Assembly (NCBI GenBank): GCA_965648905.1
Contig: CBFGIT010000007.1
Span: forward strand, 1-64,000
DNA: 64,000 nt
Source: a candidate division WOR-3 bacterium
GTDB lineage: Bacteria; Hydrothermota; Tepidihabitantia; Tepidihabitantales; Tepidihabitantaceae
Direction of reading: 5' to 3'
The notes under the pieces were generated by a model. It made no database searches and was not told where the DNA came from. It worked only from the letters and a program-made list of their open reading frames with translations. The position numbers and the translations under genes were made by a program. Shown piece after piece: positions 1-64,000 of the stretch (its first letter is position 1; every line of letters begins with the position of its first letter).

Positions 1-45
1 GTCAAAGCCTCGGTACCATCTCCTTTCAGAGTTAGAGATGGTCAT
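1..45 (-). CDS. Possible 5' end of a gene running off the window (MTISNSERRWYRGFD...)
   Basis: GGAGG 6 nt before an ATG at 45; frame open to the window edge; only 15 codons visible. Confidence 0.3.
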   Translation of the reverse strand, partial: MTISNSERRWYRGFD

Positions 46-58
46 ATTGTGCCTCCGT

Positions 59-121
59 TTCGAGTAGATTTCCTATGTGAGGCAACGGGGTGGCTTCGAG
101 TAGATTTCTCGTGAGGCAACG
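59..121. repeat. Imperfect direct repeat, 2 copies starting 36 bp apart
   Basis: TTCGAGTAGATTTC-ctat-GTGAGGCAACG (59-87) and TTCGAGTAGATTTC-tc-GTGAGGCAACG (95-121). Confidence 0.8.
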
Positions 122-128
122 CGCTTTT

Positions 129-157
129 TTGACGCAGGTGCGTCCCTCTGATACAAT
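129..157 (+). promoter_or_regulatory. Sigma70-type promoter
   Basis: TTGACG-N17-TACAAT with TG extension, upstream of the gene at 203. Confidence 0.6.
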
Positions 158-202
158 GAATGAGTCTTGTGAAAACGGCCAACCTGTCGGGAAGAGAACT
201 CC

Positions 203-1363
203 TTGAGAATACCGTGTTCCAGCCAGTTGACAATTGCCGTGTTGTTCGCCGTGCTGCCGGGAGTGCCGGCAGCCGATGTCGTCGACGCAGTCTGGATGCG
301 GCGCTATGCCCAGCCCGGGTACTGCCACGATGAGGCGACCGCGATGTCCGTCGACGCGGCCGGTAACGTCTATGTCACCGGTTCAAGCCAGCGTTTCGAA
401 CAGGGACCGGAGGATTTCGCTACTGTCAAGCACAACTCCGCCGGGGTCCAGCAGTGGGCCGAGCGCTTCGCCGGCCCCGGCAACAGCGTCCCGTCGGCGA
501 TCGCGGTTGACGGCGCGGGCAACGCTGCGGTCTGTGGTTATGTCGACGGCGGCGCAACATCCAACGACTGGACTGCCATCGGCTACTCCCCCGCCGGCGC
601 ACGCCGGTTCGTTACTTCGCGCACCAGCCCGGGCGGTAACCCGGACGAGGCCAACTCCATCGTCGCCGACCCGCGGGGCAACTACTACGTCGCGGGCCGG
701 CACAACTTCCTCAGGGGCATGGACGATGCCACCGTTGTCAAGTACAACTCGGTCGGTGCGGAGCAATGGCTGGTACATTACGACGGGCCGCTCTCCGGTG
801 AGGGCGCGGTCGCGATCTGTCGGGACGCGACCGGCGACCTCTACGCCACCGGCTGGAGCGTCAACCTGCAGGACAATGCTGACGTGCTGACCATGAAGGT
901 CAGCGCAGCCGGCTCCCTTGTCTGGACGAAGCGCTACACCGCGCCCGAGGGTGGCAACGACCTCGGCCTGCGCATCGCGCACGGCGCCAACGGCAGGGTC
1001 TACGCGGTCGGGTCGAGCCACGAGAACGGATCGGGACTCGATATGCTTGTCCTCTGCCTCGACGCCATACCACCCGGTGTGGAGGAACAAAGCCCCAGGC
1101 CTCAAGCTCCAAGTTTCAAGCTCGAACCAACCGTCGTGCGCGGGGTGCTGAACGTGAGGCCTGGGACACGATCCGGATTGTCGGACAATCCGGTCATGTC
1201 CCGCGCTGTGCTCGTCGATGCTTCAGACCGCAAGTTGCTGACTCTCCGCCCGGGCCCAAATGACGTGCGGCACCTCGCGCCCGGGGTCTACTTCATCCGC
1301 CCCACATGGTCAAGCGCCGGTCGAGAACTGCCAGCCATCTGCAGAGCCGTGATCGCACAATAG
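203..1363 (+). CDS. Secreted SBBP/beta-propeller repeat protein with C-terminal sorting-like domain
   Basis: Signal peptide; repeated 'A..VD..GNVYVTG.S' and 'D.ATVKYNS.G..QW' blades; C-terminal 'LRPGPNDVRHLAPGVYF'. Confidence 0.85.
   Translation: MRIPCSSQLTIAVLFAVLPGVPAADVVDAVWMRRYAQPGYCHDEATAMSVDAAGNVYVTGSSQRFEQGPEDFATVKHNSAGVQQWAERFAGPGNSVPSAIAVDGAGNAAVCGYVDGGATSNDWTAIGYSPAGARRFVTSRTSPGGNPDEANSIVADPRGNYYVAGRHNFLRGMDDATVVKYNSVGAEQWLVHYDGPLSGEGAVAICRDATGDLYATGWSVNLQDNADVLTMKVSAAGSLVWTKRYTAPEGGNDLGLRIAHGANGRVYAVGSSHENGSGLDMLVLCLDAIPPGVEEQSPRPQAPSFKLEPTVVRGVLNVRPGTRSGLSDNPVMSRAVLVDASDRKLLTLRPGPNDVRHLAPGVYFIRPTWSSAGRELPAICRAVIAQ
1090..1124 (+). repeat. Degenerate heptamer tandem repeat inside a coding linker
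   Basis: AAGCCCC AGGCCTC AAGCTCC AAGTTTC AAGCTCG. Confidence 0.7.
1163..1202. repeat. REP/MITE-like palindrome inside a CDS
   Basis: GGGACACGATCCGGATTGTC-G-GACAATCCGGTCATGTCCC, near-perfect 40-bp inverted repeat. Confidence 0.75.
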
Positions 1364-1369
1364 CAGACA

Positions 1370-2383
1370 ATGAAGGCAGCCGCACGGGACGACCGGGCCT
1401 CGGTAGTCGACTGGCTGCTCTCAGGACCCGCCTGGGTTCAGTACCGGACGCGGCTGGACCTGCTCGGTCAGTCGGAGCAGGATGATAAGGTCAGGCAGGT
1501 GCGCAAGGCGATGCTGGCTGACCAGCAGGTCCGCAGCCTGGTGCAGTCGCTTGCCGACTGGCCTGGACCTGCGCTGACCAGCCACAAGTCAGCCGGGCAC
1601 TGCCTACACCGGCTGGAATTCCTCGCCGACCTCGGGCTCCGGGCAGAAGACCCGGGCATGGCCACAATCACGAAGCGCATCCTGAAGCACCAATCCGAGC
1701 AGGGCCCGTTCCAGGTTCTGATGAACATCCCCAAGCACTTCGGTGGCACCGGAAAGGACATGTTCGCCTGGGCGCTGTGCGACGCACCGGTCCTGCTCTA
1801 CTGCCTGCTGAGGCTCGGGCTGGGCAAAGACCCGCACGTGCGGCAGGCGGGCGAGTACTTGGTCGGACTGGTGCGGAACAACGGCTGGCCATGCGCCGTC
1901 TCACGCGAGCTGGGCCGGTTCCGGGGCCCGGGTCGCAAGGATGACCCCTGTCCTTATGCAACGCTTGTGACGCTCAAAGCCCTGGCCCGGGACGATGAGT
2001 GGCGCGAGAGCAGGGCCGCGCGAACCGGGGTAGAAGCCCTGCTCGACCTGTGGGCTCGCAGTCGGAAAGCACATCCGTATATGTTCTTCATGGGCACCGA
2101 CTTCCGCAAGCTGAAGGCGCCGCTGTTGTGGTACGACATACTGCACGTGCTCGACGTGCTGACGCAGTTTCCGCTGTCCCACAAAGACCCCCGCCTGCTC
2201 GACATGTCAGGTGCAGTAGCGGCGAAGGCCGACGGGCTGGGGCGGTTCACGCCCGAGTCGGCCTGGCAGGCATGGGTTGGCTGGGAGTTCGCCCAGAAGA
2301 AAGAGCCTTCGCGCTGGCTCACGCTTGTCTGCTGTCGGTCGCTCGACCGACTGGGGCTGCCGCGCCGCGCCAGCAGGCGATAG
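1370..2383 (+). CDS. Conserved hypothetical protein, prenyltransferase/squalene-cyclase repeat-like (alpha-alpha toroid)
   Basis: 337 aa; 'ILKHQSEQGPF', 'NNGWPC', 'F.KLKAPLLWYDILHVLDVL' motifs. Confidence 0.7.
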   Translation: MKAAARDDRASVVDWLLSGPAWVQYRTRLDLLGQSEQDDKVRQVRKAMLADQQVRSLVQSLADWPGPALTSHKSAGHCLHRLEFLADLGLRAEDPGMATITKRILKHQSEQGPFQVLMNIPKHFGGTGKDMFAWALCDAPVLLYCLLRLGLGKDPHVRQAGEYLVGLVRNNGWPCAVSRELGRFRGPGRKDDPCPYATLVTLKALARDDEWRESRAARTGVEALLDLWARSRKAHPYMFFMGTDFRKLKAPLLWYDILHVLDVLTQFPLSHKDPRLLDMSGAVAAKADGLGRFTPESAWQAWVGWEFAQKKEPSRWLTLVCCRSLDRLGLPRRASRR

Positions 2384-2487
2384 CTACCTGAACCGCGAGT
2401 TTGGCATTCCGCTATAGGTCAGGCAGAGCCAGCGGAAGAAAGCAACCAGGCCGCTCCCACAGCAGGGTCGCCACCGTCCTGAGTCAG

Positions 2488-2522
2488 TTCCGCATTCTGA
2501 TTCCTGACTTCTGGCTTCGCCC
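2488..2522. repeat. Degenerate heptamer tract
   Basis: TTCCGCA TTCTGAT TCCTGAC TTCTGGC TTCGCCC. Confidence 0.55.
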
Positions 2523-2668
2523 GGCTGCTCAACCAGCCCGAGCATGTTCAGACGGTTCGGTGTCACGACACTAGTTTACACATATTGTAACCCACTGGTA
2601 ACCGGGGTTTCAGCTCAACCAGTTGTCGTCCTGTCACTTAGCTCAATACCACATTTCAGGTGGGGACG

Positions 2669-2980
2669 GTCTCCCTTGCCACTTGGAGCGCGGCTTTGGT
2701 CGTCGCCGAGAGAGCGGCTTGGCCGGCCCTAATCCCAGTCGCTCGGGCCGGCGACGGCCCTGGCGCTCTCCTTGCCGAGACCTCTGCCCCCGCGCCCGTC
2801 GCTCCGTTCCTGGCTCGGCTCCTGGCCGGCTGCGTCGCTCCGACCTGCGCTCGGGCCTAGGTTCTGGCCGTGGTTCTGGCCGTGGTTGGCACCGCCGCTT
2901 GCCTCGTTGCTTCAGACGCAGCGCCGCACTACGCCGGCCTCAGCGCGGGCCAATGTGCTTTGCCTGTAGCTTGACTGACT
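2669..2980. repeat. Degenerate 12-bp periodic array (26 units)
   Basis: Cut into 12-mers from 2669, 23 of 26 units start with G and 12 with GCT; includes exact GTTCTGGCCGTG x2. Confidence 0.8.
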
Positions 2981-3135
2981 CCAGGTCGAGCCATTCGCCC
3001 GCAGCCGGGCCCGGACCACGAGCAGCGGTCTGGGTCTGTCAGGTCAACAATAGTCGGGCGTTGGTCCGCGGGGTCAGCACCGGCGTGACAGCCTGATGCG
3101 ATGGAAGACTTCGCCGCCGCCGTCAGGGTCTGCTT

Positions 3136-4899
3136 TCACTCGAACACCACCTTGGCGACTCGGCAGTCTGCGTCGGCCTGTAGCCGCAGGAAGAGGACGC
3201 CGGACGGTGGACGGGGACGGAGCGGAACTGAATAGGAGCCGGGCTGGTGCGGACCGGACGCCAGTTCAGACATGACACGGCCGGTGGCGTCGACCAGAGT
3301 CAGACTGACATCTGAGGCCACCGGTACGTCGTAGCGGACGAACGCGCGCTCACCGATGGGGTTCTGGCTGACTGAGAGGGACCAGTTGGCCGGAGTCGGG
3401 ACCGGCGCCTCGCAGGCTCCCACCGGCGCAATCTGGAAAGCCCGGTATGACTCGTCAAACTGCCAGCCGGGACCGTAGGCGATGGCCAGAATCTTGGCCC
3501 AGGCCAACGTCATTTCCGGCACGACCCATAGGTAGCTCGACTCAGTCGGGGCCAAGCCCGTGACAATCGTGTCCAGTCGCCAGAACCACTCACCAGTCGG
3601 CACGATTGTATCGGTCAACAGGAACAGCGACACCGAGTCGCATCGGGGCGGAGAAAGCACCTGCCAGCGTATCTCGCAAGTGTCGCCTGAGCGAAGGAAG
3701 TGGTTCGTGTCCGGGCTAAGCACCCGGATGCACTCGACTTCGAGCACAATGCTCGTCGGGTCTCCGGCGACGTAGATTTCCTTATACCCGTTGTGGTTGA
3801 AGTCCGCCGCGTTGCAGACGCTGACCGACCCGCTGGCCATGCGCCAGTTGCTGACTTTCTCATACTCGTGCGGCCCGACCGCCTCTAGAATCAGCACCCG
3901 GCGTCCGCAACTCCAGACGATTTCCTCAAGGCTGTCTCCATCAACGTCCGCGCAAAGACTCATACCGTCGTCATAGTCATAGCCGTACGCTGTATCCACC
4001 GTGTCGCAGTAGTATTGATGCTCGGCCGTCGCTTCAAACTGGCGAAGCGCATGCAGGCGCCGCATCCCACCCAGCGGTACGTGGGCGCTCTCAAAGAACT
4101 CGAGCCTGCCGTTTCGGTCCACATCCTGTCCGGAGAACCGGTCATAGGGAATACCCTCCCAGTCCACGGCCAACGAGCAGACCAACAGATACCGGTTGTC
4201 GCCCACACATTCGATAACGTACTCCTGGTCTCGGTACAAGTTCCTGAACGTGTACTCCACCCGGCCGTTCCGGTCGAAGTCGCCTATGGTCGGAAACCAG
4301 TGTGCAAAAGCACCCCAGGTCACGCACACGAGGCTGCACCGGTTGTCGCCCGTGCACTCAAAGACAGCGGAAGACTCTTCTGTCCACGACGAGACGATGT
4401 CCACAGCCGAATCCCCGTCGAGGTCGGCGTACTGCGCAGGAAGGAAGGCTCCGTGCGGAACGGGGTATGTCGTCCGCCAAACCAGCGAATCAGGATAGGA
4501 GTGCACATCGCGGCTCTCAAAGATGCCCAGCCCTTCACGAAATTGCCCTGCACTGTCACGGTAGGGTGCCTGCCCCGCGACGTCGGTCAAGCCATCGTTG
4601 TCAACGTCACCGACCGTAAGCAGGTCGAGGTTTCCAAGGTAGATGGTCTCTGAGAGCGGCCAGTGAGAGCTGTCGGAGAAGACTAAGAGGTAGCGGTTGA
4701 CGGGCTGGTACTTCGCAATCTGGAAGCCCGCGGAGTTAGTGACGGCAACCTCGCCATACCCGTCGTGGTCCAGGTCCGAGAGCTGCAGCCTTGGGAAGGA
4801 GTAGCAGGGTGCGACTGGCAACGTTGACACCTGCTTCAGTCCCAATTGGGTAGCAGCACTCAGGGTCACCGTCACCGACAGTAGGTTCATCACTCGCAT
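3136..4899 (-). CDS. Secreted FG-GAP/VCBS repeat protein with C-terminal T9SS-like sorting domain
   Basis: Multiple D.D.DG..E/D motifs (DLDHDGYGE, DVDNDGLTD, DFNHNGYKE); C-terminal 'NP...YDVP...LVDATGR...SGVLFLRL'. Confidence 0.85.
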   Translation of the reverse strand: MRVMNLLSVTVTLSAATQLGLKQVSTLPVAPCYSFPRLQLSDLDHDGYGEVAVTNSAGFQIAKYQPVNRYLLVFSDSSHWPLSETIYLGNLDLLTVGDVDNDGLTDVAGQAPYRDSAGQFREGLGIFESRDVHSYPDSLVWRTTYPVPHGAFLPAQYADLDGDSAVDIVSSWTEESSAVFECTGDNRCSLVCVTWGAFAHWFPTIGDFDRNGRVEYTFRNLYRDQEYVIECVGDNRYLLVCSLAVDWEGIPYDRFSGQDVDRNGRLEFFESAHVPLGGMRRLHALRQFEATAEHQYYCDTVDTAYGYDYDDGMSLCADVDGDSLEEIVWSCGRRVLILEAVGPHEYEKVSNWRMASGSVSVCNAADFNHNGYKEIYVAGDPTSIVLEVECIRVLSPDTNHFLRSGDTCEIRWQVLSPPRCDSVSLFLLTDTIVPTGEWFWRLDTIVTGLAPTESSYLWVVPEMTLAWAKILAIAYGPGWQFDESYRAFQIAPVGACEAPVPTPANWSLSVSQNPIGERAFVRYDVPVASDVSLTLVDATGRVMSELASGPHQPGSYSVPLRPRPPSGVLFLRLQADADCRVAKVVFE

Positions 4900-4912
4900 G
4901 GCTTTGTCCTGG

Positions 4913-4943
4913 GAAGGGCGGGGAGGAATCCTCCCCGCCCTTC
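4913..4943. terminator. GC-rich hairpin between co-directional genes
   Basis: GAAGGGCGGGGAGGA-A-TCCTCCCCGCCCTTC perfect inverted repeat; no U-tract on the minus strand. Confidence 0.55.
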
Positions 4944-4953
4944 TCTTCGCATC

Positions 4954-6410
4954 CTACTGCGTCAGGACTACCTTGCGAGCCTGGTTGCATCCGTCGTCTG
5001 CGACGCGAACCAGGTACGCACTGGCTGGGACTCGACGCCCGGCATCGTCCAGCCCGTTCCAGCTTACCGCACTCGTCCCGTAGGCAAGAGCACTGGATGC
5101 CAAACTCCGCACGTGTCGGCCGCCTGTGTCGAAGACATCGATGGCGACCCGACGCGGTGCCGAAGCTTCCAGATGAACTGCCGTCCCGGTCTTAGATAGA
5201 GTCACGCCCGTGACCAGGATTCGCACATCACCGTCGTTGTCGCCACTCAGACCAGCATCAAGGCCGTCCAGCGTGCGCCGGTAAGAGCAGTACTGGAACA
5301 GCTTCATTTCGGCCAGCACGGCGTAGTCGCCTACGAGCCTCCGGATATCGAGGTCTACGGCTCCGTCCCTCGCGTACTTGTCGCGTGGGACGTACACGGA
5401 GACTATCTCCGGCACCTCCGGTCGGAACCGGACCTTCTTGACCTGCTGACCGTCAAAGGCGAAGCTCTGCTCCCAGGTGTCCCTGCCGACCTGAAAGAGC
5501 ACAGCCTCAACTCGGTAGTCGTAGTTCGGATTCAGGTAGCACAGCCGGTACTTCAGGCTGTCGCGGCCGAAGTCGACCGAGAAGTCGCGCCAGCGTCGGA
5601 AACCATCCCGGGCACGGCAGTAGCGCGACTTCACCGAGTCGCCGACCCAGGCGTTGTAGTATGCCAGGTCTTGGAAACCACCATCCGGCGGCAGCGGCCA
5701 GAAGAAATCACGATGGAACCGCACCTCGTATGGCGATGGTGAGCCAGGGGCTGTTGCGCTAGTCCAGACATAGGAGAGGATAAGCTCTGGGATCGTTGTC
5801 AGCTCGGCAACGACGCTCGGGTACACCGACATGTAGTCGTCTTGCTGAATCTGACGAGGCCAGAGCTCCTTGAACAGGCAAGCCCAGACGTCCTCGTCTT
5901 GCGGCGGGTTCAGGTCCTGTTGATGCCAGACGCACGCCAAAAGGGTGTACGCAACATAGACGGCTGGCGTCCCAAGAAGCAGGTCGTGTCTTGTCGCCAT
6001 AGACGGCGGTGCAACTGCCTTGTCCGGACACGCCACAAACGTCAGCCACTTGCCTGGTGAAGGGGGCGGGTCTACCTTCAAGGCGGTCAGAACTATCGAA
6101 TCCGGCTCCCGCCAGTAGCTCACCCAGACGTGGTCATCTTCGCACGCGATGCAGGGATTCATACCCGTACCTACGTATTCGGGCGGAGACCAGCTAAGGC
6201 CCTGGTCCGTGGAGTACGAGTAGAGCACGTCGGAAAGAGCATCTCCCTTGTACTGGTAGACGAGGTGAAGCCAGCCGGTTGTGGGGTCCAGCGCCAGGTG
6301 GCGGCCCTGGTTGAATGCGGTGGCGTATTGGGTCTCTGTTGGGAACGACTGTCCAACCACCGCAACAGAAGCCCGACCACTGCGAACATGATACAGATGC
6401 TTCTGACCAT
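4954..6410 (-). pseudogene. Secreted protein with FlgD-like C-terminal domain, frameshifted in the signal peptide
   Basis: AAGGAGG RBS and ATG at 6410 give MVRSICIMFAVVG, but the mature part (ASVAVVGQSFPTETQYATAFNQGRHL...WNGLDDAGRRVPASAYLVRV) is in another frame from about 6372. Confidence 0.65.
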
Positions 6411-6519
6411 GAGAACCTCCTTGATGGTCATGAGAACATCTCTTCGGGAGGGCGGCAAGTTCGTGCGGCGGGCCACCGCTAGGTAGCTCACGCACGCCAG
6501 CAGCCAGGGGGGCACAAAC

Positions 6520-6783
6520 CAGCCCGTCCCCGTGCCGGCTCACTCGCCGTCTTCCCAAGGCCAGTCTAGGCGGGATTCGCCAAACGTCAAGCAAACGCGC
6601 CGTGAGGCGCCGCGGGTGGCGCGGTTGAACCCGGCCTACTCTACACCGCGGGCCGCGACGTCGCCGACCTCTGTCCCGGCCCGACCGACATCCTTCGGTC
6701 TGCCCTGGCGTGCACTTCGTGCGGTGGACGTCTGCCGCAGGGCGCGAGGCGTCCGCGGTCGCCCGGGTTCTGTTTCCGCCGCA
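6520..6783. repeat. Probable degenerate 12-bp periodic array overlapping the GNAT 3' end
   Basis: C at position 5 in 15 of 22 dodecamers, including 10 consecutive (6592-6711). Confidence 0.4.
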
Positions 6784-7232
6784 GCAGCGGCGGCTATCGC
6801 CAGCCGGAAGAAGACCTCGCCGCCGCCGTCAGGGTTTATCTTGTCAATGTACCCGATGCGCTCGAAACCGAGCGCCCGGTGCCAGGCACGACCGAGCCTG
6901 TTCTCTGGGATAGTCGAGCTGTAGAGGAACTTCTCTTTGCGGCGACTGAGCATCCGGCAGATGTACTCAAGCAAGGCGACTGCCACACCCTGCCGCCGTA
7001 CTTCCGGCTCAACCCAAAGCGAGGTGAGAAACGGCGTCTTGCCCCAGAGATACTCGAGCCGGGCCATACCGATGCGGCTGCCACCCAGTTCAGCCACAAA
7101 CACATCGCCCTCGCGAATCATCCGCCGCACGGACCGAACCGGTATCCCCCGGTCACGATGGACGAACGCCAGGTCTGACGCCTTCGCGCATCGGATGCGA
7201 ATGCGCTGTTTTCTGCGAACCGAAGTGGCCAC
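6636..7232 (-). CDS. GNAT family N-acetyltransferase
   Basis: Motif A 'LWVEPEVRRQGVA', 'N..GRAWHRALGF'; start uncertain (GTG 7232 chosen); low-complexity C-terminal tail. Confidence 0.8.
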   Translation of the reverse strand: MATSVRRKQRIRIRCAKASDLAFVHRDRGIPVRSVRRMIREGDVFVAELGGSRIGMARLEYLWGKTPFLTSLWVEPEVRRQGVAVALLEYICRMLSRRKEKFLYSSTIPENRLGRAWHRALGFERIGYIDKINPDGGGEVFFRLAIAAAAAAETEPGRPRTPRALRQTSTARSARQGRPKDVGRAGTEVGDVAARGVE

Positions 7233-7248
7233 CGCCGGTAAGAGCTGG

Positions 7249-8649
7249 TCAGGTAGTGAGCTGGAGCCGACCGAAACGGGCCGCAAGCGGGCCGTAGAAG
7301 CCATTGCGATGCTGGTCTTCGCGGGAATAGTGCACATCGGCCAGCGCCGCAAACCAGTTGCCGACAAGAAGTCCGCCCTTGAACGGCGTGACACCATCAT
7401 GGCCGCGGACCTCGCCGAGCCGGACTTCACAGGCAAAGTCGCCTGAAGTTGAGTCAACTTCCCACGATGAGAACGCGTGCACTACCAGGCAGTCACCTGA
7501 GCAGAGTTCGTCAACCGTCCGCGTTCCCGGCGGGATGACCGTGTTGCCGATTGTCCCCGGCGGCTCGACACCCTGTGCCAGCAGGCCCAGATAATGGAAG
7601 TAACGCTGACTCCCAAGCAGACGGTCGAAACACCCGTTGGTAGCAAGCGCGGCACGGCGGCAAGGCGTACCGTCGACGTCTGAGACAACCGCGCTGCGCA
7701 GCCCGAACGGAACAAGCGGGTCGGAAACAAGGTTGAGCGGCTCGCCCCTGAGCGACTCGACGCCGGTAACAGGCCGGCCCGGGACGTAGCGGGCCGACTT
7801 CTCGTAGACCATACGTGCACTGGAGTGGAACGCAAGCGGAGTACGCTCGATTTCAAAGGCGTCGGCCATTGCCTCGCCCCGGAGCACGACCGGACCATTC
7901 CATGACCGCGGGGCGCGCGCCAACGCAACCTTGCCGGCCGCGACTGCATACTCGTCAACGACTCGTTCGACTTCAATGTCACTGAGCCGACGCGCACTGA
8001 GCCTCATGGTAAGTTCGCCGGCACGCTCCTCATCCGGACGGGCAAGCAGACAGACCTCAGCGTCGACCCGGGTGGTCGGGAAGGTGACACTGATGCCGGT
8101 GCTACTCTCGAAACGGCATCTGTGGCGTCGGATGAACAGTTCGAGGTTCGAAACTGCGACCCTATCATGCCGGGCTGCAGCCGCGATGATTTTCTCATTG
8201 AGCTCCTGCGCCCGGCTCAGGAGTTCGTTCCATCCCAGGTCGGCAAGTTCCGGGTCAACCAAAGCCGGGCATACCACCCCGCTCCGGTCTGGTTCAGGGA
8301 GCGGGAACGGCCGGTTGCGCTGGTTTCGGGCCGCCTCGACGAGTTCTGCCGTGACCTTCTTGACCACAACCTCTTCGCCGGACAGCACCTGGCCGGTAGC
8401 ATCGCCGAGCCACTCGCTGCCGTCGGCATCAAAGCGGGAATAGACTGTCAGGTGCAGGGTCTCTCCGGGTGAAATGATGACCTCGCGCGGAGCCGGATTC
8501 GGAAACGATGTCAGCCGGCCGGCCTCAATCGAGTAGATGCGCGGCAGGCGGATGACGGTTATCGCGTCGGTCACCACATGCCTCAGGAACCAGCCGGAAA
8601 CGCCGCCCAGCCCGGCCAGATGACGCTTGACCTTGTCAAGCGCAATCAT
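7249..8649 (-). CDS. TldE/PmbA-like metallopeptidase partner subunit
   Basis: 'DVDGTP', 'VDSTSGDFA', 'GGLLVGN' PmbA-type motifs, no HExxxH; follows tldD; start uncertain. Confidence 0.75.
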   Translation of the reverse strand: MIALDKVKRHLAGLGGVSGWFLRHVVTDAITVIRLPRIYSIEAGRLTSFPNPAPREVIISPGETLHLTVYSRFDADGSEWLGDATGQVLSGEEVVVKKVTAELVEAARNQRNRPFPLPEPDRSGVVCPALVDPELADLGWNELLSRAQELNEKIIAAAARHDRVAVSNLELFIRRHRCRFESSTGISVTFPTTRVDAEVCLLARPDEERAGELTMRLSARRLSDIEVERVVDEYAVAAGKVALARAPRSWNGPVVLRGEAMADAFEIERTPLAFHSSARMVYEKSARYVPGRPVTGVESLRGEPLNLVSDPLVPFGLRSAVVSDVDGTPCRRAALATNGCFDRLLGSQRYFHYLGLLAQGVEPPGTIGNTVIPPGTRTVDELCSGDCLVVHAFSSWEVDSTSGDFACEVRLGEVRGHDGVTPFKGGLLVGNWFAALADVHYSREDQHRNGFYGPLAARFGRLQLTT

Positions 8650-8660
8650 CTGCCTCGGCA

Positions 8661-8681
8661 CTTTGCGCTCTGCATTCTGCA
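8661..8681. repeat. Short heptamer tract between tldD and tldE
   Basis: CTTTGCG CTCTGCA TTCTGCA. Confidence 0.4.
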
Positions 8682-8693
8682 TTGCCTCGATCC

Positions 8694-10127
8694 CTACCCC
8701 AGCCTCATCCGGCAGCGGATGAAAGGTCCGCCGGTCGCGCTCCGCACCAATTCCTTGTGACCCTTGCCGCACAAGCCGGCCGACTCGAGATTCAACTCAG
8801 TGCCGACGCGGTCAACACTGGTAAGCACGTCCGGTACGTACCCGGTCGCGCCAATCTGGTAGTACAGCCGGCCGGTCAGGCGGCCGCGCTCGATTTCCCG
8901 GCCGCGAACAATCTGGAGTTGAACCCCCCAGCCCAACGGATCCTCCATGCCCGAGATGAGCTGTTCAAGAAGAATGCCGCGGTCGGTGTCGGCAATCATC
9001 TGGTCGCGCGTCAGACCGCCAAGCTCAGGCGGCCGAGGCTCGAAATACGTATTGGTCATGCGCGCGTAGATTGGATGGTCCCATGATTCAAGCCGTCCTG
9101 ATGCCGACTGCTTCAGTCCGGGCAGCCGGTCTTTCATCGCCAGGAACGAATACCGGTCGCACATCATCGTCGGTTGGAGGATGCCGTTGCGTACCAGCAC
9201 GATCGGTTCTTCGGCCAGCACCCCGTCGTCGGAGAAAAAGACCGAGCCGTTGCATCCTGGTCGTCCCGGGAAGTCGACGATGTTCACCAGGTCCGAGCCG
9301 ACCCGCCGGCCGATGTAGTGAAGCGCCCGCGCTGCGCCGCGCATCATCGTGTCCAGCTCGCAGCCGTGACCGAATGATTCGTGGGCCAGGGTTCCGGCGA
9401 GGTTCGGGTCGAGAATAACGACATGCTCGCCGGGCGGCACGCGGCCCGCCGACAGATGGGCGATTGCTTGTTCGGCCGTCTCCTTGGCCCAGGCAGTCGT
9501 GGCACGGTCTGCGACCTCGTGGCCGTTCCCGGACAGCAGCGCGAAGTTGCTGACCTGGCGATTCTGTTGACCGGCAAAGACCCAGACCGCGAGCACGACC
9601 AGGCTGATATCCGAGGAGAGTAGTTGTCTGCCGTCGCAGAACAGTCGGGACTCGCGTTCCCACCGGTACGCCACCTGAGCCGAAGTGATGCGCGGGTCAA
9701 TCCCCATCAGCCCTTCGTAGACCTGCTCGCACGTTGCCTTACGGACCAGCACGTCATAGTCGGCCGGAGGCTTTGCGCCGACCGAGACAGAGTGCCGGTC
9801 GGCAGCCGGCCCTGATTCCGGCACTGGCCCTGGCCTCACCTTGACCGACCGGGCCAGCTCGCGTATCAGCCTGACCAGTTCGTCCCGGTCCTCAAGCCGA
9901 TTGGTGGCCAGCGAGTGGAACGTTGCACCGTCCCAGACCGAAATCCGCATCCCCTGATCGGGTGCCAGCGGGTTCACCCGCTCATCACTCGTTGCCTTGA
10001 CGACAACCTGTCCCTGCCGGCTCGTCACCAGCACACTCGCATAAGGGATACTCCGACGCGCTTCGGCCACCAGTTCGGGCAGCAAAGACCGCAGCCGGGA
10101 CAGGTCCGGAGGCAGGTTGTGGCTCAT
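8694..10127 (-). CDS. tldD: TldD family metalloprotease
   Basis: 'HESFGHGCE', 'ARMTNTY', 'GLCGKG' motifs. Confidence 0.9.
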   Translation of the reverse strand: MSHNLPPDLSRLRSLLPELVAEARRSIPYASVLVTSRQGQVVVKATSDERVNPLAPDQGMRISVWDGATFHSLATNRLEDRDELVRLIRELARSVKVRPGPVPESGPAADRHSVSVGAKPPADYDVLVRKATCEQVYEGLMGIDPRITSAQVAYRWERESRLFCDGRQLLSSDISLVVLAVWVFAGQQNRQVSNFALLSGNGHEVADRATTAWAKETAEQAIAHLSAGRVPPGEHVVILDPNLAGTLAHESFGHGCELDTMMRGAARALHYIGRRVGSDLVNIVDFPGRPGCNGSVFFSDDGVLAEEPIVLVRNGILQPTMMCDRYSFLAMKDRLPGLKQSASGRLESWDHPIYARMTNTYFEPRPPELGGLTRDQMIADTDRGILLEQLISGMEDPLGWGVQLQIVRGREIERGRLTGRLYYQIGATGYVPDVLTSVDRVGTELNLESAGLCGKGHKELVRSATGGPFIRCRMRLG

Positions 10128-10134
10128 CGACAAC

Positions 10135-10641
10135 TCAGGTGTTGCGCGCCACGAGCTCTTTGGGGACGGCAAACCCCATGGTCATGAGTGGAGCGAATCC
10201 GAGTTTCTGCCAGCACTCACCCGATGGCGGGTTGTTGTTCGCCCAGTCGAGCATGACCAGCGGCACCCGGCGCTGAACCAGAAACCGGGCACAGGCAGCA
10301 ATCAGGCTCTTCATTACGCCCTGGTTCCGCCACGGCTCGTCAACCCAGGCATCGTCAACTCGCGCCAGCGGCCGCGGGGTTATTCGGGCGTTGTCGAGAA
10401 TCCGCAGCAGCAACATGCCGATTGGTCGGTCGCCGCGGTCCACCGCGACGAAAATCCGGTTCTCGTCCCGAGACATCACGTCGGCGTAGAAGCGTTCAAG
10501 TTCGTCCAAAGAATCTGCGCTCAGCCGGAACACGCGCGGATCCTTGTCGAGCAGCAGTTCCTGCAGACAGATGCGCATCCGCTTCAGGTCGGCAAGGTCA
10601 CCGGCCCGGGCGCGGCGGACCGAGAAGTTCATGTCGGCCAC
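10135..10641 (-). CDS. GNAT family N-acetyltransferase
   Basis: 'WVDEPWRNQGVM', 'NN...CWQKLGF'. Confidence 0.85.
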   Translation of the reverse strand: MADMNFSVRRARAGDLADLKRMRICLQELLLDKDPRVFRLSADSLDELERFYADVMSRDENRIFVAVDRGDRPIGMLLLRILDNARITPRPLARVDDAWVDEPWRNQGVMKSLIAACARFLVQRRVPLVMLDWANNNPPSGECWQKLGFAPLMTMGFAVPKELVARNT

Positions 10642-10674
10642 AACGCGCTCCGGTCGGTCAACTCCCCTGTCCGG

Positions 10675-11784
10675 CTAGATGAGAAGGCAGCCCTTCTCCT
10701 CGTACTCCTGGAACAGCCTGCCCCAGCCGGTCTCCTTGCGCCAGCGTTCGTAGACCTTGCGCTCTTTGAGCGGCCAGTGGATGTAGTCGTGATTCAGCTC
10801 GGATACGAGAATCGGCAGATAGACAATCGGCGTGTGGAAGAGCAGCTTCTGGAGCACCCGCGTCGGCCCGTACCACGAGAGCCAGCCGAGAAACCGATGG
10901 AAGTTCCAGCCGACGTCAAAACCCCAGTTCTCGCCTGATACGTCGTCGCCGACCAGTTCAATCTCCCTCGGGTCACCGACGCCCAGCCCGCGCTCGTGGC
11001 CGAGCCTGATATACTTGATGCTCAGCGGGTCAAAGCCCATCAACCTGGCGGCAATCGCATCAATCGCCACCTGGTCACCCGACGCCAGGATGACGTTCTT
11101 GACCACCGGAATGAGCGTGCGCGGGCCCGGGCCGTTGCCTGCGGTTGTGCCATCCATGACTGCAAAGATCCCGGGATGAATCTCCTGCTGAATCGCGAGC
11201 AGGTCAACCAGGGTCTCGTGAATCCAAGTGTGAGTATAGTGACGGTGGGTCGAAAGCAAACCGCCGAACGCGTTCTTCATCGCGCCGGTTGTCGTGGTGT
11301 AGATATGGCACTTGACCGTCGGCAGATGGACAATGTTCTTGCCCAAGAAGTAGTCCGGAATCCTCAGGCCCCTGGGGTAGACACGGTCCAAAGCCAGCAT
11401 CTTCGCCTTCGGCTCATACGGCACCCAGGTCATGTCCTCGGGTTTGAAGTTATAGAGCACCTTGAGCCCGCACTTGCGAAAAATCGGGACGTACTTGTTC
11501 AGGTCCTCGCCTTTGTGCGTGTCGATGACCACGGTCTTGTTCTGAACGCAAGCCAGGTCGCTGTACCCGAGGTCCTGCAGCCCAAGAATCGTCCCCTCAA
11601 GCTGCCACGGCGTGGTATTCGCCGAAGGCATCGGATAGTGCCAGGAGATGTTGTCCTTCAGGATCGTCGTGACCCCAGGTTTCAGGCACCTATCGGCCTC
11701 AGCCAACCTCAGCAACTGACGGTAATCGTCGAGCACGGTCTCGGGTCTGGTTCTCTTCACCGCCACTCTTGCACGCATTGCCAT
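10675..11784 (-). CDS. DUF362 domain protein
   Basis: 'LKDN', 'LPTVKCH...TTGAMKN.FG', 'DG...GNGP', 'D.VAIDA..ARLMGFDP'. Confidence 0.85.
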   Translation of the reverse strand: MAMRARVAVKRTRPETVLDDYRQLLRLAEADRCLKPGVTTILKDNISWHYPMPSANTTPWQLEGTILGLQDLGYSDLACVQNKTVVIDTHKGEDLNKYVPIFRKCGLKVLYNFKPEDMTWVPYEPKAKMLALDRVYPRGLRIPDYFLGKNIVHLPTVKCHIYTTTTGAMKNAFGGLLSTHRHYTHTWIHETLVDLLAIQQEIHPGIFAVMDGTTAGNGPGPRTLIPVVKNVILASGDQVAIDAIAARLMGFDPLSIKYIRLGHERGLGVGDPREIELVGDDVSGENWGFDVGWNFHRFLGWLSWYGPTRVLQKLLFHTPIVYLPILVSELNHDYIHWPLKERKVYERWRKETGWGRLFQEYEEKGCLLI

Positions 11785-11790
11785 CGGCCA

Positions 11791-11818
11791 ATTATATCAC
11801 GGCCGGCCCGCGAATCAA
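11791..11818 (-). promoter_or_regulatory. Promoter, probably leaderless
   Basis: TTGATT-N16-TATAAT, 6 nt before ATG 11784, no SD. Confidence 0.7.
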
Positions 11819-11829
11819 ACAGCACTTCC

Positions 11830-12260
11830 ATGAAAGGGTGATACTGGCCCAACTGGTCGGCCGCCGGCACGCCAAGCCGGGTGAGCGGATTAAAGCACGG
11901 ACCGGCTACCGGAACGGCAGCCACAAGCGGCAGTCGCTGACGACGTTCGGTCGGTCTTCCTAGCCGGGGCGAGCACGCGGGAGGCGGCGCGGGTGCTCGG
12001 GGAACTGCTGGACAAGAGACTGAGTCCGAGCACGGTATCGGAGATCAACAAGCTGACGGACGACAAGGTGCGACGGTTTTGGACCCGGCGGCTCGTTGAC
12101 CGGTGGCGGTTCTTGATGTTTGACGGGGTCTGGGTGAAGGTGCGGACGACGAATGTGATTGAGCGGCTGTTCCGGGAATTACTCAAGCGGATACGACCGA
12201 TGTGCACGTTTGCGGACGGCGCGATCTGTGACCGACTGGTCTATGCGCTGTTCATGAAGA
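11830..12260 (+). mobile_element. IS256-family transposase remnant, internally deleted
   Basis: Fragments 'RTGYRNG...LTTFG', 'LAGASTR...LSPSTVS', 'DGVWVKVR' fused to 'TTNVIERLFRE..KRIRPM..F'. Confidence 0.8.
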
Positions 12261-12316
12261 CCAAGCAGAGTCAGCCACTTGTGTCAAGGGCAGGTAACCC
12301 CGGGTTATCCCCCGAA

Positions 12317-12628
12317 CCATTGGATAGGCCGGCCGGCCTGCCCACAAAACCGGCCTCTGCTCGGTCCAACAGAGCGCCCTTCATTGCCGGCTGAGGTTTG
12401 CGCTTTGGCCGCCCACTGAACCGGGCCTCACTCGGCACTTCGCACTGTCCCTCGGCGGAGAAGAGAGACCGGCCTTCGGCAGCGGCGCGAAACCGGGGTG
12501 GACTGAATCCTCTGGATGGCGCAAGGCTATGTCCTTAGGGCCAGCCTTGCCCGAGTCCTTAAGAAAGCAGAGCAGAATCAGCCGGCACGCTGCTCGCCCG
12601 CGCCCTCAACCTTCGGCCGCTCGCCGGC
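12317..12628. repeat. Degenerate 12-bp periodic array
   Basis: C at position 2 in 12 of the first 15 units; CCT begins units at 12473, 12509, 12533, 12545 and 12557, all in one phase. Confidence 0.55.
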
Positions 12629-12703
12629 GGAGACCCCGAAGACGCGTAGCGTCGCCAGTAGAGTCAGCACCGAGCTATTGACACGGCCAGTCAACGCGGC
12701 ATC

Positions 12704-12731
12704 TTGACTCGGATTGGTGTGGAGCTATCAT
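12704..12731 (+). promoter_or_regulatory. Promoter of tRNA-Ala
   Basis: TTGACT-N16-TATCAT. Confidence 0.7.
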
Positions 12732-12758
12732 GTAGACAAATCGGGCAGACATGCTCGC

Positions 12759-12831
12759 GGGGCTGTAGCTCAGTCGGGAGAGCACCTGCTTTGCAAGCAG
12801 GGGGTCGCCAGTTCGACTCTGGTCAGCTCCA
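12759..12831 (+). tRNA. tRNA-Ala(TGC)
   Basis: GGGGCTGTAGCTCAG...CCTGC-TTTGCAA-GCAGG...GTTCGAC...CAGCTCCA; G3:U70 identity pair; CCA not encoded. Confidence 0.97.
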
Positions 12832-12897
12832 TCAGCGTCGTAGAGTACATGGGGTACGTGGTATACGCTGAACCCCGCGCTATCCGCGGGACTCAAG

Positions 12898-12934
12898 AGA
12901 AGCCGGGGCCGCCCCAGTGGCGGCCCCGGCTTCT
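12898..12934. terminator. Bidirectional intrinsic terminator
   Basis: AGAAGCCGGGGCCGCC-ccagt-GGCGGCCCCGGCTTCT between convergent units. Confidence 0.85.
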
Positions 12935-12952
12935 TCTGGCTCAGCCAAGGTC

Positions 12953-13411
12953 TTAGGGCGTGCCTTTCCGAAGTCGACTTCGAGTCTGGAACTCAGCTAG
13001 TTGGTCGCGGACCGCTCTGATAAACCGCTTCGGGTCGGAGTGCCGTGCGCTGAGTTGCTCGAACGGGCAGACACCGGTGTCATTCCGGTTGCGGATCTCA
13101 GTAACGACATGACGGAATTCGTATTCGATTCCCGCAATCGCCAGGATTCTTTCAGCCGACAGCGAGCCGGTGATTCCCAGGACTCTGGCGACATCGAGGT
13201 AAGCGAAGACGCGGGCCGCACAGGCTCCGACTACCCGGTCAATCACGGTCGCCCCATGCAGGCCGCCGGGAAACCAATCAACCAGTTCGAGCAGAGGTCT
13301 GACCCCAGCTTCCCATGACTCGTACAGCTCGAGGTCATCGCGCAGCACCAGTAGCGACAGGCTGTTCAGTTCGAGCCGAGTGAGGGGGTCGGTTATCTTC
13401 GGACCGCGCAT
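12953..13411 (-). CDS. DUF1893 (TM1506-like) protein
   Basis: 'ES...GVRPLL', 'DRVVG..AA', 'I.NR..TG.CPFE'; ATG 13411 overlaps the upstream stop. Confidence 0.8.
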   Translation of the reverse strand: MRGPKITDPLTRLELNSLSLLVLRDDLELYESWEAGVRPLLELVDWFPGGLHGATVIDRVVGACAARVFAYLDVARVLGITGSLSAERILAIAGIEYEFRHVVTEIRNRNDTGVCPFEQLSARHSDPKRFIRAVRDQLAEFQTRSRLRKGTP

Positions 13412-13791
13412 CAGCGGATGAAGACGAAGTACCCAAGCGCGATGCCGGCGAGGTCGGCGACCAGGTCTTTCCAGGAGAAGTGCCGACTCGGACCACGCAG
13501 GTCGAGAAGCTCCTTCGAGATCCCGAGCCCGAGCGTGCCACCGAGCGACAGCGCGGTCGGCCACGGAGCGTCGAGTCTTGCGCGGTTTGCGCAGAGGTGA
13601 TACCCGGCTCCGACTGAAGCAAAGCTGGCTGAGAAATGCCAGAATTTGTCCATGGCAACCCAGCGGTCAGGCTCGTGGTGCGGCGGGATGATGCTGTCGA
13701 GGCAGAGCGGCCGCACCATACGTCCGAGAGAATCGGGAGCGCGTTCAGGCCACGGTTGAGCGACCAGGGAGATGAGAATGAACAGCGCCAT
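13411..13791 (-). CDS. YfiM-like membrane/lipoprotein
   Basis: 'DKFWHF..S', 'G..KEL.D', 'FSWKDLVAD.AG'. Confidence 0.75.
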   Translation of the reverse strand: MALFILISLVAQPWPERAPDSLGRMVRPLCLDSIIPPHHEPDRWVAMDKFWHFSASFASVGAGYHLCANRARLDAPWPTALSLGGTLGLGISKELLDLRGPSRHFSWKDLVADLAGIALGYFVFIR

Positions 13792-13798
13792 TTCGGGT

Positions 13799-14620
13799 CT
13801 AGGGCCGGCCCGGGTGATCTGATGCCACGATTCTGCCATCAGCCAGACGCGGGACAACCGGCAGCGAATCGACACGCAGTGCAACATCGAGGTCCGAACC
13901 AAAACCAAGCTCAACAAGGTATCGGGCGTGTTCGGTTGAGCGCAGTATCCGAGCCATGTCGGCCTTAACCGCGAGGTAAGTAGCCCAGGCTGCATATGCT
14001 CCGTCGCCGAGCGTCGGTTCGACCTGGTCGGGGCGCAGAGCCGCGAACTGATGACGTCCGCGGCGTGGTCGCAGCGGCGGTGGCTCGGAATCGACGGCCA
14101 GCGGCGGGGTCTGCACAGGCCTGACCAGCCGGTCGACTATGGTTCCGGCGCAGGCCCAGTCTTCAAGACTGATTCGGCCCTTGTTGCCCGCACAGATGAC
14201 TGATATCCTGTCCCAGTTCGACAGTTGGGCAGCGAGTTCGCCGCAGTTGAGGAAACAGCCGACAAACACCGCACCGGCATCCTCAGCCAGTGAGAGAGCT
14301 CGGGTGCCGTTGGTCGTGGTCAGAATCACGACTCTATTGGCGACGGCATCGTGCGAGTACTCGCGGGGCGAGTTGCCCAAGCGAAATCCTTCGATCCGCT
14401 GGCCGTCACGCTCACCGCCGAGTACAGCTTCGTTCTCGCCGTAAGGCTCAAGCAACCGTACAGCCTGTTCGACGTCCGTGGTCGGCAGAATGAAGCGTGC
14501 GCCGTTGGCGAGCGCGGTAGTGATTGTCGTCGCCGCGCGGAAGACATCAATGACGACAACCGCGGTCTGGCTGTCAGCACCGTCGAACTCAGCCGGCGTG
14601 GCCGCGACGTCGATTCTCAT
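13799..14620 (-). CDS. comB: 2-phosphosulfolactate phosphatase family protein
   Basis: 'VIDVFRAATT', 'GER.G....GF.LGNSP', 'TTTNGT', 'SLED..CAG'. Confidence 0.9.
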   Translation of the reverse strand: MRIDVAATPAEFDGADSQTAVVVIDVFRAATTITTALANGARFILPTTDVEQAVRLLEPYGENEAVLGGERDGQRIEGFRLGNSPREYSHDAVANRVVILTTTNGTRALSLAEDAGAVFVGCFLNCGELAAQLSNWDRISVICAGNKGRISLEDWACAGTIVDRLVRPVQTPPLAVDSEPPPLRPRRGRHQFAALRPDQVEPTLGDGAYAAWATYLAVKADMARILRSTEHARYLVELGFGSDLDVALRVDSLPVVPRLADGRIVASDHPGRP

Positions 14621-15957
14621 CGGGCAAGTTCCTCGTCAAGCATGCCGATGGCGAGTGTGCCACGGCGGAACCGCCTGCTCTGCATCAACCGGCGATGGAG
14701 CGGAGTCGTCGTTGGAATTCCCTCCAGCACCGTTTCTGCCAGAGCACGCTCCATACGCGCGATTGCTGATGGCCGGTCCTGTGCCCAGGTCATGACCTTG
14801 GCAATAAGCGTGTCATACTCAGCCGGAACAAGGCAACCTGGCCTCACGCAGGAATCGACCCGCACCCCCGGCCCGGCCGGCAGTCGCGCCTCAGTGAGCA
14901 GGCCTGAGCCCGGTTCAAACCCGGCGTCCGGGTCCTCAGCGCAGATACGACACTCAAGGGCATGGCCGACTGCCTCAGAGAACAGGTTACGGCTCAGTTC
15001 CTCACCGGCTGCGGCCCTGAGTTGTTCGTGGACGATGTCCCTGCCGGTAACCATCTCGGTGACCGCGTGCTCGATGTGCAGCCGACAGTCGAGCTCCAGA
15101 AAGTGGCAGTCTCCTCTTTCATCGGCGAGGAATTCGACCGTGCCCGCGGTGGTCAGCTCGGCAGCGCGGGCCACCGCAACCGACCATTGGGCCAGGCGCT
15201 CGCGGGTTGGGGGAGTCAGTGCCGGTGACGGACTCTCTTCAGCCAGCTTGCGATATCGAAACTGAACCGAGCAGTCGCGTTCAGGCAGCGCACAGACGTT
15301 GCCGTAGCGGTCGGCAAGCAGTTGGACTTCGATGTGCCGAGCGTTGGGCAGGAGTTGCTCGACATAGACCCGGCTGTCGCCGAACGCGGCCCGAGCTTCG
15401 GCTTGGCAGAGGCGTAGGCTTGGTTCGAGGTCGCGCTCGCGCCGGACCACGTACTTACCGACCGACCCGTGTCCGGCTGCGGCCTTGACCATTACCGGGT
15501 ACCCGAGCTCAACACAGAGTCGAACGGCATCGTCAGGTCTGACCACTTCTGATTCAGAACCCGGCACTACCGGAACACCCGCCGCCCGGGCCAGCGCTCT
15601 GCCGGCGAGCTTGTCCTGAGTCCGACGAATGGTCTCGACTGTTGCGCCGACAAAGACCAGGCCGCATGATTCGGTTGCCTCGGCGAACTCAGGGCTGTCG
15701 GCCAGCAGCCCGTAGCCCGGATGCAGGGCGTCACACCGGGTTATCTCGGCCGCGGACAGAATTCGAGAGACGTTCAGGTAGCTGTCCGGCAGGGGCGCCG
15801 GACCGATGCAGACCGCTTCGTCGGCCAGCAGGACCGGCAGCGAGTCACGGTCTGCCTCAGAGTAGACCACCACTGAGCCGATGCCCAGCTCCCGGCAGGC
15901 CCGCACGACGCGCAGTGCCACTTCACCGCGATTGGCGATGAGCACCTTCTTGAACAT
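14617..15957 (-). CDS. accC: Biotin carboxylase (AccC)-like ATP-grasp protein, divergent
   Basis: 'MFKKVLIANRGEVALR', 'HPGYG', 'RHIEVQ', 'ECRICAEDP', 'GPGVRVDS'; several active-site motifs altered. Confidence 0.85.
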   Translation of the reverse strand: MFKKVLIANRGEVALRVVRACRELGIGSVVVYSEADRDSLPVLLADEAVCIGPAPLPDSYLNVSRILSAAEITRCDALHPGYGLLADSPEFAEATESCGLVFVGATVETIRRTQDKLAGRALARAAGVPVVPGSESEVVRPDDAVRLCVELGYPVMVKAAAGHGSVGKYVVRRERDLEPSLRLCQAEARAAFGDSRVYVEQLLPNARHIEVQLLADRYGNVCALPERDCSVQFRYRKLAEESPSPALTPPTRERLAQWSVAVARAAELTTAGTVEFLADERGDCHFLELDCRLHIEHAVTEMVTGRDIVHEQLRAAAGEELSRNLFSEAVGHALECRICAEDPDAGFEPGSGLLTEARLPAGPGVRVDSCVRPGCLVPAEYDTLIAKVMTWAQDRPSAIARMERALAETVLEGIPTTTPLHRRLMQSRRFRRGTLAIGMLDEELAR

Positions 15958-15981
15958 CTGCTATCCGGGCTCGGAACCTGG

Positions 15982-16539
15982 TCAGGCCCGTTCGACGTAG
16001 GTATTGCTTCTTGTGTCGACTCGCACCCGGTCGCCGGTCTTGACAAAAAACGGCACGTCGACGGTCAACCCGGTCGAGAGCCGGGCCGGCTTGCCGCCGC
16101 CGGTGGCGGTGTCGCCCCGGAAATCGGGATTGGTCTCGACGACTTCAAGCACGATGAAAATCGGCGGTTCGATGCTCACCGGCCGGCCTTCAAGATAGTC
16201 CACCTCAACCTCGAGCCCGTCGGTCAGGTAGTAGACGTTGTCGCCGACCGCCTCCTGGTCCAAAGCAAACTGCTCATACGAGGTCGAGTCCATGAAGTGG
16301 TAGCCCATGTCGTCGTGATACATGAACTGCGCCTTCCGCTTCTCCATCTCGACTTCTTCGAGCTTGGTCTCAGACTCGAAACTCTCTTCGATGAGACTGC
16401 CGGTCTTGATGTTGCGCAGCTTGGCGAGGACCCGGGCCCGGCGCTGGGCCGTGCGACTGCGCGAGTAACTGAGCACCTGGTAGATGCCGTCTCGGTATCT
16501 TATCAGGACGCCAGTCTTGAATTCGTTGGGTGTAATCAT
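15982..16539 (-). CDS. efp: Elongation factor P with atypical loop
   Basis: 'KLRNIKTG', 'FMD..SYEQ', 'P.FRGDTATGGGKPA.L.TG', 'YVERA'. Confidence 0.95.
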   Translation of the reverse strand: MITPNEFKTGVLIRYRDGIYQVLSYSRSRTAQRRARVLAKLRNIKTGSLIEESFESETKLEEVEMEKRKAQFMYHDDMGYHFMDSTSYEQFALDQEAVGDNVYYLTDGLEVEVDYLEGRPVSIEPPIFIVLEVVETNPDFRGDTATGGGKPARLSTGLTVDVPFFVKTGDRVRVDTRSNTYVERA

Positions 16540-16567
16540 GTCGTTCGTCTCCTCGGCGTACTGGAGG

Positions 16568-17629
16568 TCAAAGCTCCAGGAGTCCTTTGGGTGTCTTCGT
16601 CAGATTGACGTGTCCGGTCCGCGTGACGAGCACCATGTCCTCAATCCGGACGCCGCCGATGCCGGGCAGATAGATGCCCGGCTCGACCGTGAACACGTCA
16701 CCCGGCGCGAGGACGTCGTCACTTGCCGCCGCGAGCACCGGGCACTCGTGCACCTCGATGCCGACACCGTGTCCCAGTCCGTGGCCGAAGTACCGGTCAT
16801 AGCCGGCCTCTTTGATGTAGTTGCGCGCCGCGGCGTCCACTTCCCGGGCCGGGATGCCGGGCCGGATTGTCGCCAGGGCGCGTTCCTGGGCCGCGAGGAC
16901 GATTTCGTAGACGACACGCAGCTCACCCCGTGCCCGGCCAACGAACACCGTCCGGGTCATGTCCGAGCAGTAGCCGTTCAACCGGCACCCGATGTCAAAC
17001 GTCACCGCGTCGCCGTTCTTCAGCCGGCGGCGGGTGAAACCGGCGTGGGGTTTTGCTCCATTCGGCCCCGAGGCAATGATGCTCTCAAACGAGTTGTCGC
17101 CTCCGGCCCGGCGGAAGGCGAAGTCGACTTCGGTGGCCAGGTCGTGCTCGGTCACGCCAGGCCGAACCAGCCTCAGTACGTCCCTGAATACCCGGTCGGT
17201 CGTCACCTGGGCTTGCTCCAGTAACCTGATTTCGCCCGGCTCCTTGGTCCGACGCAGCTCCCGGACCAGGTCGCGGACCGGCACGAGTCTGTGTTTCCTC
17301 AACACCTTGCGCAGGGATTCGAGCCGCGCGATGGTCAAGTGCTCTTTCTCGACCCCGATGCGCTCTGCCCCGGCCGCATCAGATGCCGGCAGACTGGAGA
17401 ACAGGTCCCGCTTAAGAACGCGCCGGCGGCAGCCGCTGACCTCAGTGCGAATCTGTTCGCCGTAGCGGAAATCGGTGTAGAACCAGGCCCCGTGCCCGGT
17501 CGTCAGCAGCAGGCCGTTCGAGCCGGTGTAACCGCAGAGGTAGCGAAGGTTGGCCGGATGGCTTGTGAAATAGCCGTCCAGTTGTTCCTGTTCCAGCAGC
17601 CGACGCAGTCGCGTGGTTCGTTTTGCCAT
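16568..17629 (-). CDS. Xaa-Pro peptidase (M24B)
   Basis: 'YCSDMTRT', 'HGLGHGVGIEVHE', 'TVEPGIY', 'GVRIED'. Confidence 0.93.
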   Translation of the reverse strand: MAKRTTRLRRLLEQEQLDGYFTSHPANLRYLCGYTGSNGLLLTTGHGAWFYTDFRYGEQIRTEVSGCRRRVLKRDLFSSLPASDAAGAERIGVEKEHLTIARLESLRKVLRKHRLVPVRDLVRELRRTKEPGEIRLLEQAQVTTDRVFRDVLRLVRPGVTEHDLATEVDFAFRRAGGDNSFESIIASGPNGAKPHAGFTRRRLKNGDAVTFDIGCRLNGYCSDMTRTVFVGRARGELRVVYEIVLAAQERALATIRPGIPAREVDAAARNYIKEAGYDRYFGHGLGHGVGIEVHECPVLAAASDDVLAPGDVFTVEPGIYLPGIGGVRIEDMVLVTRTGHVNLTKTPKGLLEL

Positions 17630-17639
17630 GGCGAAAGGT

Positions 17640-17667
17640 ATTCTAGGGCAGTGCGGTCAGGAGTCAA
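17640..17667 (-). promoter_or_regulatory. Promoter of the peptidase-efp operon
   Basis: TTGACT-N16-TAGAAT, 10 nt before ATG, no SD. Confidence 0.7.
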
Positions 17668-17699
17668 TCAGGACGTGGCTGACGCCGTTCCGGCACTAC

Positions 17700-19217
17700 T
17701 CAAGGCCCGCGGCCCTGCGGCCGGTTTACCATCAGGATGAAGAACTGGGGGAAGTCGGTCTGGTGCACGAACCGGAACAGGTGCGGGTCGTCGGCCAGCA
17801 CCGGATTGAGAAAATGCCGAGCGGTCTCGGTCCAGCGGAAGTTGTCGAACAGAATGTAGTCCGCAGCCAGTATCGCCTGGCGGACGCGGGTTCGGTCGTT
17901 GGTGAACGGGTAGCAGAAGGCCTGGCGGCCGGAGAGCAGGTAGACGAACTCGGGCTTGCGTGCCAGCACGACCGCGTCGGGGCTGGTGTTGCTCTCCAGC
18001 CAAGCGATGCACTCGAAGTACCGGCGCCAGTCCGGAGAGTAGCCGGCCAGCCGGTCGCCGTGCCGGTACGCGAGGTTATCGCGTACCGATCGGACCGCCT
18101 GGTGCCCGAGCGTAACTGCGTTCAGCGCGACAAACCCGAAGAGCACGAACGTAGCGAGGTGCGGACGTCTGAGGCGCTGTTCAATCCCAGTCAGCCCGCG
18201 GGCGATGAAAACAACCACGAGGGGCAGAAACGGGACCAGAAGCCGCTCGTCGGACCACACCTCAGGCCAGAAGACAAGCATCAGGCCGGCGCATCCGGCA
18301 AAGGCCTCGACCGCGCCGGGACGCTGCCGGTGCAGCGCGGCACCGAGTACGGTCAAGAGCGCAAGCGCGGCCCCGACCACGAAAGAAACCGGTCGGGCCG
18401 AGGCCAGAGGCAGGATTGTTCCGGGCAGAACCGTGAAGGCGTAGTGGAGGAAGTTCCGGCTGGCGCGCAAGGCAAGGTCCCAGACGCCGACTCGTCCGAA
18501 CTCGGCCACATAGGGGTCACGGGCAAGGAGCTGGTTCAAGTAGAGACTGCCGTCTCCGGCCAGGCCCGTTCGCCCCAGCCACAATCCGACCAGCGCGGCC
18601 GACGTCAGGCCGAACCCAGCCAGCGCGAGCCAGCGCCGTCGGACCAGGAACACGAGCAGGACCGCAAGCACCAGAGCAATGCCGGCAGCGCGGAGCGTGA
18701 GCGCGGCCAGTGCCAGCCCCAGGCCGGGCAGGAGCGTACGCGCCGGCCTGGACTCGGAACGGTGGAGAAAGTACAGCGCCGCGGTCGACACGGCGAGGAA
18801 AGGTATTTCGGTCAGTATCCAATGGTTGTACGTAATAACTGCCGGAATCGAAAGGACGAACCAGGCAGCAGGATGCGCCTGTCGGCCGAGCAACCGCTCG
18901 AACAGGAGCCAGATGAAGACCAAGGCGGCGAGTCCGAACAGCACGACCACGAGCTTGGCTGCGACCGGGCTGGGGCCGAAACTCATCTGCTCCAGGGCGA
19001 GCAGCGCCGGGAACCCGGGCGGGTAGTCAGTGTGTGGAGGCGTGCCGGGCAGGTGCAGATTGACGTAGCCCCGGCCGGTCGCAATCGCGCGGGCCAGAAT
19101 CAGGTAAACCGCATTGTCGCCGCCGGTGTGGAGCTTGGGGTCAAAGAGCAGGGCCGATAGTAGAGCACTAACTGCCAGATAGAGCGGCAGTCGGTCCGGG
19201 CGCAACGCACGCAGCAT
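17700..19217 (-). CDS. GT-C (ArnT/PMT-like) membrane glycosyltransferase
   Basis: 'GD.AVY..LA..IA.G.GY', 'YPPGFP..LA', 'LTE.PF', many TM segments, 'WL..NT.PDAVV'. Confidence 0.8.
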   Translation of the reverse strand: MLRALRPDRLPLYLAVSALLSALLFDPKLHTGGDNAVYLILARAIATGRGYVNLHLPGTPPHTDYPPGFPALLALEQMSFGPSPVAAKLVVVLFGLAALVFIWLLFERLLGRQAHPAAWFVLSIPAVITYNHWILTEIPFLAVSTAALYFLHRSESRPARTLLPGLGLALAALTLRAAGIALVLAVLLVFLVRRRWLALAGFGLTSAALVGLWLGRTGLAGDGSLYLNQLLARDPYVAEFGRVGVWDLALRASRNFLHYAFTVLPGTILPLASARPVSFVVGAALALLTVLGAALHRQRPGAVEAFAGCAGLMLVFWPEVWSDERLLVPFLPLVVVFIARGLTGIEQRLRRPHLATFVLFGFVALNAVTLGHQAVRSVRDNLAYRHGDRLAGYSPDWRRYFECIAWLESNTSPDAVVLARKPEFVYLLSGRQAFCYPFTNDRTRVRQAILAADYILFDNFRWTETARHFLNPVLADDPHLFRFVHQTDFPQFFILMVNRPQGRGP

Positions 19218-19223
19218 CGGTCA

Positions 19224-19311
19224 ATCGTAGGGTTCCCGGGCGACATGTCAACCCTCGACCAGTCCAGACACCATCGGGTAGCATTGACTTTGCTCGATTC
19301 GCTTCTAACAT
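19224..19311. promoter_or_regulatory. Divergent pair of probably leaderless promoters
   Basis: Minus: TTGACA(19251-46)-N16-TACGAT-6nt-ATG 19217; plus: TTGACT(19284-89)-N16-TAACAT-6nt-GTG 19318. Confidence 0.75.
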
Positions 19312-19317
19312 TGGCCC

Positions 19318-21537
19318 GTGTTGTGTGTGCTGCTCGCGCTCCTCGCGCAGGTTCCGGCCGACAGTGTGGTCGGTGATACCGCCGCGCCAGACGTGGTCTT
19401 CTACGGCGGTAAGAACGTCGTCTTCCACGCCAAGCGGGAGGAGGTCGTGCTCCGCGACTCGGCCTGGGTGCGCTACGGTGCGATGACAGTCTACTCTGAT
19501 TCCATCTTCTACGACGTGAAGCGCCATCGGCTCTCCGCATACCAGGACGTGCTGTTCGTCTCCGGCACCGAGAACATCACCGGCACGATGCTCGTCTACG
19601 ACGTTGACTCGCGCAAGGGCATGATGAGAACAGCCCGGACTGCGGTCGAGAACGGGTTCTTTCGGGCCAGTGAAGTCTGGCTCGTGCGGGAGCGCGTGCT
19701 CCACGCCCGGGGTGGAACCTATACGACCTGCGACCACGAGCATCCGCACTACGTCTTTTTCGGCCCGCGCGTCAAGCTGCTGATGGACGATATCGCGGTG
19801 GTCGAGCCGGTCGTGTTCAAGGTCGGTCCGGTTCCTCTGCTGGCGGCACCGTTCTGGCTGGTTCCGGTTGCGTCGAAACGGAAGTCCGGACTGATGCCCT
19901 TCAAGGTCGGCAGCTCCTCGACCGAGGGGCTCTATTCCAAGAACATGGCCTACTACTGGGTTATCAACGACTATTCTGACATGACGTTCTATGCCGACCT
20001 GATGACCCGAAGCGGGCTGCAGTTGCGCGGCGAGGGCATCTACGTCGTCAACCCCTATGCCGTGGGCAACCTGACCGGAGCGTACCTGCGCGAATGGGGC
20101 ACGAGCCGCACCCGCTACAGCATCAACGGGTTTCATCGCTCCAGCCGGTTCCTGTTCGGCACCGAACTCGACGCCAAGGCCGATTTCGTTTCAGACCGAA
20201 CCTATGTACCGGACTACAGTGAGGAGCGGCTCGACTGGCTCAAACAGGACGTGTTCTCCTATGCCCGACTGGCCCGACGTATCCGGCGGGTCGGCAGCTT
20301 CTCGGCTCAGGCCGAGCGGTACGTTGACTTCACGCGCCATCGGCGCTACGAAGTCCTGCCGTCGGTCCGGGTCGGGCTGGGCACGAGGCCGCTCGGCGCA
20401 GGCTGGACTTATGGCCCGGGTCTGTCTTACACCGGCCGGGCAGACATCCTGTCCGACTCGGCCGGGGCGGACACTCTGCGCGACCACGCGCGCCAGGGTG
20501 GCGCCGACCTGAACGTCTCGAGCCCGCAGTACTCGCTGGGCGAGTTTGCCAGCCTGAGTTTCAACGACGGCATCGGGCTGTTCGAACGACGTTCGTGGCG
20601 GAACGGCATGCTCAAGGACCGCTCGCGGAGCATCACGAACTCAGCCGGCCTGACCACAAGCCAGCGGGTCCGGGGCGTGTTTGACCTAAGTCAGGGGCTG
20701 AATCTGAGTCAGACCGACAACCTCTACGACACCGTGCCGACCGAGTGCCGCTACTCGGCAACCGCCGACGTCCGCACCACGCTCTACCGAGTCTTCTCGA
20801 CCACCGCCTTCAACATGCGCGGTCTGCTCCATACCGTCATCCCCAGTGCCGGGCTGTCCTATCTGCCCGAGGTCGAGCCGGGCGGCGTATTCGGCCGACC
20901 CCGGTTTGCGGTTCCGGCCCAAGGCACCGGCCTGCGCTTCAACGTCGCCAACACTTTTCAGGGCAAGTTCGACACCCTGGGCATGAAGCGCGACCTGGGC
21001 TCGGTCAACCTGGGCTCAGGTTACAACCTTATCTCGAAACAGATCAACCCGCTCGACGTGAACGCTGCGATTCAGCCTGTGCAGGGAACGCGCCTCACGC
21101 TCAACATCGATGCCCAGGCTTCCTGGAAGCTCGACTCGCTTCCCCGGCCCCGCAACTACGCACTTGCGACCGCGTTCTACTGGAACGGATTTGCCACCGA
21201 CACCGCCCACCACCGGGACCAGGGCGTGCAGCTCGGACTGCGCCACACCCTGGGCGGCAGCTCGGGCAGCGCGGCGTACAACATGGTGACGGCCAGCGCG
21301 GCCGTGGCCGCGTTCGGCTGGAAGCTCACCCTGAACGACTTCGGATACAACTTCCAGGCCCGGCAACTGGCGAACTACAGCTTCACGCTCTGGCGCGACC
21401 TTCACTGCTGGGAGGCGATTGTCAACCTGCAGAAACTCGGACCGAAGTGGAACTACGACTTCGAGATGCGCATCAAGAAACTGCCTGACGTCCGGTTCGG
21501 CAAGTCGCTCTTCCGCGGGATTCTGCCCGGCTCATGA
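19318..21537 (+). CDS. lptD: LPS-assembly outer-membrane protein, LptD-like
   Basis: OstA-like N-terminus, 'YTTCD...PHY', 'RKSGL.P..G', C-terminal 'RDLHCWEA'. Confidence 0.85.
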   Translation: MLCVLLALLAQVPADSVVGDTAAPDVVFYGGKNVVFHAKREEVVLRDSAWVRYGAMTVYSDSIFYDVKRHRLSAYQDVLFVSGTENITGTMLVYDVDSRKGMMRTARTAVENGFFRASEVWLVRERVLHARGGTYTTCDHEHPHYVFFGPRVKLLMDDIAVVEPVVFKVGPVPLLAAPFWLVPVASKRKSGLMPFKVGSSSTEGLYSKNMAYYWVINDYSDMTFYADLMTRSGLQLRGEGIYVVNPYAVGNLTGAYLREWGTSRTRYSINGFHRSSRFLFGTELDAKADFVSDRTYVPDYSEERLDWLKQDVFSYARLARRIRRVGSFSAQAERYVDFTRHRRYEVLPSVRVGLGTRPLGAGWTYGPGLSYTGRADILSDSAGADTLRDHARQGGADLNVSSPQYSLGEFASLSFNDGIGLFERRSWRNGMLKDRSRSITNSAGLTTSQRVRGVFDLSQGLNLSQTDNLYDTVPTECRYSATADVRTTLYRVFSTTAFNMRGLLHTVIPSAGLSYLPEVEPGGVFGRPRFAVPAQGTGLRFNVANTFQGKFDTLGMKRDLGSVNLGSGYNLISKQINPLDVNAAIQPVQGTRLTLNIDAQASWKLDSLPRPRNYALATAFYWNGFATDTAHHRDQGVQLGLRHTLGGSSGSAAYNMVTASAAVAAFGWKLTLNDFGYNFQARQLANYSFTLWRDLHCWEAIVNLQKLGPKWNYDFEMRIKKLPDVRFGKSLFRGILPGS

Positions 21538-22136
21538 TGCTCTACCTTGCCTCGGTCTCGCCCCGACGACAGGAGCTGCTTTCCCGGCTCGGCCTAAGGT
21601 TTCATCAACTTGAGCCGGCGGTCTGTGAAGAGGAGCTGCTCGCCCGGATCGGACACAGTGACCCGGCCCGATTTGCCCGGACCGCGGCCCGGGCCAAAGC
21701 CTGGTCGGTTCTTGGTCGGGTCCGGAAAGGGCTGATCATCGGCGTGGATACGGTCGTGGTCGTTCGTGGCACGATTCTGGGCAAACCCCGGACCAGAGCC
21801 GACGCCCGTCAGATGCTTGGTCTACTCTCGGGACGCGCGCACCGCGTCATCTCCGGCGTCGCGGTCGTGCGCCGGCCGGATAACCGAACCTTCACCGGGA
21901 TCGAGACGACGCGGGTGCAGTTCCGAAAGCTCGGGGCCGGGGAAATCAAGCGCTACATCGCGACCCCGGAACCGTATGACAAGGCCGGCGCATACGGCAT
22001 TCAGGAAGGCGCGGGTGTATTTGTCTCGCGCGTGAACGGTTGCTGGCTCAATGTCGTCGGCCTGCCGGTCACGCTACTGCTCAAGCTGCTCGGTCGAGCC
22101 GGCTACCGACTGATGCGCAGCACGCGTATCCAGTAG
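21534..22136 (+). CDS. maf: Maf nucleotide pyrophosphatase (YhdE type)
   Basis: 'LAS.SPRR.ELL', 'DTVV', 'LGKP', 'DKAGAYGIQ', 'NVVGLP'. Confidence 0.93.
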   Translation: MMLYLASVSPRRQELLSRLGLRFHQLEPAVCEEELLARIGHSDPARFARTAARAKAWSVLGRVRKGLIIGVDTVVVVRGTILGKPRTRADARQMLGLLSGRAHRVISGVAVVRRPDNRTFTGIETTRVQFRKLGAGEIKRYIATPEPYDKAGAYGIQEGAGVFVSRVNGCWLNVVGLPVTLLLKLLGRAGYRLMRSTRIQ

Positions 22137-22777
22137 TTGTAGTCGGCAGTGTTGTCGGTGTTGTCAATCACAACCCGATACCGGCCGGTGGCCGGAACCA
22201 CAACCGAGAAGGTATCGGCCCGATAGGCAATCCGCCGGAGCAGCGGATGGGCCGCCCCACCGTTTGCCCACTGCTGGAAGTTAGGTTCGTCCATCACCAT
22301 CAGATAGGTTGAACCAGACGTATCAGCCACGGTTCGGGCGGTCCCGGCCAAGGTGTGGCCGACCCGGGCCGTGTCGACCCAGCTTGTGAACTGACCGGCC
22401 TTGACCGCGCCGTCCCACCACGGAACAAACACGGTTGTGTCACGCATGACGACGACCCGCAGGCTCTCCGCGCTGGCAACGTCCTGGCTGTCTTTGACGA
22501 CCACGCCCAGCCAGGCCGTATCAGAAGAATCCGGGCTGAACCACTGCACCAGCCGACCGGTATCTGCGGTGACCCGGCCGCGCGTTGCGATCCACTTGTA
22601 GTACAACCTGCCACCCTCCGGGTCATACGCCTCGACCCGGTACTCGGCGCTGTCCCGGGCGCTCACGTGGCGCGGCCCGTCGAGCGAAGCGACGACCGGG
22701 GCCTGATTCGGCCCGCGGGTGCATGCCAGTAGTGCCACTACCGACAACAAGCCGGAACGGAAGGACAGATAACGCAC
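22103..22777 (-). CDS. Lipoprotein with Ig/PKD-like domain
   Basis: Lipobox LLAC; 'NQAP', 'AYDPEG..L.Y.W'. Confidence 0.7.
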   Translation of the reverse strand: MRYLSFRSGLLSVVALLACTRGPNQAPVVASLDGPRHVSARDSAEYRVEAYDPEGGRLYYKWIATRGRVTADTGRLVQWFSPDSSDTAWLGVVVKDSQDVASAESLRVVVMRDTTVFVPWWDGAVKAGQFTSWVDTARVGHTLAGTARTVADTSGSTYLMVMDEPNFQQWANGGAAHPLLRRIAYRADTFSVVVPATGRYRVVIDNTDNTADYNYWIRVLRISR

Positions 22778-22884
22778 GCTGCCGTAGTTCTACCGCGGCT
22801 TCTGCCTGCTGTCAAGTCAGCGCGTTGCCCGGAATCTACTGACGTAACCTCGGCAGCACCTTGCTGCTGCCCTGAAATCAGCAC

Positions 22885-22912
22885 TTGACCCAGCGCCAGT
22901 TCTTGCTACCAT
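22885..22912 (+). promoter_or_regulatory. lexA promoter
   Basis: TTGACC-N16-TACCAT with TG extension, 8 nt before ATG 22921. Confidence 0.7.
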
Positions 22913-22928
22913 GTAAACATATGTTTAC
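22913..22928. promoter_or_regulatory. Candidate LexA operator (SOS box)
   Basis: Perfect palindrome GTAAACATATGTTTAC directly after the -10 and overlapping the start codon. Confidence 0.75.
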
Positions 22929-23514
22929 TAAAACTAAAGACCGTCGGGTTAAGATATTGGAGTTCGTCCGACGTTATATTGAAGAACACGGCTTTGCTCC
23001 GAGCGTCCGGGAGATCGGTTCATCAGTCGGCATCAAAAGCACCAAGGCGGTAAAGTATCACCTGGACATTCTGGTGAATGAAGGTCTGCTCCAACGCACC
23101 AACCGCCAGGCGCGTACCCTGCGCACATCACACCAACCCGATGCCCTGCCCCTGCTCGGCCGCATCGCTGCCGGCACGCCGCTTCTGGCAGTCGAGAATG
23201 TCGAAGCTCAGATTTCGCTGAACCAGTTCCGCGATTGCTTCCTGCTCAGAGTCAAGGGCAACAGTATGAGCGGCGCCGGTATCCTGGACGGCGACATGGT
23301 CATGATCCGACCCCAGTCTGCTGCCCGCGACGGTGAAATCATCGCTGCCCTGCTCGACAACGAAGCTACGGTCAAACGATTCCGCCAGACTCGACAGAGC
23401 ATCGTTCTTGAACCGGCTAATCCTGATTTTGAGCCGATTGTCGTTGATACGACGCGCTGCGACTTCCGGGTCATCGGCGTCGTAGCCGGGCTGCTGCGTA
23501 ATTACAACAAGTAG
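22921..23514 (+). CDS. lexA: SOS repressor LexA
   Basis: wHTH 'G.APSVREI', Ala-Gly site 'GRIAAG.P', catalytic 'GNSM' and 'ATVKR'. Confidence 0.95.
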   Translation: MFTKTKDRRVKILEFVRRYIEEHGFAPSVREIGSSVGIKSTKAVKYHLDILVNEGLLQRTNRQARTLRTSHQPDALPLLGRIAAGTPLLAVENVEAQISLNQFRDCFLLRVKGNSMSGAGILDGDMVMIRPQSAARDGEIIAALLDNEATVKRFRQTRQSIVLEPANPDFEPIVVDTTRCDFRVIGVVAGLLRNYNK

Positions 23515-23524
23515 GAGAGCGACC

Positions 23525-23596
23525 GTGAACCATGCCCAACAGCAACGATTCAGAAACCAGCCGACAAGAACGGAGAAAAGCCGGAGGACAGAATGA
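23525..23596 (+). CDS. Possible 23-aa translationally coupled mini-ORF
   Basis: AGGAG before GTG 23525; its TGA overlaps the next ATG (ATGA). Confidence 0.3.
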   Translation: MNHAQQQRFRNQPTRTEKSRRTE

Positions 23597-23865
23597 CCCA
23601 TCTCCGCCTTAATGAACACGTCAAGGTCTACGCCTTGTACAAAGAGACCGGCAACGACCGGTTCCCGCACGACAAGCTGAAACCGGTGATGTTCATCTGG
23701 CGTAACCAGGAATACCGGGTCCAGGACGTCACCTATGTCTGGCGCGAGAATCAGGGCCAGGCCGATGTCTATCATTTTACCGTCTCGGACGGCACCAACG
23801 TCTTCGAGCTCTGTTACAACGCCAAAGACCTCGAGTGGACCATTGCCGGAACCTATAGCGGATAA
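23593..23865 (+). CDS. Small beta-rich protein, DUF6504/ImuB-C-terminal-like
   Basis: GGAGG RBS; 'P..F.W....Y.V......W...G....HF.V......FEL.Y......W' pattern; lies between lexA and the polymerase. Confidence 0.7.
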   Translation: MTHLRLNEHVKVYALYKETGNDRFPHDKLKPVMFIWRNQEYRVQDVTYVWRENQGQADVYHFTVSDGTNVFELCYNAKDLEWTIAGTYSG

Positions 23866-23871
23866 CGCCTG

Positions 23872-25104
23872 ATGACCGGCCGCGAGCGCACGGTGTTACA
23901 CGTCGATATGGACGCCTTCTTCGCTTCGGTCGAGCAGCAGGTTTTCCCATTTCTGCGCGGCAAGCCCATCGGTGTGTGCGGAGACCCGGGCGGCCGCACG
24001 GTCATCGCCGCAGCTTCCTACGAGGCCAAACGTCGTGGTGTCAAAACCGCCATGACCATTCCCGAGGCAAAGAAACTCTGCCCGGAAATCATCCTCGTAC
24101 CCGGCAACCCGGCGCGGTACGTCGACACATCAACCCGCATCCTTGCGTACTACATCACTTATACCGACTTAGTCGAAGTCTTCTCCGTCGACGAGGCATT
24201 CCTTGATGTCACCCACACCGCGCACCTGTTCGGCGGTCCAGAAAACATCGCTCATAATATCAAGACCTGGCTCAAAACGGAGTTCGGCTTGACTTGCTCT
24301 ATTGGCATCGCACCCAACAAACTGCTGGCCAAACTGGTCGGCGACATGCACAAACCTGACGGTCTGACCGTAGTCCGGCAGTCAGAGGTTGCGGCGCTGC
24401 TTAGAGACCTGCCGGTACGGGAACTGTGCGGTATCGGCGGGAGAACCGAAGCTCGGCTGGCACAGCTCGGCATCAGAACCTGTGGCGAACTGGGCCGCCA
24501 CGACGAGAAGGCCCTGGTCGCGGTCTTCGGCATCAACGGCTCGCGCCTGAAACGCATGGGCCAGGGAGTGGACGAAAGTCCGGTCATGCCCTATCACCAC
24601 GAACCCGCCACCAAGTCAATGGGCCATTCCATGACCCTGGAGCGCGACACCAGGGACATGGCGGTCATCCAGCGCCACCTGCTGCAGTTGTCGGAGCAGG
24701 TTGGTCGTCGCCTGCGCAAGGATAACTATGCCGGCCGCACGGTTTCGCTCGTGCTGCGCTACGCCGACTTCTCGACCTTTATCAAGCAACACAGCCTGTC
24801 CGGCTACCTGGACGATGGTCACCGCATCTACCAGGTGGGGCTGAAGCTCTTCGGCGAGCTTTACAAACCGCCCCGGCTCATTCGCCTCTTGGGTATCAGC
24901 GTTTCCGGCCTAGTCCGGGAACTCAAACACGAAGCGATGTTTACGGACCAGCGGTCGGGCTCGCTTTTCGATTCGGTCGACGCCATCAACAGCCGCTACG
25001 GTGAGTTCTCGGTCGCCCGGGCAAAGCTCCAGGAACGCAGCCGCGTGCCGCGAGTGATTTCACCGTCATGGCGACCGGGTGCACCAACACCGGGCGCCCG
25101 GTGA
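23872..25104 (+). CDS. dinB: Y-family DNA polymerase (DinB/Pol IV-like)
   Basis: 'HVDMDAFFASVE', 'SYEAK', 'SVDEAFLD', 'NKLLAK', 'KPDG'; C-terminal 'VDAINSRYG'. Confidence 0.95.
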   Translation: MTGRERTVLHVDMDAFFASVEQQVFPFLRGKPIGVCGDPGGRTVIAAASYEAKRRGVKTAMTIPEAKKLCPEIILVPGNPARYVDTSTRILAYYITYTDLVEVFSVDEAFLDVTHTAHLFGGPENIAHNIKTWLKTEFGLTCSIGIAPNKLLAKLVGDMHKPDGLTVVRQSEVAALLRDLPVRELCGIGGRTEARLAQLGIRTCGELGRHDEKALVAVFGINGSRLKRMGQGVDESPVMPYHHEPATKSMGHSMTLERDTRDMAVIQRHLLQLSEQVGRRLRKDNYAGRTVSLVLRYADFSTFIKQHSLSGYLDDGHRIYQVGLKLFGELYKPPRLIRLLGISVSGLVRELKHEAMFTDQRSGSLFDSVDAINSRYGEFSVARAKLQERSRVPRVISPSWRPGAPTPGAR

Positions 25105-25108
25105 AAAC

Positions 25109-25133
25109 AGAGGGGCGGCAGAGCCGCCCCTCT
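25109..25133. terminator. Hairpin between convergent genes
   Basis: AGAGGGGCGGC-AGA-GCCGCCCCTCT. Confidence 0.75.
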
Positions 25134-25151
25134 AGGCCGTGAACTAGTCGC

Positions 25152-27164
25152 TCATCTCGGCGGAACGTGGACCTCGCCGCTTGGGCAGTCGTAGAACGTG
25201 TTGTTCGCCCGCAGCTCAGCCGGGGAAGGATAGACATCACCATCAAGGTAGATGCCCCAGTTCGCGCTGTGCCCGATACTGCATCCGGTCACGGTCGGCG
25301 TACAGTCGTAGATGTAGATGTTACCGTAGTCATCACCACCAGCATACTCGACCTTGCAGTTCTTCAACTGACACTGGCTGCTGATCGACTGAGAGTAGAA
25401 CGACAGCCGTTTCCAGTCACCGGCGGAAGCCGGTTCGACCGAACTCGTGAAGGTAATCTGGCCGGCCGTGCCATCGGCAAACAGGGCGCCCGGAGCAGAG
25501 TAGCCGACGTAGAACTCTGTCCGCGGGGTCATCTTCACGGTTGTCCCCGGCGCAATCGTCAGCTTGGGATTGCTGGTCGCGTCGGAAACGTAGGCGTTGC
25601 CATCAACCACATAGGGCACGTTGTGGTTCAACCATGTGCCTGTCGTCTTGATGTTTCCGCCGTCAACCAGGATGCCGTTCTTGGTGTTGCCGGTCAGCAC
25701 GTTGCCAGGCCCCAGTGTCCACACCTTGTCGGCCTCGATGCCAATCGGATACTCCCCTGAGGTTGTAATGGCATTGCTGCTGAAGTCATCAAAGTAACCG
25801 TCTTCGTCGACGAAGATACCGTACTTCGCGTTCTTTCGCACCGTGCAGTTGTCCATCTTGATGTGGCAGCCGTGAACGTACACCGCTCCTTGGGTGCTGG
25901 AACCGCCTGCCCGCTCAATGATGCAGTAACTGAGCCGGGCGTTCGAGATCGTCTGGTTATAGAAGCTGAGTGCTTCCCAGATTCCGGCCACCGTGTCGGT
26001 CAGTCCGGTGAACGTAATCGGCGAGCTCGCGGTCCCGACGGCGATGATTGACCCAGGCGAGTTGTAGCCGCAGTAGAACTCAACGCCCGGATTCATCGAG
26101 ACCGTAACTCCAGCGCTGATGGTGAGCGTCGCATCATCCCGCACATAGGCGTCGCCCCTGACCACGTAGGGCACGCCATGATTCAGCCAGGTACCGCTCG
26201 TTGAAATAGCACCACCGTCCACTTCGATGCCGTCCTTGGTATTGCCGGTCAGGACGTTGCCCGTACCCATGGTTCGGACGAAGTTGGCATCAATCCGCAC
26301 CGGGTACTTCGTACAGCCGGTGATGGTATTGTTGCTGAAGTCGCTGAAGTAGCCGTTATCATCAACATATACACCATAGCCACCGCTCTTGCGAATGATG
26401 GTATGGTCAAGCCTGATATTGCAGGCCTCGACGAGAACGGCACCATTGTCCCCAGACCCCTTGCCGCCGAACAGCACCTGGCAGTAGCTCATCCGCGCGG
26501 TTGAGATAGTGTTGCTGTAGAACCCGACGTCCTCCCAGAATCCGGGCACGGTGTCAGACAGGGCTGTAAAGGTAATCATCGAATCCGGGGTTCCGATTGC
26601 GATGATCGAACCCGGGTTCGAGTAACCGGTATACAGCTCGGTGCCGGCCGAGAACTTCACGACGCAGCCCGGCTTGATGGTCAGGGTCACGTTGTTCCCG
26701 GTGTAGACATCGCTGTCGATGATATGCGGGTTGCCCGAAGGCCACCAGGTTTCGTCCTGGGGTATCATTCCCGAGTGGTGAGTCGGACCGGTGCCGCCAC
26801 CGCCGCCAGCAATGGTGATGGTGACGGCCGCAGACGTTGTCGTGTTTTCGGCCGCATCGTACGCCTTGGCGACAAGCGCATAGCTTGAACCGGGTACCTG
26901 GGCCGCGGTATCAGACCAGGTGTAGCGGAACGTATCGCCCGCTCCACCAACATTGTCCGTGCCCTTAAGAGCGCCGGCAACATAGAACTCCACTTTGGTC
27001 ACCGCCTTGTTGTCGGTGGCGACCGCCTTGATGACGATGTCGCCTCGGTTCACGGTCCCCGACGGCGAAACGATTGTAACGGTTGGAGCCTCGGTATCAT
27101 TGCCCGGGCAGCCAACCAGCATGACGAGCGCGGCAAGCGCGGTCAGCGTCAGGTGTCTTTTCAC
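25152..27164 (-). CDS. Surface lipoprotein: Ig-like domain plus three right-handed beta-helix modules
   Basis: AGGAGG RBS and GTG; lipobox LVGC; 'DTEAPTV...ATDN..V.KVEFY'; three 'TW.....P......LTI..G......GY..PG' repeats. Confidence 0.85.
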   Translation of the reverse strand: MKRHLTLTALAALVMLVGCPGNDTEAPTVTIVSPSGTVNRGDIVIKAVATDNKAVTKVEFYVAGALKGTDNVGGAGDTFRYTWSDTAAQVPGSSYALVAKAYDAAENTTTSAAVTITIAGGGGGTGPTHHSGMIPQDETWWPSGNPHIIDSDVYTGNNVTLTIKPGCVVKFSAGTELYTGYSNPGSIIAIGTPDSMITFTALSDTVPGFWEDVGFYSNTISTARMSYCQVLFGGKGSGDNGAVLVEACNIRLDHTIIRKSGGYGVYVDDNGYFSDFSNNTITGCTKYPVRIDANFVRTMGTGNVLTGNTKDGIEVDGGAISTSGTWLNHGVPYVVRGDAYVRDDATLTISAGVTVSMNPGVEFYCGYNSPGSIIAVGTASSPITFTGLTDTVAGIWEALSFYNQTISNARLSYCIIERAGGSSTQGAVYVHGCHIKMDNCTVRKNAKYGIFVDEDGYFDDFSSNAITTSGEYPIGIEADKVWTLGPGNVLTGNTKNGILVDGGNIKTTGTWLNHNVPYVVDGNAYVSDATSNPKLTIAPGTTVKMTPRTEFYVGYSAPGALFADGTAGQITFTSSVEPASAGDWKRLSFYSQSISSQCQLKNCKVEYAGGDDYGNIYIYDCTPTVTGCSIGHSANWGIYLDGDVYPSPAELRANNTFYDCPSGEVHVPPR

Positions 27165-27393
27165 GTAGTTCCTCCTTATGGGTTGGATGGCACCTGTGTC
27201 TTTGAAGTCCGGAACGCCGCAGCGTCCGAACCACATCGTCTGCATTGTAGTGCCAACCCGAGCCATTGTCCAGCGCTGCACTCAGCGCTTGAGAACGGAA
27301 CCGGGCCCGGTTCAGCCGACAGCGGGAAGTGTGGCTGGGCTTGCCTGCACCAGCCTGAGACCTGTGATGCTCCGCAAACCTGTCGGCTGAGGC

Positions 27394-27421
27394 TTGACTG
27401 AGCAACACAAGCGCATATAGT
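27394..27421 (+). promoter_or_regulatory. Promoter
   Basis: TTGACT-N16-TATAGT. Confidence 0.65.
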
Positions 27422-27432
27422 AGACTAGGTTC

Positions 27433-28869
27433 ATGGTCCACCTATCCCGACTACTCCCCGTGTTGTCTCTTGTCATCACGGCCGCGTTGCCTGCTCAGCC
27501 GCTGGTGGACACCATTGGCCGCACGACCCGCGACCGGCAGGTCTACGGCCCGGTCCTGCGCTACATCGTCAACGACACACTAAGCGGAATCCACGCGGTC
27601 TGGAAGGACAGCATAGGTGTAATCCGCTACAACTATCGACCCCGACGAGGCACCTGGCGCTGGACTGAAGGCGCGGTCGTCAGCGAATATCCCCGCAACC
27701 TCGGCTGTCTGGACGTTGACGTCTCAAATGGCCGAGCCATGGTCTCCTGTGACTACCTGGCCCGAGGCTTACCGACCATCAGCTTCTTCAAAGATGAGTC
27801 GGCCGGACGGGGACGATTCCACGAGGTCAACGTCGCGACCGGCTTTCGTGAGTGCCTGGTCGGCACGACAACCTACGGTTGGTACAAGTTCATGGCGACG
27901 CGCACCGACTCCCTCTTCTTCCGTGGCGTCCTCGGACGCCAGGCAGTCGGGCCTATCGGCCCGTTCCCAGGCGGCAACCTCGCTGTATCCAAGCAGGTCG
28001 GCCGCTACGGCTGCATCTGGGCGAAGTCTGACACCCCGAACCAGCACAAGCTCTTTCTAAGACAGACTCCGAACAGCGGACAGACCTGGTATGCAACCGA
28101 GTGCCTGTCTGACTCGGTGCCGTCGCCTCTGACGCTATCACTGCTGGGCGCGTGCGCCACTTACGACAGCATCCAGATTCACCTTGTCGCCGACCTCTAT
28201 GACGGCGAGAACGTCAATCGAAGCCAGCTCTGGCACTACTGCCCGTATCTCACACCTGCCTGGAGCCTGGTACACGAGTACGCCTGCCCTGAGTCCATTC
28301 GAATTGGCGAGCTCGCCCTGGCTGCCTGCCGACCCAGCATCGGCATGGACCGCCGCCGTCGCCGGCTCTACGTAGTCTGGGAGCAGTTCGACCCGGCCAA
28401 CATCGAGCCGCTGACCGGGTTGGCGCGGGCCGACATCTGGGCCAGGTGCTCGGACGACAACGGCGTGACGTGGAGCAGTGCGGTCCGACTCACTCAACCG
28501 GACAACACAAGCAAGCGCTTTCCCTGCTTGGCTGAAGTTGTTGACGACACCCTGCACATCCTGTACTTCGCCGACCGTGTTGCCGGCTGCTGGGAACAAG
28601 GCCAGGGCCCGCAGACTGACAACGCCGTCGTCTACCTGAGGAGCGCATGGGCCTGGCCTGGAGCCGTGGGTGAACCCGACCCGACCTCTGCCCGCGTCGT
28701 CAGTACGAGACCTAGCGTCTTGCACTCGAAATCACTCGACCATGACCGGATTGCAGTCTACGACCCTGCTGGTCGCCGGGTTTGGAGACCGACAACGCCG
28801 GGCGTCTATTTCGTCATGAATGAAGCCGACGCGGGCACGCCGATTCAGCGTGTCGTCGTGACCCGCTGA
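27433..28869 (+). CDS. Secreted BNR/Asp-box protein with C-terminal sorting-like domain
   Basis: Signal peptide; 'TPNSGQTW', 'SDDNGVTW'; C-terminal 'VYDPAGRRV...PGVYFV...RVVV'. Confidence 0.8.
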   Translation: MVHLSRLLPVLSLVITAALPAQPLVDTIGRTTRDRQVYGPVLRYIVNDTLSGIHAVWKDSIGVIRYNYRPRRGTWRWTEGAVVSEYPRNLGCLDVDVSNGRAMVSCDYLARGLPTISFFKDESAGRGRFHEVNVATGFRECLVGTTTYGWYKFMATRTDSLFFRGVLGRQAVGPIGPFPGGNLAVSKQVGRYGCIWAKSDTPNQHKLFLRQTPNSGQTWYATECLSDSVPSPLTLSLLGACATYDSIQIHLVADLYDGENVNRSQLWHYCPYLTPAWSLVHEYACPESIRIGELALAACRPSIGMDRRRRRLYVVWEQFDPANIEPLTGLARADIWARCSDDNGVTWSSAVRLTQPDNTSKRFPCLAEVVDDTLHILYFADRVAGCWEQGQGPQTDNAVVYLRSAWAWPGAVGEPDPTSARVVSTRPSVLHSKSLDHDRIAVYDPAGRRVWRPTTPGVYFVMNEADAGTPIQRVVVTR

Positions 28870-28905
28870 CCCCGCGACGACACTGCGTCCTCGGCTCTGC
28901 TTTCG

Positions 28906-28933
28906 TTGACAGCCCGGCGATTGCCGCTATGCT
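28906..28933 (+). promoter_or_regulatory. rpmB promoter
   Basis: TTGACA-N16-TATGCT. Confidence 0.7.
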
Positions 28934-28962
28934 CTGCCCACCAACCAAGCTAAGGAGTCAAA

Positions 28963-29151
28963 TTGGCAAAGCACTGTGAAGTCTGCGGCAAAGTCGGTGC
29001 CATCGGTTCGAACATCAGCCATGCCCACAACGTGACCAAACGCACCTGGGAACCAAACCTGCAGCGCGTGCGGGTCAAGCAGGACTCGACCTCACGCCGC
29101 ATCTGGGTGTGCACCCGATGCCTTCGCTCAGGCAAGGTCACCAAGGCATGA
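28963..29151 (+). CDS. rpmB: 50S ribosomal protein bL28 (Cys/Zn type)
   Basis: 'CEVCGK....G.NISHAHN.TKR.W.PNLQ...CTRCLRSG'; TAAGGAG RBS, TTG start. Confidence 0.97.
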   Translation: MAKHCEVCGKVGAIGSNISHAHNVTKRTWEPNLQRVRVKQDSTSRRIWVCTRCLRSGKVTKA

Positions 29152-29193
29152 GACAGCAGCATCTCCTGTAACCGACCACCATCTGGAGCGGAC

Positions 29194-30147
29194 ATGAAGT
29201 GTCTTATTACCGGCATCACCGGGTTCGCCGGCAGCCACCTCGCCGAGTACCTGCTCAGCCGAGGCGACTGCGAGGTCCATGGCACGGCGCGCTGGCGTGC
29301 CCGGACCGAGAACATTGACCTCATCCGCGGTCGCATCCATCTGCATCAGTGCGACATCCGCGACGCGACCGCAATGCACCACCTCATCCGTGACCTGCGA
29401 CCAGACCGTGTCTACCACCTTGCGGCCCAGAGTTTCGTACCCATGTCCTGGGTCGCACCGGCCGAGACCCTTACCACCAACATCATCGGCCAGACGAACC
29501 TCTTCGAGGCCGTCCGAGCTGCCGACTGCGACTGCCGGATTCAACTGGCCGGCTCAAGTGAAGAATACGGCATGGTCCGGCCCGAAGAGGCCCCCATCAA
29601 AGAAACTAACCCACTCCGTCCTCTGAGTCCGTATGGCGTGAGCAAAGTCGCCCAGGACCTGATGGGCTACCAGTACCACCAGAGCTACGGCATGTTCATC
29701 GTTCGGACGCGCGGATTCAACCACACCGGCCCGCGCCGTGGAGATGTCTTCGTCACCTCCAACTTCGCACGCCAGATCGCCGAGATTGAACGCGGGCAGC
29801 GTCCTCCGGTCATCTACGTCGGCAACCTCGATGCGGTACGCGACTTCACCGACGTGCGCGACACGGTCGTCGCGTACTGCCTGGCACTGGAAAAAGGCCA
29901 GCCGGGCGAAGTATACAACGTCGCCACTGGCAGAGGCTGGAAGATTCGCGAAGTGCTTGACCTGCTCCTCAGCCTGGCCAAGGTCAAGGTCAAAGTCGAG
30001 CAGGACCCCAAACGCCTGCGGCCGAGCGATGTCGAACTGCTGCTCGGCGACCCGACCAAGCTCAAGAACCAGACCGGCTGGGAACCCAAGTACCAGTTCG
30101 AGCAGACCATGAAGGACCTGCTCGACTACTGGCGTGCCCGGGTCTGA
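29194..30147 (+). CDS. gmd: GDP-mannose 4,6-dehydratase family SDR
   Basis: 'ITGITGFAGSHL', 'HLAAQS.V', 'SSEEYG', 'SPYGVSK', 'FNH.GPRRG', 'LRPSDV.LL.GD'. Confidence 0.8.
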   Translation: MKCLITGITGFAGSHLAEYLLSRGDCEVHGTARWRARTENIDLIRGRIHLHQCDIRDATAMHHLIRDLRPDRVYHLAAQSFVPMSWVAPAETLTTNIIGQTNLFEAVRAADCDCRIQLAGSSEEYGMVRPEEAPIKETNPLRPLSPYGVSKVAQDLMGYQYHQSYGMFIVRTRGFNHTGPRRGDVFVTSNFARQIAEIERGQRPPVIYVGNLDAVRDFTDVRDTVVAYCLALEKGQPGEVYNVATGRGWKIREVLDLLLSLAKVKVKVEQDPKRLRPSDVELLLGDPTKLKNQTGWEPKYQFEQTMKDLLDYWRARV

Positions 30148-30183
30148 GCGCTTTCTAGCTCTGGTCGTGGTAGACAACCGGGT

Positions 30184-31113
30184 ATGAGTCAGGTTCTCAT
30201 CACCGGCATCGAGGGCTTTGTCGGCGCCCATCTGGCACGCCGTCTTGCCGCGGACGGACATGCCGTGTTCGGCCTGCACTGGGCCGAACCCAAGGAGCAG
30301 CTACCGGCCGATCTCTACCAGGGCAACGTCTGCGACTTCGAGAACACCAGGTCCCTGCTCAGCCAGACCCGGCCGGACAGTATCATTCACCTAGCCGGCC
30401 TCAGTTCGGTTGCCGCGTCCGAGACTCATACTCTCGCCACCTACGACGTCAACGCGTTGGGAACGCTCAAACTGCTTGAGGCGGTGCGCCAGCTCGGTCT
30501 TCAGTGCCGCGTCGTGCTCATCTCATCGGCCGACGTCTACGGTCGCTCCAATGTCGGTCGACCACTGACTGAAGACGACCCGCCTCTGCCCTTGAGCCCT
30601 TACGCGCTGAGCAAACTGATGACCGGCGAAGCCGGCCGATTCTTCCACCGCACTTATGGCATGGACGTGGTCATCCTTCGCCCATTCAGCCACACCGGTC
30701 CCGGACAGGCTGCGGACTTCATCTTCCCCAAGGTCGCCAGCGGCATCGCCGACATCGAACGCGGCCGACGCGAACCAGTGATTGAAATGGGTAACCTCGA
30801 TGTCAGGCGTGACTACACTGACGTGCGGGACGTGGTTCGCGCCTACTCCCTTGCCCTGAATCGCTGCACGGCCGGCGAGTCCTACAACGTCACGTCAGGC
30901 AGGCCGGTCGTCCTCTGCGACGGCGTCAACACCCTGGTTCGGATGGCCCGTGTGCCGGTCACAGTCAAGAGCTCGCCTGCCCGGTTCCGACCGCACGACA
31001 TCCCGGTCCTCACCGGTGACCCGACCAAGTTCCACCAGGCCACTGGCTGGCAACCCGAGATTCCCTTCGACCAGACCTTGCGCGACCTGCTCGAATACTA
31101 CCGGTCAAGATAG
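30184..31113 (+). CDS. GDP-4-keto-6-deoxymannose reductase (Rmd)-like SDR
   Basis: 'ITG..GFVG.HL', 'SSADVYG', 'SPYALSK', 'RPF.H.GPGQ', 'GNLDV.RD'. Confidence 0.75.
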   Translation: MSQVLITGIEGFVGAHLARRLAADGHAVFGLHWAEPKEQLPADLYQGNVCDFENTRSLLSQTRPDSIIHLAGLSSVAASETHTLATYDVNALGTLKLLEAVRQLGLQCRVVLISSADVYGRSNVGRPLTEDDPPLPLSPYALSKLMTGEAGRFFHRTYGMDVVILRPFSHTGPGQAADFIFPKVASGIADIERGRREPVIEMGNLDVRRDYTDVRDVVRAYSLALNRCTAGESYNVTSGRPVVLCDGVNTLVRMARVPVTVKSSPARFRPHDIPVLTGDPTKFHQATGWQPEIPFDQTLRDLLEYYRSR

Positions 31114-31146
31114 CTGGAGGCAGACGCTTCCAACCTGTTCTCGACA

Positions 31147-31998
31147 ATGAAACTCAGCATCGTCATCGTTACCTGGAACAGCGCCGCGGACATCGAGGCG
31201 TGCATCGACTCAATCAACTCCGAGCATCAGTTCGAGACAATCGTCGTTGACAACTCCTCAACCGACGAGACCTTGGACAAGCTCGGCCGATACCACCACC
31301 TCAAGGTCATCAAGAACAATACCAACACCGGTTATGCCCATGCCAACAACCAGGGTATCGAGCGCGCGGCGGGCGACTACGTCCTGCTGCTTAATCCTGA
31401 TACCCGGGTCGAACTCGGTGCACTCGATGTCCTCGCTGGTTTTCTCGACGCCCACCCGGAAGTCGCTGCGGTCGCGCCGCGCCTGGTCAACCCGGATGGT
31501 TCAACCCAAGACTCAATCCGCTCCCTGCCGACTGCGGGCACGGTGCTGGCCGAAGTCCTGGGGCTCTCGCGCCTGTTCTCCAAGAGCCGTGCGCTCGGCC
31601 GTTGGCGGATGCGTCACTTCGACTACGAACACCCGACACCAGTCGAGCAGCCGATGGCCTCGTGTCTGATGTTCCGCCGGACCGTGTTCGAAACGCTGGG
31701 CGGGTTTGACGAGCGATTCCCCTTTCTCTATAACGACGTTGACCTCTCCAGGCGGATGGCAGATGCCGGTCTGAAGACCATGTACCTGCCGGCTGCACGG
31801 GTGGTGCACAAGCGTGGTTCCAGCACCTCCAAAGTCAGGGTCAAGATGATATGGGAGACGCACCGCTCTTTGTTCCGCTACCTGGCAAAGCACGACCGGT
31901 CCGGCCTGTTCCCGCTCAAGGCGGTGGTCCTTCTGCCCCTGCTCGAACTCGCTGCCCTCATCCGTGTCCTTTCGCTCAGGCTGCACCGGCGAGACTAG
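31147..31998 (+). CDS. GT2 glycosyltransferase (WbbL/rhamnosyltransferase-like)
   Basis: 'VVDNSS.D', 'N.GYA.ANN', 'LLLNPD', 'GGFDE.F....DVDL'. Confidence 0.88.
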   Translation: MKLSIVIVTWNSAADIEACIDSINSEHQFETIVVDNSSTDETLDKLGRYHHLKVIKNNTNTGYAHANNQGIERAAGDYVLLLNPDTRVELGALDVLAGFLDAHPEVAAVAPRLVNPDGSTQDSIRSLPTAGTVLAEVLGLSRLFSKSRALGRWRMRHFDYEHPTPVEQPMASCLMFRRTVFETLGGFDERFPFLYNDVDLSRRMADAGLKTMYLPAARVVHKRGSSTSKVRVKMIWETHRSLFRYLAKHDRSGLFPLKAVVLLPLLELAALIRVLSLRLHRRD

Positions 31999-32199
31999 CC
32001 GGCAGCCTCCCGAGCTTCATCTCCCGTCAAGACCGCGGTCGAAGCGCTGACCGTATCAGTCGCCCGTGAGGCAGGCGAAGAGCGGCGTGCGCCCCTTCGC
32101 TTGCGGCCTGCGCTTCAGGCGCCAACTGACAGACTGCGCCTTGGCTAAGCTCCGGGCCGTTGGGTATCTAGCCTAAGTCGCGTATTCCTAAGACGTAGT

Positions 32200-32499
32200 C
32201 CCACAAGCAGCGTCCCGAGACTGCCCTTGACTCCGGTGTCGGGAGCGACTCCGGGAATCACTCCCCCTGTCAGGCCTGCGAGCAAGCGCCAAGGCGCGTC
32301 TGCTGCGGGTTCAACCCGCAGTCTGGCCAACGCGCACGCGAACGAGATGCGGGCCACGCAGAATGGCAGGGCGGTCAGCAAACGCTTGAGCAGACGGGGT
32401 TGCAGGTTCGCGGGCGCGCCCAATTACGTGCTGGAATCCGGGCCTGAGGCCGGAACCGAGAACGAGTATCAGAGCAACACCGGAACCGAAACACAAGTC
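32200..32499. repeat. Degenerate 12-bp periodic array
   Basis: From 32248, 20 of 21 dodecamers end in C and all 21 begin with a purine. Confidence 0.8.
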
Positions 32500-32619
32500 A
32501 ATCGCTGTCGATTACCCGGCCGCGGTTGCTGCGCCCTCCCAGGTCGCCAGGAACTGCGGCCCGAGACTCCGGTACTCCACGACACCATCGCCGTGCGGTC
32601 GCCGAGGCAACGCGGACTG

Positions 32620-32647
32620 TTGACCATGGACCAAACCTTGGTAAGAT
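32620..32647 (+). promoter_or_regulatory. Promoter
   Basis: TTGACC-N16-TAAGAT. Confidence 0.55.
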
Positions 32648-32666
32648 TTGCTCCCCACTGACATCG

Positions 32667-33158
32667 ATGCGAACCGTCCTAATCCTGTGCTGCTTTGTGC
32701 TGAGCTTCTCTGAAGCTGAGCCCGGCTATGTCTCCATTACCGCCGATTCGATGCCGGCCGAGGTCTACCTCGACGCTACGACGGTCTTGCTCGAACACGG
32801 ACCGGTCGTGGTCGAGGCAGCGCCGGGCAAGCACTTCGTCAGCCTGTTTCCGCCGGCAAAGGTCTATCAGGCAGCTTATGACCATGCGCCTGAGCACTTC
32901 TGGGAAAAGCTGCGCGGCCTCGGGGCTGTGCCGGACCGTCCCCGGCTCCTGTCGAGCTATGAAGCCGGATCGATTCGAGCCGGAACCCAATGGGTCTATG
33001 TCACGCCCGAGGATACGACCCCGGTCAGTTTGTCCCGGGCCGAAGTTAGAAGAATCTACCAGCGTGACGCCGGCTGCGTGATGCGCACCTTCTTGGGCTG
33101 GGCCGTCCTGGTTGGGGCCGCGATGATCGCCAGCGTCATGCTGGCGACGCTCGGCTAG
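32667..33158 (+). CDS. Hypothetical exported protein with C-terminal membrane anchor (PEGA-like start)
   Basis: Signal peptide MRTVLILCC..., 'G.VSI......AEVYLD......PG.H', C-terminal TM helix. Confidence 0.65.
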   Translation: MRTVLILCCFVLSFSEAEPGYVSITADSMPAEVYLDATTVLLEHGPVVVEAAPGKHFVSLFPPAKVYQAAYDHAPEHFWEKLRGLGAVPDRPRLLSSYEAGSIRAGTQWVYVTPEDTTPVSLSRAEVRRIYQRDAGCVMRTFLGWAVLVGAAMIASVMLATLG

Positions 33159-33200
33159 CCGCAGCCTCCTGACTCCAGCCGCCACCGTCCGGGTTTGCGA

Positions 33201-33227
33201 ACAAGAAAGCGGCGGTTGTCCGCCGCT
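33201..33227 (-). terminator. Terminator after tRNA-Glu and the r-protein operon
   Basis: Minus strand AGCGGCGG-ACAA-CCGCCGCT-TTCTTGT. Confidence 0.7.
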
Positions 33228-33230
33228 GGA

Positions 33231-33305
33231 TAGCCCCATGGGGATTTGAACCCCAGTCTTCTGGCTGAGAACCAGATGTCCTGGGCCAGGCTAGACGATG
33301 GGGCC
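33231..33305 (-). tRNA. tRNA-Glu(CTC)
   Basis: GGCCCCATCGTCTAGCCTGGCCCAGGACA-TCTGG-TTCTCAG-CCAGA...GGTTCAAATCC...TGGGGCTA. Confidence 0.95.
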
Positions 33306-33365
33306 GCTCAAGAAACTGTCACGAATCAGGACGTCGCCGTTGGGACCAGAGGCCACCGGGCGCGG

Positions 33366-33935
33366 CTAGGCTTGAGTGCCGGCCGCCCGCTTGCCGGCCT
33401 TCTTCCTGACCCGCTCGCCTCGATAACGCACGCCCTTGCCCCGATACACATCCGGGGGCTTGATTGCCCGAATCTCCGCGGCAACCTCGCCCACTGCCTG
33501 CCGGCTTATGCCCTTGACGGTAATCTCGAACATCTGTTCCTTGGTATCGTCCGGATTCGGCACCTGATTCACTTCAAAGGTGATGCCGCCAAGGGTCGGG
33601 AAGTTGACCGGATGGGAGTAGCCACAAGAGACCTGAATGCCTTCCTTGGTCTTCTGGACACGGTAACCCATACCGCGCACCTCGACCGTCTTCTCAAATC
33701 CCCGGGCCACCCCGGCAAATGCGTTCAGGATGTTAGCCCGGGCCGAGCCGACGTGACACTGCGCCCGGTCATCGCTCCCTTGCACTGTCACCCTGCCGCT
33801 CTCAATCGTGACCATTACGTCAGATCGAAGTGGAATCTCGATCGTCCCGAGTTTGCCTTTGACCGTCAGAGCCCCTCGCTGGACGCTGACTTCCACACCG
33901 GCCGGTATCACAAGCGGACGATAAGTCTTTGCCAT
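33366..33935 (-). CDS. rplF: 50S ribosomal protein uL6
   Basis: 'VKGKLG', 'GYSHPV', 'PPDVYRGKGVRY..E.VRKKAGK'. Confidence 0.95.
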   Translation of the reverse strand: MAKTYRPLVIPAGVEVSVQRGALTVKGKLGTIEIPLRSDVMVTIESGRVTVQGSDDRAQCHVGSARANILNAFAGVARGFEKTVEVRGMGYRVQKTKEGIQVSCGYSHPVNFPTLGGITFEVNQVPNPDDTKEQMFEITVKGISRQAVGEVAAEIRAIKPPDVYRGKGVRYRGERVRKKAGKRAAGTQA

Positions 33936-33937
33936 TG

Positions 33938-34327
33938 CTACCAGACCCTGCAGAGTACTTCACCGCCGACCCGCTTGCGCCGGGCCTCGCGGTCGGTGAT
34001 AACACCCCGTGGTGTCGAGACGATCGCCACACCCAGACCACCGATTACCCGGGGAACCTCGTCGGCGCCAACGTAGACCCGCCGACTCTGCCGCGAGACC
34101 AGCTCAAGGCCACGGATGACCGACGCGCCGCCGTCTTCGTACTTCAGCGTGATGATGAGCCGACGGCCGGTTCCCTCACCGTCGACCTGGAAATTGCTGA
34201 CAAAGCCCTCTTCCATCAGCACACGCGCAACCTCGTACTTGAGGCGCGAGAACGGAACGACGACTTCCTTCTGCCGGCTGCGCAAACCGTTCCTGATCCG
34301 GGTCAGGAAATCAGCGAACGTGTCCAA
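33938..34327 (-). CDS. rpsH: 30S ribosomal protein uS8
   Basis: 'D..ADFLTRIRN', 'GLG.AI.ST..G', 'VGGEVLC.VW'. Confidence 0.97.
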   Translation of the reverse strand: MDTFADFLTRIRNGLRSRQKEVVVPFSRLKYEVARVLMEEGFVSNFQVDGEGTGRRLIITLKYEDGGASVIRGLELVSRQSRRVYVGADEVPRVIGGLGVAIVSTPRGVITDREARRKRVGGEVLCRVW

Positions 34328-34339
34328 TCCTGCTCCTCA

Positions 34340-34525
34340 CTACCAAGTCGCCTTGCGCACACCCGGAATCTCACCCCGCAGCGCCAGCTCGCGGAAGCAG
34401 AGCCGGCACAGGGCAAACTTGCGGTAGACCGCCCGGCTCCGGTAACACCGCTGACATCGGTTGTGCCGGCGCACGGGGAACTTGGGTGTACGCTGGGCCT
34501 TCACAATCCAGCATCGTCGTGCCAT
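34340..34525 (-). CDS. rpsZ: 30S ribosomal protein uS14 (61-aa Zn type)
   Basis: 'NRC..C...R......LCR.CFRE.A..G.IPGV.K..W'. Confidence 0.97.
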
Positions 34526-34527
34526 CG

Positions 34528-35079
34528 CTACTTCTCCCGACGGAACGGCAGCCCCAGCTCCTCAAGCAGCGCTCGGGCCTCGTCGTCGTGCCGTGCCGAC
34601 GTCTGAAAAGTTATGTTCATGCCAAAAACCTTCTTCACTTTCGATACCTCAACCTCCGGGAAAACAACCTGCTCCTGGAGTCCCAGGCTGTAGCCGCCTC
34701 GACCGTCGAACGCATCCGCCGAGAAACCCCGGAAGTCTCGAATCTGAGGAGCCGCGAAATTGAAGAACCGGTCAATGAACTCGTACATCCGGTCGCCGCG
34801 CAGTGTCACCTTCAATCCAATCGGCATTCCCTGCCGGATCTTGAAGGCCGAAATTGCCCGTTTCGCATGGGTACGCAGCGGCTTCTGCCCGGTGACCGCG
34901 CCGATGTCGTCGGCCATCGAGTCCAGCACCTTGGCGTCGGCCACGGCATCCTTGGTCGTCACATTGACAACGACCTTCTCCAGCCGTGGCACCTGATGGA
35001 CGTTCCGATAGCCGAAACGCTTGATCAACGCCGGCACGATCCGTTTTCGGTAGTCCTGTTTCAGTCGTGGTTCGCTCAT
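34528..35079 (-). CDS. rplE: 50S ribosomal protein uL5
   Basis: '[10 protein letters not shown]', 'GQKP', 'KVTLRG.RMYEF', 'RDFRG'. Confidence 0.97.
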
Positions 35080-35399
35080 GCGTCGATTATCTCGTCACAC
35101 TGTCGACAGATTCGAACGTATCTGCCCTCGTGTGGTTCACGTCGGACTCTGGTCTTCTTGCCGCACTTCGGGCACAGCAACATGACGTTCGAAGCATCAA
35201 TCGCGTTGGGCAGGTCCACTATCCCGCCCGGTTTACCCGCACCCCGGGTCCGCTGGTGCTTCTTGGCGAGCATCAGACCTTCAACAATGACCCGGGTGAT
35301 GCCGGTCTTGCGCGACCTGGTAACACGGAGTATCTTGCCGCGTCGCCCGCGCTCCTCGCCGGTTATCGCCTCAACAAGGTCGCCCTTTCGCAGATTCAT
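35076..35399 (-). CDS. rplX: 50S ribosomal protein uL24
   Basis: KOW 'KGD.V..ITG...G..GK', 'GGI......I.ASNV'. Confidence 0.95.
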   Translation of the reverse strand: MNLRKGDLVEAITGEERGRRGKILRVTRSRKTGITRVIVEGLMLAKKHQRTRGAGKPGGIVDLPNAIDASNVMLLCPKCGKKTRVRREPHEGRYVRICRQCDEIIDA

Positions 35400-35768
35400 C
35401 TAGACAACCTCCGCGGCCAGCGAGGCAATCTTCATGAACTTCCGCTCGCGCAACTCGCGTGCGACCGGACCGAACACACGCGTGCCCTTAGGCTCGCCCT
35501 TGTCGTCCACCAGCACGCACGCATTGTCGTCAAACCGGACGTACGTGCCGTCCGGACGCCGATGCTCCTTGCGCGTCCGCACGACCACCGCCTTCGACTT
35601 ATCGCCCGACTTGATTGGCCCGTTGGGGATGGCATCCTTGATTGCCACCAGCACCGTGTCGCCCAGCCAGCCGAAGCGCCGGTGCGAACCACCGTAGACC
35701 TTGATGACCATCGCCACGCGGGCACCGGAATTGTCGGCCACAGTCAAACGGCTGTATTCCTGAATCAT
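35400..35768 (-). CDS. rplN: 50S ribosomal protein uL14
   Basis: 'MIQ..S.L.VADNSGA', '[13 protein letters not shown]'. Confidence 0.98.
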
Positions 35769-36004
35769 GTTCGCTTCACCACTCGCCAGCGCTTCAGTCT
35801 CGAAAGCGGCCTGGTCTCGGAGAGCACCACCCGGTCACCGGGCTGGCACTCGTCCTTCTCGTCATGGGCGTAGAGCTTGGTCCGCTGCCGGACATACTTC
35901 TTGTACTTCGGATGCAGCACCAGCCGCTCGACCGCCACGACCACCGTCTTCTGCATCTTGGCCGACAGGACAACCCCGGTAATCTGACGGCTGGCCCGGT
36001 TCAT
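35765..36004 (-). CDS. rpsQ: 30S ribosomal protein uS17
   Basis: 'G.V.S.KM.KTVVV.VE...HPKY.K', 'ETRPLS..KRW'; ATG at 36004. Confidence 0.97.
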
Positions 36005-36222
36005 GAAGTCCGCTCCTGGGCCGATTCCGACGCCGCCTGTTTCTTGTCCGCAAGCACGGTAATACATCGGGCGACGTCCCGACGCAGCATGCGCAGGCGC
36101 AGCGGGTTAGGCAGCGACTCACCCGCCCGACGCAGCCTGAGCTTAAGCAACTCATCACGCAGCTCGGCCAGTCGCCGGGTCAACTCTTCACTGCTCATCT
36201 CTCGCAGGTCAGAAGCCTTCAC
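36001..36222 (-). CDS. rpmC: 50S ribosomal protein uL29
   Basis: 'MKA..LR..S.EEL...L..L..EL..LR', 'NP...R..RR.VAR..T'. Confidence 0.95.
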
Positions 36223-36637
36223 AGGTCATCTCCTCGCGTTCGACCATTCTGGTCCGACACGGCATCTTCGAGCCGGCCAGACGCAGGGCAGCGACCGCCT
36301 CATTGGACGGCAGCCCGCCGAGCTCGAACATCACGGTACCCGGCTTGACGACCGCCACCCAGAACTCAGGCGTGCCCTTGCCCTTACCCATGCGTGACTC
36401 AGCCGCCTTCTTCGAAACCGGCTTGTCCGGGAAAATCCGTATCCACAGCTTGCCGGTTCGTTTCAGCGACTTGGACAGACAGATGCGTGCCGCCTCAATC
36501 TGGCGGGCCGTCACCCAGCACGGCTCGAGCGCCATCAAGCCGTGCTCGCCAAAGTCAACACGGTTGGCCCGCGTCGCCTTGCCCTTCATTCGACCGCGCT
36601 GGGCCCGCCGGTACTTGACCCGCTTCGGCATCAACAT
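36209..36637 (-). CDS. rplP: 50S ribosomal protein uL16
   Basis: '[11 protein letters not shown]', 'RQIEAAR', 'RMGKGKG'. Confidence 0.98.
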
Positions 36638-36640
36638 CGT

Positions 36641-37276
36641 CTACCTCGCTGTGGGCGCGATCTCGCCCTTGAAAATCCATACCTTGACGCCGCAAGTGCC
36701 CGCAATCGTCTTTGCAACGTCCACCGCATAGTCAACGTCGGCACGCAGCGTGTGGAGCGGCACGCGGCCTTCGCGGTACCATTCCGACCGTGCGATTTCC
36801 GCTCCACCCAGGCGACCGGCAACCATCACCTTGATGCCCTGAGCACCAAGCCGCAGGGCCTGGGTAACAGCCCGCTTCATCGCTCGACGATGAGCCACGC
36901 GCTGCTCAAGCTGACGGGCAATCGACTGCGCGACCAGTCGCGCCTCAAGCTCCGGCACCCGCACGACCTCGACCATGATCTGAACGTCGCGACCGATCAA
37001 TCGCTTCATCTCCTCACGCAGATTGTCGAGCGCCTGACGCCGTGTGCCGAAGACCATCCCCGGTCGGGCCGTGAAGATCGTAACGGTCGTGCGATTGGCG
37101 ACCCGTTTGATCTGGATGTCGGACACCATCGCGTCGGCGAGCTTGGCCTCAATGTAGCGCCTGATTCGCAGGTCCTCGTGCAGATACTCGACGAACTTCT
37201 TCTTCTCGAACCAGGCCGACTTCCAGTTCTTGGTAATACCCAGACGGAAGCCGAGCGGGTGCGTCTTCTGACCCAT
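36641..37276 (-). CDS. rpsC: 30S ribosomal protein uS3
   Basis: 'MGQK.HP.GFRLG', '[11 protein letters not shown]', 'VPLHTLRA'. Confidence 0.98.
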
Positions 37277-37277
37277 C

Positions 37278-37640
37278 TTAGGCCTTTGCTCCTTGTCTCG
37301 TTGCCACCCGAACCTCGATGTGGACCGACCGCCGGCGAATCGGCGTGGCCATGCCGCGGGGACCGGGATTCCAGCGCTTCGCCGTCGGCCCCTGATTCAC
37401 CAGAACCTCGGTCACGACCAGGTCTGATTCCTTCAGTTTGGCCTTACCGGCTTTCAGAATCGCGTTTGCCACGGCCGAACGAAGCGCCTTCATCACCGGC
37501 GCTTTGGTCGGCTTGGCCAGGAAGGCCATGGTGCGCAGCGCGGTCGGGACGTCCTGGCCCCGAATCAATGCCGCCACCAGCCCCAGCTTCTTGGCCGAAC
37601 CCGGCTGGAATCGACTCTTCGCGACCGCCTCAATCATCAA
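37278..37640 (-). CDS. rplV: 50S ribosomal protein uL22
   Basis: 'S..K...VA.LIRG', 'SAVANA', 'V..GP..KR..P..RG'. Confidence 0.95.
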
Positions 37641-37927
37641 GTCTTCTTCTCCTCAGCCTTTTCCTTGCGCTGACCTGAATGCTGACGGAAGGTCCGGGTC
37701 GGGGCGAACTCGCCCAGACGGTGCCCGACCATTCGCTCGGTCACGTACACCGGCAGGAACCGATTGCCGTTGTGCACCGCAATCGTGCAGCCCACGAATT
37801 CAGGCGGGATGATGCTACGCCGGGCATAGGTCTTGATCGTCCGCTTCTCGCCCGACTCGGTGACCTTGCGGACCTTGCGAAAGAGCTTCTCGTCGATGTA
37901 CGGGCCCTTCTTCAGCGAACGTCCCAC
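37637..37927 (-). CDS. rpsS: 30S ribosomal protein uS19
   Basis: 'RSLKKGP', '[12 protein letters not shown]'. Confidence 0.98.
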
Positions 37928-38754
37928 TACTTGACTCTCCTCTGGACAATCATCCGGCTCGACTTCTTCTTCCGGTTGCGTGTCTTGAAGCCCTTGGCCG
38001 GAATGCCTCGTTCCGAGCAGGGATGCCGACCGCCCGAGCTCTTGCCCTCACCGCCGCCCATTGGATGGTCGATCGGGTTCTTGGCCACCGCGCGGCTGCA
38101 CGGACGACGCCCCATGTGCCGGCTCCGCCCGGCCTTACCAATCGACACGTCTTTGTGCTCAGGATGCGAGACCCGGCCAATCGTCGCCTGACAGGCAAGG
38201 TGGAACCTTCTGATTTCAGTCGACGGGAGCTTGATGACCGCCAGGTCCTCTTCCTTATTCAGAATCTGCGCCGATGTTCCGGCTGAGCGGACGAGAAACG
38301 AACGGCTGTTGGGGTAGAGCTGCAGGTTGTGAATCTCAACCCCGACCGGGATATCGGAAAGCGGCATCGCATTACCCAGACGCACCGGCAGATTGCGGCC
38401 GGCAGCGACCTGGTCACCGGGTCCGAGTCCCTCCGGACACAGAATGTAGCGGTATTCGCCATCAGGATAACTCACCAGCGCGATTCTCGCCGAACGGTTC
38501 GGGTCATACTCAACCGAGACAACCCGACCGCTCATGCCCACTTTGTCCCGTCGGAAGTCAATCGGTCGATAGTGCCGCTTCTCGCCGCCACCCCGGCCGC
38601 GCGCCGTAACCCGGCCGGTGTTGTTTCGGCCCGCGGTTCGGTGCAGTCGTTCGAGCAGAGCCTTACGCGGCTTCTGCCGCGAAAGCATCTCCCGGGTCGA
38701 GACCATGTAGTAACGACGCGCCGGAGTTGTCGGTCGGTAGAGTTTGATTCCCAT
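37927..38754 (-). CDS. rplB: 50S ribosomal protein uL2
   Basis: 'GRNN.GR', '[12 protein letters not shown]', 'NP.DHP.GGGEG'. Confidence 0.98.
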
Positions 38755-38757
38755 CAG

Positions 38758-39045
38758 CTATCGCTCCAGCGCCTCAATCGTCTCGCCGCGTTTCAAGGTG
38801 ACCACGGCTTTCTTCCAATCCGGTCGCCGGCCCGAGTAACGACCCATTCGCCGAACCTTGCCGCGGAAAACGGCAACATGCACATCGGTCACATGCACCT
38901 TGAACAGCCGCTCAACTGCCCGGCGGACGTCGAGCTTGTTGGCCCCGGTTGCAACCCGGAAGGTGTACTTGTTCTCGTTGGCCCGCAGGCGCTCGGTCTT
39001 CTCCGTCACGATCGCGCCGACAATCACTGCCGTCGGTTCCATCAA
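38758..39045 (-). CDS. rplW: 50S ribosomal protein uL23
   Basis: 'VTEK', 'Y.F.V...ANK', 'WKKA.VTL'. Confidence 0.96.
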   Translation of the reverse strand: MMEPTAVIVGAIVTEKTERLRANENKYTFRVATGANKLDVRRAVERLFKVHVTDVHVAVFRGKVRRMGRYSGRRPDWKKAVVTLKRGETIEALER

Positions 39046-39662
39046 GCTCCCCCTACCGTCTGCAACAGACTCCTGAGTCCGCTCTCGGTGAAAACCACCT
39101 GTCGATGGCTCAGAACCTCGTATGCATTGACCTGTTGCGCCGGCATCACGGTGAGGCCGGGGATGTTGCGGCTCGCTCGCTTCATCACCGGCGAGACCGC
39201 ACCGACCAACAGCAGGACCGAGCCTTCCAAGCCCAGTGTCTTGAGGATGCCGGACATCTCCTTGGTCTTCGGTGCGGCCGGCTCAAAATCCTCGACGACA
39301 CGAACCGCATCATCGGCCCGACGCGCGCTGAGCGCCTGCAGCAGCGCCTGACGCCTGACCTTGCGCGGAAGTTCGACACGGTAGTCACGAGGTCTGGGTC
39401 CGAACACAATCCCGCCCTTGCGGAAAATCGGTGAACGCCGCGAACCGTGCCGTGCCATGCCGGTGTGCTTCTGACGGTACGGTTTCTTGCCCGTGCCCGA
39501 GACCTCGGTCCGGGTCTTGGTGCAGGCCGTGCCCTGTCGCTGATTCGCCTGATGGCTCCGAACTGACTCCCACACCAGGGCCGACTTGCCTTCAACCCGG
39601 AAAATCGAATCAGGCAGCTCTACGTTGCCCTTGACCGCGCCGGTGATCGTCAGAACGTCCAT
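39042..39662 (-). CDS. rplD: 50S ribosomal protein uL4
   Basis: 'RQGT..TKTR.EVSG.GKKP.RQK.TG.AR.GS', 'GG..FGP.PR'. Confidence 0.97.
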   Translation of the reverse strand: MDVLTITGAVKGNVELPDSIFRVEGKSALVWESVRSHQANQRQGTACTKTRTEVSGTGKKPYRQKHTGMARHGSRRSPIFRKGGIVFGPRPRDYRVELPRKVRRQALLQALSARRADDAVRVVEDFEPAAPKTKEMSGILKTLGLEGSVLLLVGAVSPVMKRASRNIPGLTVMPAQQVNAYEVLSHRQVVFTESGLRSLLQTVGGA

Positions 39663-40280
39663 CTAGCCCTTCATGACTAGAACTACGCTGCCCCGGTGCC
39701 CGGGCACGGCACCGCGCACGTACAGACAGCCTCGTTCCGGCTCAACCTTCACAACTTTGAGGTTCTTCACCGTGACGCGCTCGGTGCCATAGTGACCAGG
39801 CAGAGTCCGACCCCGAAGAACCCGGCCGGGCGAAGTTCCCGAGCCAACCGAACCGATCCGGCGATGGGACATCGAACCGTGGGAACTCGGTCCGCCGTGC
39901 CAGCCCCAGCGTCGCATTCCGCCGGCAAACCCTCGCCCTCTGGTCGTGCCGGTAACGCGGACCTTATCGCCGGGTTGAAGCAATTCCACACCCAGCTTCT
40001 GGCCGACCTGGAAGTCCTCGGACCTGTCGACTCGAACCTCGCGTAAGACGCCGCGCGGCTCCTGACCGGCTTTGCGGAAGTGACCGGCATACGGCTTGGT
40101 CAGTTGCCGCTTACTCGGTGTCCCTGAACCCAACTGAAGCGCCTCGTAACCATGCTCGGCCCGGTTCCTCCGGGCCACGACGACGTTCTCGGCGATGTGA
40201 ATCTCGGTCGAAGGCTGAACCAGGCCTTGCTCATCAACGAGCTGGCACATTTCACCCTTCCGACCGATGAGCATGATCAT
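39663..40280 (-). CDS. rplC: 50S ribosomal protein uL3
   Basis: 'G.K..M', 'GY.A.Q', 'G.GFAG...R', 'SHGS..HR..GS', 'PGRV'. Confidence 0.96.
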
Positions 40281-40600
40281 GCCGACTTTATCTCCACTTC
40301 CACGCCGGCCGGCACCTCAAGCTTCATCAGGGCATCAACCATCTCTGCGGTCGCATTGGAAATCTCAATCAGTCGCTTGTGCACACGCAGCTCAAACTGC
40401 TCCCGCGACTTCTTATCAACATGCGGCGAACGCAGCACCGTGAACAGGGTGCGCTTGGTCGGCAACGGCACCGGCCCCGACACCTGGGCACCGGTCCGCT
40501 TGGCAACGTCCACGATGTCCTTGGCCGACTGGTCAAGAACACGGTGGTCATAAGCCTTCAGCTTGATTCTGATTTTCTTCGCACTTCTAATCAGACTCAT
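40277..40600 (-). CDS. rpsJ: 30S ribosomal protein uS10
   Basis: '[10 protein letters not shown]', 'GPVPLPT', '[14 protein letters not shown]'. Confidence 0.98.
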
Positions 40601-40706
40601 ACAGACGCAAAAACTCCTGTCGGACGACGTTCACACGCTTGACGGAAATCACTTGTTGCAGGGGGCCGCCCAGCGCAGCCCTTCGCCGCCGTGGCGAAAG
40701 CCGCTA

Positions 40707-40734
40707 ACTATAGGCAAATCCCGGCACTTGTCAA
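40707..40734 (-). promoter_or_regulatory. Proximal S10 operon promoter
   Basis: TTGACA-N16-TATAGT. Confidence 0.75.
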
Positions 40735-40813
40735 CATCTGCAGCATCAATCGCAAGACTGCTCTGACCTGCCTCGGGTCAGGAGCCAGTTTGACCTGCAG
40801 CTCTAACTGGTCA

Positions 40814-40841
40814 ACTATAGCTGAGACCGGCCGCTTGTCAA
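40814..40841 (-). promoter_or_regulatory. Distal S10 operon promoter
   Basis: TTGACA-N16-TATAGT. Confidence 0.7.
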
Positions 40842-40880
40842 GCAGAACGCAGATGCCGGACTCGCCTGGGGCGCCAAGTC

Positions 40881-40908
40881 AAGATGCAGACTGCAGAAGG
40901 CAGAATGT
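40881..40908. repeat. Heptamer tract
   Basis: AAGATGC AGACTGC AGAAGGC AGAATGT (reverse complement of the TTCTGCA type). Confidence 0.5.
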
Positions 40909-40981
40909 CACACTGCCCGGACATTCTGCAAAGCCCGCCGACCTACCGGCACTCCGAAGAACCGCTGGTCTGGCTTCGAGC

Positions 40982-41221
40982 AATGCCTGTGGTTGGGACT
41001 CTTTGGGTGCCGACGGTTGTGCCGGGAACCGGGCAGCACGAAAGCACGGTGGCCGTTCCGACTGGCGTCACAAGGCTCGTGCCGGCAGCAATTCCGAGTC
41101 ACTTGCCGGCTGAGTGCTCTGTTCCAATCCCGCGCGGCATTTCCTCAGAATTGCCCTGACCATGGCATTGAACAAGACCGCTGGTCAGACCGGCAGCAGT
41201 ACCAATGGGAATCCCTTGGGG
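40982..41221. repeat. Degenerate 12-bp periodic array (20 units)
   Basis: C at position 6 in 18 of 20 dodecamers, e.g. ggtgCCgacggt, tgtgCCgggaac, cgttCCgactgg, cgtgCCggcagc. Confidence 0.8.
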
Positions 41222-41412
41222 AACGGCCTGCCGGACGGAAGTCATCCTTGGTCAAAGCCTGCCATCGAAGCGGAGTTTACGGGTCGCAACACACGTAAGA
41301 ACAACTGGTTGGGCCTGCACCTGCCGGCACATTGAACGCCATCTCCCCTGTTGCGCGTTAGATTCTGCGCCCCGGCGGCTCTAATACATTGCTGACGAGA
41401 GAAGAACGGCAC

Positions 41413-41440
41413 TTGACTGAGCCGATAACCGCTCTAGGAT
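41413..41440 (+). promoter_or_regulatory. lgt promoter, probably leaderless
   Basis: TTGACT-N16-TAGGAT, 6 nt before ATG 41447. Confidence 0.7.
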
Positions 41441-41446
41441 AGAACG

Positions 41447-42235
41447 ATGTTTCCTACAATACTGAAGGTCGGCGGCCTGCACATCTACTCCTACGGGTTG
41501 ATGCTCTTTGTCTCCTTTGTTGCTGGCATCGGCATCGTCGAACGCCGGGCCAAGCGGTTCGGCGTGGAGCCGCGTCGGATTACGGACCTCGCCTTGTGGG
41601 TGCTGGTCTCGGTCGTCGTTGGTTCCCGGTTGTTCTACGTGGCATTTCACTGGAACGAATTCGCTAACGACCTCATCGGCATCATTGCCTTCTGGCGCGG
41701 CGGCTTGGCCGGTCTGATGTTCTATGGCGGTTTTCTGGGCGGAATCATTGCGGGCGTGGTCTTTGTGTTGGTGCACAAACTGCCGGTTCGGAAGCTGATG
41801 GATGCGATTGCCCCCGCGGTCATGCTGGGGGAAGGGTTCACGCGCATCGGCTGTTTTCTCAACGGCTGTTGTTTTGGTTCGCCGACCACGTGCCCGACCG
41901 GCATGCACTTTCCCATCCATTCGCCGGCCGGTGCGACGTTTCCCGGTCAGGCGATTCACCCGACCCAGCTCTACTCCTCTGCGGCCGGATTCATCCTGTT
42001 CGGATTCGCGCTCTGGCTGGAGCGGCGCAATCTGAAGCCAGGCGTGCTCTCCGGCATCTTGCTTGTCGTCTATTCGCTTTTCCGGTTCGGAATAGACTTT
42101 GTACGGTACTATGAGAACGCGGCGAACTTCTGGGGCAACCAGGTTGTCTCACTTGCCCTCACCGCAGTCGGCATCGTCGTGGTCGTAGTCTGCCTGCGGA
42201 TGAGCCGCGGCGGAGTTTCTCCCAGCCGGGCTTGA
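41447..42235 (+). CDS. lgt: Prolipoprotein diacylglyceryl transferase
   Basis: 'YSYG', 'GSRLFY', 'GL.FYGG', 'RIGCFLNGCCFG', 'HPTQLY'. Confidence 0.95.
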   Translation: MFPTILKVGGLHIYSYGLMLFVSFVAGIGIVERRAKRFGVEPRRITDLALWVLVSVVVGSRLFYVAFHWNEFANDLIGIIAFWRGGLAGLMFYGGFLGGIIAGVVFVLVHKLPVRKLMDAIAPAVMLGEGFTRIGCFLNGCCFGSPTTCPTGMHFPIHSPAGATFPGQAIHPTQLYSSAAGFILFGFALWLERRNLKPGVLSGILLVVYSLFRFGIDFVRYYENAANFWGNQVVSLALTAVGIVVVVVCLRMSRGGVSPSRA

Positions 42236-42948
42236 GGCGCGGTCTCGGTTTCCTGTTCCGGGCGCTGGCGGACTTCTTCTTTCCGCCAATCTGTTACGGG
42301 TGTAATGAAGAAGCCGAGCAGGGGCTGGTATGCGACTCGTGTCGGCTTCTCCTGTTCACAAGCGAGCTGGACGTCTGCCCGAACTGTGGCCGGGCCTGCG
42401 TTGAGACGTGCTCAAGATGTGACGAGCACCTGCTGTCCCGCGTTCGGGCGCTCGGGCCCTATGCCGAGCCGTTTCGTGGGCTCATCCACGCGCTCAAGTA
42501 CCACGAGAAGACAGGGCTGGCCGACCTGCTGGGTCGGGCCCTGGCCTCACTGGCACTGCAGGACACAGAGCTACGGCAGGCCGACGTCGTGTGCGCGGTG
42601 CCGCTGCACCCGGCACGCCAACGCGAGCGCGGGTACAACCAGTCCGAGCTGCTGGCCCGCGCCGTCTCAGCCGAGACCGGTATCGCCTTCGTCGATGCCC
42701 TACTGCGGAAGCGCAACACACCAACTCAGACTTCTCAGTCGGGCACAGCGCAGCGCCGAAGGAACGTGGAGGACGCGTTCCGGATAAGGCCCGGGGCAAA
42801 CGTCGCGGGAGCACACGTAGTTCTCGTTGACGACGTTACAACTTCCGGTGCGACGCTCAACGCCGCGGCCAGGCACTTGCTCGGCGCCGGCGCGGTCAAC
42901 GTGATGGGGCTGGTCGTGGCCGCGGCCAGCCCGGTTGAAGGCAGCTAG
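42232..42948 (+). CDS. comF: ComF family phosphoribosyltransferase-like protein
   Basis: N-terminal Cys zinc ribbons, 'VPLH..R...RGYNQ', 'LVDDVTTSGAT'. Confidence 0.9.
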   Translation: MRRGLGFLFRALADFFFPPICYGCNEEAEQGLVCDSCRLLLFTSELDVCPNCGRACVETCSRCDEHLLSRVRALGPYAEPFRGLIHALKYHEKTGLADLLGRALASLALQDTELRQADVVCAVPLHPARQRERGYNQSELLARAVSAETGIAFVDALLRKRNTPTQTSQSGTAQRRRNVEDAFRIRPGANVAGAHVVLVDDVTTSGATLNAAARHLLGAGAVNVMGLVVAAASPVEGS

Positions 42949-42957
42949 CCCGGAGTC

Positions 42958-44106
42958 ATGAGAGTCTGCATTGTGACCGACGCTTTCCTGCCTTCGGTCG
43001 GCGGCATCGAAAATCACATTCTTCATCTTGGGACGATTCTGAGACGCATGGGCCATGACGTGATTGTTGTCACCCACGCCGTGCCCAACCACATCACCAT
43101 GCCTGAGCAGGTCGAGCTTGCCATTCCTGTGCATCGATTGCCCGGTGCGCTGCTCGTCTTTCGTGACCATGACATTGCGCTTGACCCGCGCATGTTTCCG
43201 GCGTTCAGTCCGGTGTTGGATGAGTTCAAACCGGACATCGTCCACGGCCAGAGCGAAGGTTCGCTGCTGGTCTACGGCACGCTGGCGCTCGCCCGGCGTC
43301 GCCGGATACCGACTGTCATCACCCGGCATTCAATCATCGGGGCAAAACCTGGGTTCATCCGACCGGCCCTGCATCTGGCTGCCCGGTTGTTCTCGGTTGC
43401 GGCTGACGGTCTGATTGCCGTGAGCCGGGCCTGCGCTCTGGAGGCAGATGGATTTCGTGGCCCCATGAAGGTAATCCCGAACGGGGTTGACATTACGACG
43501 TTCTACCCCAATCCAGCTCGAAGAGCACAGACCAGACAGGAGCTCGGCTGCGGACAGGATGATGTTGTGGTCGGGTTCGTCGGCCGACTCCACACGACCA
43601 AGGGTATCCCGCTCTTGTTCTCCATGTTTGACCGACTGGCCCGCGCCCATGACCACGTGCAACTGCTTGTTGTCGGACCCGGCCCTCTGCGTCAGTGGGC
43701 TGAGGTTCAGGCGGCAGGGAACCGCACCCGTATTCGAGTACTCGGTGCCCAGCCGTATGACCAAGTCGCCCGACTACTCAATGCCATGGATGTCTTTGCG
43801 CTACCTTCACGCAGTGAGGGTTTCGGTATCTCGGTGCTTGAGGCAATGGCCTGTGGTGTTCCGTCGGTCGCTTTCAACCGGTGGGGTCTCAAGGAGCTGG
43901 TCGAGAACGGACGCACGGGGTTGCTGGCCGACTCGCCTGACGATTTCTACCTTCGGCTTGAGTCTCTGTGCACCGATGCTAGGTTGCGGCGGGAGATAGG
44001 TGAGGCCGCGAGCCGGAGAGCAAGCGGGGTATTCTGCTGGGAGCGGGTTGCGGCCGAGACCGTGGCCTTCTACCGTGAGCTGGTCGCACGACCGAGTTCT
44101 GAGTGA
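42958..44106 (+). CDS. GT4 glycosyltransferase
   Basis: 'D.F.P..GG.E', 'VIPNGVD', 'FVGRL...KG', 'EGFG.S.LEAMACG'. Confidence 0.92.
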   Translation: MRVCIVTDAFLPSVGGIENHILHLGTILRRMGHDVIVVTHAVPNHITMPEQVELAIPVHRLPGALLVFRDHDIALDPRMFPAFSPVLDEFKPDIVHGQSEGSLLVYGTLALARRRRIPTVITRHSIIGAKPGFIRPALHLAARLFSVAADGLIAVSRACALEADGFRGPMKVIPNGVDITTFYPNPARRAQTRQELGCGQDDVVVGFVGRLHTTKGIPLLFSMFDRLARAHDHVQLLVVGPGPLRQWAEVQAAGNRTRIRVLGAQPYDQVARLLNAMDVFALPSRSEGFGISVLEAMACGVPSVAFNRWGLKELVENGRTGLLADSPDDFYLRLESLCTDARLRREIGEAASRRASGVFCWERVAAETVAFYRELVARPSSE

Positions 44107-45329
44107 TTGAGCAGAACGCCGCGCCAGCCGACCGTGACCAGATAGTAGACCACGAACGAGCTGCCGAGCCACGAGGCAGGCAGAGAAACGTCCCAGCCGC
44201 TTGTTGACGGTTCGACCCGTACCGAGTCGGCGAACACCGAATCTGCCGCCGGGGCCAGCCGCACGACCGGCAGCTCGTCGTCCGCAGCAAGACCAAGCGC
44301 CAGAGTTCTGTGTCTTGCTGCGCCGCTTCTGCCCACAACCGCATGGATGAACAGGTCGTAATCGAGGCCCGGGCATGCCTGGGTTTCCAGCGCAAGATGG
44401 ACCAGCGCACCGGAATCAGTCAGGCCGAATGCCAGCGTATCGACCAACGCGTTCCGCACCAGTCCGGTCTGAGGTGCGTTCGAGACGACGGGCGAGCTGC
44501 CGGCCCGGATTGTGTCGAAAGTCTCCGCATCACGACACAGCTCAGCAAGACAATTGCCCGGAACCCGAACCTGAGTCCTGTGCCGATTGAGGGCGTCGAG
44601 CTTGCGGCTGATTTCATCCTGACTAAGCGCTACCACCAGGTGCACACCGTGAACACCCGGCCCGTGAATCGGGGCATACTGCAGTATTGCCGGCACGGGC
44701 AGCAACGTGTCCGGCCAGCATTCCAGTACCAGCACGGAAAAAGCCGCCGCTGCCCAATGGTCCGAGTGAGCGTCAATCGTGTTGGGGCAAAGAATGACAT
44801 CAGGTCGCAGATGATGGAGGCACTCGGCCAGGATTTCCATCAGCCGCTGTCCCGAGTAGACGTTGCCGATAGAGTCATAGGGGCTGCGGTCCACGTCGGT
44901 GGTCGGCGAGCGAAATGGCTGCTCCCAGGACTCACACCACAGTCGGGCCAGCCCCTGGTCAGGGTAGCCCAGGAAAGTCAGATGCTCAGCCGGCAGTCCG
45001 AGCTCGCCAGCCCCGGCCCGGGCTTCTTCCATCCGCCTTCTTCCCAGACTGATGTATTCGTTCGGCCCGACCCACGGAGTCCAATTGCTTAGTGCCGCGC
45101 TGGTCCAGGAACCGTCGCCTGAGGTCAGATACACGACCCACACCGAATCGCCCCGGGCCAGGACCTGCTGCACCAGGCCGCCGCAACCCAGTACTTCGTC
45201 GTCCGGATGTGGTGCGAGAATCACAAGCCTTTGCCTTCTGTCTTTCGACACAGAGAGCACAGACTGCCCGGCAAGAAGACCGGGCAGAGCAACGAGGAAC
45301 AATGCCCAGGCAACGCTGCGCAAGCTCAT
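44070..45329 (-). CDS. Exported PIG-L family deacetylase
   Basis: Signal peptide; 'APHPDDE', 'T.GD', 'FLGYPD', 'DAH.DH'. Confidence 0.88.
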   Translation of the reverse strand: MSLRSVAWALFLVALPGLLAGQSVLSVSKDRRQRLVILAPHPDDEVLGCGGLVQQVLARGDSVWVVYLTSGDGSWTSAALSNWTPWVGPNEYISLGRRRMEEARAGAGELGLPAEHLTFLGYPDQGLARLWCESWEQPFRSPTTDVDRSPYDSIGNVYSGQRLMEILAECLHHLRPDVILCPNTIDAHSDHWAAAAFSVLVLECWPDTLLPVPAILQYAPIHGPGVHGVHLVVALSQDEISRKLDALNRHRTQVRVPGNCLAELCRDAETFDTIRAGSSPVVSNAPQTGLVRNALVDTLAFGLTDSGALVHLALETQACPGLDYDLFIHAVVGRSGAARHRTLALGLAADDELPVVRLAPAADSVFADSVRVEPSTSGWDVSLPASWLGSSFVVYYLVTVGWRGVLLNHSELGRATSSR

Positions 45330-45469
45330 GCAGTCAATAGTATATGCGAGGTAACGACCCGTCCAGAAAGTTTGACCGCGCGACAGAAGACGCTCTGTCT
45401 CCCGCCGAACAGAAGCCGCGACCGGCTCGGCCGCAGGAAACGCTCGGGTTACGAGTCTAATACTGTATC

Positions 45470-47923
45470 ATGCTGCAAAACCTACGCCCCCGGACAGGTC
45501 GACTGTCGCGTCTCGCTGGTCTATTGCTGGTTCTGGTTGCGGTCGGTTCAGGCCAGCCCGAGCCGGGTCGTCGCGGCCCGTATCAGGGCCCAACCGCAAC
45601 TATCACCGGTCGAGTATTCGATGCCGACCTCAAAGCTCCGGTTGAATACGCCAACATCGTGCTGCACCGGCAACGCGACTCAAGCCAGGTGACGGGAACG
45701 GTCACAACCGCGACAGGGCAATTCGAACTGACCGGCATCGCACCGGGTCGGTACTACCTTGAGGTATCATTCATCGGCTATCGCAGCAGAACGCTCAAGG
45801 ACATTCAGGTCACACCCGGCGCGAGAGTAGACCTCGGACGACTTGAGCTCCGTCAGACCGCAGTCGCGGTCGAGGGCGTCGAAGCCACGGCCGAGCGGCC
45901 CGAGCTCTCATACCGCATCGACAAGAAAGTTGTGGACGTAAGCCGGATGGCCACCGCAGCATCAGGTACTGCCGTCGACGTGCTCGAGAACGTACCGTCA
46001 GTCAAGGTCGACGTGGAAGGGAACGTATCCCTGCGCGGCAGCCAGAACTTCACCGTGCTGATTGATGGTGCCCCGTCGCCGATTGAAGGCAGTGACGCCC
46101 TTCAGCAGATTCCTGCTGCCACCATCGACCGGATTGAGATCATCACCAATCCTTCGGCCCGGCACGACCCGGAAGGGGTCTCGGGGATTGTCAACGTGAT
46201 TCTGAAGAAGCAGCGCCAGGCCGGCATCAGCGGGATTGTGTCGACCGACCTCAGTTGGCCCCGACGCTACGGCGGCAGCGTACTGGTGAACTACCGACTG
46301 GATGGGCTGAGTCTGTTCGGCGGCGCAGACGTCCGTCGCGGCGGGTTTCCCGGAACCCGCCTCACCGAAAGCTGGACCCAGGACGCTGCCGGTAACAGGA
46401 CCTACAACAATTCGACCGGCACCGGTGAGCGCAGACATGAATCGTACGGCCTGCGCGCCGGCGGTGACTATCGGCTCTCGACTCACGACCGCACCAGTGT
46501 CAGCCTGCGGTACGGCGACCATGGGTTCGGAATGAGCCAGCAGGCGACCTACGAACGCTGGCGCCTGCCTGAAGCGGACACGACCCGCGAGCTTAGTTGT
46601 GACACCTCGCGCCGCGGCGGCAATCACCTGTCCGTCAACCTGGAGCATCAGCACGGGTTCGGCAGAGAAGGACACCAACTTTCCGGTTCGGTGAACTACC
46701 TGCGCCGCAGCGGGACCGACCGCTCGGTCAGTCTGCTGCTCGACACCACCGGCAGGAACATCATCAGCGGCCGGCGACAGGAGGAGAAAGGGCCGCGCCA
46801 GCCGCTGCGCCTGAAGCTCGACTACTCTCTGCCGCTCCGCATCGAGGACAAACTCGAAGCCGGCGTACAGGCTGGGATTCACCGTGCCCGGAGTGAGAGC
46901 CGAGTCTGGGAGTACGACCGGGCCGCTGACAGCTTCAGGTACAGCCAGACTGTCACCTACGCGGACAATGTCACTGCGGTCTACGCACAGTATGCCGGCA
47001 AGCACTCAGCACTCGGGTTTCAACCCGGTCTGCGGGTCGAGCATTCAGACCGGCTGGTCAGTTCGGGCTCGGGCGAGTATCGGTTCAGGCACTGGGACTA
47101 CTTCCCGACCATGCACCTGTCGTACGACCTGCCGGTACATCAGCAGGTGATGGCAAGCTACACACGCCGCATCGAGCGGCCGCGGGGCTGGGAACTGTGG
47201 CCGTTCGAGTCGCGCCAGGACGCCTACAATGTCCGACGCGGCAACCCCGAGCTGAAGCCGGAAATCACCGACGCGTTCGAGGCAGGATGGCAGGCACCAT
47301 TGGGCGCGAGTCGGATTTCGGTTGAAGGGTACTACCGCATCACCCACGACAAGATCGAACGGCTGCGCTCGGTCTACGAGCCCGGCGTAATACTCCACAC
47401 TGCCGCGAACGTCGGCGCCGACTACTCACTCGGTTCCGAGCTGCTCCTTGACCTCCAGTTGCTCAGGTGGTGGCGGGTGAATCTGTCCGGAGACATCTAT
47501 GACTACCGCATTACGGGCAGGTACAAAGACCAGGACTTCTCCAACTCAAGCTTCAACTGGGGCGGGCGGCTGGCAAACGACTTCATTCTGCCGACCCAGA
47601 CCCGGATTCAGCTCAACCTTCGCTACGAAAGCCCGAAAGCCACGGCCCAGGGCCGTGATGCCGGCCGGCTCATGAGCGAAACCGCGGTTCGCCAGCAGTT
47701 CTTCAACCGTCAGCTCTCGGTGGCATTCCAGGTACGTGACCTGCTGGGCGCCGGAGGTTTCGAGTCAACATCCGAAGGCAGTCAGTTCTACAACTACTTC
47801 CGGTTCCGACAGCAGTCTCCGACAATAAGCCTGAACCTGACATGGAACTTCAACAACTACCGCACCGAACGTCGGCGTCAGGAGAACGATGTTGATGACT
47901 CGGAGCGTGACGCTGAATACTAG
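45470..47923 (+). CDS. TonB-dependent receptor / outer-membrane beta-barrel
   Basis: N-terminal carboxypeptidase-regulatory-like domain, plug 'DVLENVPSV.VD..G..SLRG', 'IEIITNPSA', 'GNPELKPE'. Confidence 0.92.
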   Translation: MLQNLRPRTGRLSRLAGLLLVLVAVGSGQPEPGRRGPYQGPTATITGRVFDADLKAPVEYANIVLHRQRDSSQVTGTVTTATGQFELTGIAPGRYYLEVSFIGYRSRTLKDIQVTPGARVDLGRLELRQTAVAVEGVEATAERPELSYRIDKKVVDVSRMATAASGTAVDVLENVPSVKVDVEGNVSLRGSQNFTVLIDGAPSPIEGSDALQQIPAATIDRIEIITNPSARHDPEGVSGIVNVILKKQRQAGISGIVSTDLSWPRRYGGSVLVNYRLDGLSLFGGADVRRGGFPGTRLTESWTQDAAGNRTYNNSTGTGERRHESYGLRAGGDYRLSTHDRTSVSLRYGDHGFGMSQQATYERWRLPEADTTRELSCDTSRRGGNHLSVNLEHQHGFGREGHQLSGSVNYLRRSGTDRSVSLLLDTTGRNIISGRRQEEKGPRQPLRLKLDYSLPLRIEDKLEAGVQAGIHRARSESRVWEYDRAADSFRYSQTVTYADNVTAVYAQYAGKHSALGFQPGLRVEHSDRLVSSGSGEYRFRHWDYFPTMHLSYDLPVHQQVMASYTRRIERPRGWELWPFESRQDAYNVRRGNPELKPEITDAFEAGWQAPLGASRISVEGYYRITHDKIERLRSVYEPGVILHTAANVGADYSLGSELLLDLQLLRWWRVNLSGDIYDYRITGRYKDQDFSNSSFNWGGRLANDFILPTQTRIQLNLRYESPKATAQGRDAGRLMSETAVRQQFFNRQLSVAFQVRDLLGAGGFESTSEGSQFYNYFRFRQQSPTISLNLTWNFNNYRTERRRQENDVDDSERDAEY

Positions 47924-47930
47924 ACCGCGG

Positions 47931-48439
47931 TTACCGGACACGCTCGGCCGGGCAGGATGATTCATGCCCGGCCAGATTCAGATTCGCGCCACAGCACGGA
48001 CACAGACCCCGGCAGTCAGGCCGGCAGGTTGGTGCCATCGGTACTGCCAGGTGCACGGCATCATGAGTCAACGGCCCCAGGTCCAGCAGGTCGCCGTGGA
48101 GCCGGTTCCGGTCTGACTCATCGTCGGACAACTCCGCGCCCTCAGTCCCATCGCGTTCCAGAAACTCGGCAGTCAGCAGCTCGCTCAGTGCGCACTCGTA
48201 CTCAACCCCACACAAAGCACAGACGAGTCTGGCCCGAAACGAAACCGAACCCGCCACCATCAGGCGCTGGCCGGTTCGGACCACGCCAACCTCAACCCGA
48301 ACCGGCCCCAGCAACTGCGCGAACGACGGATTCTCCGCCACCTCCTGCCCGCTGAGACCCATTTCCTCCGGCTCCAGTTCATAGCTCAGTTGATTATCGC
48401 CCTGTTTGAGCGAGCCCAGGTGAATGGCAAGCCGCGACC

Positions 48440-48443
<4 letters not shown>
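47931..48443 (-). CDS. yceD: YceD/DUF177 family protein, probable CTG start
   Basis: 'C..C' and 'P.APTCRPDCRGLCP.CG.NLN'; frame extends upstream of ATG 48362 to a CTG overlapping the moxR stop. Confidence 0.85.
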
Positions 48444-49450
<1,007 letters not shown>

Positions 49451-49455
49451 CGTTC

Positions 49456-50247
49456 TCACTTCCACATGGTTGCGGCCAGTTCCTGACACAGAATCCGGGT
49501 CAGATACTCGACATCGTACACCATCCTGCGCTTATCCTCTTTCTGCTCAACCAGTGCCTGCACCGACTTCTGGTCTCCGCGAAAAGCATCCTTGGCCTGC
49601 CACAGGATATCGCCGGTCTCGACGTCGACCAGCCGCACGCTCGCACCGACCTGGGCCGCAGGAGGCTTCGGCCCGAGCAGCATCATGAGCACCGGTACGA
49701 TGGTGACGACTGCGGCCACGGTGATGGCGCAGGCGAGGGCATCGTTGCGGTCCCGATTGTTGTCGACGATAATGACCGGTGGGTAGTCCGGCTCGCGGCG
49801 GTGACGACGTTCGTAGTACCGCGCTGTGTCGACCTTGACACCGGGATGCGGTACGAACTGGGTGACGCTACCAAGGACCACCGCCTGGGCACCGAGCATC
49901 CGGCCGATGCGGGCCGCACTCTGCGGGTCAAACCGGAAGAGCGTGTCGAGGTCCTGCTCCTGCCACAGCTCCTCAATCCGGTTCCGCTCCACCAGGTCAA
50001 ACCGGCCCGTCTTGCCCAGTTGCAGACCAAACTCCTCACCGACAATGGCCGCCGCGGCGGCCTGGTCGGTCAAGTTCTCAAACGGCAGCACGGCAACGCG
50101 CTTGGTCTCAGGTCCGGCCAGCTTGGCCGAACGGAAGAAGTTCGTAACCTGATACGGTCGGACGGTCGCGCAGTTGGTGCTCGCCAGTAGTGCGGCGAGC
50201 GAGACCGTCACCGTGAGCTGCCGACCAAGACGGGCAGTACCGGTCAT
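49456..50247 (-). CDS. CsgG/LpoB-like exported (lipo)protein
   Basis: 'RVAVLPFEN', 'FDLVER..I..L..EQ', 'AARIGRMLGA.AVV.G', 'RLVDVETG.I.W'. Confidence 0.8.
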   Translation of the reverse strand: MTGTARLGRQLTVTVSLAALLASTNCATVRPYQVTNFFRSAKLAGPETKRVAVLPFENLTDQAAAAAIVGEEFGLQLGKTGRFDLVERNRIEELWQEQDLDTLFRFDPQSAARIGRMLGAQAVVLGSVTQFVPHPGVKVDTARYYERRHRREPDYPPVIIVDNNRDRNDALACAITVAAVVTIVPVLMMLLGPKPPAAQVGASVRLVDVETGDILWQAKDAFRGDQKSVQALVEQKEDKRRMVYDVEYLTRILCQELAATMWK

Positions 50248-50795
50248 CGAACCGACTCGGCCATCAAGCGGGCCAGCCACATCGCCAGGTAGTCGGCATC
50301 GCGGCCCAGCCGGGTCCGGTCTTCGCGGTCATCGACCAGGGCCTGAACCCGGGCGTCGCCGCCCGAGAGCGCGTCTGAACCCTGCCAGGCGATCTCGCCG
50401 GTCTCGACCGAGACGAGACGCACGCTTGCACCCACCCGTCCGGGCCGATAATCGGTCATCGTGCCCATCACCACGGCATGAGCACCCAGCATCTTGCCCA
50501 ACTGCACCGCGGTCGTCTTGTCAACCCGCGCCGGGTCCATATCCTGCTCTCGGTAGAGGTCGCTTATTCGCTGTCGCTCGACGATGTCAAACCGACCGAG
50601 CTTGCCCAGTTGGAGACTGAACTCGTCGGCAAACCTCGTCCCGTCCGGTCCGGCCAGCGGCAGAACTGCCACCCGGTTCGCGCGAATTGAGGCCATGGCT
50701 TGGGGGTTCTGGGTGAAGTTGGTGAAACGGTAGGGACGCGCCGAAGCACAGAACAGACCGAACGTCAACGGCAGCATCAACAGGCGTCTTGCCAT
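50244..50795 (-). CDS. CsgG/LpoB-like exported (lipo)protein, paralog of its neighbour
   Basis: Same motifs: 'RVAVLP', 'EFSLQLGK.GRFD.VER', 'VGASVRLV.VETGE'. Confidence 0.8.
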   Translation of the reverse strand: MARRLLMLPLTFGLFCASARPYRFTNFTQNPQAMASIRANRVAVLPLAGPDGTRFADEFSLQLGKLGRFDIVERQRISDLYREQDMDPARVDKTTAVQLGKMLGAHAVVMGTMTDYRPGRVGASVRLVSVETGEIAWQGSDALSGGDARVQALVDDREDRTRLGRDADYLAMWLARLMAESVR

Positions 50796-50902
50796 CACAG
50801 CTTGCTCCTTCTGCGCCTTACCGGCACAGTGGGTTGATTCGTTCATATGGCTTGGCCGGGCGTCCATTAAGACGCCAAGCAAAGGCCTCGGGTTGCTCCC
50901 GG

Positions 50903-52033
50903 TTATCCTTTGCGGGAACTGCCCGGTTGCGGAAACAGCTTGGCGAGGACCTGGGGCAAGGTTGTGTACTCCATGTCCTTGAGTCCGAGTCGATGTGGTT
51001 CGAACGGCCCGTGACGGCGCATGTAGTCGGCGACTTCATTCGCCTTGTCTCGAGCACGGTCGAACGACGGGTCATCGAACATATCGCGCGGCCCGACCAG
51101 CTTGCCCTTACTTACCTGGAACCCAAGGGCGATGACCCGCGGCGGGCCGTCAAACCTGGACGGCGTGGCCTGGGCCTGAGACACCGGCATCATCGGCCCA
51201 TAGTGCGACCCCCGCATCCAGCCGGAAATCAGGTGCGGAAACGAGAAAGGCTCCAAGACTTCGCCGACCGCAGGCAGGCCCGACTGGCAGCGCACAACCA
51301 TGACCGGGTCGTCCTTGCCCACATACCGGCCGGCAATCAGGGCCAGCTTCTGAGTCGAGCTGGTCGCGGCAATCTCGCCGTCTTTCTTGTACACGTTCTT
51401 GATGATGTAGTTCTCGGGCGAGCCGATGAGCACGAGCAGGTCATACATCTGCTCCGGACACGACAGCATGATGTCATCGCCCTTGTGCACGTCGTGCACC
51501 TCGAACCTGAATCCGTCGTGCATCGATGGGTCAATGACAAGGCCGATGGTGTTGAACGGGTCGGCAAACATCCGAAACAGCGGCAGGTTCCATGCTCCGG
51601 GCGCGCACTTGTCGCCACAGAAGACAACGATTGGCTCTGACTTCCGCTCAACAAAGGTCAGCTCGGCCACGCCCGGCCCCATGCCTTTGACATTGCCGGA
51701 GAATGCGTCGGACAGGATATCCTGCCCGGCTCCGTATAGCCCTAAGTCCCGGGCCAGCTCAGTGCAGTCGAGGAAAATGTCCCAGGCCAGCTTATGAACC
51801 GTTTTGTTGTCGTTGCCGTTACGGTGGCTCATGATTAGCTCGAGGTCATCACCGGCCGCTGCCACTCGGAAGTCCTGAATGACTCCTGAACTCCGCGCAC
51901 GGTCCAGACCCTGTGCGGCCCGGGCCAGGACATCAGGATGACTGGCAGAATGGCCAACGTATCCGCCGATATCTGCCTTGATTACGGAAATCGTGACCGG
52001 CCTTGCCGGGCCGGCAGACTTGGGCTTTTTCAC
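50903..52033 (-). CDS. fbp: Bifunctional fructose-1,6-bisphosphate aldolase/phosphatase (class V)
   Basis: 'SVIKADIG...GH', 'GDDL.L', 'LYGAGQD', 'YVGKDDP', 'GPFEPHRL....MEYTT'; GGAGG and GTG 52033. Confidence 0.97.
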   Translation of the reverse strand: MKKPKSAGPARPVTISVIKADIGGYVGHSASHPDVLARAAQGLDRARSSGVIQDFRVAAAGDDLELIMSHRNGNDNKTVHKLAWDIFLDCTELARDLGLYGAGQDILSDAFSGNVKGMGPGVAELTFVERKSEPIVVFCGDKCAPGAWNLPLFRMFADPFNTIGLVIDPSMHDGFRFEVHDVHKGDDIMLSCPEQMYDLLVLIGSPENYIIKNVYKKDGEIAATSSTQKLALIAGRYVGKDDPVMVVRCQSGLPAVGEVLEPFSFPHLISGWMRGSHYGPMMPVSQAQATPSRFDGPPRVIALGFQVSKGKLVGPRDMFDDPSFDRARDKANEVADYMRRHGPFEPHRLGLKDMEYTTLPQVLAKLFPQPGSSRKG

Positions 52034-52061
52034 AGTTGTCCTCCGTGGGTTCACGGTGGTG

Positions 52062-52161
52062 AGAATAGGCCAGGAGTGGTCTGTTGTCAAGCATGCCGCT
52101 CGTCTCTCAGTCTGCTTCCGGTCTCGACGGCAGTTGACTTGGGACAGGCTGGCCTTATGCT
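52062..52161. promoter_or_regulatory. Divergent promoters for fbp and greA
   Basis: Minus TTGACA-N17-TATTCT; plus TTGACT-N16-TATGCT, 7 nt before GTG 52169. Confidence 0.7.
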
Positions 52162-52168
52162 TTGGCCC

Positions 52169-54079
52169 GTGAACGCACTGCTAGCCCGGTTTCGCCAGCA
52201 GCTTCGCTCCGGCCAGCTCGACGAGATCGAAGACACCTGGCTGGAGTTGCTCGGGTCTGATGTCACGACCAGTGAGTTGCTCACGGTGGCGGAGAACGCA
52301 GCCCGGCAGGGGTTCGGACCAAAGGCCGCAGTGCTGCTTGCGGTCCTGGCCGAGAGCCTTGAAGAAAGAGGTCGGCACGAAGAACGGTTAACCGTGCTCC
52401 GGCGACTGGCCGAACACACACCCGGGGAACGACGTCTGGCCCGGGAACTGGCCGACGCATTCCGCCAAGTGCACGGCTCAGCCCCCGAGCTTGAACAACT
52501 GCTCTCCCACTCCGGGCTGACCAGCGGGGCCCAGTTGTCCGAGGCGCTGCCGAAACTGGATCGCTATCTCGCATTCCTGCCCGGCGCCCGGGTCTACGAG
52601 CCGGAACGGGGGCCGGGCCGAGTGAAGAAGCTGGACCTGCTCCTTGACAAAGTCACGGTCGACTTCGATTGCGGTGCTGAGCTGACTTGGGACATCGTCG
52701 CCGCAGCCCGGCAGGTACGGCCATCGGCGCCGGATGGGTTTCTTGCCCGCATGGCCCGCGACCCGGAGTCACTGGTCAAACTCGCACGGGAACAGGCCGG
52801 CACGCTGGCCGCGATGTATCTGCGTGACGTCGGTGAACCGGTCTCCCTGCGTCAGTTGCAGCAGGGTCTCAGCCCGGTGGTGCGGGCCGAGGAGTGGGAC
52901 GGCTTCTGGTCCAAGGCGCGCCGCGACCTGAGCCGCAACCCCCATGTGCTCATGAAGCCAGGCGCAGTCCGGCTTTATCAGTGGGTTGACGAACCGATAA
53001 CTGGCTCACGACCTGCCGAAACGGTACGGCGGGTACGGCACGAGCTGAGTCCGGAGGATATCACCGCCATCGCCGAGAGCGAGATTGAACCTGCCTATGC
53101 TCGCCTGACCGGATTTGCCGAACGCCGCCGGTTTCTGGAACTGCTGCACACGACCAGGCCGGACGACTGGGACCGGCTCTATGTCCGGTTGTTCAATGTC
53201 GGGCGGGACAGCCGGGCACGGCTGGTAATCGAGCAGACGCTCCGGCAGGAACGACCGGCTCTTTGGCAGTCGCTTCTCGACGGTCTGCTGACCGGCTATC
53301 GCCGAAACCCGGAGTCTTTCCTCTGGTTCGCGGAGCAGGCCGAACGGCTCGGCTACGAGAACCCCAAGGCGCTGCTGACACGTGTTCTCGACCTCCTTGA
53401 CTCCAGCGATTCCCGCCCATTGTGGAATCGACTGCGCAACCTGATTGCCGCCGACGACCATCGATTGATTCGCCAGGCGGTTGCGGCCATGGACCGGACT
53501 GAAGCCGAGAGACTGCTTGCCCGGCTCCCCCGGTTGCGGCCGCTTGAGGGTTATCGGGCAGACGAGATGATTCAGGTCGTTGTCAGCCGGTTCCCCGAGC
53601 TGGACGACGCTCTGGCCGAGAATGTCATCTACACTACTGAGCAGGGTCTGGAAAAGGCCAAAGCCGAGATGCGCCATATTGCCGAAGAAGAGATACCCAG
53701 GTCGGCTGAGGAGATTGCCCGCGCTCGAGCCCACGGTGACCTGAGCGAGAACTACGAGTACAAGGCCGCCAAAGAGAAACAGGCGCGGCTGATGCAGAAG
53801 GCGAGCCGCCTGCGCGACGAACTGGCACGCGCCCGGGTCATTGTTGCCGCCGACATCGATACCTCAGAGGTCACGATCGGTTGTCGAGTGACGCTCGCGG
53901 ATGAAACCGGGCAGCGTCACATCTATACCCTGCTTGGACCGTGGGACACCGACACTGAGCACGGTATCATCTCGTATCAATCCCCGTTTGCCGGTCGGCT
54001 GATGGGTAAGAAGGTCGGCGACCCGATTGAGGTCGAAGGCCGACCCCATACGGTCGCGGCCATTGAATCCGCGCTCTAG
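52169..54079 (+). CDS. greA: GreA with long N-terminal helical extension
   Basis: C-terminal 'AR.HGDLSEN.EY.AAKE.Q', 'YTLLGPW', 'ISY.SP'. Confidence 0.9.
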   Translation: MNALLARFRQQLRSGQLDEIEDTWLELLGSDVTTSELLTVAENAARQGFGPKAAVLLAVLAESLEERGRHEERLTVLRRLAEHTPGERRLARELADAFRQVHGSAPELEQLLSHSGLTSGAQLSEALPKLDRYLAFLPGARVYEPERGPGRVKKLDLLLDKVTVDFDCGAELTWDIVAAARQVRPSAPDGFLARMARDPESLVKLAREQAGTLAAMYLRDVGEPVSLRQLQQGLSPVVRAEEWDGFWSKARRDLSRNPHVLMKPGAVRLYQWVDEPITGSRPAETVRRVRHELSPEDITAIAESEIEPAYARLTGFAERRRFLELLHTTRPDDWDRLYVRLFNVGRDSRARLVIEQTLRQERPALWQSLLDGLLTGYRRNPESFLWFAEQAERLGYENPKALLTRVLDLLDSSDSRPLWNRLRNLIAADDHRLIRQAVAAMDRTEAERLLARLPRLRPLEGYRADEMIQVVVSRFPELDDALAENVIYTTEQGLEKAKAEMRHIAEEEIPRSAEEIARARAHGDLSENYEYKAAKEKQARLMQKASRLRDELARARVIVAADIDTSEVTIGCRVTLADETGQRHIYTLLGPWDTDTEHGIISYQSPFAGRLMGKKVGDPIEVEGRPHTVAAIESAL

Positions 54080-54084
54080 CGCTT

Positions 54085-54732
54085 GTGGGCCTGGTCTTCC
54101 GTCTTGACCCCGCTGACCCGGACCGCGACGCGATTGCCCAGGCAGCAGCGGTCCTGAAGCAAGGCGGTGTTGCCGTTTTCCCGACCGAAACCGTCTACGG
54201 TCTTGGCGCTGACCTGCGGAACGACGCCGGGATAGAGCGCGTGTTTCGCATCAAGCGGCGCGGGCACGACCTGCCACTGTTGATACACTGTGCAAACCAA
54301 GGGCAGGTCGGTCGCTATGTGGCGGATTGGCCTGACAGTGCGGAGATGCTGGCCCGAGTCTACTGGCCTGGCCCGCTAGCCCTGGTTCTGTGGCGCAGCC
54401 GGGCCGTGCCAGAGGCCGTCACCGGAGTGAGAAGCGTGGGCATCAGAGTGGTTGCTGACCGAGTGGCGCAGGAACTGATTGACACACTGGGCGCGCCGAT
54501 TGCCGGAACCAGCGCCAACCTGCACGGTCAGATAGCAACCAGCAGGTTTGACCAGATAAGGAACGAAATCCTGGACGGTGCTGACATTGCTCTGGACATC
54601 GGCCAATGCGGCAAGGACGTGGCTTCAACTGTGCTCGACCTGACCGTTGACCCGCCGCGGGTTGTACGGGCCGGTGCGGTGCCGGTTGCCGGCATTGAGG
54701 AAGTACTCAGGCTGAAGGTGACCGGACACTGA
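54085..54732 (+). CDS. tsaC: L-threonylcarbamoyladenylate synthase (YrdC/Sua5 domain)
   Basis: 'FPTETVYGL', 'K.R', 'WPGPL', 'TSAN', 'STVLD'. Confidence 0.93.
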   Translation: MGLVFRLDPADPDRDAIAQAAAVLKQGGVAVFPTETVYGLGADLRNDAGIERVFRIKRRGHDLPLLIHCANQGQVGRYVADWPDSAEMLARVYWPGPLALVLWRSRAVPEAVTGVRSVGIRVVADRVAQELIDTLGAPIAGTSANLHGQIATSRFDQIRNEILDGADIALDIGQCGKDVASTVLDLTVDPPRVVRAGAVPVAGIEEVLRLKVTGH

Positions 54733-54737
54733 CCCGG

Positions 54738-56330
54738 CTAGTAGCGGTATTCCACGCGAAGGTCAAAGTCGAACCCGGTCTGCTCGCGACCGGGTACACC
54801 AAGGTAGTTGCGGCTCGACCAGAAACCCACCGCCCCGAACACACCAAGGTCACGGCCCAGACGAATCTCCAGCTCAGGAACGAGACGGGTGGTATGGTCT
54901 ACCTGTTCGATGATGTTGCCGAGTGAGTCGTAGCCGACTGCCGGGAACTGGAAGTACTCGCGCAGGTATGCCGTATCACCAAGGTGAAAACTCTGTCGCT
55001 GCCAGCCGCCCCGGTTGAAGTACCCGCGACGAGTGCGGTCTGCCCGTGCGCCCAGTCTGAGCCAGGAACAGGGCGTAACCCGGACTGAAGCAATGACCTG
55101 GTCTGCGTCCGGCCCGAGCTCGTGTCCGAGTGGGACAAGGTAGTTCTCATACATGATGGACGGAACGCGGTGGTAGTAGGTGAATGCGGTTATGACGTTG
55201 TACTCGGCACGCAGCTCCAGCGGCAGCCTTGGAGCCCAGTAGGCCCCGGTCTGGGCTGCGATTGCATTCGGGGCAACCGCCAGCTCGTTCAGCTCCCAGT
55301 TGTCGACAAACAACTGAGCATAGACCTTGGTCTGTGGCAGGTAGGCACAGACGTCCCAGCCGACGAGGAAGTTGCCGTCATGGCCTGACCCGGCTTCAGA
55401 CAGGAAGTTTGGTATCAGGGGATTGACCAGACCGCCGAGCTGGCCCGGCTGGAGCGCATCCCAGGATGCGATGTCCATCATCGCGCCGGCCAGCGTGACC
55501 CGGTCCCAGAGCGAGAGTTCGATGCGTTGGGCCGAAAGGAAGCGCGGCCTGGTGCCCCAACGCGAAAGGAGCGACGTAAGACTGAGGAACTTGAAGTTGC
55601 GGTAGCTCGCACAGAACTGGACGTGGTCAAGGGCCGGAGCGTTGTTGTCGAGCATCATCGAGCCGGAAAAACCCGGGCCCCAGACAAATTCGTCCCGGCC
55701 CAGCTCCAGGCGCATCCAAGGAACCTTGAAAGCCAGATAGGCCAGCTCGGTCTCAAGCGTCGCGATGTCGCGCCAGGGCAACACACGCATGCCCGGGATA
55801 TGGCGGCCGGCTGAGTCGCGCGGGATGGCGACCTCGACGATCTTCGGCTGCCAGAAATCGAGCTCGAACCGCTCGTAGAATGCGAAATTGTCGCCCGGCC
55901 GGTTGTTGATAACCGCGCCGATGCCGACGCGCCGACGCGCCGTATCGGCGTGCGCGCGTCCGTACAGGTCGAGCCGGGCCGAAGCACCGGGCAACTCGGG
56001 CACGGCCAGACTTGCCACCGGTCGACGCGCACCGGTCCCTGCGGGATGAACGAGCAGCTCATCGGCAAACTCAGTCATCAGTCGTGCGAGGGCGGCACGC
56101 TGGGCCGCGGGCAGCTTCTGCTGACCAGCCACAGATTCCGCCTCAGCCACGAGGCGCGCAGCCTCAGCCCGGGTCCAGGGTCGGCTCGTCGAAGGCATGG
56201 CCCGGACAAGACCCGCGGTCTTGAGTAGGTCAAAATCATCGTAGAGCTTGGAGTCGGTCGGAACATGTTCGATGCTGGCACCAACGGCAAGTGCCACGGC
56301 CGCGGCCAGTCCAAGCAGAAGCCGGGCCAT
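54738..56330 (-). CDS. Capsule assembly Wzi-like outer-membrane protein
   Basis: Signal peptide; 'RPWTR.E', 'LGRD...WGPG..GS.ML..NAP', 'LGH.LGPD', terminal 'LRVEYRY'. Confidence 0.75.
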   Translation of the reverse strand: MARLLLGLAAAVALAVGASIEHVPTDSKLYDDFDLLKTAGLVRAMPSTSRPWTRAEAARLVAEAESVAGQQKLPAAQRAALARLMTEFADELLVHPAGTGARRPVASLAVPELPGASARLDLYGRAHADTARRRVGIGAVINNRPGDNFAFYERFELDFWQPKIVEVAIPRDSAGRHIPGMRVLPWRDIATLETELAYLAFKVPWMRLELGRDEFVWGPGFSGSMMLDNNAPALDHVQFCASYRNFKFLSLTSLLSRWGTRPRFLSAQRIELSLWDRVTLAGAMMDIASWDALQPGQLGGLVNPLIPNFLSEAGSGHDGNFLVGWDVCAYLPQTKVYAQLFVDNWELNELAVAPNAIAAQTGAYWAPRLPLELRAEYNVITAFTYYHRVPSIMYENYLVPLGHELGPDADQVIASVRVTPCSWLRLGARADRTRRGYFNRGGWQRQSFHLGDTAYLREYFQFPAVGYDSLGNIIEQVDHTTRLVPELEIRLGRDLGVFGAVGFWSSRNYLGVPGREQTGFDFDLRVEYRY

Positions 56331-56332
56331 CG

Positions 56333-57070
56333 CTAGTGTATCACACCCAGCCAGTCGCGCAGGAGAAACTGAAGCTGGCCGATGAGCAGAGACATGCGGG
56401 CCATGACCGTGTAGCCGAACGACGCACCGAAGCCAATCATCAGGAAGGTGATACCGGTACTTGCCAGACCTTTCTGCAATCCCTTCTGCTCCCGGGAGAA
56501 GAAGAAGTAGATGACCGCGGACACCGCTCCGACAAAGATGGTCAATGGCGCCAGTGCCCACAGGAACGCCTCGGCCGCATCGGACAGCGAGTTAAGGCTG
56601 TGGAAGTGACTCAGATGGTTCCACGCCTGCGTCATCTGGGCCGGCAGGTCCTTAGTCAGCCAGGCAGGAGTCAGGATAGTACCCTGCGCCTGCTTGAGTA
56701 CCGAGGTCTGAATGATGCTGGGGATAATGACTCCTGAGCCCCAGCCGAGGATGAACGACATCGGTATCCGCATCATCCAGGATATCTTCGGCACGAACGC
56801 GAAGAAATACATGATGCCGAGCGCAAGGGGGATAATCAGGAGCAGCTTCTGGATGATGCTCACCTCGGCGAGCGGGCTGACAAACAGCCGGCGAAACAGG
56901 TCGGGCCAGAGCGTGCTCCACGTCGCCACGGTTATCACGTACCCGAGCGAGACGCCGACGTACAGGTGCTCGCAGAACTTGTAGAACGGGTTGTCGCGGA
57001 ACAGGAACGAGAAGATGCCCAGCGTGAGCAGGGCAGCGACCCAAATCCAGACGTCAGTTGCCAGATACAT
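56333..57070 (-). CDS. Uncharacterised polytopic membrane protein (DUF6754 cluster)
   Basis: About 6 TM segments; 'SFL..DNP.Y...EH..VG', 'YFFF', 'FLM..FGA.FG..VM.R...L..'. Confidence 0.8.
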   Translation of the reverse strand: MYLATDVWIWVAALLTLGIFSFLFRDNPFYKFCEHLYVGVSLGYVITVATWSTLWPDLFRRLFVSPLAEVSIIQKLLLIIPLALGIMYFFAFVPKISWMMRIPMSFILGWGSGVIIPSIIQTSVLKQAQGTILTPAWLTKDLPAQMTQAWNHLSHFHSLNSLSDAAEAFLWALAPLTIFVGAVSAVIYFFFSREQKGLQKGLASTGITFLMIGFGASFGYTVMARMSLLIGQLQFLLRDWLGVIH

Positions 57071-57939
57071 CACTGCCTCCTCTTCCGGCTGAGGAAAAAG
57101 CCGACGTTGCCCAGAATCACCAGCAGAACAATGGCAAAGTGAGCGAAACTCTGGGCATCCATCGCGTTCAAGGCCGGGGTACCGGCCTGCCTGATATTGG
57201 CCTGAGACAGCAGCACTTCGTACTCAGCCGCACCCTTCATGCCGGCGACAATGCCCAGCAACTGACCGGTGCCCAGATAGGGATACGCGTCCGCGGCCTG
57301 GACCGCGGTCGTGCCGGTTGCCATCTTCGCCCGGTATCGGGACTGCGCGTACAGCAGCCAGTCCGCGTACCCGGGCGTGCCGGCCGACAGCGACACGATG
57401 AACCCGACGTCCGACAGCTTCCTGATGTCGTGCATCATCGGATGTTCTTCAAGGCGCGTGCCGAGTCCGTCCACCGGGAACGTCCGGGCGACGTTCTCGC
57501 CCATGCCGAGAATGACCGCATCGACGCCGGCCTTGTAGCCGAGGAAAACGTAGTCGCGACCGTTCTCCTTGTTGTACTCCTGCGCGGCATCCTGGAGCGC
57601 ACGGCGGCCCAGCCCGACGCCGTTCGGCCAGAGCCCGACGACCAGCACCCTGACGTTGCGGGCGAACGCGTGTCGGATGAGCGCCTTCAGCATCGGCAGC
57701 AGCTCGGCCTGTGAAGCCGGGTCGAAGTCGACCGAGACCAGCAGCGGACGGCCGGTGTACTGCAGGCTGTCAACCTGTTCGTAGACCTGACGGACGCGCT
57801 GCGACACGCCGCCCATCGGCTTGACCGAAAGCCCAAGCGAGAGAATCAAAGGTACAATAATAACCAGGAGCAGAATGACATAGACGATACGTCGGTCAAT
57901 CTGCCCAAGGGTCTGCCAGAAACCGGGTCTGCTCGCCAT
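57070..57939 (-). CDS. Uncharacterised membrane-anchored protein (DUF6754 cluster)
   Basis: GGAGGAGG and ATG 57939; TM - soluble domain ('DF.P....EL.P', 'G.DYV.LGY', 'G.KGAAEYE') - TM. Confidence 0.8.
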   Translation of the reverse strand: MASRPGFWQTLGQIDRRIVYVILLLVIIVPLILSLGLSVKPMGGVSQRVRQVYEQVDSLQYTGRPLLVSVDFDPASQAELLPMLKALIRHAFARNVRVLVVGLWPNGVGLGRRALQDAAQEYNKENGRDYVFLGYKAGVDAVILGMGENVARTFPVDGLGTRLEEHPMMHDIRKLSDVGFIVSLSAGTPGYADWLLYAQSRYRAKMATGTTAVQAADAYPYLGTGQLLGIVAGMKGAAEYEVLLSQANIRQAGTPALNAMDAQSFAHFAIVLLVILGNVGFFLSRKRRQ

Positions 57940-57940
57940 G

Positions 57941-58582
57941 TTACTTACCTCCTCCTCCACCCAGCCAGCCGCGCTCGATGCCGAGGATGATCTTGAGCGA
58001 GGTAGCGATGCTGCCCAGGGCCACGCCGAAAGTGATGCCGCGCTTGGCCGCCATGTTCGGCACCTCGAGCAGGTACCGCGACCACTGCGGGAACCGGTCC
58101 CAGATGACCTTGCCGAGCGGGACGCTGCCCAGCATCACCATGAAGGCCGCAACCAGCAGGATGGTCGCTTCGCGGTTGCGTGCCCGGAACGCGCGGTAGC
58201 TGGCCGAGGCGATGTAGAACGCGAGGATGGCGAACATTGATGCTCCGAGCGGCACCTGGACGTTAGCGTAGATGACGTTGATGAGCAACTGCTTGTTGTT
58301 CATCATTGTCGGCCCCGCGGCCCAGCCGATAATCGTCGTGGCCGCCAGTGCCACCAGGGTCACAATCGAATAGCCCCAGCCCGGGCTCTTACGCTGGAGC
58401 CTCGTGACATGATGGATTATCAGACTGCCCGCGCCCAGCACCAGCGCAAACCCGCTCACGAGCCGCACCCAGGTGTTGATTGTCTCGAGGAACGCCCGCG
58501 AGAAGGGATGCGGGGAGAAGAACTGGACCATCATCAGGACACCGGCAATCAGACAGATAGTCAGGGGAAGGTTTCTTCTCAT
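57941..58582 (-). CDS. Uncharacterised polytopic membrane protein (DUF6754 cluster)
   Basis: About 6 TM segments; 'P..A.MF..LAF.IASA.YRAFR.R', 'P..A..R.I..G..LG'. Confidence 0.8.
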
Positions 58583-58591
58583 CGTTGCTCC

Positions 58592-59746
58592 CTACGTGTT
58601 GAGGATGGTGAAGGCGAAGCTCAACCAGCCCAGCCCCTTGACCGCGCTGAGCAGGTATAGCGCCGAGCAGACCGCCAGCACGACGATGATGACCAGCTTG
58701 CCGTAGTCCTGTCCCACGAGCGAACCCAGGAGCAGCGGCTCGCGCGACAGGTAAGCCGAGGCAGCGTAGAGTTCCTCGCCAATCAAAGTGTAGTCGCACG
58801 CGGTAATGAAGAACGGCAACTGGTAGATGGCATCAGTTCCGGCAATCTGAATCGCCCCGGTGGTCGAGCCGGTTTCGGCAAGAATCAGCGACTCGGCCGC
58901 GAACCAGCCGAGCATGAAATTGGTCGCCGGCTTCTCCCGCACCATGATGCCATCGACCGCGGCCGCATAAGCGAACTGCTCCGAGGTGATGTAGTAGATG
59001 TTATCGGGCTTGAAGGTGTCGGGACGGCCGACCTTGGCGTGGGCCTCTTTCACCATCTCGCGGGCAATCGTGTAAACCACCGGGTCTGAATTAGGCACGA
59101 CCAGGGTCGTATCGTACTGGGCGGTCTTCTTGGCAATCTCGCCAAGGATGTTCATCGATGCGATGGTTGATATCTGGGCCGCGGAACCGATGCCGGGAAT
59201 GAAGACGATCGGCTTGCCCATTTCGGTCGCCCGGCCGACCGACTCCTCAACCGCGTCCAGACCGGCGATGCGGCGGACAAACAGGTTCCGCCCCTTACGC
59301 GCGTGACTGATGAAGTAGAGGATGATTGCGAAGAACACGACGATGGCCACAAAGATGTTGGCAAGACGCAGATCCAGCCACTGCGCCTTCGGACTCACCT
59401 CCGCGGTCGGCTCGCTCCAGGCGGTGTCTGCGCCCCGAACCGCGCCGACCCGATATCGATAGCGGTTGCCGCTCGCCACGTTCTCGTCGGTAAAGGCCCG
59501 CTCGTCCGGGCCAGCCGTGCCGGCCAGTTCCGGCGTGCCATCGGGTCCGGTGCGCTCAACAACAAAGGCTTCGACCGGCCCTGGGCCCGGTGCGCTCCAA
59601 ACAAGCTCGAGACTCTTGCCCTGGTCATTGGGCGTGTCAAACGCCCGCAGCGCGGTCGGCGCCGCAAGCGGCGGCCCGGGCGGCGACGAATCGGCTACCG
59701 GCGGAGCCTGGGCAACAAGCGACAAGACGATGAGCAGTGATATCAT
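58592..59746 (-). CDS. FN3 domain plus DUF6754 membrane protein
   Basis: Signal peptide, 'DTPND.G....L.W...Y.YRV.AV', TM, 'RRIAGLDA.EE.VGRATEMG.P', 'CDY.LIGEE.YAA.AYLS'. Confidence 0.85.
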   Translation of the reverse strand: MISLLIVLSLVAQAPPVADSSPPGPPLAAPTALRAFDTPNDQGKSLELVWSAPGPGPVEAFVVERTGPDGTPELAGTAGPDERAFTDENVASGNRYRYRVGAVRGADTAWSEPTAEVSPKAQWLDLRLANIFVAIVVFFAIILYFISHARKGRNLFVRRIAGLDAVEESVGRATEMGKPIVFIPGIGSAAQISTIASMNILGEIAKKTAQYDTTLVVPNSDPVVYTIAREMVKEAHAKVGRPDTFKPDNIYYITSEQFAYAAAVDGIMVREKPATNFMLGWFAAESLILAETGSTTGAIQIAGTDAIYQLPFFITACDYTLIGEELYAASAYLSREPLLLGSLVGQDYGKLVIIVVLAVCSALYLLSAVKGLGWLSFAFTILNT

Positions 59747-59749
59747 TGA

Positions 59750-60127
59750 CTAACTGCCTCCTTTGCTGGTGCTCTTTCCGGCATCAGCGGACGAGCGAAC
59801 CAGAGGTTCAGGGCATGAGCAGGGCGTTGAGCCGCACTTAGGACAGCCGCGGGCGTACTTCTCGGCCACACTGGCCAGGTCAATCCCTTCAAGGGAAGCC
59901 AGCGACGCAAGCCACGCGAACACGTCGGCGAACTCCTCTTCCAGATTTGCCCGATTGCCATTTCGCAGTGCCCGGGCCAGTTCGCCGGTTTCCTCGACCA
60001 GCCAGCGGAACGTGCCGTCGCGGCCGCGACCGCAGTCCTTGTCGAAGTAGATGGCGCGGATGAGCTGCTGAAAATCACGCACGGTCAAGGCTGAATCAGC
60101 ACGCGGCGGAAGTGGCTCTTTGGACAC
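59750..60127 (-). CDS. MazG-like NTP pyrophosphohydrolase with C-terminal Cys cluster
   Basis: 'WLVEE.GELA', 'EEFADV.AWL', 'KY..GCP.C...PC.C'. Confidence 0.88.
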   Translation of the reverse strand: MSKEPLPPRADSALTVRDFQQLIRAIYFDKDCGRGRDGTFRWLVEETGELARALRNGNRANLEEEFADVFAWLASLASLEGIDLASVAEKYARGCPKCGSTPCSCPEPLVRSSADAGKSTSKGGS

Positions 60128-60133
60128 GTGCTG

Positions 60134-60161
60134 AGTATCGCGAAAAAGCCCGGCCAGTCAA
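60134..60161 (-). promoter_or_regulatory. Promoter of the mazG-DUF6754 operon, probably leaderless
   Basis: TTGACT-N16-GATACT, 6 nt before GTG 60127. Confidence 0.6.
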
Positions 60162-60225
60162 GCACCGCCACTCGCTCCAGGGCCGTCGTAGACTCAACAG
60201 CCGAGCCCGCAACACGGCCGGACGC

Positions 60226-60260
60226 AAGTCAGGAGTCCGAAGGATAAGGTCAGAAGTCAA
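60226..60260. repeat. Heptamer tract
   Basis: AAGTCAG GAGTCCG AAGGATA AGGTCAG AAGTCAA. Confidence 0.45.
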
Positions 60261-60382
60261 AGGGGCGTTCTTCGTGCCCTGGTGGCCCAATCTCGGACTC
60301 ACTCACGCACGGATGGCGCATGTCGATTCCGTATGCTATACTGGGTATCCGCCGTGGAACGAATAACCACAGGAGTAACCAG

Positions 60383-63004
60383 ATGACCGGAAGATACCTG
60401 TCCGTGGTCGTGCTGCTCGTCGCCGCGGCCGTGGCTGCGCCCAAACTGGCGCTGCCGGCATCGGCGACCGGACCCATGACCATCAGCCTTGTCCAAGGCT
60501 ACCGATTCGACCCGCTTGAACGGCTGCCCGAACTCCCGCCACAACTTGCCGCCGACGGCTACGGTGGCGAGTACGGCTACTACATCGTCCAGTTCCCCGG
60601 GCCGATACGGCCGGAATGGAAGGCCGCCGCCGAGCGCGCCGGTGCCGACCTGCTTTGGTACCTGCCCAACTACGCCTTCATCGCCCGCATCGCCAACGCT
60701 CAGGCATCGGCCGTGGCCGAGCTGCCCGAGGTCCGCTGGCTGGGCCTGTACCAACCCGCCTACAAGCTGCTGCCCGGGCTCGACCAGGCCCGCGGCCGGC
60801 TCTCGCTCATCGTCGTCTTCTTCAAAGCCGAAGACCAGTACCGGCTGCTCGACCAGCTTGCCGATTTGGGTGCGCAGAACATCACGCCCGAGTTCAACCC
60901 GTGGAACAACTCGGTCAGGCTCGACATTGACGCGGGTCGCATCGCCGACATCGCCCGCCTGCCCGGCGTCTACTGGCTCGAAACCTGGGGCGAGATTACC
61001 CCGGACAACGCCAACGCGCAGTGGGTCGACATGCACGGCTATTCCGCCAGTGACACGTCCCGCACCATCTGGGCCCGGGGCGTAACCGGCTCGTCGGTCT
61101 ACGTCGGGCTCACCGACCAGCAGCTCTGGCACAGCCACGACCTGTTCCGCGACCCCTCGAACAACACGCCCAGCCCGACTCACCGCAAGGTCATCCACTA
61201 CTTCGGCACCCAGGGCTCGGCCAGCCACGGCACCCACACCTCGGGTACGCTGTGCGGCAACGACGGGCCGGTCGGCGGCACGTCCCTCCACGACGGTCTG
61301 GCCAAGGACTCGCGCCTGTACTTCCAGTACTACAGCGCCTTCCCCACCAACTGGGATATGAACGTCTGGTTTGCCGGTCCGGAATCGAGCGTTGCCGGTC
61401 TGCGTGCGTTCAACCACTCGATGTCTCTCTCTCGCAAGGATACCTACAATATCTACGTCTTCTCGGACATGACCGCGGACCAGTTCGTCTGGAACCATCG
61501 CCAGTTCCTGCACTGCAACTCGATGGGCAACCTGACCACGAACCAGATGGGCCACCCGGTCATCGCCAAGAACATCATCTCGACCGGCGGCACCCAAAAC
61601 GGCACGCTCTGCCGCAGCATCTACACTTCGACCTCGCGCGGCCCGACCGCGGACGGTCGGAGAAAGCCGCAACTGGTGTCCCCCGCGGACGGCGTCTACT
61701 CGGCGTCAAACACCAATGCCTCAGGCTACGTCTCGATGTCCGGCACCTCGATGGCCACGCCCAACATGACCGGTTCGATGGCGCTTATCCGAGACTACTT
61801 CAGGAAGGGCTTCTACCCCACCGGCGACACCCTGACCGGCACGCCGATGGAAATCTCCGCCGCGCTGAACAAGACGGTCGGGATTGTCGGCGCGGACAAC
61901 GATATCTCGGGTTACACCGTGCCCGACAACAACATCGGCTGGGGACGGGTCGACCTTGACTCATCGCTCTACTTCGCGGGCGACCAGTCGAAGCTCTGGG
62001 TGATGGACGACACGGTCGGGCTTGCGACCGGCGACTCCGCGGTCTTCACCCTGAACGTCACGGGCGACTCGCGGCCGTTCCGCGTCGCCCTGTGCTGGTC
62101 CGACTACCCGGGCACGATGCAGGCCGCGCTCATCCTCGTCAACGACCTGAACCTCACCGTCATATCGCCCACCGGCACCGAGTACAAGGGCAACGTCTGG
62201 TCCGGCGGCCAGTCCCAGGCCGGCGGTATCTACGACACCCTGAACGTCGAAGAGTGCTTCCGCCTGGACCGACCGGAACTCGGTGAGTGGAAGGTGAAGG
62301 TCAAGGCGCGCAATGTCCCGCAAGGCCCGCAGCCCTTTGCCCTTGCCGCCATCGGCATGTTCCAGACCGCACCGCCGCCCGCCCATGACGTCGGTGTCAC
62401 GGCCATACTGGTGCCCTCGGACACGAACTACATCGGCGACAGCCTCGAACCCAGGGCCATCATCCGCAACTTCGGTTCAAACAGCGAGACCTTCGACGTC
62501 TGGTTCTGGGTCGGCAACAGCTACTCCGACCGCCGTAACATAACGGTGTCGGCAGGCGAGGTTGACACGGTCGACTTTGCCGAGTGGTACGCGGATTCGC
62601 TCGGCGAGTTCGAGACCCGCTGCTCCACCGCGCTCGCGGGCGACGAGAACCCGGCCAATGACCAGCGTACCGGCACCGTGCTCGTCCTGCCCGGCACCGG
62701 CGTTGAGGAAGGGCTCAAGCGGCCGGGCGCGTTCGCTCTGCACAGACCGCTGCCCAACCCGTTCAGCCGGGCGACCGAGGCGAGCTACTCGCTTGCCCGG
62801 CCCGGTTTCGTCAGCCTGTCGGTCTATTCCGCGGCCGGTACGCTCGTGCGCCGACTGGTCCGCACTGCGGCTGATGCCGGCTCCTACTCAGCGACCTGGA
62901 ATGGCAGCGACTCAGACGGCCGCATGGTCAGCGCCGGGTTCTACATCCTGCGGCTTGAGGCCGGTTCCCGCGCCGCCACGCAGAAACTCGTGCTGCAGCG
63001 GTAG
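60383..63004 (+). CDS. Secreted S8 subtilisin-like serine protease with CARDB-like and FlgD-like C-terminal domains
   Basis: AGGAG and ATG; triad 'GLTD', 'HGTHTSG', 'SGTSMATP'; 'LVNDLNL'; C-terminal 'PNPF...WNG.D..GR.VSAG.Y.LRL'. Confidence 0.93.
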   Translation: MTGRYLSVVVLLVAAAVAAPKLALPASATGPMTISLVQGYRFDPLERLPELPPQLAADGYGGEYGYYIVQFPGPIRPEWKAAAERAGADLLWYLPNYAFIARIANAQASAVAELPEVRWLGLYQPAYKLLPGLDQARGRLSLIVVFFKAEDQYRLLDQLADLGAQNITPEFNPWNNSVRLDIDAGRIADIARLPGVYWLETWGEITPDNANAQWVDMHGYSASDTSRTIWARGVTGSSVYVGLTDQQLWHSHDLFRDPSNNTPSPTHRKVIHYFGTQGSASHGTHTSGTLCGNDGPVGGTSLHDGLAKDSRLYFQYYSAFPTNWDMNVWFAGPESSVAGLRAFNHSMSLSRKDTYNIYVFSDMTADQFVWNHRQFLHCNSMGNLTTNQMGHPVIAKNIISTGGTQNGTLCRSIYTSTSRGPTADGRRKPQLVSPADGVYSASNTNASGYVSMSGTSMATPNMTGSMALIRDYFRKGFYPTGDTLTGTPMEISAALNKTVGIVGADNDISGYTVPDNNIGWGRVDLDSSLYFAGDQSKLWVMDDTVGLATGDSAVFTLNVTGDSRPFRVALCWSDYPGTMQAALILVNDLNLTVISPTGTEYKGNVWSGGQSQAGGIYDTLNVEECFRLDRPELGEWKVKVKARNVPQGPQPFALAAIGMFQTAPPPAHDVGVTAILVPSDTNYIGDSLEPRAIIRNFGSNSETFDVWFWVGNSYSDRRNITVSAGEVDTVDFAEWYADSLGEFETRCSTALAGDENPANDQRTGTVLVLPGTGVEEGLKRPGAFALHRPLPNPFSRATEASYSLARPGFVSLSVYSAAGTLVRRLVRTAADAGSYSATWNGSDSDGRMVSAGFYILRLEAGSRAATQKLVLQR

Positions 63005-63025
63005 TCGAGCAAACCCGTTCATCGT

Positions 63026-63053
63026 GCAGGGGCGCGGGCAACCGCGCCCCTGC
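63026..63053 (+). terminator. Intrinsic terminator-like hairpin
   Basis: GCAGGGGCGCGG-GCAA-CCGCGCCCCTGC followed by CTTGT. Confidence 0.7.
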
Positions 63054-63419
63054 CTTGTCCTGCTCGCTCCCGCCGGCTCCAACTCAAGCCCTAGTTCCGA
63101 CATTGCGGTGTGAACTGGAGTGAAGAAGAGAGGCTGACTTGCTTCAGTCATCGGCGTCTAACGAGTACGCTAATACTTCACCCGTCAGGTGACATGAAAG
63201 GCAGCCAGGTACTTAGGCGCAGTGTAACCCAGGAACGGCTCGATTTCCAGATTGCGCCAATCTCCGATACTACCACCAGTCGGGCAGGTCTGGCCCTGTC
63301 TTCAGAGAGCCGCGCTGGCACTGGGTGTCCGCAGGAGCCATCTTGGCAGTCGATTCTCACTCTGCCTTCGGCCTTTGTCCGCACTCCTGCCTCCTTTCGT
63401 CTCTTCTGCACCTCTGCCA

Positions 63420-63468
63420 TTCTGCACTCTGCAATCTGTATTCTGCCTTCTGCATTCTACCTTCGTCC
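63420..63468. repeat. Heptamer tandem repeat (7 units)
   Basis: TTCTGCA CTCTGCA ATCTGTA TTCTGCC TTCTGCA TTCTACC TTCGTCC. Confidence 0.85.
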
Positions 63469-63508
63469 TACCATATGACCATCCCCTGGCTGGTAAGGGG
63501 GACGGTTC

Positions 63509-63760
63509 CCCTTTCGGAACCCCCTGCCCCGACCCCGGCCGAAACCCATTGGGCAGCCCCAGGCGAAGCGGTTACGCCTTCCCCTGCCCCAGTCCTTTCG
63601 GCAACCCCTGTGCCTGCCGCCGCCCCGGGGGGTTCGGCGGCCCGCGCCCAGGCCCGATGCGTTCGCGGGTCCCAGACCCGGACCCAGCCCGGTGCCGACC
63701 CCCCTGCCCATCCGCCCGCGCCTCCCCTTGCCCAAACCACCGCAGCACCCCTCAGCCCGG
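63509..63760. repeat. Degenerate 12-bp periodic array (21 units)
   Basis: 13 of 21 dodecamers start with CCC; CCCCTGCCC recurs in phase at 63521, 63581 and 63701. Confidence 0.8.
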
Positions 63761-63957
63761 CAGGGAAGACGACACCAGAGACCATCCAGACCACCCGGCT
63801 TGCCCGCAAGCATCTGATAACGGCCGATTCCGCAAGTGTGCCGCACTCCGAAACCCATCAGACGACGGTCTACTTAGTCAATTGGACTACCAACCGCGTG
63901 ATCCCATCAAGTCCGAGGCTCAATATCGGGATTGGGGCCAAGCCAAGAGACAGCGAT

Positions 63958-63986
63958 TTGACCTCGTGCCGCTTACAGGCTACAAT
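63958..63986 (+). promoter_or_regulatory. Promoter for a gene beyond the window
   Basis: TTGACC-N17-TACAAT. Confidence 0.65.
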
Positions 63987-64000
63987 TGCTCTTACGCCGG

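Follow-up and report, generated by a model that had tools for sequence, protein, structure and literature searches.

The intergenic gaps of this stretch of bacterial DNA (64,000 nucleotides, hereafter the window) raise the question of whether they hold a hidden 12-nt phase and, if so, what maintains it. The original prediction placed 12-nt-phased arrays in six gaps, and attributed them either to error-prone 12-nt duplications made by an enzyme or mobile element or to selection for phased protein binding. Here, we report that five of the six are real and belong to a genome-wide set. The reading that we favour, with about an even chance of being correct, is that the arrays are phased docking tracks for the genome's own capsid-like proteins, dispersed by transposition.

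The phase was measured by autocorrelation against dinucleotide shuffles. At lag 12, z was 6.8 for 2669-2980, 5.1 for 32200-32499, 3.9 for 40982-41221 and 4.7 for 63509-63760; for 12317-12628 it was only 1.1, but lag 24 gave 3.3. Across all six regions the control lags 3, 9 and 15 gave z values of -2.4 to +1.6, and lag 6 reached 3.1 (63509-63760) and 2.5 (32200-32499). A blind nested G-test for period 12 beyond period 3, using 240-nt scan windows over the whole 3.01-Mb genome, returned 1141 of 249,746 scan windows at p<1e-6, far above the control periods 9 (0), 10 (0), 11 (2), 13 (2) and 15 (4); periods 6 and 14 returned 455 and 103. Merging the period-12 scan windows at p<1e-5 gave 129 arrays genome-wide, and those lying inside the window are exactly the five firm regions, including 12317-12628 (G 85.7), the weakest of the five. 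These five regions are true 12-nt-phased arrays. The sixth candidate, 6520-6783, was rejected: its z values of 0.6 and 0.4 at lags 12 and 24 indicate that the region is not periodic, it is absent from the arrays of the scan, and it overlaps the ends of the coding ORFs 4954-6594 and 6636-7457.

Genome-wide, the arrays have a median length of 21 units (10th-90th percentile 19-23), although the 240-nt seed window pulls this estimate towards 20 units. Refined bounds give 21-25 units for each array of the window, in keeping with the 20-26 units expected. Few columns are conserved per unit, the unit consensus is unlike between the window's arrays, and neighbouring units can resemble each other, as in the adjacent identical units at 2861-2884 of array 1; all of this had been foreseen. 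With CRISPR arrays and ordinary VNTRs, the arrays share an intergenic location and a tandem layout in units of one fixed size; unlike them, they show no invariant repeat or spacer structure, and the units are too diverged for TRF, which recovered fragments of 2-3 copies only. No Pfam family was matched by any ORF over the arrays, and our literature search found no description of such arrays; on these points, too, the earlier view holds. The features of the window are as follows.

2489..2661, plus strand: conserved leader ('head') of family A, 13 genome copies aligned at 72-82% identity
2574-2591: palindrome GTTTACACATATTGTAAC within the family A leader
2662..2675, plus strand: junction motif GGGGACGGTCTCCC at the leader/array 1 border, from the motif search
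2677..2976, unstranded: array 1, family A (14 copies), about 25 units of 12 bp, unit consensus approximately GCTCGGnCCGTC
11993..12394, plus strand: ORF with an IS256/Mutator-family transposase fragment (Pfam PF00872, E 7e-12), abutting array 2
12313..12564, unstranded: array 2, 21 units, six-copy family with 66-73% identity to the window copy
32255-32266: junction-like motif, reverse complement GGGGAGTGATTC, at the left border of array 3
32257..32508, unstranded: array 3, 21 units, four-copy family
40884..40907, minus strand: short run (3.4 copies) of ATGCAGA, which is the heptamer TCTGCAT in reverse complement, to the left of array 4, from TRF
40957..41220, unstranded: array 4, family C (18 copies), 22 units, unit approximately TGCCGnnnGnnn
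41218..41230, plus strand: junction motif GGGGAACGGCCTG on the right-hand edge of array 4
63089..63937, plus strand: family-B element, 849 bp, MITE-like, with imperfect inverted ends CCCTAGTTCCGACATTG (63089-63105) and CAATATCGGGATTGGGG (63921-63937)
63403..63464, plus strand: heptamer repeat TTCTGCA, about 7.6 copies, within the family-B element and before the junction motif, from TRF
63493..63756, unstranded: array 5, family B (11 copies), 22 units, unit approximately CCCnTGCCCnnn, GC skew about -0.27
63498..63511, plus strand: near-palindromic junction motif GGGGACGGTTCCCC, from the motif search

Array 2 lies 195 bp from tRNA-Ala; in the ORF that abuts it, residues 4-52 correspond to positions 126-174 of the 379-position PF00872 profile. 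To one side of array 4 the S10 ribosomal operon starts on the minus strand, and to the other side lies lgt on the plus strand; beyond the junction motif of this array, family-C leader sequence stays conserved for about 100 nt.

In one point the original prediction needs correcting, since the arrays are repeated sequences: 87 of the 129 group into 13 repeat families, and each array of the window is a member of a multi-copy family. The element containing array 5 shows, by its inverted ends and 5-bp target duplications, that whole arrays are moved from place to place in the genome by mobile elements. Copies of this family-B element are 87-97% identical, and in six contigs their inverted end pairs lie 661-866 bp apart; the 5-bp flanking direct repeats are exact in three of the six (ACCAG, CATGG, TGCCT), near-exact in two, including the window copy, and absent in one. 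One copy is an internal-deletion derivative and another is 14 nt shorter, with two heptamers missing. No inverted ends were found for the other four arrays of the window. Some arrays are placed at contig ends. The absence of visible indels that had been claimed did not hold: gaps of exactly 12 nt make up 23 of 353 gaps inside arrays and 0 of 262 in the flanks, and the family A segment aligned to 2669-2932 measures 264 nt in nine copies, 276 in two, and 288, 252 and 261 in one each. Pairwise BLAST also gave 235 one-nt gaps inside arrays, most of which we take to be compensating alignment artefacts. Ordinary slippage would explain the whole-unit indels. A dedicated duplicating activity is not supported in the form proposed, and what stands of that proposal is the movement of whole arrays by mobile elements.

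A near-palindromic cap motif, GGGRACNGNYYC (GGGRAC-N-GNYYC), to whose class the junction motif of array 1 belongs, occurs at one end of 84 of the 129 arrays, compared with 149 of 2000 random windows. In three of the four testable families the anchors, i.e. the high-information phases, vary less between copies than the low-information phases (family 0, 0.189 versus 0.244, p 0.014; family 1, 0.111 versus 0.166, p 0.017; family 4, 0.059 versus 0.124, p 0.0004). Family B, the fourth, shows no extra anchor conservation (p 0.59), with only 4% divergence between its copies.

A candidate ligand is encoded in the same genome. A jackhmmer search of its six-frame ORFs recovered 14 ORFs that share homology with the major capsid proteins (MCPs) of the filamentous viruses of archaea, Adnaviria. 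A 33-member profile matched SIRV2 (3j9x, E 2.7e-7), SSRV1 (6wq0, 4.1e-7) and 6d5f (2.2e-5) in the PDB, its top seven matches all being Adnaviria coat proteins, and an 11-member profile gave a similar outcome. For the AlphaFold model of one array-linked paralogue (pLDDT 90), the five best Foldseek matches were all coat proteins of AFV1, SIRV2 or SSRV1, with probabilities of 0.97-1.00 and TM scores of 0.56-0.65, the E values being only 0.04-0.4. No relatives of the family were found in the viral_contigs scan. According to published descriptions, the capsomer of AFV1 and SIRV2 is an MCP dimer covering 12 bp of A-form DNA (PMC5517147; ICTV profile PMC12282232). The footprint of one dimer thus equals the period of the arrays, a match that we count as circumstantial evidence for docking.

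Array and gene also meet on the chromosome. At six capsid-like loci, which account for seven of the 14 ORFs, an array significant at p<2e-6 lies directly upstream, invariably 5' of the gene, and these arrays come from unlike families (B, D, family 8, family 11 and one singleton). On contig C10 an array of the family-B type, as array 5, lies directly upstream of a capsid-like gene. The cassette at C10 further carries genes for an ECF-type sigma factor, for a protein with an HPr domain and for a 111-aa protein that belongs to no family. Capsid-like proteins with a neighbouring array are encoded, for example, at C10:75384-75830 and C15:52884-53250. The other seven ORFs, including the three closest paralogues (C1:182463, C10:73281 and C52:2428), have no array within about 1.5 kb. 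Genome-wide, about 120 of the 129 arrays are orphans, and the 64-kb window holds no capsid-like gene; therefore, all five of its arrays are orphans. In other species, a strong array lies within 3 kb at seven of 28 capsid-like loci (seven upstream, none downstream) and is lacking at 21. Among 29 relatives (L002-L030), the best-match locus has an array reaching G>=80 in only three, and in one more the array is borderline (69.6).

The capsid-like family was found in all 34 of the other genomes from this order and in none of the 166 from other orders of the phylum. Six gene-bearing genomes (1.157 Mb) gave 18 scan windows at G>=80, of which two are inside long ORFs, and six gene-lacking genomes (1.012 Mb) gave three. 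The latter three were rejected as arrays: two are long-period repeats, one of them a perfect tandem repeat of 72 nt, and the third is an ORF of 392 aa. In this partial sequence of six gene-bearing and six gene-lacking genomes, arrays of the 12-bp type were thus found only in the gene-bearing ones; three of these (G101, G181 and G010) had no non-coding array in 157-200 kb. The arrays of some relatives consist of AT-rich units that are still 12 bp long.

Several known systems share parts of this arrangement. The candidate proteins resemble, in profile and predicted fold, the MCPs of the Adnaviria nucleocapsids (SIRV2, SSRV1, AFV1, SFV1), whose dimers wrap A-form DNA. Nevertheless, the genes here are chromosomal, bacterial and multi-copy, one of them in an operon with an ECF sigma factor, and whereas the virus has its whole genome bound without sequence preference, putative binding here would concern phased tracks of about 250 bp at more than 100 sites. 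The ParR-parC iterons of R1 and the omega heptad arrays of pSM19035 are centromere or operator repeats bound cooperatively by small dimers; they, too, consist of short direct repeats in tandem, which fix the register of a helical protein-DNA filament and often lie upstream of the protein's own gene. Their repeats, however, are sequence-conserved, few per replicon, of 7-11-bp or 20-bp units and bound by ribbon-helix-helix proteins, whereas here conservation is limited to the phase and one to five bases, 129 arrays occur per genome and the protein fold is another. Family B is short, multi-copy and intergenic with imperfect inverted ends, as are bacterial MITEs such as Correia, ERIC and Nezha, and has a 5-bp target duplication and no transposase; unlike MITEs, it contains an internal heptamer run, the cap motif and a phased array of 22 units. 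The En/Spm (CACTA) transposons of plants carry subterminal 12-bp TnpA-binding motifs that are conserved, irregularly spaced and in both orientations. There, too, a 12-bp motif recurs many times within a transposable element as a protein platform, but in these eukaryotic elements the spacing is not exact and the motif not degenerate, as they are here.

Four other explanations have to be weighed against docking by capsid-like proteins. The arrays may be selfish repeats without host function, tandem repeats inside MITE-like or other small mobile elements in which replication slippage of whole units creates and keeps the 12-nt period, which we consider unlikely though the strongest of the four. 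The capsid-like genes would then be mere cargo of related cassettes and the adjacency, which could simply reflect joint travel on the same mobile cassette, would be uninformative on binding. The inverted ends, target duplications and deletion derivative of family B, the grouping into multi-copy families, the whole-unit indels, the arrays at contig ends and the transposase fragment abutting array 2 all agree with this, as does the narrow distribution: family A occurs in the source genome alone, none of 20 others from its taxonomic family, the same genus included, having a copy, and family B is full-length there only, with one 84% copy in another genus. Slippage alone, however, does not account for 12 bp and about 21 units across unrelated families and AT-rich relatives, and leaves both the greater anchor conservation after dispersal and the persistence of a common cap motif unexplained; moreover, inverted ends were found for family B only. 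It is rather improbable that the tracks are phased for another protein (a transposase, the 111-aa or HPr-like cassette protein, or a nucleoid protein) and that the 12-bp match is coincidental. Anchor constraint and cap motif would fit equally well, the C10 cassette offers such proteins beside its sigma factor, and the cap motif contains GGAAC, which we take to be the core of ECF-type -35 elements. Against this, no conserved -10-like element occurs at a fixed distance from the cap motif across 37 families and singletons, and among the candidates a 12-bp step is known only for the capsid-like family.

Still less probable is an action as RNA, in which the arrays would be transcribed from the leader as a non-coding RNA or a phased RNA-binding platform. 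The conserved leaders could hold promoters, strand skews are strong in some families (GC skew about -0.3 in B, AT skew about -0.6 in A), and 35 arrays gave a mean folding z of -1.2, with z<-2 on one strand in 34%. The skews vary, however, in sign and kind from family to family, the five arrays of the window show no advantage in folding over shuffled sequence (z -1.6 to +0.7), and the only Rfam matches at gathering thresholds in the window are two tRNAs. We give little credence to the arrays being present or recent small genes, many decayed, for tetrapeptide-repeat (e.g. Arg-rich) proteins, even though four codons make a period of 12. An Arg-rich ORF of 157 aa (2623-3096) crosses array 1; in its frame the would-be third codon positions of family A vary somewhat more (0.18 versus 0.13 and 0.13), a Shine-Dalgarno-like GAGGTGG precedes the array, and the median period-3 statistic of the arrays (24) is close to that of the mostly coding genome (25). 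Yet all six frames have stops in several of 13 family-A copies and none is open throughout; the best frames have six and eight stops in total, by our estimate about what base composition alone would give, and four copies share an in-frame TAG. Furthermore, the lag-3 signal and any Pfam family for the ORFs over the arrays are absent, and families 0 and 4 lack the three-base variability pattern, the conserved phases of family 4 forming one block of five.

The best reading is that the arrays are non-coding, cis-acting DNA that conserves not a sequence but a 12-bp register, together with a length of about 21-23 units. Selection for phased protein binding, the second of the causes originally proposed, is the one favoured, on circumstantial grounds: the 12-bp match with the viral dimer, the 14 homologous ORFs, the six adjacent loci and the anchors of three families. 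We infer that MCP-homologue dimers bind the tracks, starting at the near-palindromic junction motif and then polymerizing along the track, with one dimer per 12-bp unit and a register that would be set by the one to five anchor bases of each unit. Viral MCP binding is sequence-independent; phased anchors are thus an added assumption of the docking reading. Paralogues may each have their own cognate track family. Loci with a track just upstream of a capsid-like gene would be 'master' loci. In one of them the operon contains an ECF sigma factor gene as well, so that the coat probably feeds back on the promoter region there and may affect expression. Most tracks, all five of the window among them, are orphan copies of leader and track that were spread over the intergenic DNA as multi-copy elements, in at least one family by transposition. 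For the organism, these orphan tracks would serve as extra docking or silencing sites.

The 12-nt periodicity is real, specific to this period and genome-wide, since a coordinate-independent scan recovers, within the window, exactly the five firm regions of the original prediction, with control periods close to zero. Every 240-nt scanning window of the 3.01 Mb assembly (60 contigs, about 62% G+C, with the window at C7:1-64000, where C-numbers denote contigs) was scored with a likelihood-ratio statistic (G) comparing a period-12 composition model with a nested period-3 model. At p<1e-6, 1141 of 249,746 scanning windows were significant for period 12, as against 0, 0, 2, 2 and 4 for the control periods 9, 10, 11, 13 and 15; periods 6 and 14 had 455 and 103, those at period 14 being taken for heptamer repeats. 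Merging at p<1e-5 resulted in 129 arrays, five of which lie within the window and comprise 21-25 units each.

Phased 12-nt arrays in the window (forward-strand coordinates)
2677-2976: array 1, which together with its leader forms the window copy of family A (14 copies)
12313-12564: array 2
32257-32508: array 3
40957-41220: array 4
63493-63756: array 5, within the window copy of the family B element, 63089-63937 (11 copies)

In autocorrelation against dinucleotide shuffles, as had been proposed as a check, lag 12 was raised in four of the six regions originally named (z of 6.8, 5.1, 3.9 and 4.7), and lags 3, 9 and 15 showed no increase in any of the six. For region 12317-12628 the z values at lags 12 and 24 were 1.1 and 3.3, respectively; a 24-nt super-period is not general, since only 15 of the 129 arrays reach p<0.05 and three reach p<0.01. 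The region 6520-6783, put forward as a probable sixth array, has no autocorrelation signal and is absent from the genome scan, and is therefore not an array. Six arrays start at base 1 of their contigs (C6:1, C25:1, C29:1, C36:1, C39:1 and C50:1); these repeats thus break the assembly, and the count of 129 is a lower bound. One false positive of the period-12 scan was recognized in a relative (G002, locus L140:1900-2400), where a near-perfect 72-nt tandem repeat of about 6-7 copies is open in three frames.

The arrays hold one 12-bp phase over about 20 units while the unit sequence is degenerate. Iterative refinement gave a median length of 21 units (10th-90th percentile 19-23, with more than 24 units in only 11 of 129 arrays), an estimate pulled towards 20 units by the 20-unit seed window. 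The unit consensus had been described as differing between arrays, which holds, but it also recurs: BLAST clustering groups 87 of the 129 arrays, including all five in the window, into 13 families (18, 14, 11, 11, 10, 6, 4 and 3 members and five pairs), leaving 42 singletons. In family A, a conserved 170-nt leader is followed by the array (window 2489-2976), and the copies are 72-82% identical. A cap motif, the near-palindrome GGGRACNGNYYC with at most one mismatch, borders 84 of the 129 arrays on one side, compared with 149 of 2000 random windows, and is common to different array families. Its YCCC half faces the array, which gives every array the polarity leader, motif, array. An ECF-type promoter at the cap motif is unsupported, as no conserved -10-like element was found at a fixed distance from it across 37 families and singletons, but individual families could have one. 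Known repeat classes do not fit the arrays, in line with the original prediction. The unit columns are mostly variable and TRF saw no near-invariant repeat/spacer structure, so the arrays are not CRISPR; they are also too diverged for a VNTR or minisatellite, in which units are recognizable as tandem copies about 70% or more alike, since TRF gave only fragments of 2.1-2.8 copies in array 1 and none in arrays 2-5.

Two further arrangements were observed. Arrays are often paired from two different families, with starts about 420-610 bp apart (about 1 kb on C43), and such pairs may be composite elements; in a relative (G061, L126:16800-17580), two arrays in inverted orientation flank a stretch of about 320 bp. 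Separately, a motif search found a small palindromic repeat, approximately GAAAACGGGGACTGTCCCCGTTTTC, sometimes doubled, with a core like the arrays' cap motif.

Paired arrays and small palindromic repeats in the genome under study
C5:85813/86269: paired arrays
C8:6421/6877: paired arrays
C11:95737/96157: paired arrays
C13:57277/57793: paired arrays
C49:5773/6385: paired arrays
C43:13357/14389: paired arrays
C4:73215/73246: small palindromic repeat
C4:113904/113935: small palindromic repeat
C6:13094: small palindromic repeat
C9:83135/83172: small palindromic repeat

The same genome encodes a family of capsid-like proteins, homologues of the major capsid protein (MCP) of Adnaviria, the archaeal filamentous viruses. 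Three sub-threshold matches to Pfam PF12193 were found in the genome, and jackhmmer over six-frame ORFs gave a family of 14 ORFs, none of them in the window. Two successive profiles, built first from 11 paralogues and later from 33 family members, had only Adnaviria coat proteins as top PDB matches (SIRV2 3j9x, E 2.7e-7 over query 2-105; SSRV1 6wq0, 4.1e-7; 6d5f, 2.2e-5). Pfam PF12193 gave a score of 24.9 bits, just below its 25.2 cut-off. AlphaFold predicts a helical bundle for an array-linked paralogue (pLDDT 90), and the five best Foldseek matches of this model are AFV1, SIRV2 and SSRV1 coat proteins with probabilities of 0.97-1.00 and weak E-values. In sequence profile and predicted fold, the likeness to the Adnaviria MCP extends over nearly the full length. 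PMC5517147 gives 12 bp of A-form DNA per capsomer in AFV1 and SIRV2. Among the database homologues, 94 at E<=1e-5, all are labelled 'hypothetical protein' except one with a JGI label (ABC-type amino-acid-binding protein) that looks like a mis-annotation; those with a named source are mostly from candidate division WOR-3, and none of the 94 has a precomputed Pfam domain. A pattern-based scan of limited reach found no relatives among viral contigs. Three paralogues (C1:182463-182840, C10:73281-73691 and C52:2428-2835) share an identical 34-residue C-terminus, and an otherwise different ORF (C21:28878-29237) has nearly the same tail, which suggests recent gene conversion or a chimeric gene.

An array lies directly upstream of a capsid-like gene, on its strand, at six loci comprising seven ORFs. 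Two such pairs are the gene at C10:75384-75830 with the array C10:76009-76272 and the gene at C15:52884-53250 with the array C15:53425-53664. The gene-linked arrays belong to different families, and one belongs to family B, the family of window array 5; read along the gene's strand, that locus has first the array and the capsid-like gene, next an ECF-type sigma factor and an HPr-domain protein, and last an unknown protein of 111 aa and a second capsid-like gene. The other seven ORFs have no upstream array, including the three closest paralogues (C1:182463, C10:73281 and C52:2428), and none of the five window arrays is directly upstream of a capsid-like gene, as no family member lies on the window part of C7.

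The gene family is present in all 34 other genomes searched from this order and in none of 166 genomes belonging to the phylum's other orders. Scanning samples of six gene-bearing and six gene-lacking genomes gave 18 and three windows, respectively, at G>=80.

Scanning windows at G>=80 in related genomes
Gene-bearing (18 in 1.157 Mb): G024, 4; G101, 1; G036, 3; G010, 0; G061, 9; G181, 1
Gene-lacking (3 in 1.012 Mb): G147, 0; G017, 0; G076, 0; G096, 0; G149, 0; G002, 3

The single windows of G101 and G181 fall within long ORFs, and the three of G002 correspond to a perfect tandem repeat of 72 nt, a second repeat of long period and an ORF of 392 aa. With these set aside, such arrays are seen only in gene-bearing genomes, in three of the six sampled. 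In relatives of lower G+C the units are AT-rich, with anchors such as CTATT or TAAT, and are still 12 bp. Among the best-match loci of 29 relatives (L002-L030), an array at G>=80 is present at three, with a fourth borderline. Of 28 loci from genome contigs, found with closer alignment and sampling mainly an array-poor subfamily, seven have a strong array, in all seven cases upstream of the gene. Records under the labels Dehalococcoidales, Latescibacterota and Freyarchaeota (an archaeon) also contain single family members, for which either transfer or mis-binning could be responsible; at the Latescibacterota locus, a strong array is present 1.1 kb upstream.

Family B has the hallmarks of a MITE. 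The element is 849 bp long (window 63089-63937) with copies 87-97% identical; its imperfect 17-nt inverted ends, CCCYARTYCCGAYATTG, are paired in six contigs, the 5-bp flanking direct repeats are exact in three of six complete copies, near-exact in two (the window copy has TCAAG/CCAAG) and absent in one, and one copy is an internal-deletion derivative. The other four window arrays yielded no convincing inverted ends. In the search for an autonomous partner sharing the family B ends, 24 similar sites appeared, none paired at transposon length in this 60-contig assembly broken by repeats. Among 20 other genomes of the taxonomic family, the same genus included, family A is absent, and family B is full-length only in the genome under study, with one 84% copy in another genus; both families thus look like lineage-specific amplifications. 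In a same-genus genome (G086), the two flanks of array 4 are split between contigs, one of which stops 80 bp from the expected array position, and the array 1 locus has no synteny.

Other features adjoin some arrays. Runs of the heptamer TTCTGCA or its complement, which could be a separate protein-binding repeat, neighbour two window arrays, and a 60-nt heptamer stretch alone has numerous BLAST matches in several genomes of the taxonomic family (G120, G205 and G206). An ORF abutting array 2 (11993-12394) carries an IS256/Mutator-family transposase fragment (residues 4-52, Pfam profile positions 126-174 of 379), and a 134-bp piece of it (12131-12264) recurs in C41 and C14 at 91-92% identity. 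A tRNA gene lies within 725 bp of three of the five window arrays (tRNAs at 12759-12831, 33231-33305 and just past 63996). Across the genome, a tRNA is found within 600 bp of 10 of the 129 arrays (random mean 2.8, maximum 9 in 300 trials); tRNA targeting was set aside, as the enrichment is mild and arrays and tRNAs are both intergenic anyway.

Heptamer TTCTGCA runs in the genome under study
Window 63403-63464: run adjoining array 5
Window 40884-40907: run adjoining array 4
C14:2621-3823: further run
C49:4858-4992: further run
C3:108189: further run
C4:103952: further run

A protein-coding tetrapeptide repeat was rejected on six-frame translation, stops and Pfam: no frame is open in all of 13 family A copies, all six having stops in several of them (an in-frame TAG is common to four), and the ORFs over arrays matched no Pfam family. 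A lag-3 signal is also absent. The strongest point for a coding reading is an Arg-rich 157-codon ORF through array 1 (2623-3096, + strand), preceded by a GAGGTGG string and uninterrupted in the window copy. In family A, the positions that would be third in its codons are slightly more variable than the others (0.18 vs 0.13), families 0 and 4 have no third-position-like pattern, and the ORF was judged spurious. The period-3 G statistic fails to separate arrays from coding DNA (median 24 vs 25) because the 12-nt pattern has a 3-nt harmonic. We consider it scarcely credible that the arrays are decayed coding repeats. A known RNA family was likewise rejected, as Rfam 15 at the gathering threshold returned two tRNAs only in the whole window and the window arrays fold no better than shuffles, with unremarkable z-scores; that the arrays act as RNA is highly improbable.

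The hallmarks of mobility in family B favour a reading of the arrays as neutral mobile-element repeats; the stronger conservation of anchor phases among dispersed copies counts against it. High-information unit phases vary less than low-information phases in families 0, 1 and 4 (p of 0.014, 0.017 and 0.0004); family 2 (family B), with only 4% divergence, shows no difference, and family 3 has too few usable copies for this comparison. The part of family A that corresponds by alignment to window 2669-2932 measures 264 nt in nine copies and 276 nt in two; three further copies have 288, 252 and 261 nt. In pairwise alignments, exact 12-nt gaps make up 23 of 353 gaps inside arrays versus 0 of 262 in flanks, with 235 one-nt gaps inside arrays. 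A count based on multiple alignment (five of 42 'core' events being multiples of 12) is noisy owing to detection bounds that overrun the arrays. Neutral repeats seem an unlikely explanation. That the arrays are tracks for another protein is more doubtful again. The most economical account, to which we give about an even chance, treats the arrays as phased docking tracks for the capsid-like proteins, with masters upstream of the genes and orphans dispersed by transposition.

More tentatively, this uncultured bacterial order may possess a domesticated or ancestral archaeal filamentous-virus capsid as a chromosomal DNA-coating system, on tracks spread by MITEs and under its own ECF sigma control. 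On more than 100 phased tracks in each genome, dimers of paralogous MCP-like proteins would build short A-form nucleoprotein segments, all of one fixed size. Every paralogue would have its own family of tracks, control would be exerted by the system's own ECF sigma factor, and spread of the tracks by MITEs would rewire which intergenic regions are coated. The portions of the literature retrieved by full-text search contain no description of such arrays or of bacterial Adnaviria-capsid homologues, and name no bacterial or cellular homologue of that capsid. If true, the Adnaviria capsid would gain its first relative in cells and in bacteria, and the arrays, which ordinary repeat finders, gene callers and RNA-family scans miss, would constitute a novel type of cis element whose definition lies in its phase and not in its sequence. 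Small transposons would be moving a ready-made candidate protein-docking module around the genome. A chromosomal multi-copy family in bacteria, together with a cis element having the capsid's 12-bp step, would bear on the origin of the capsid of this virus realm, and would add a new way of marking DNA, in which recognition is by register and length and the sequence is almost free.
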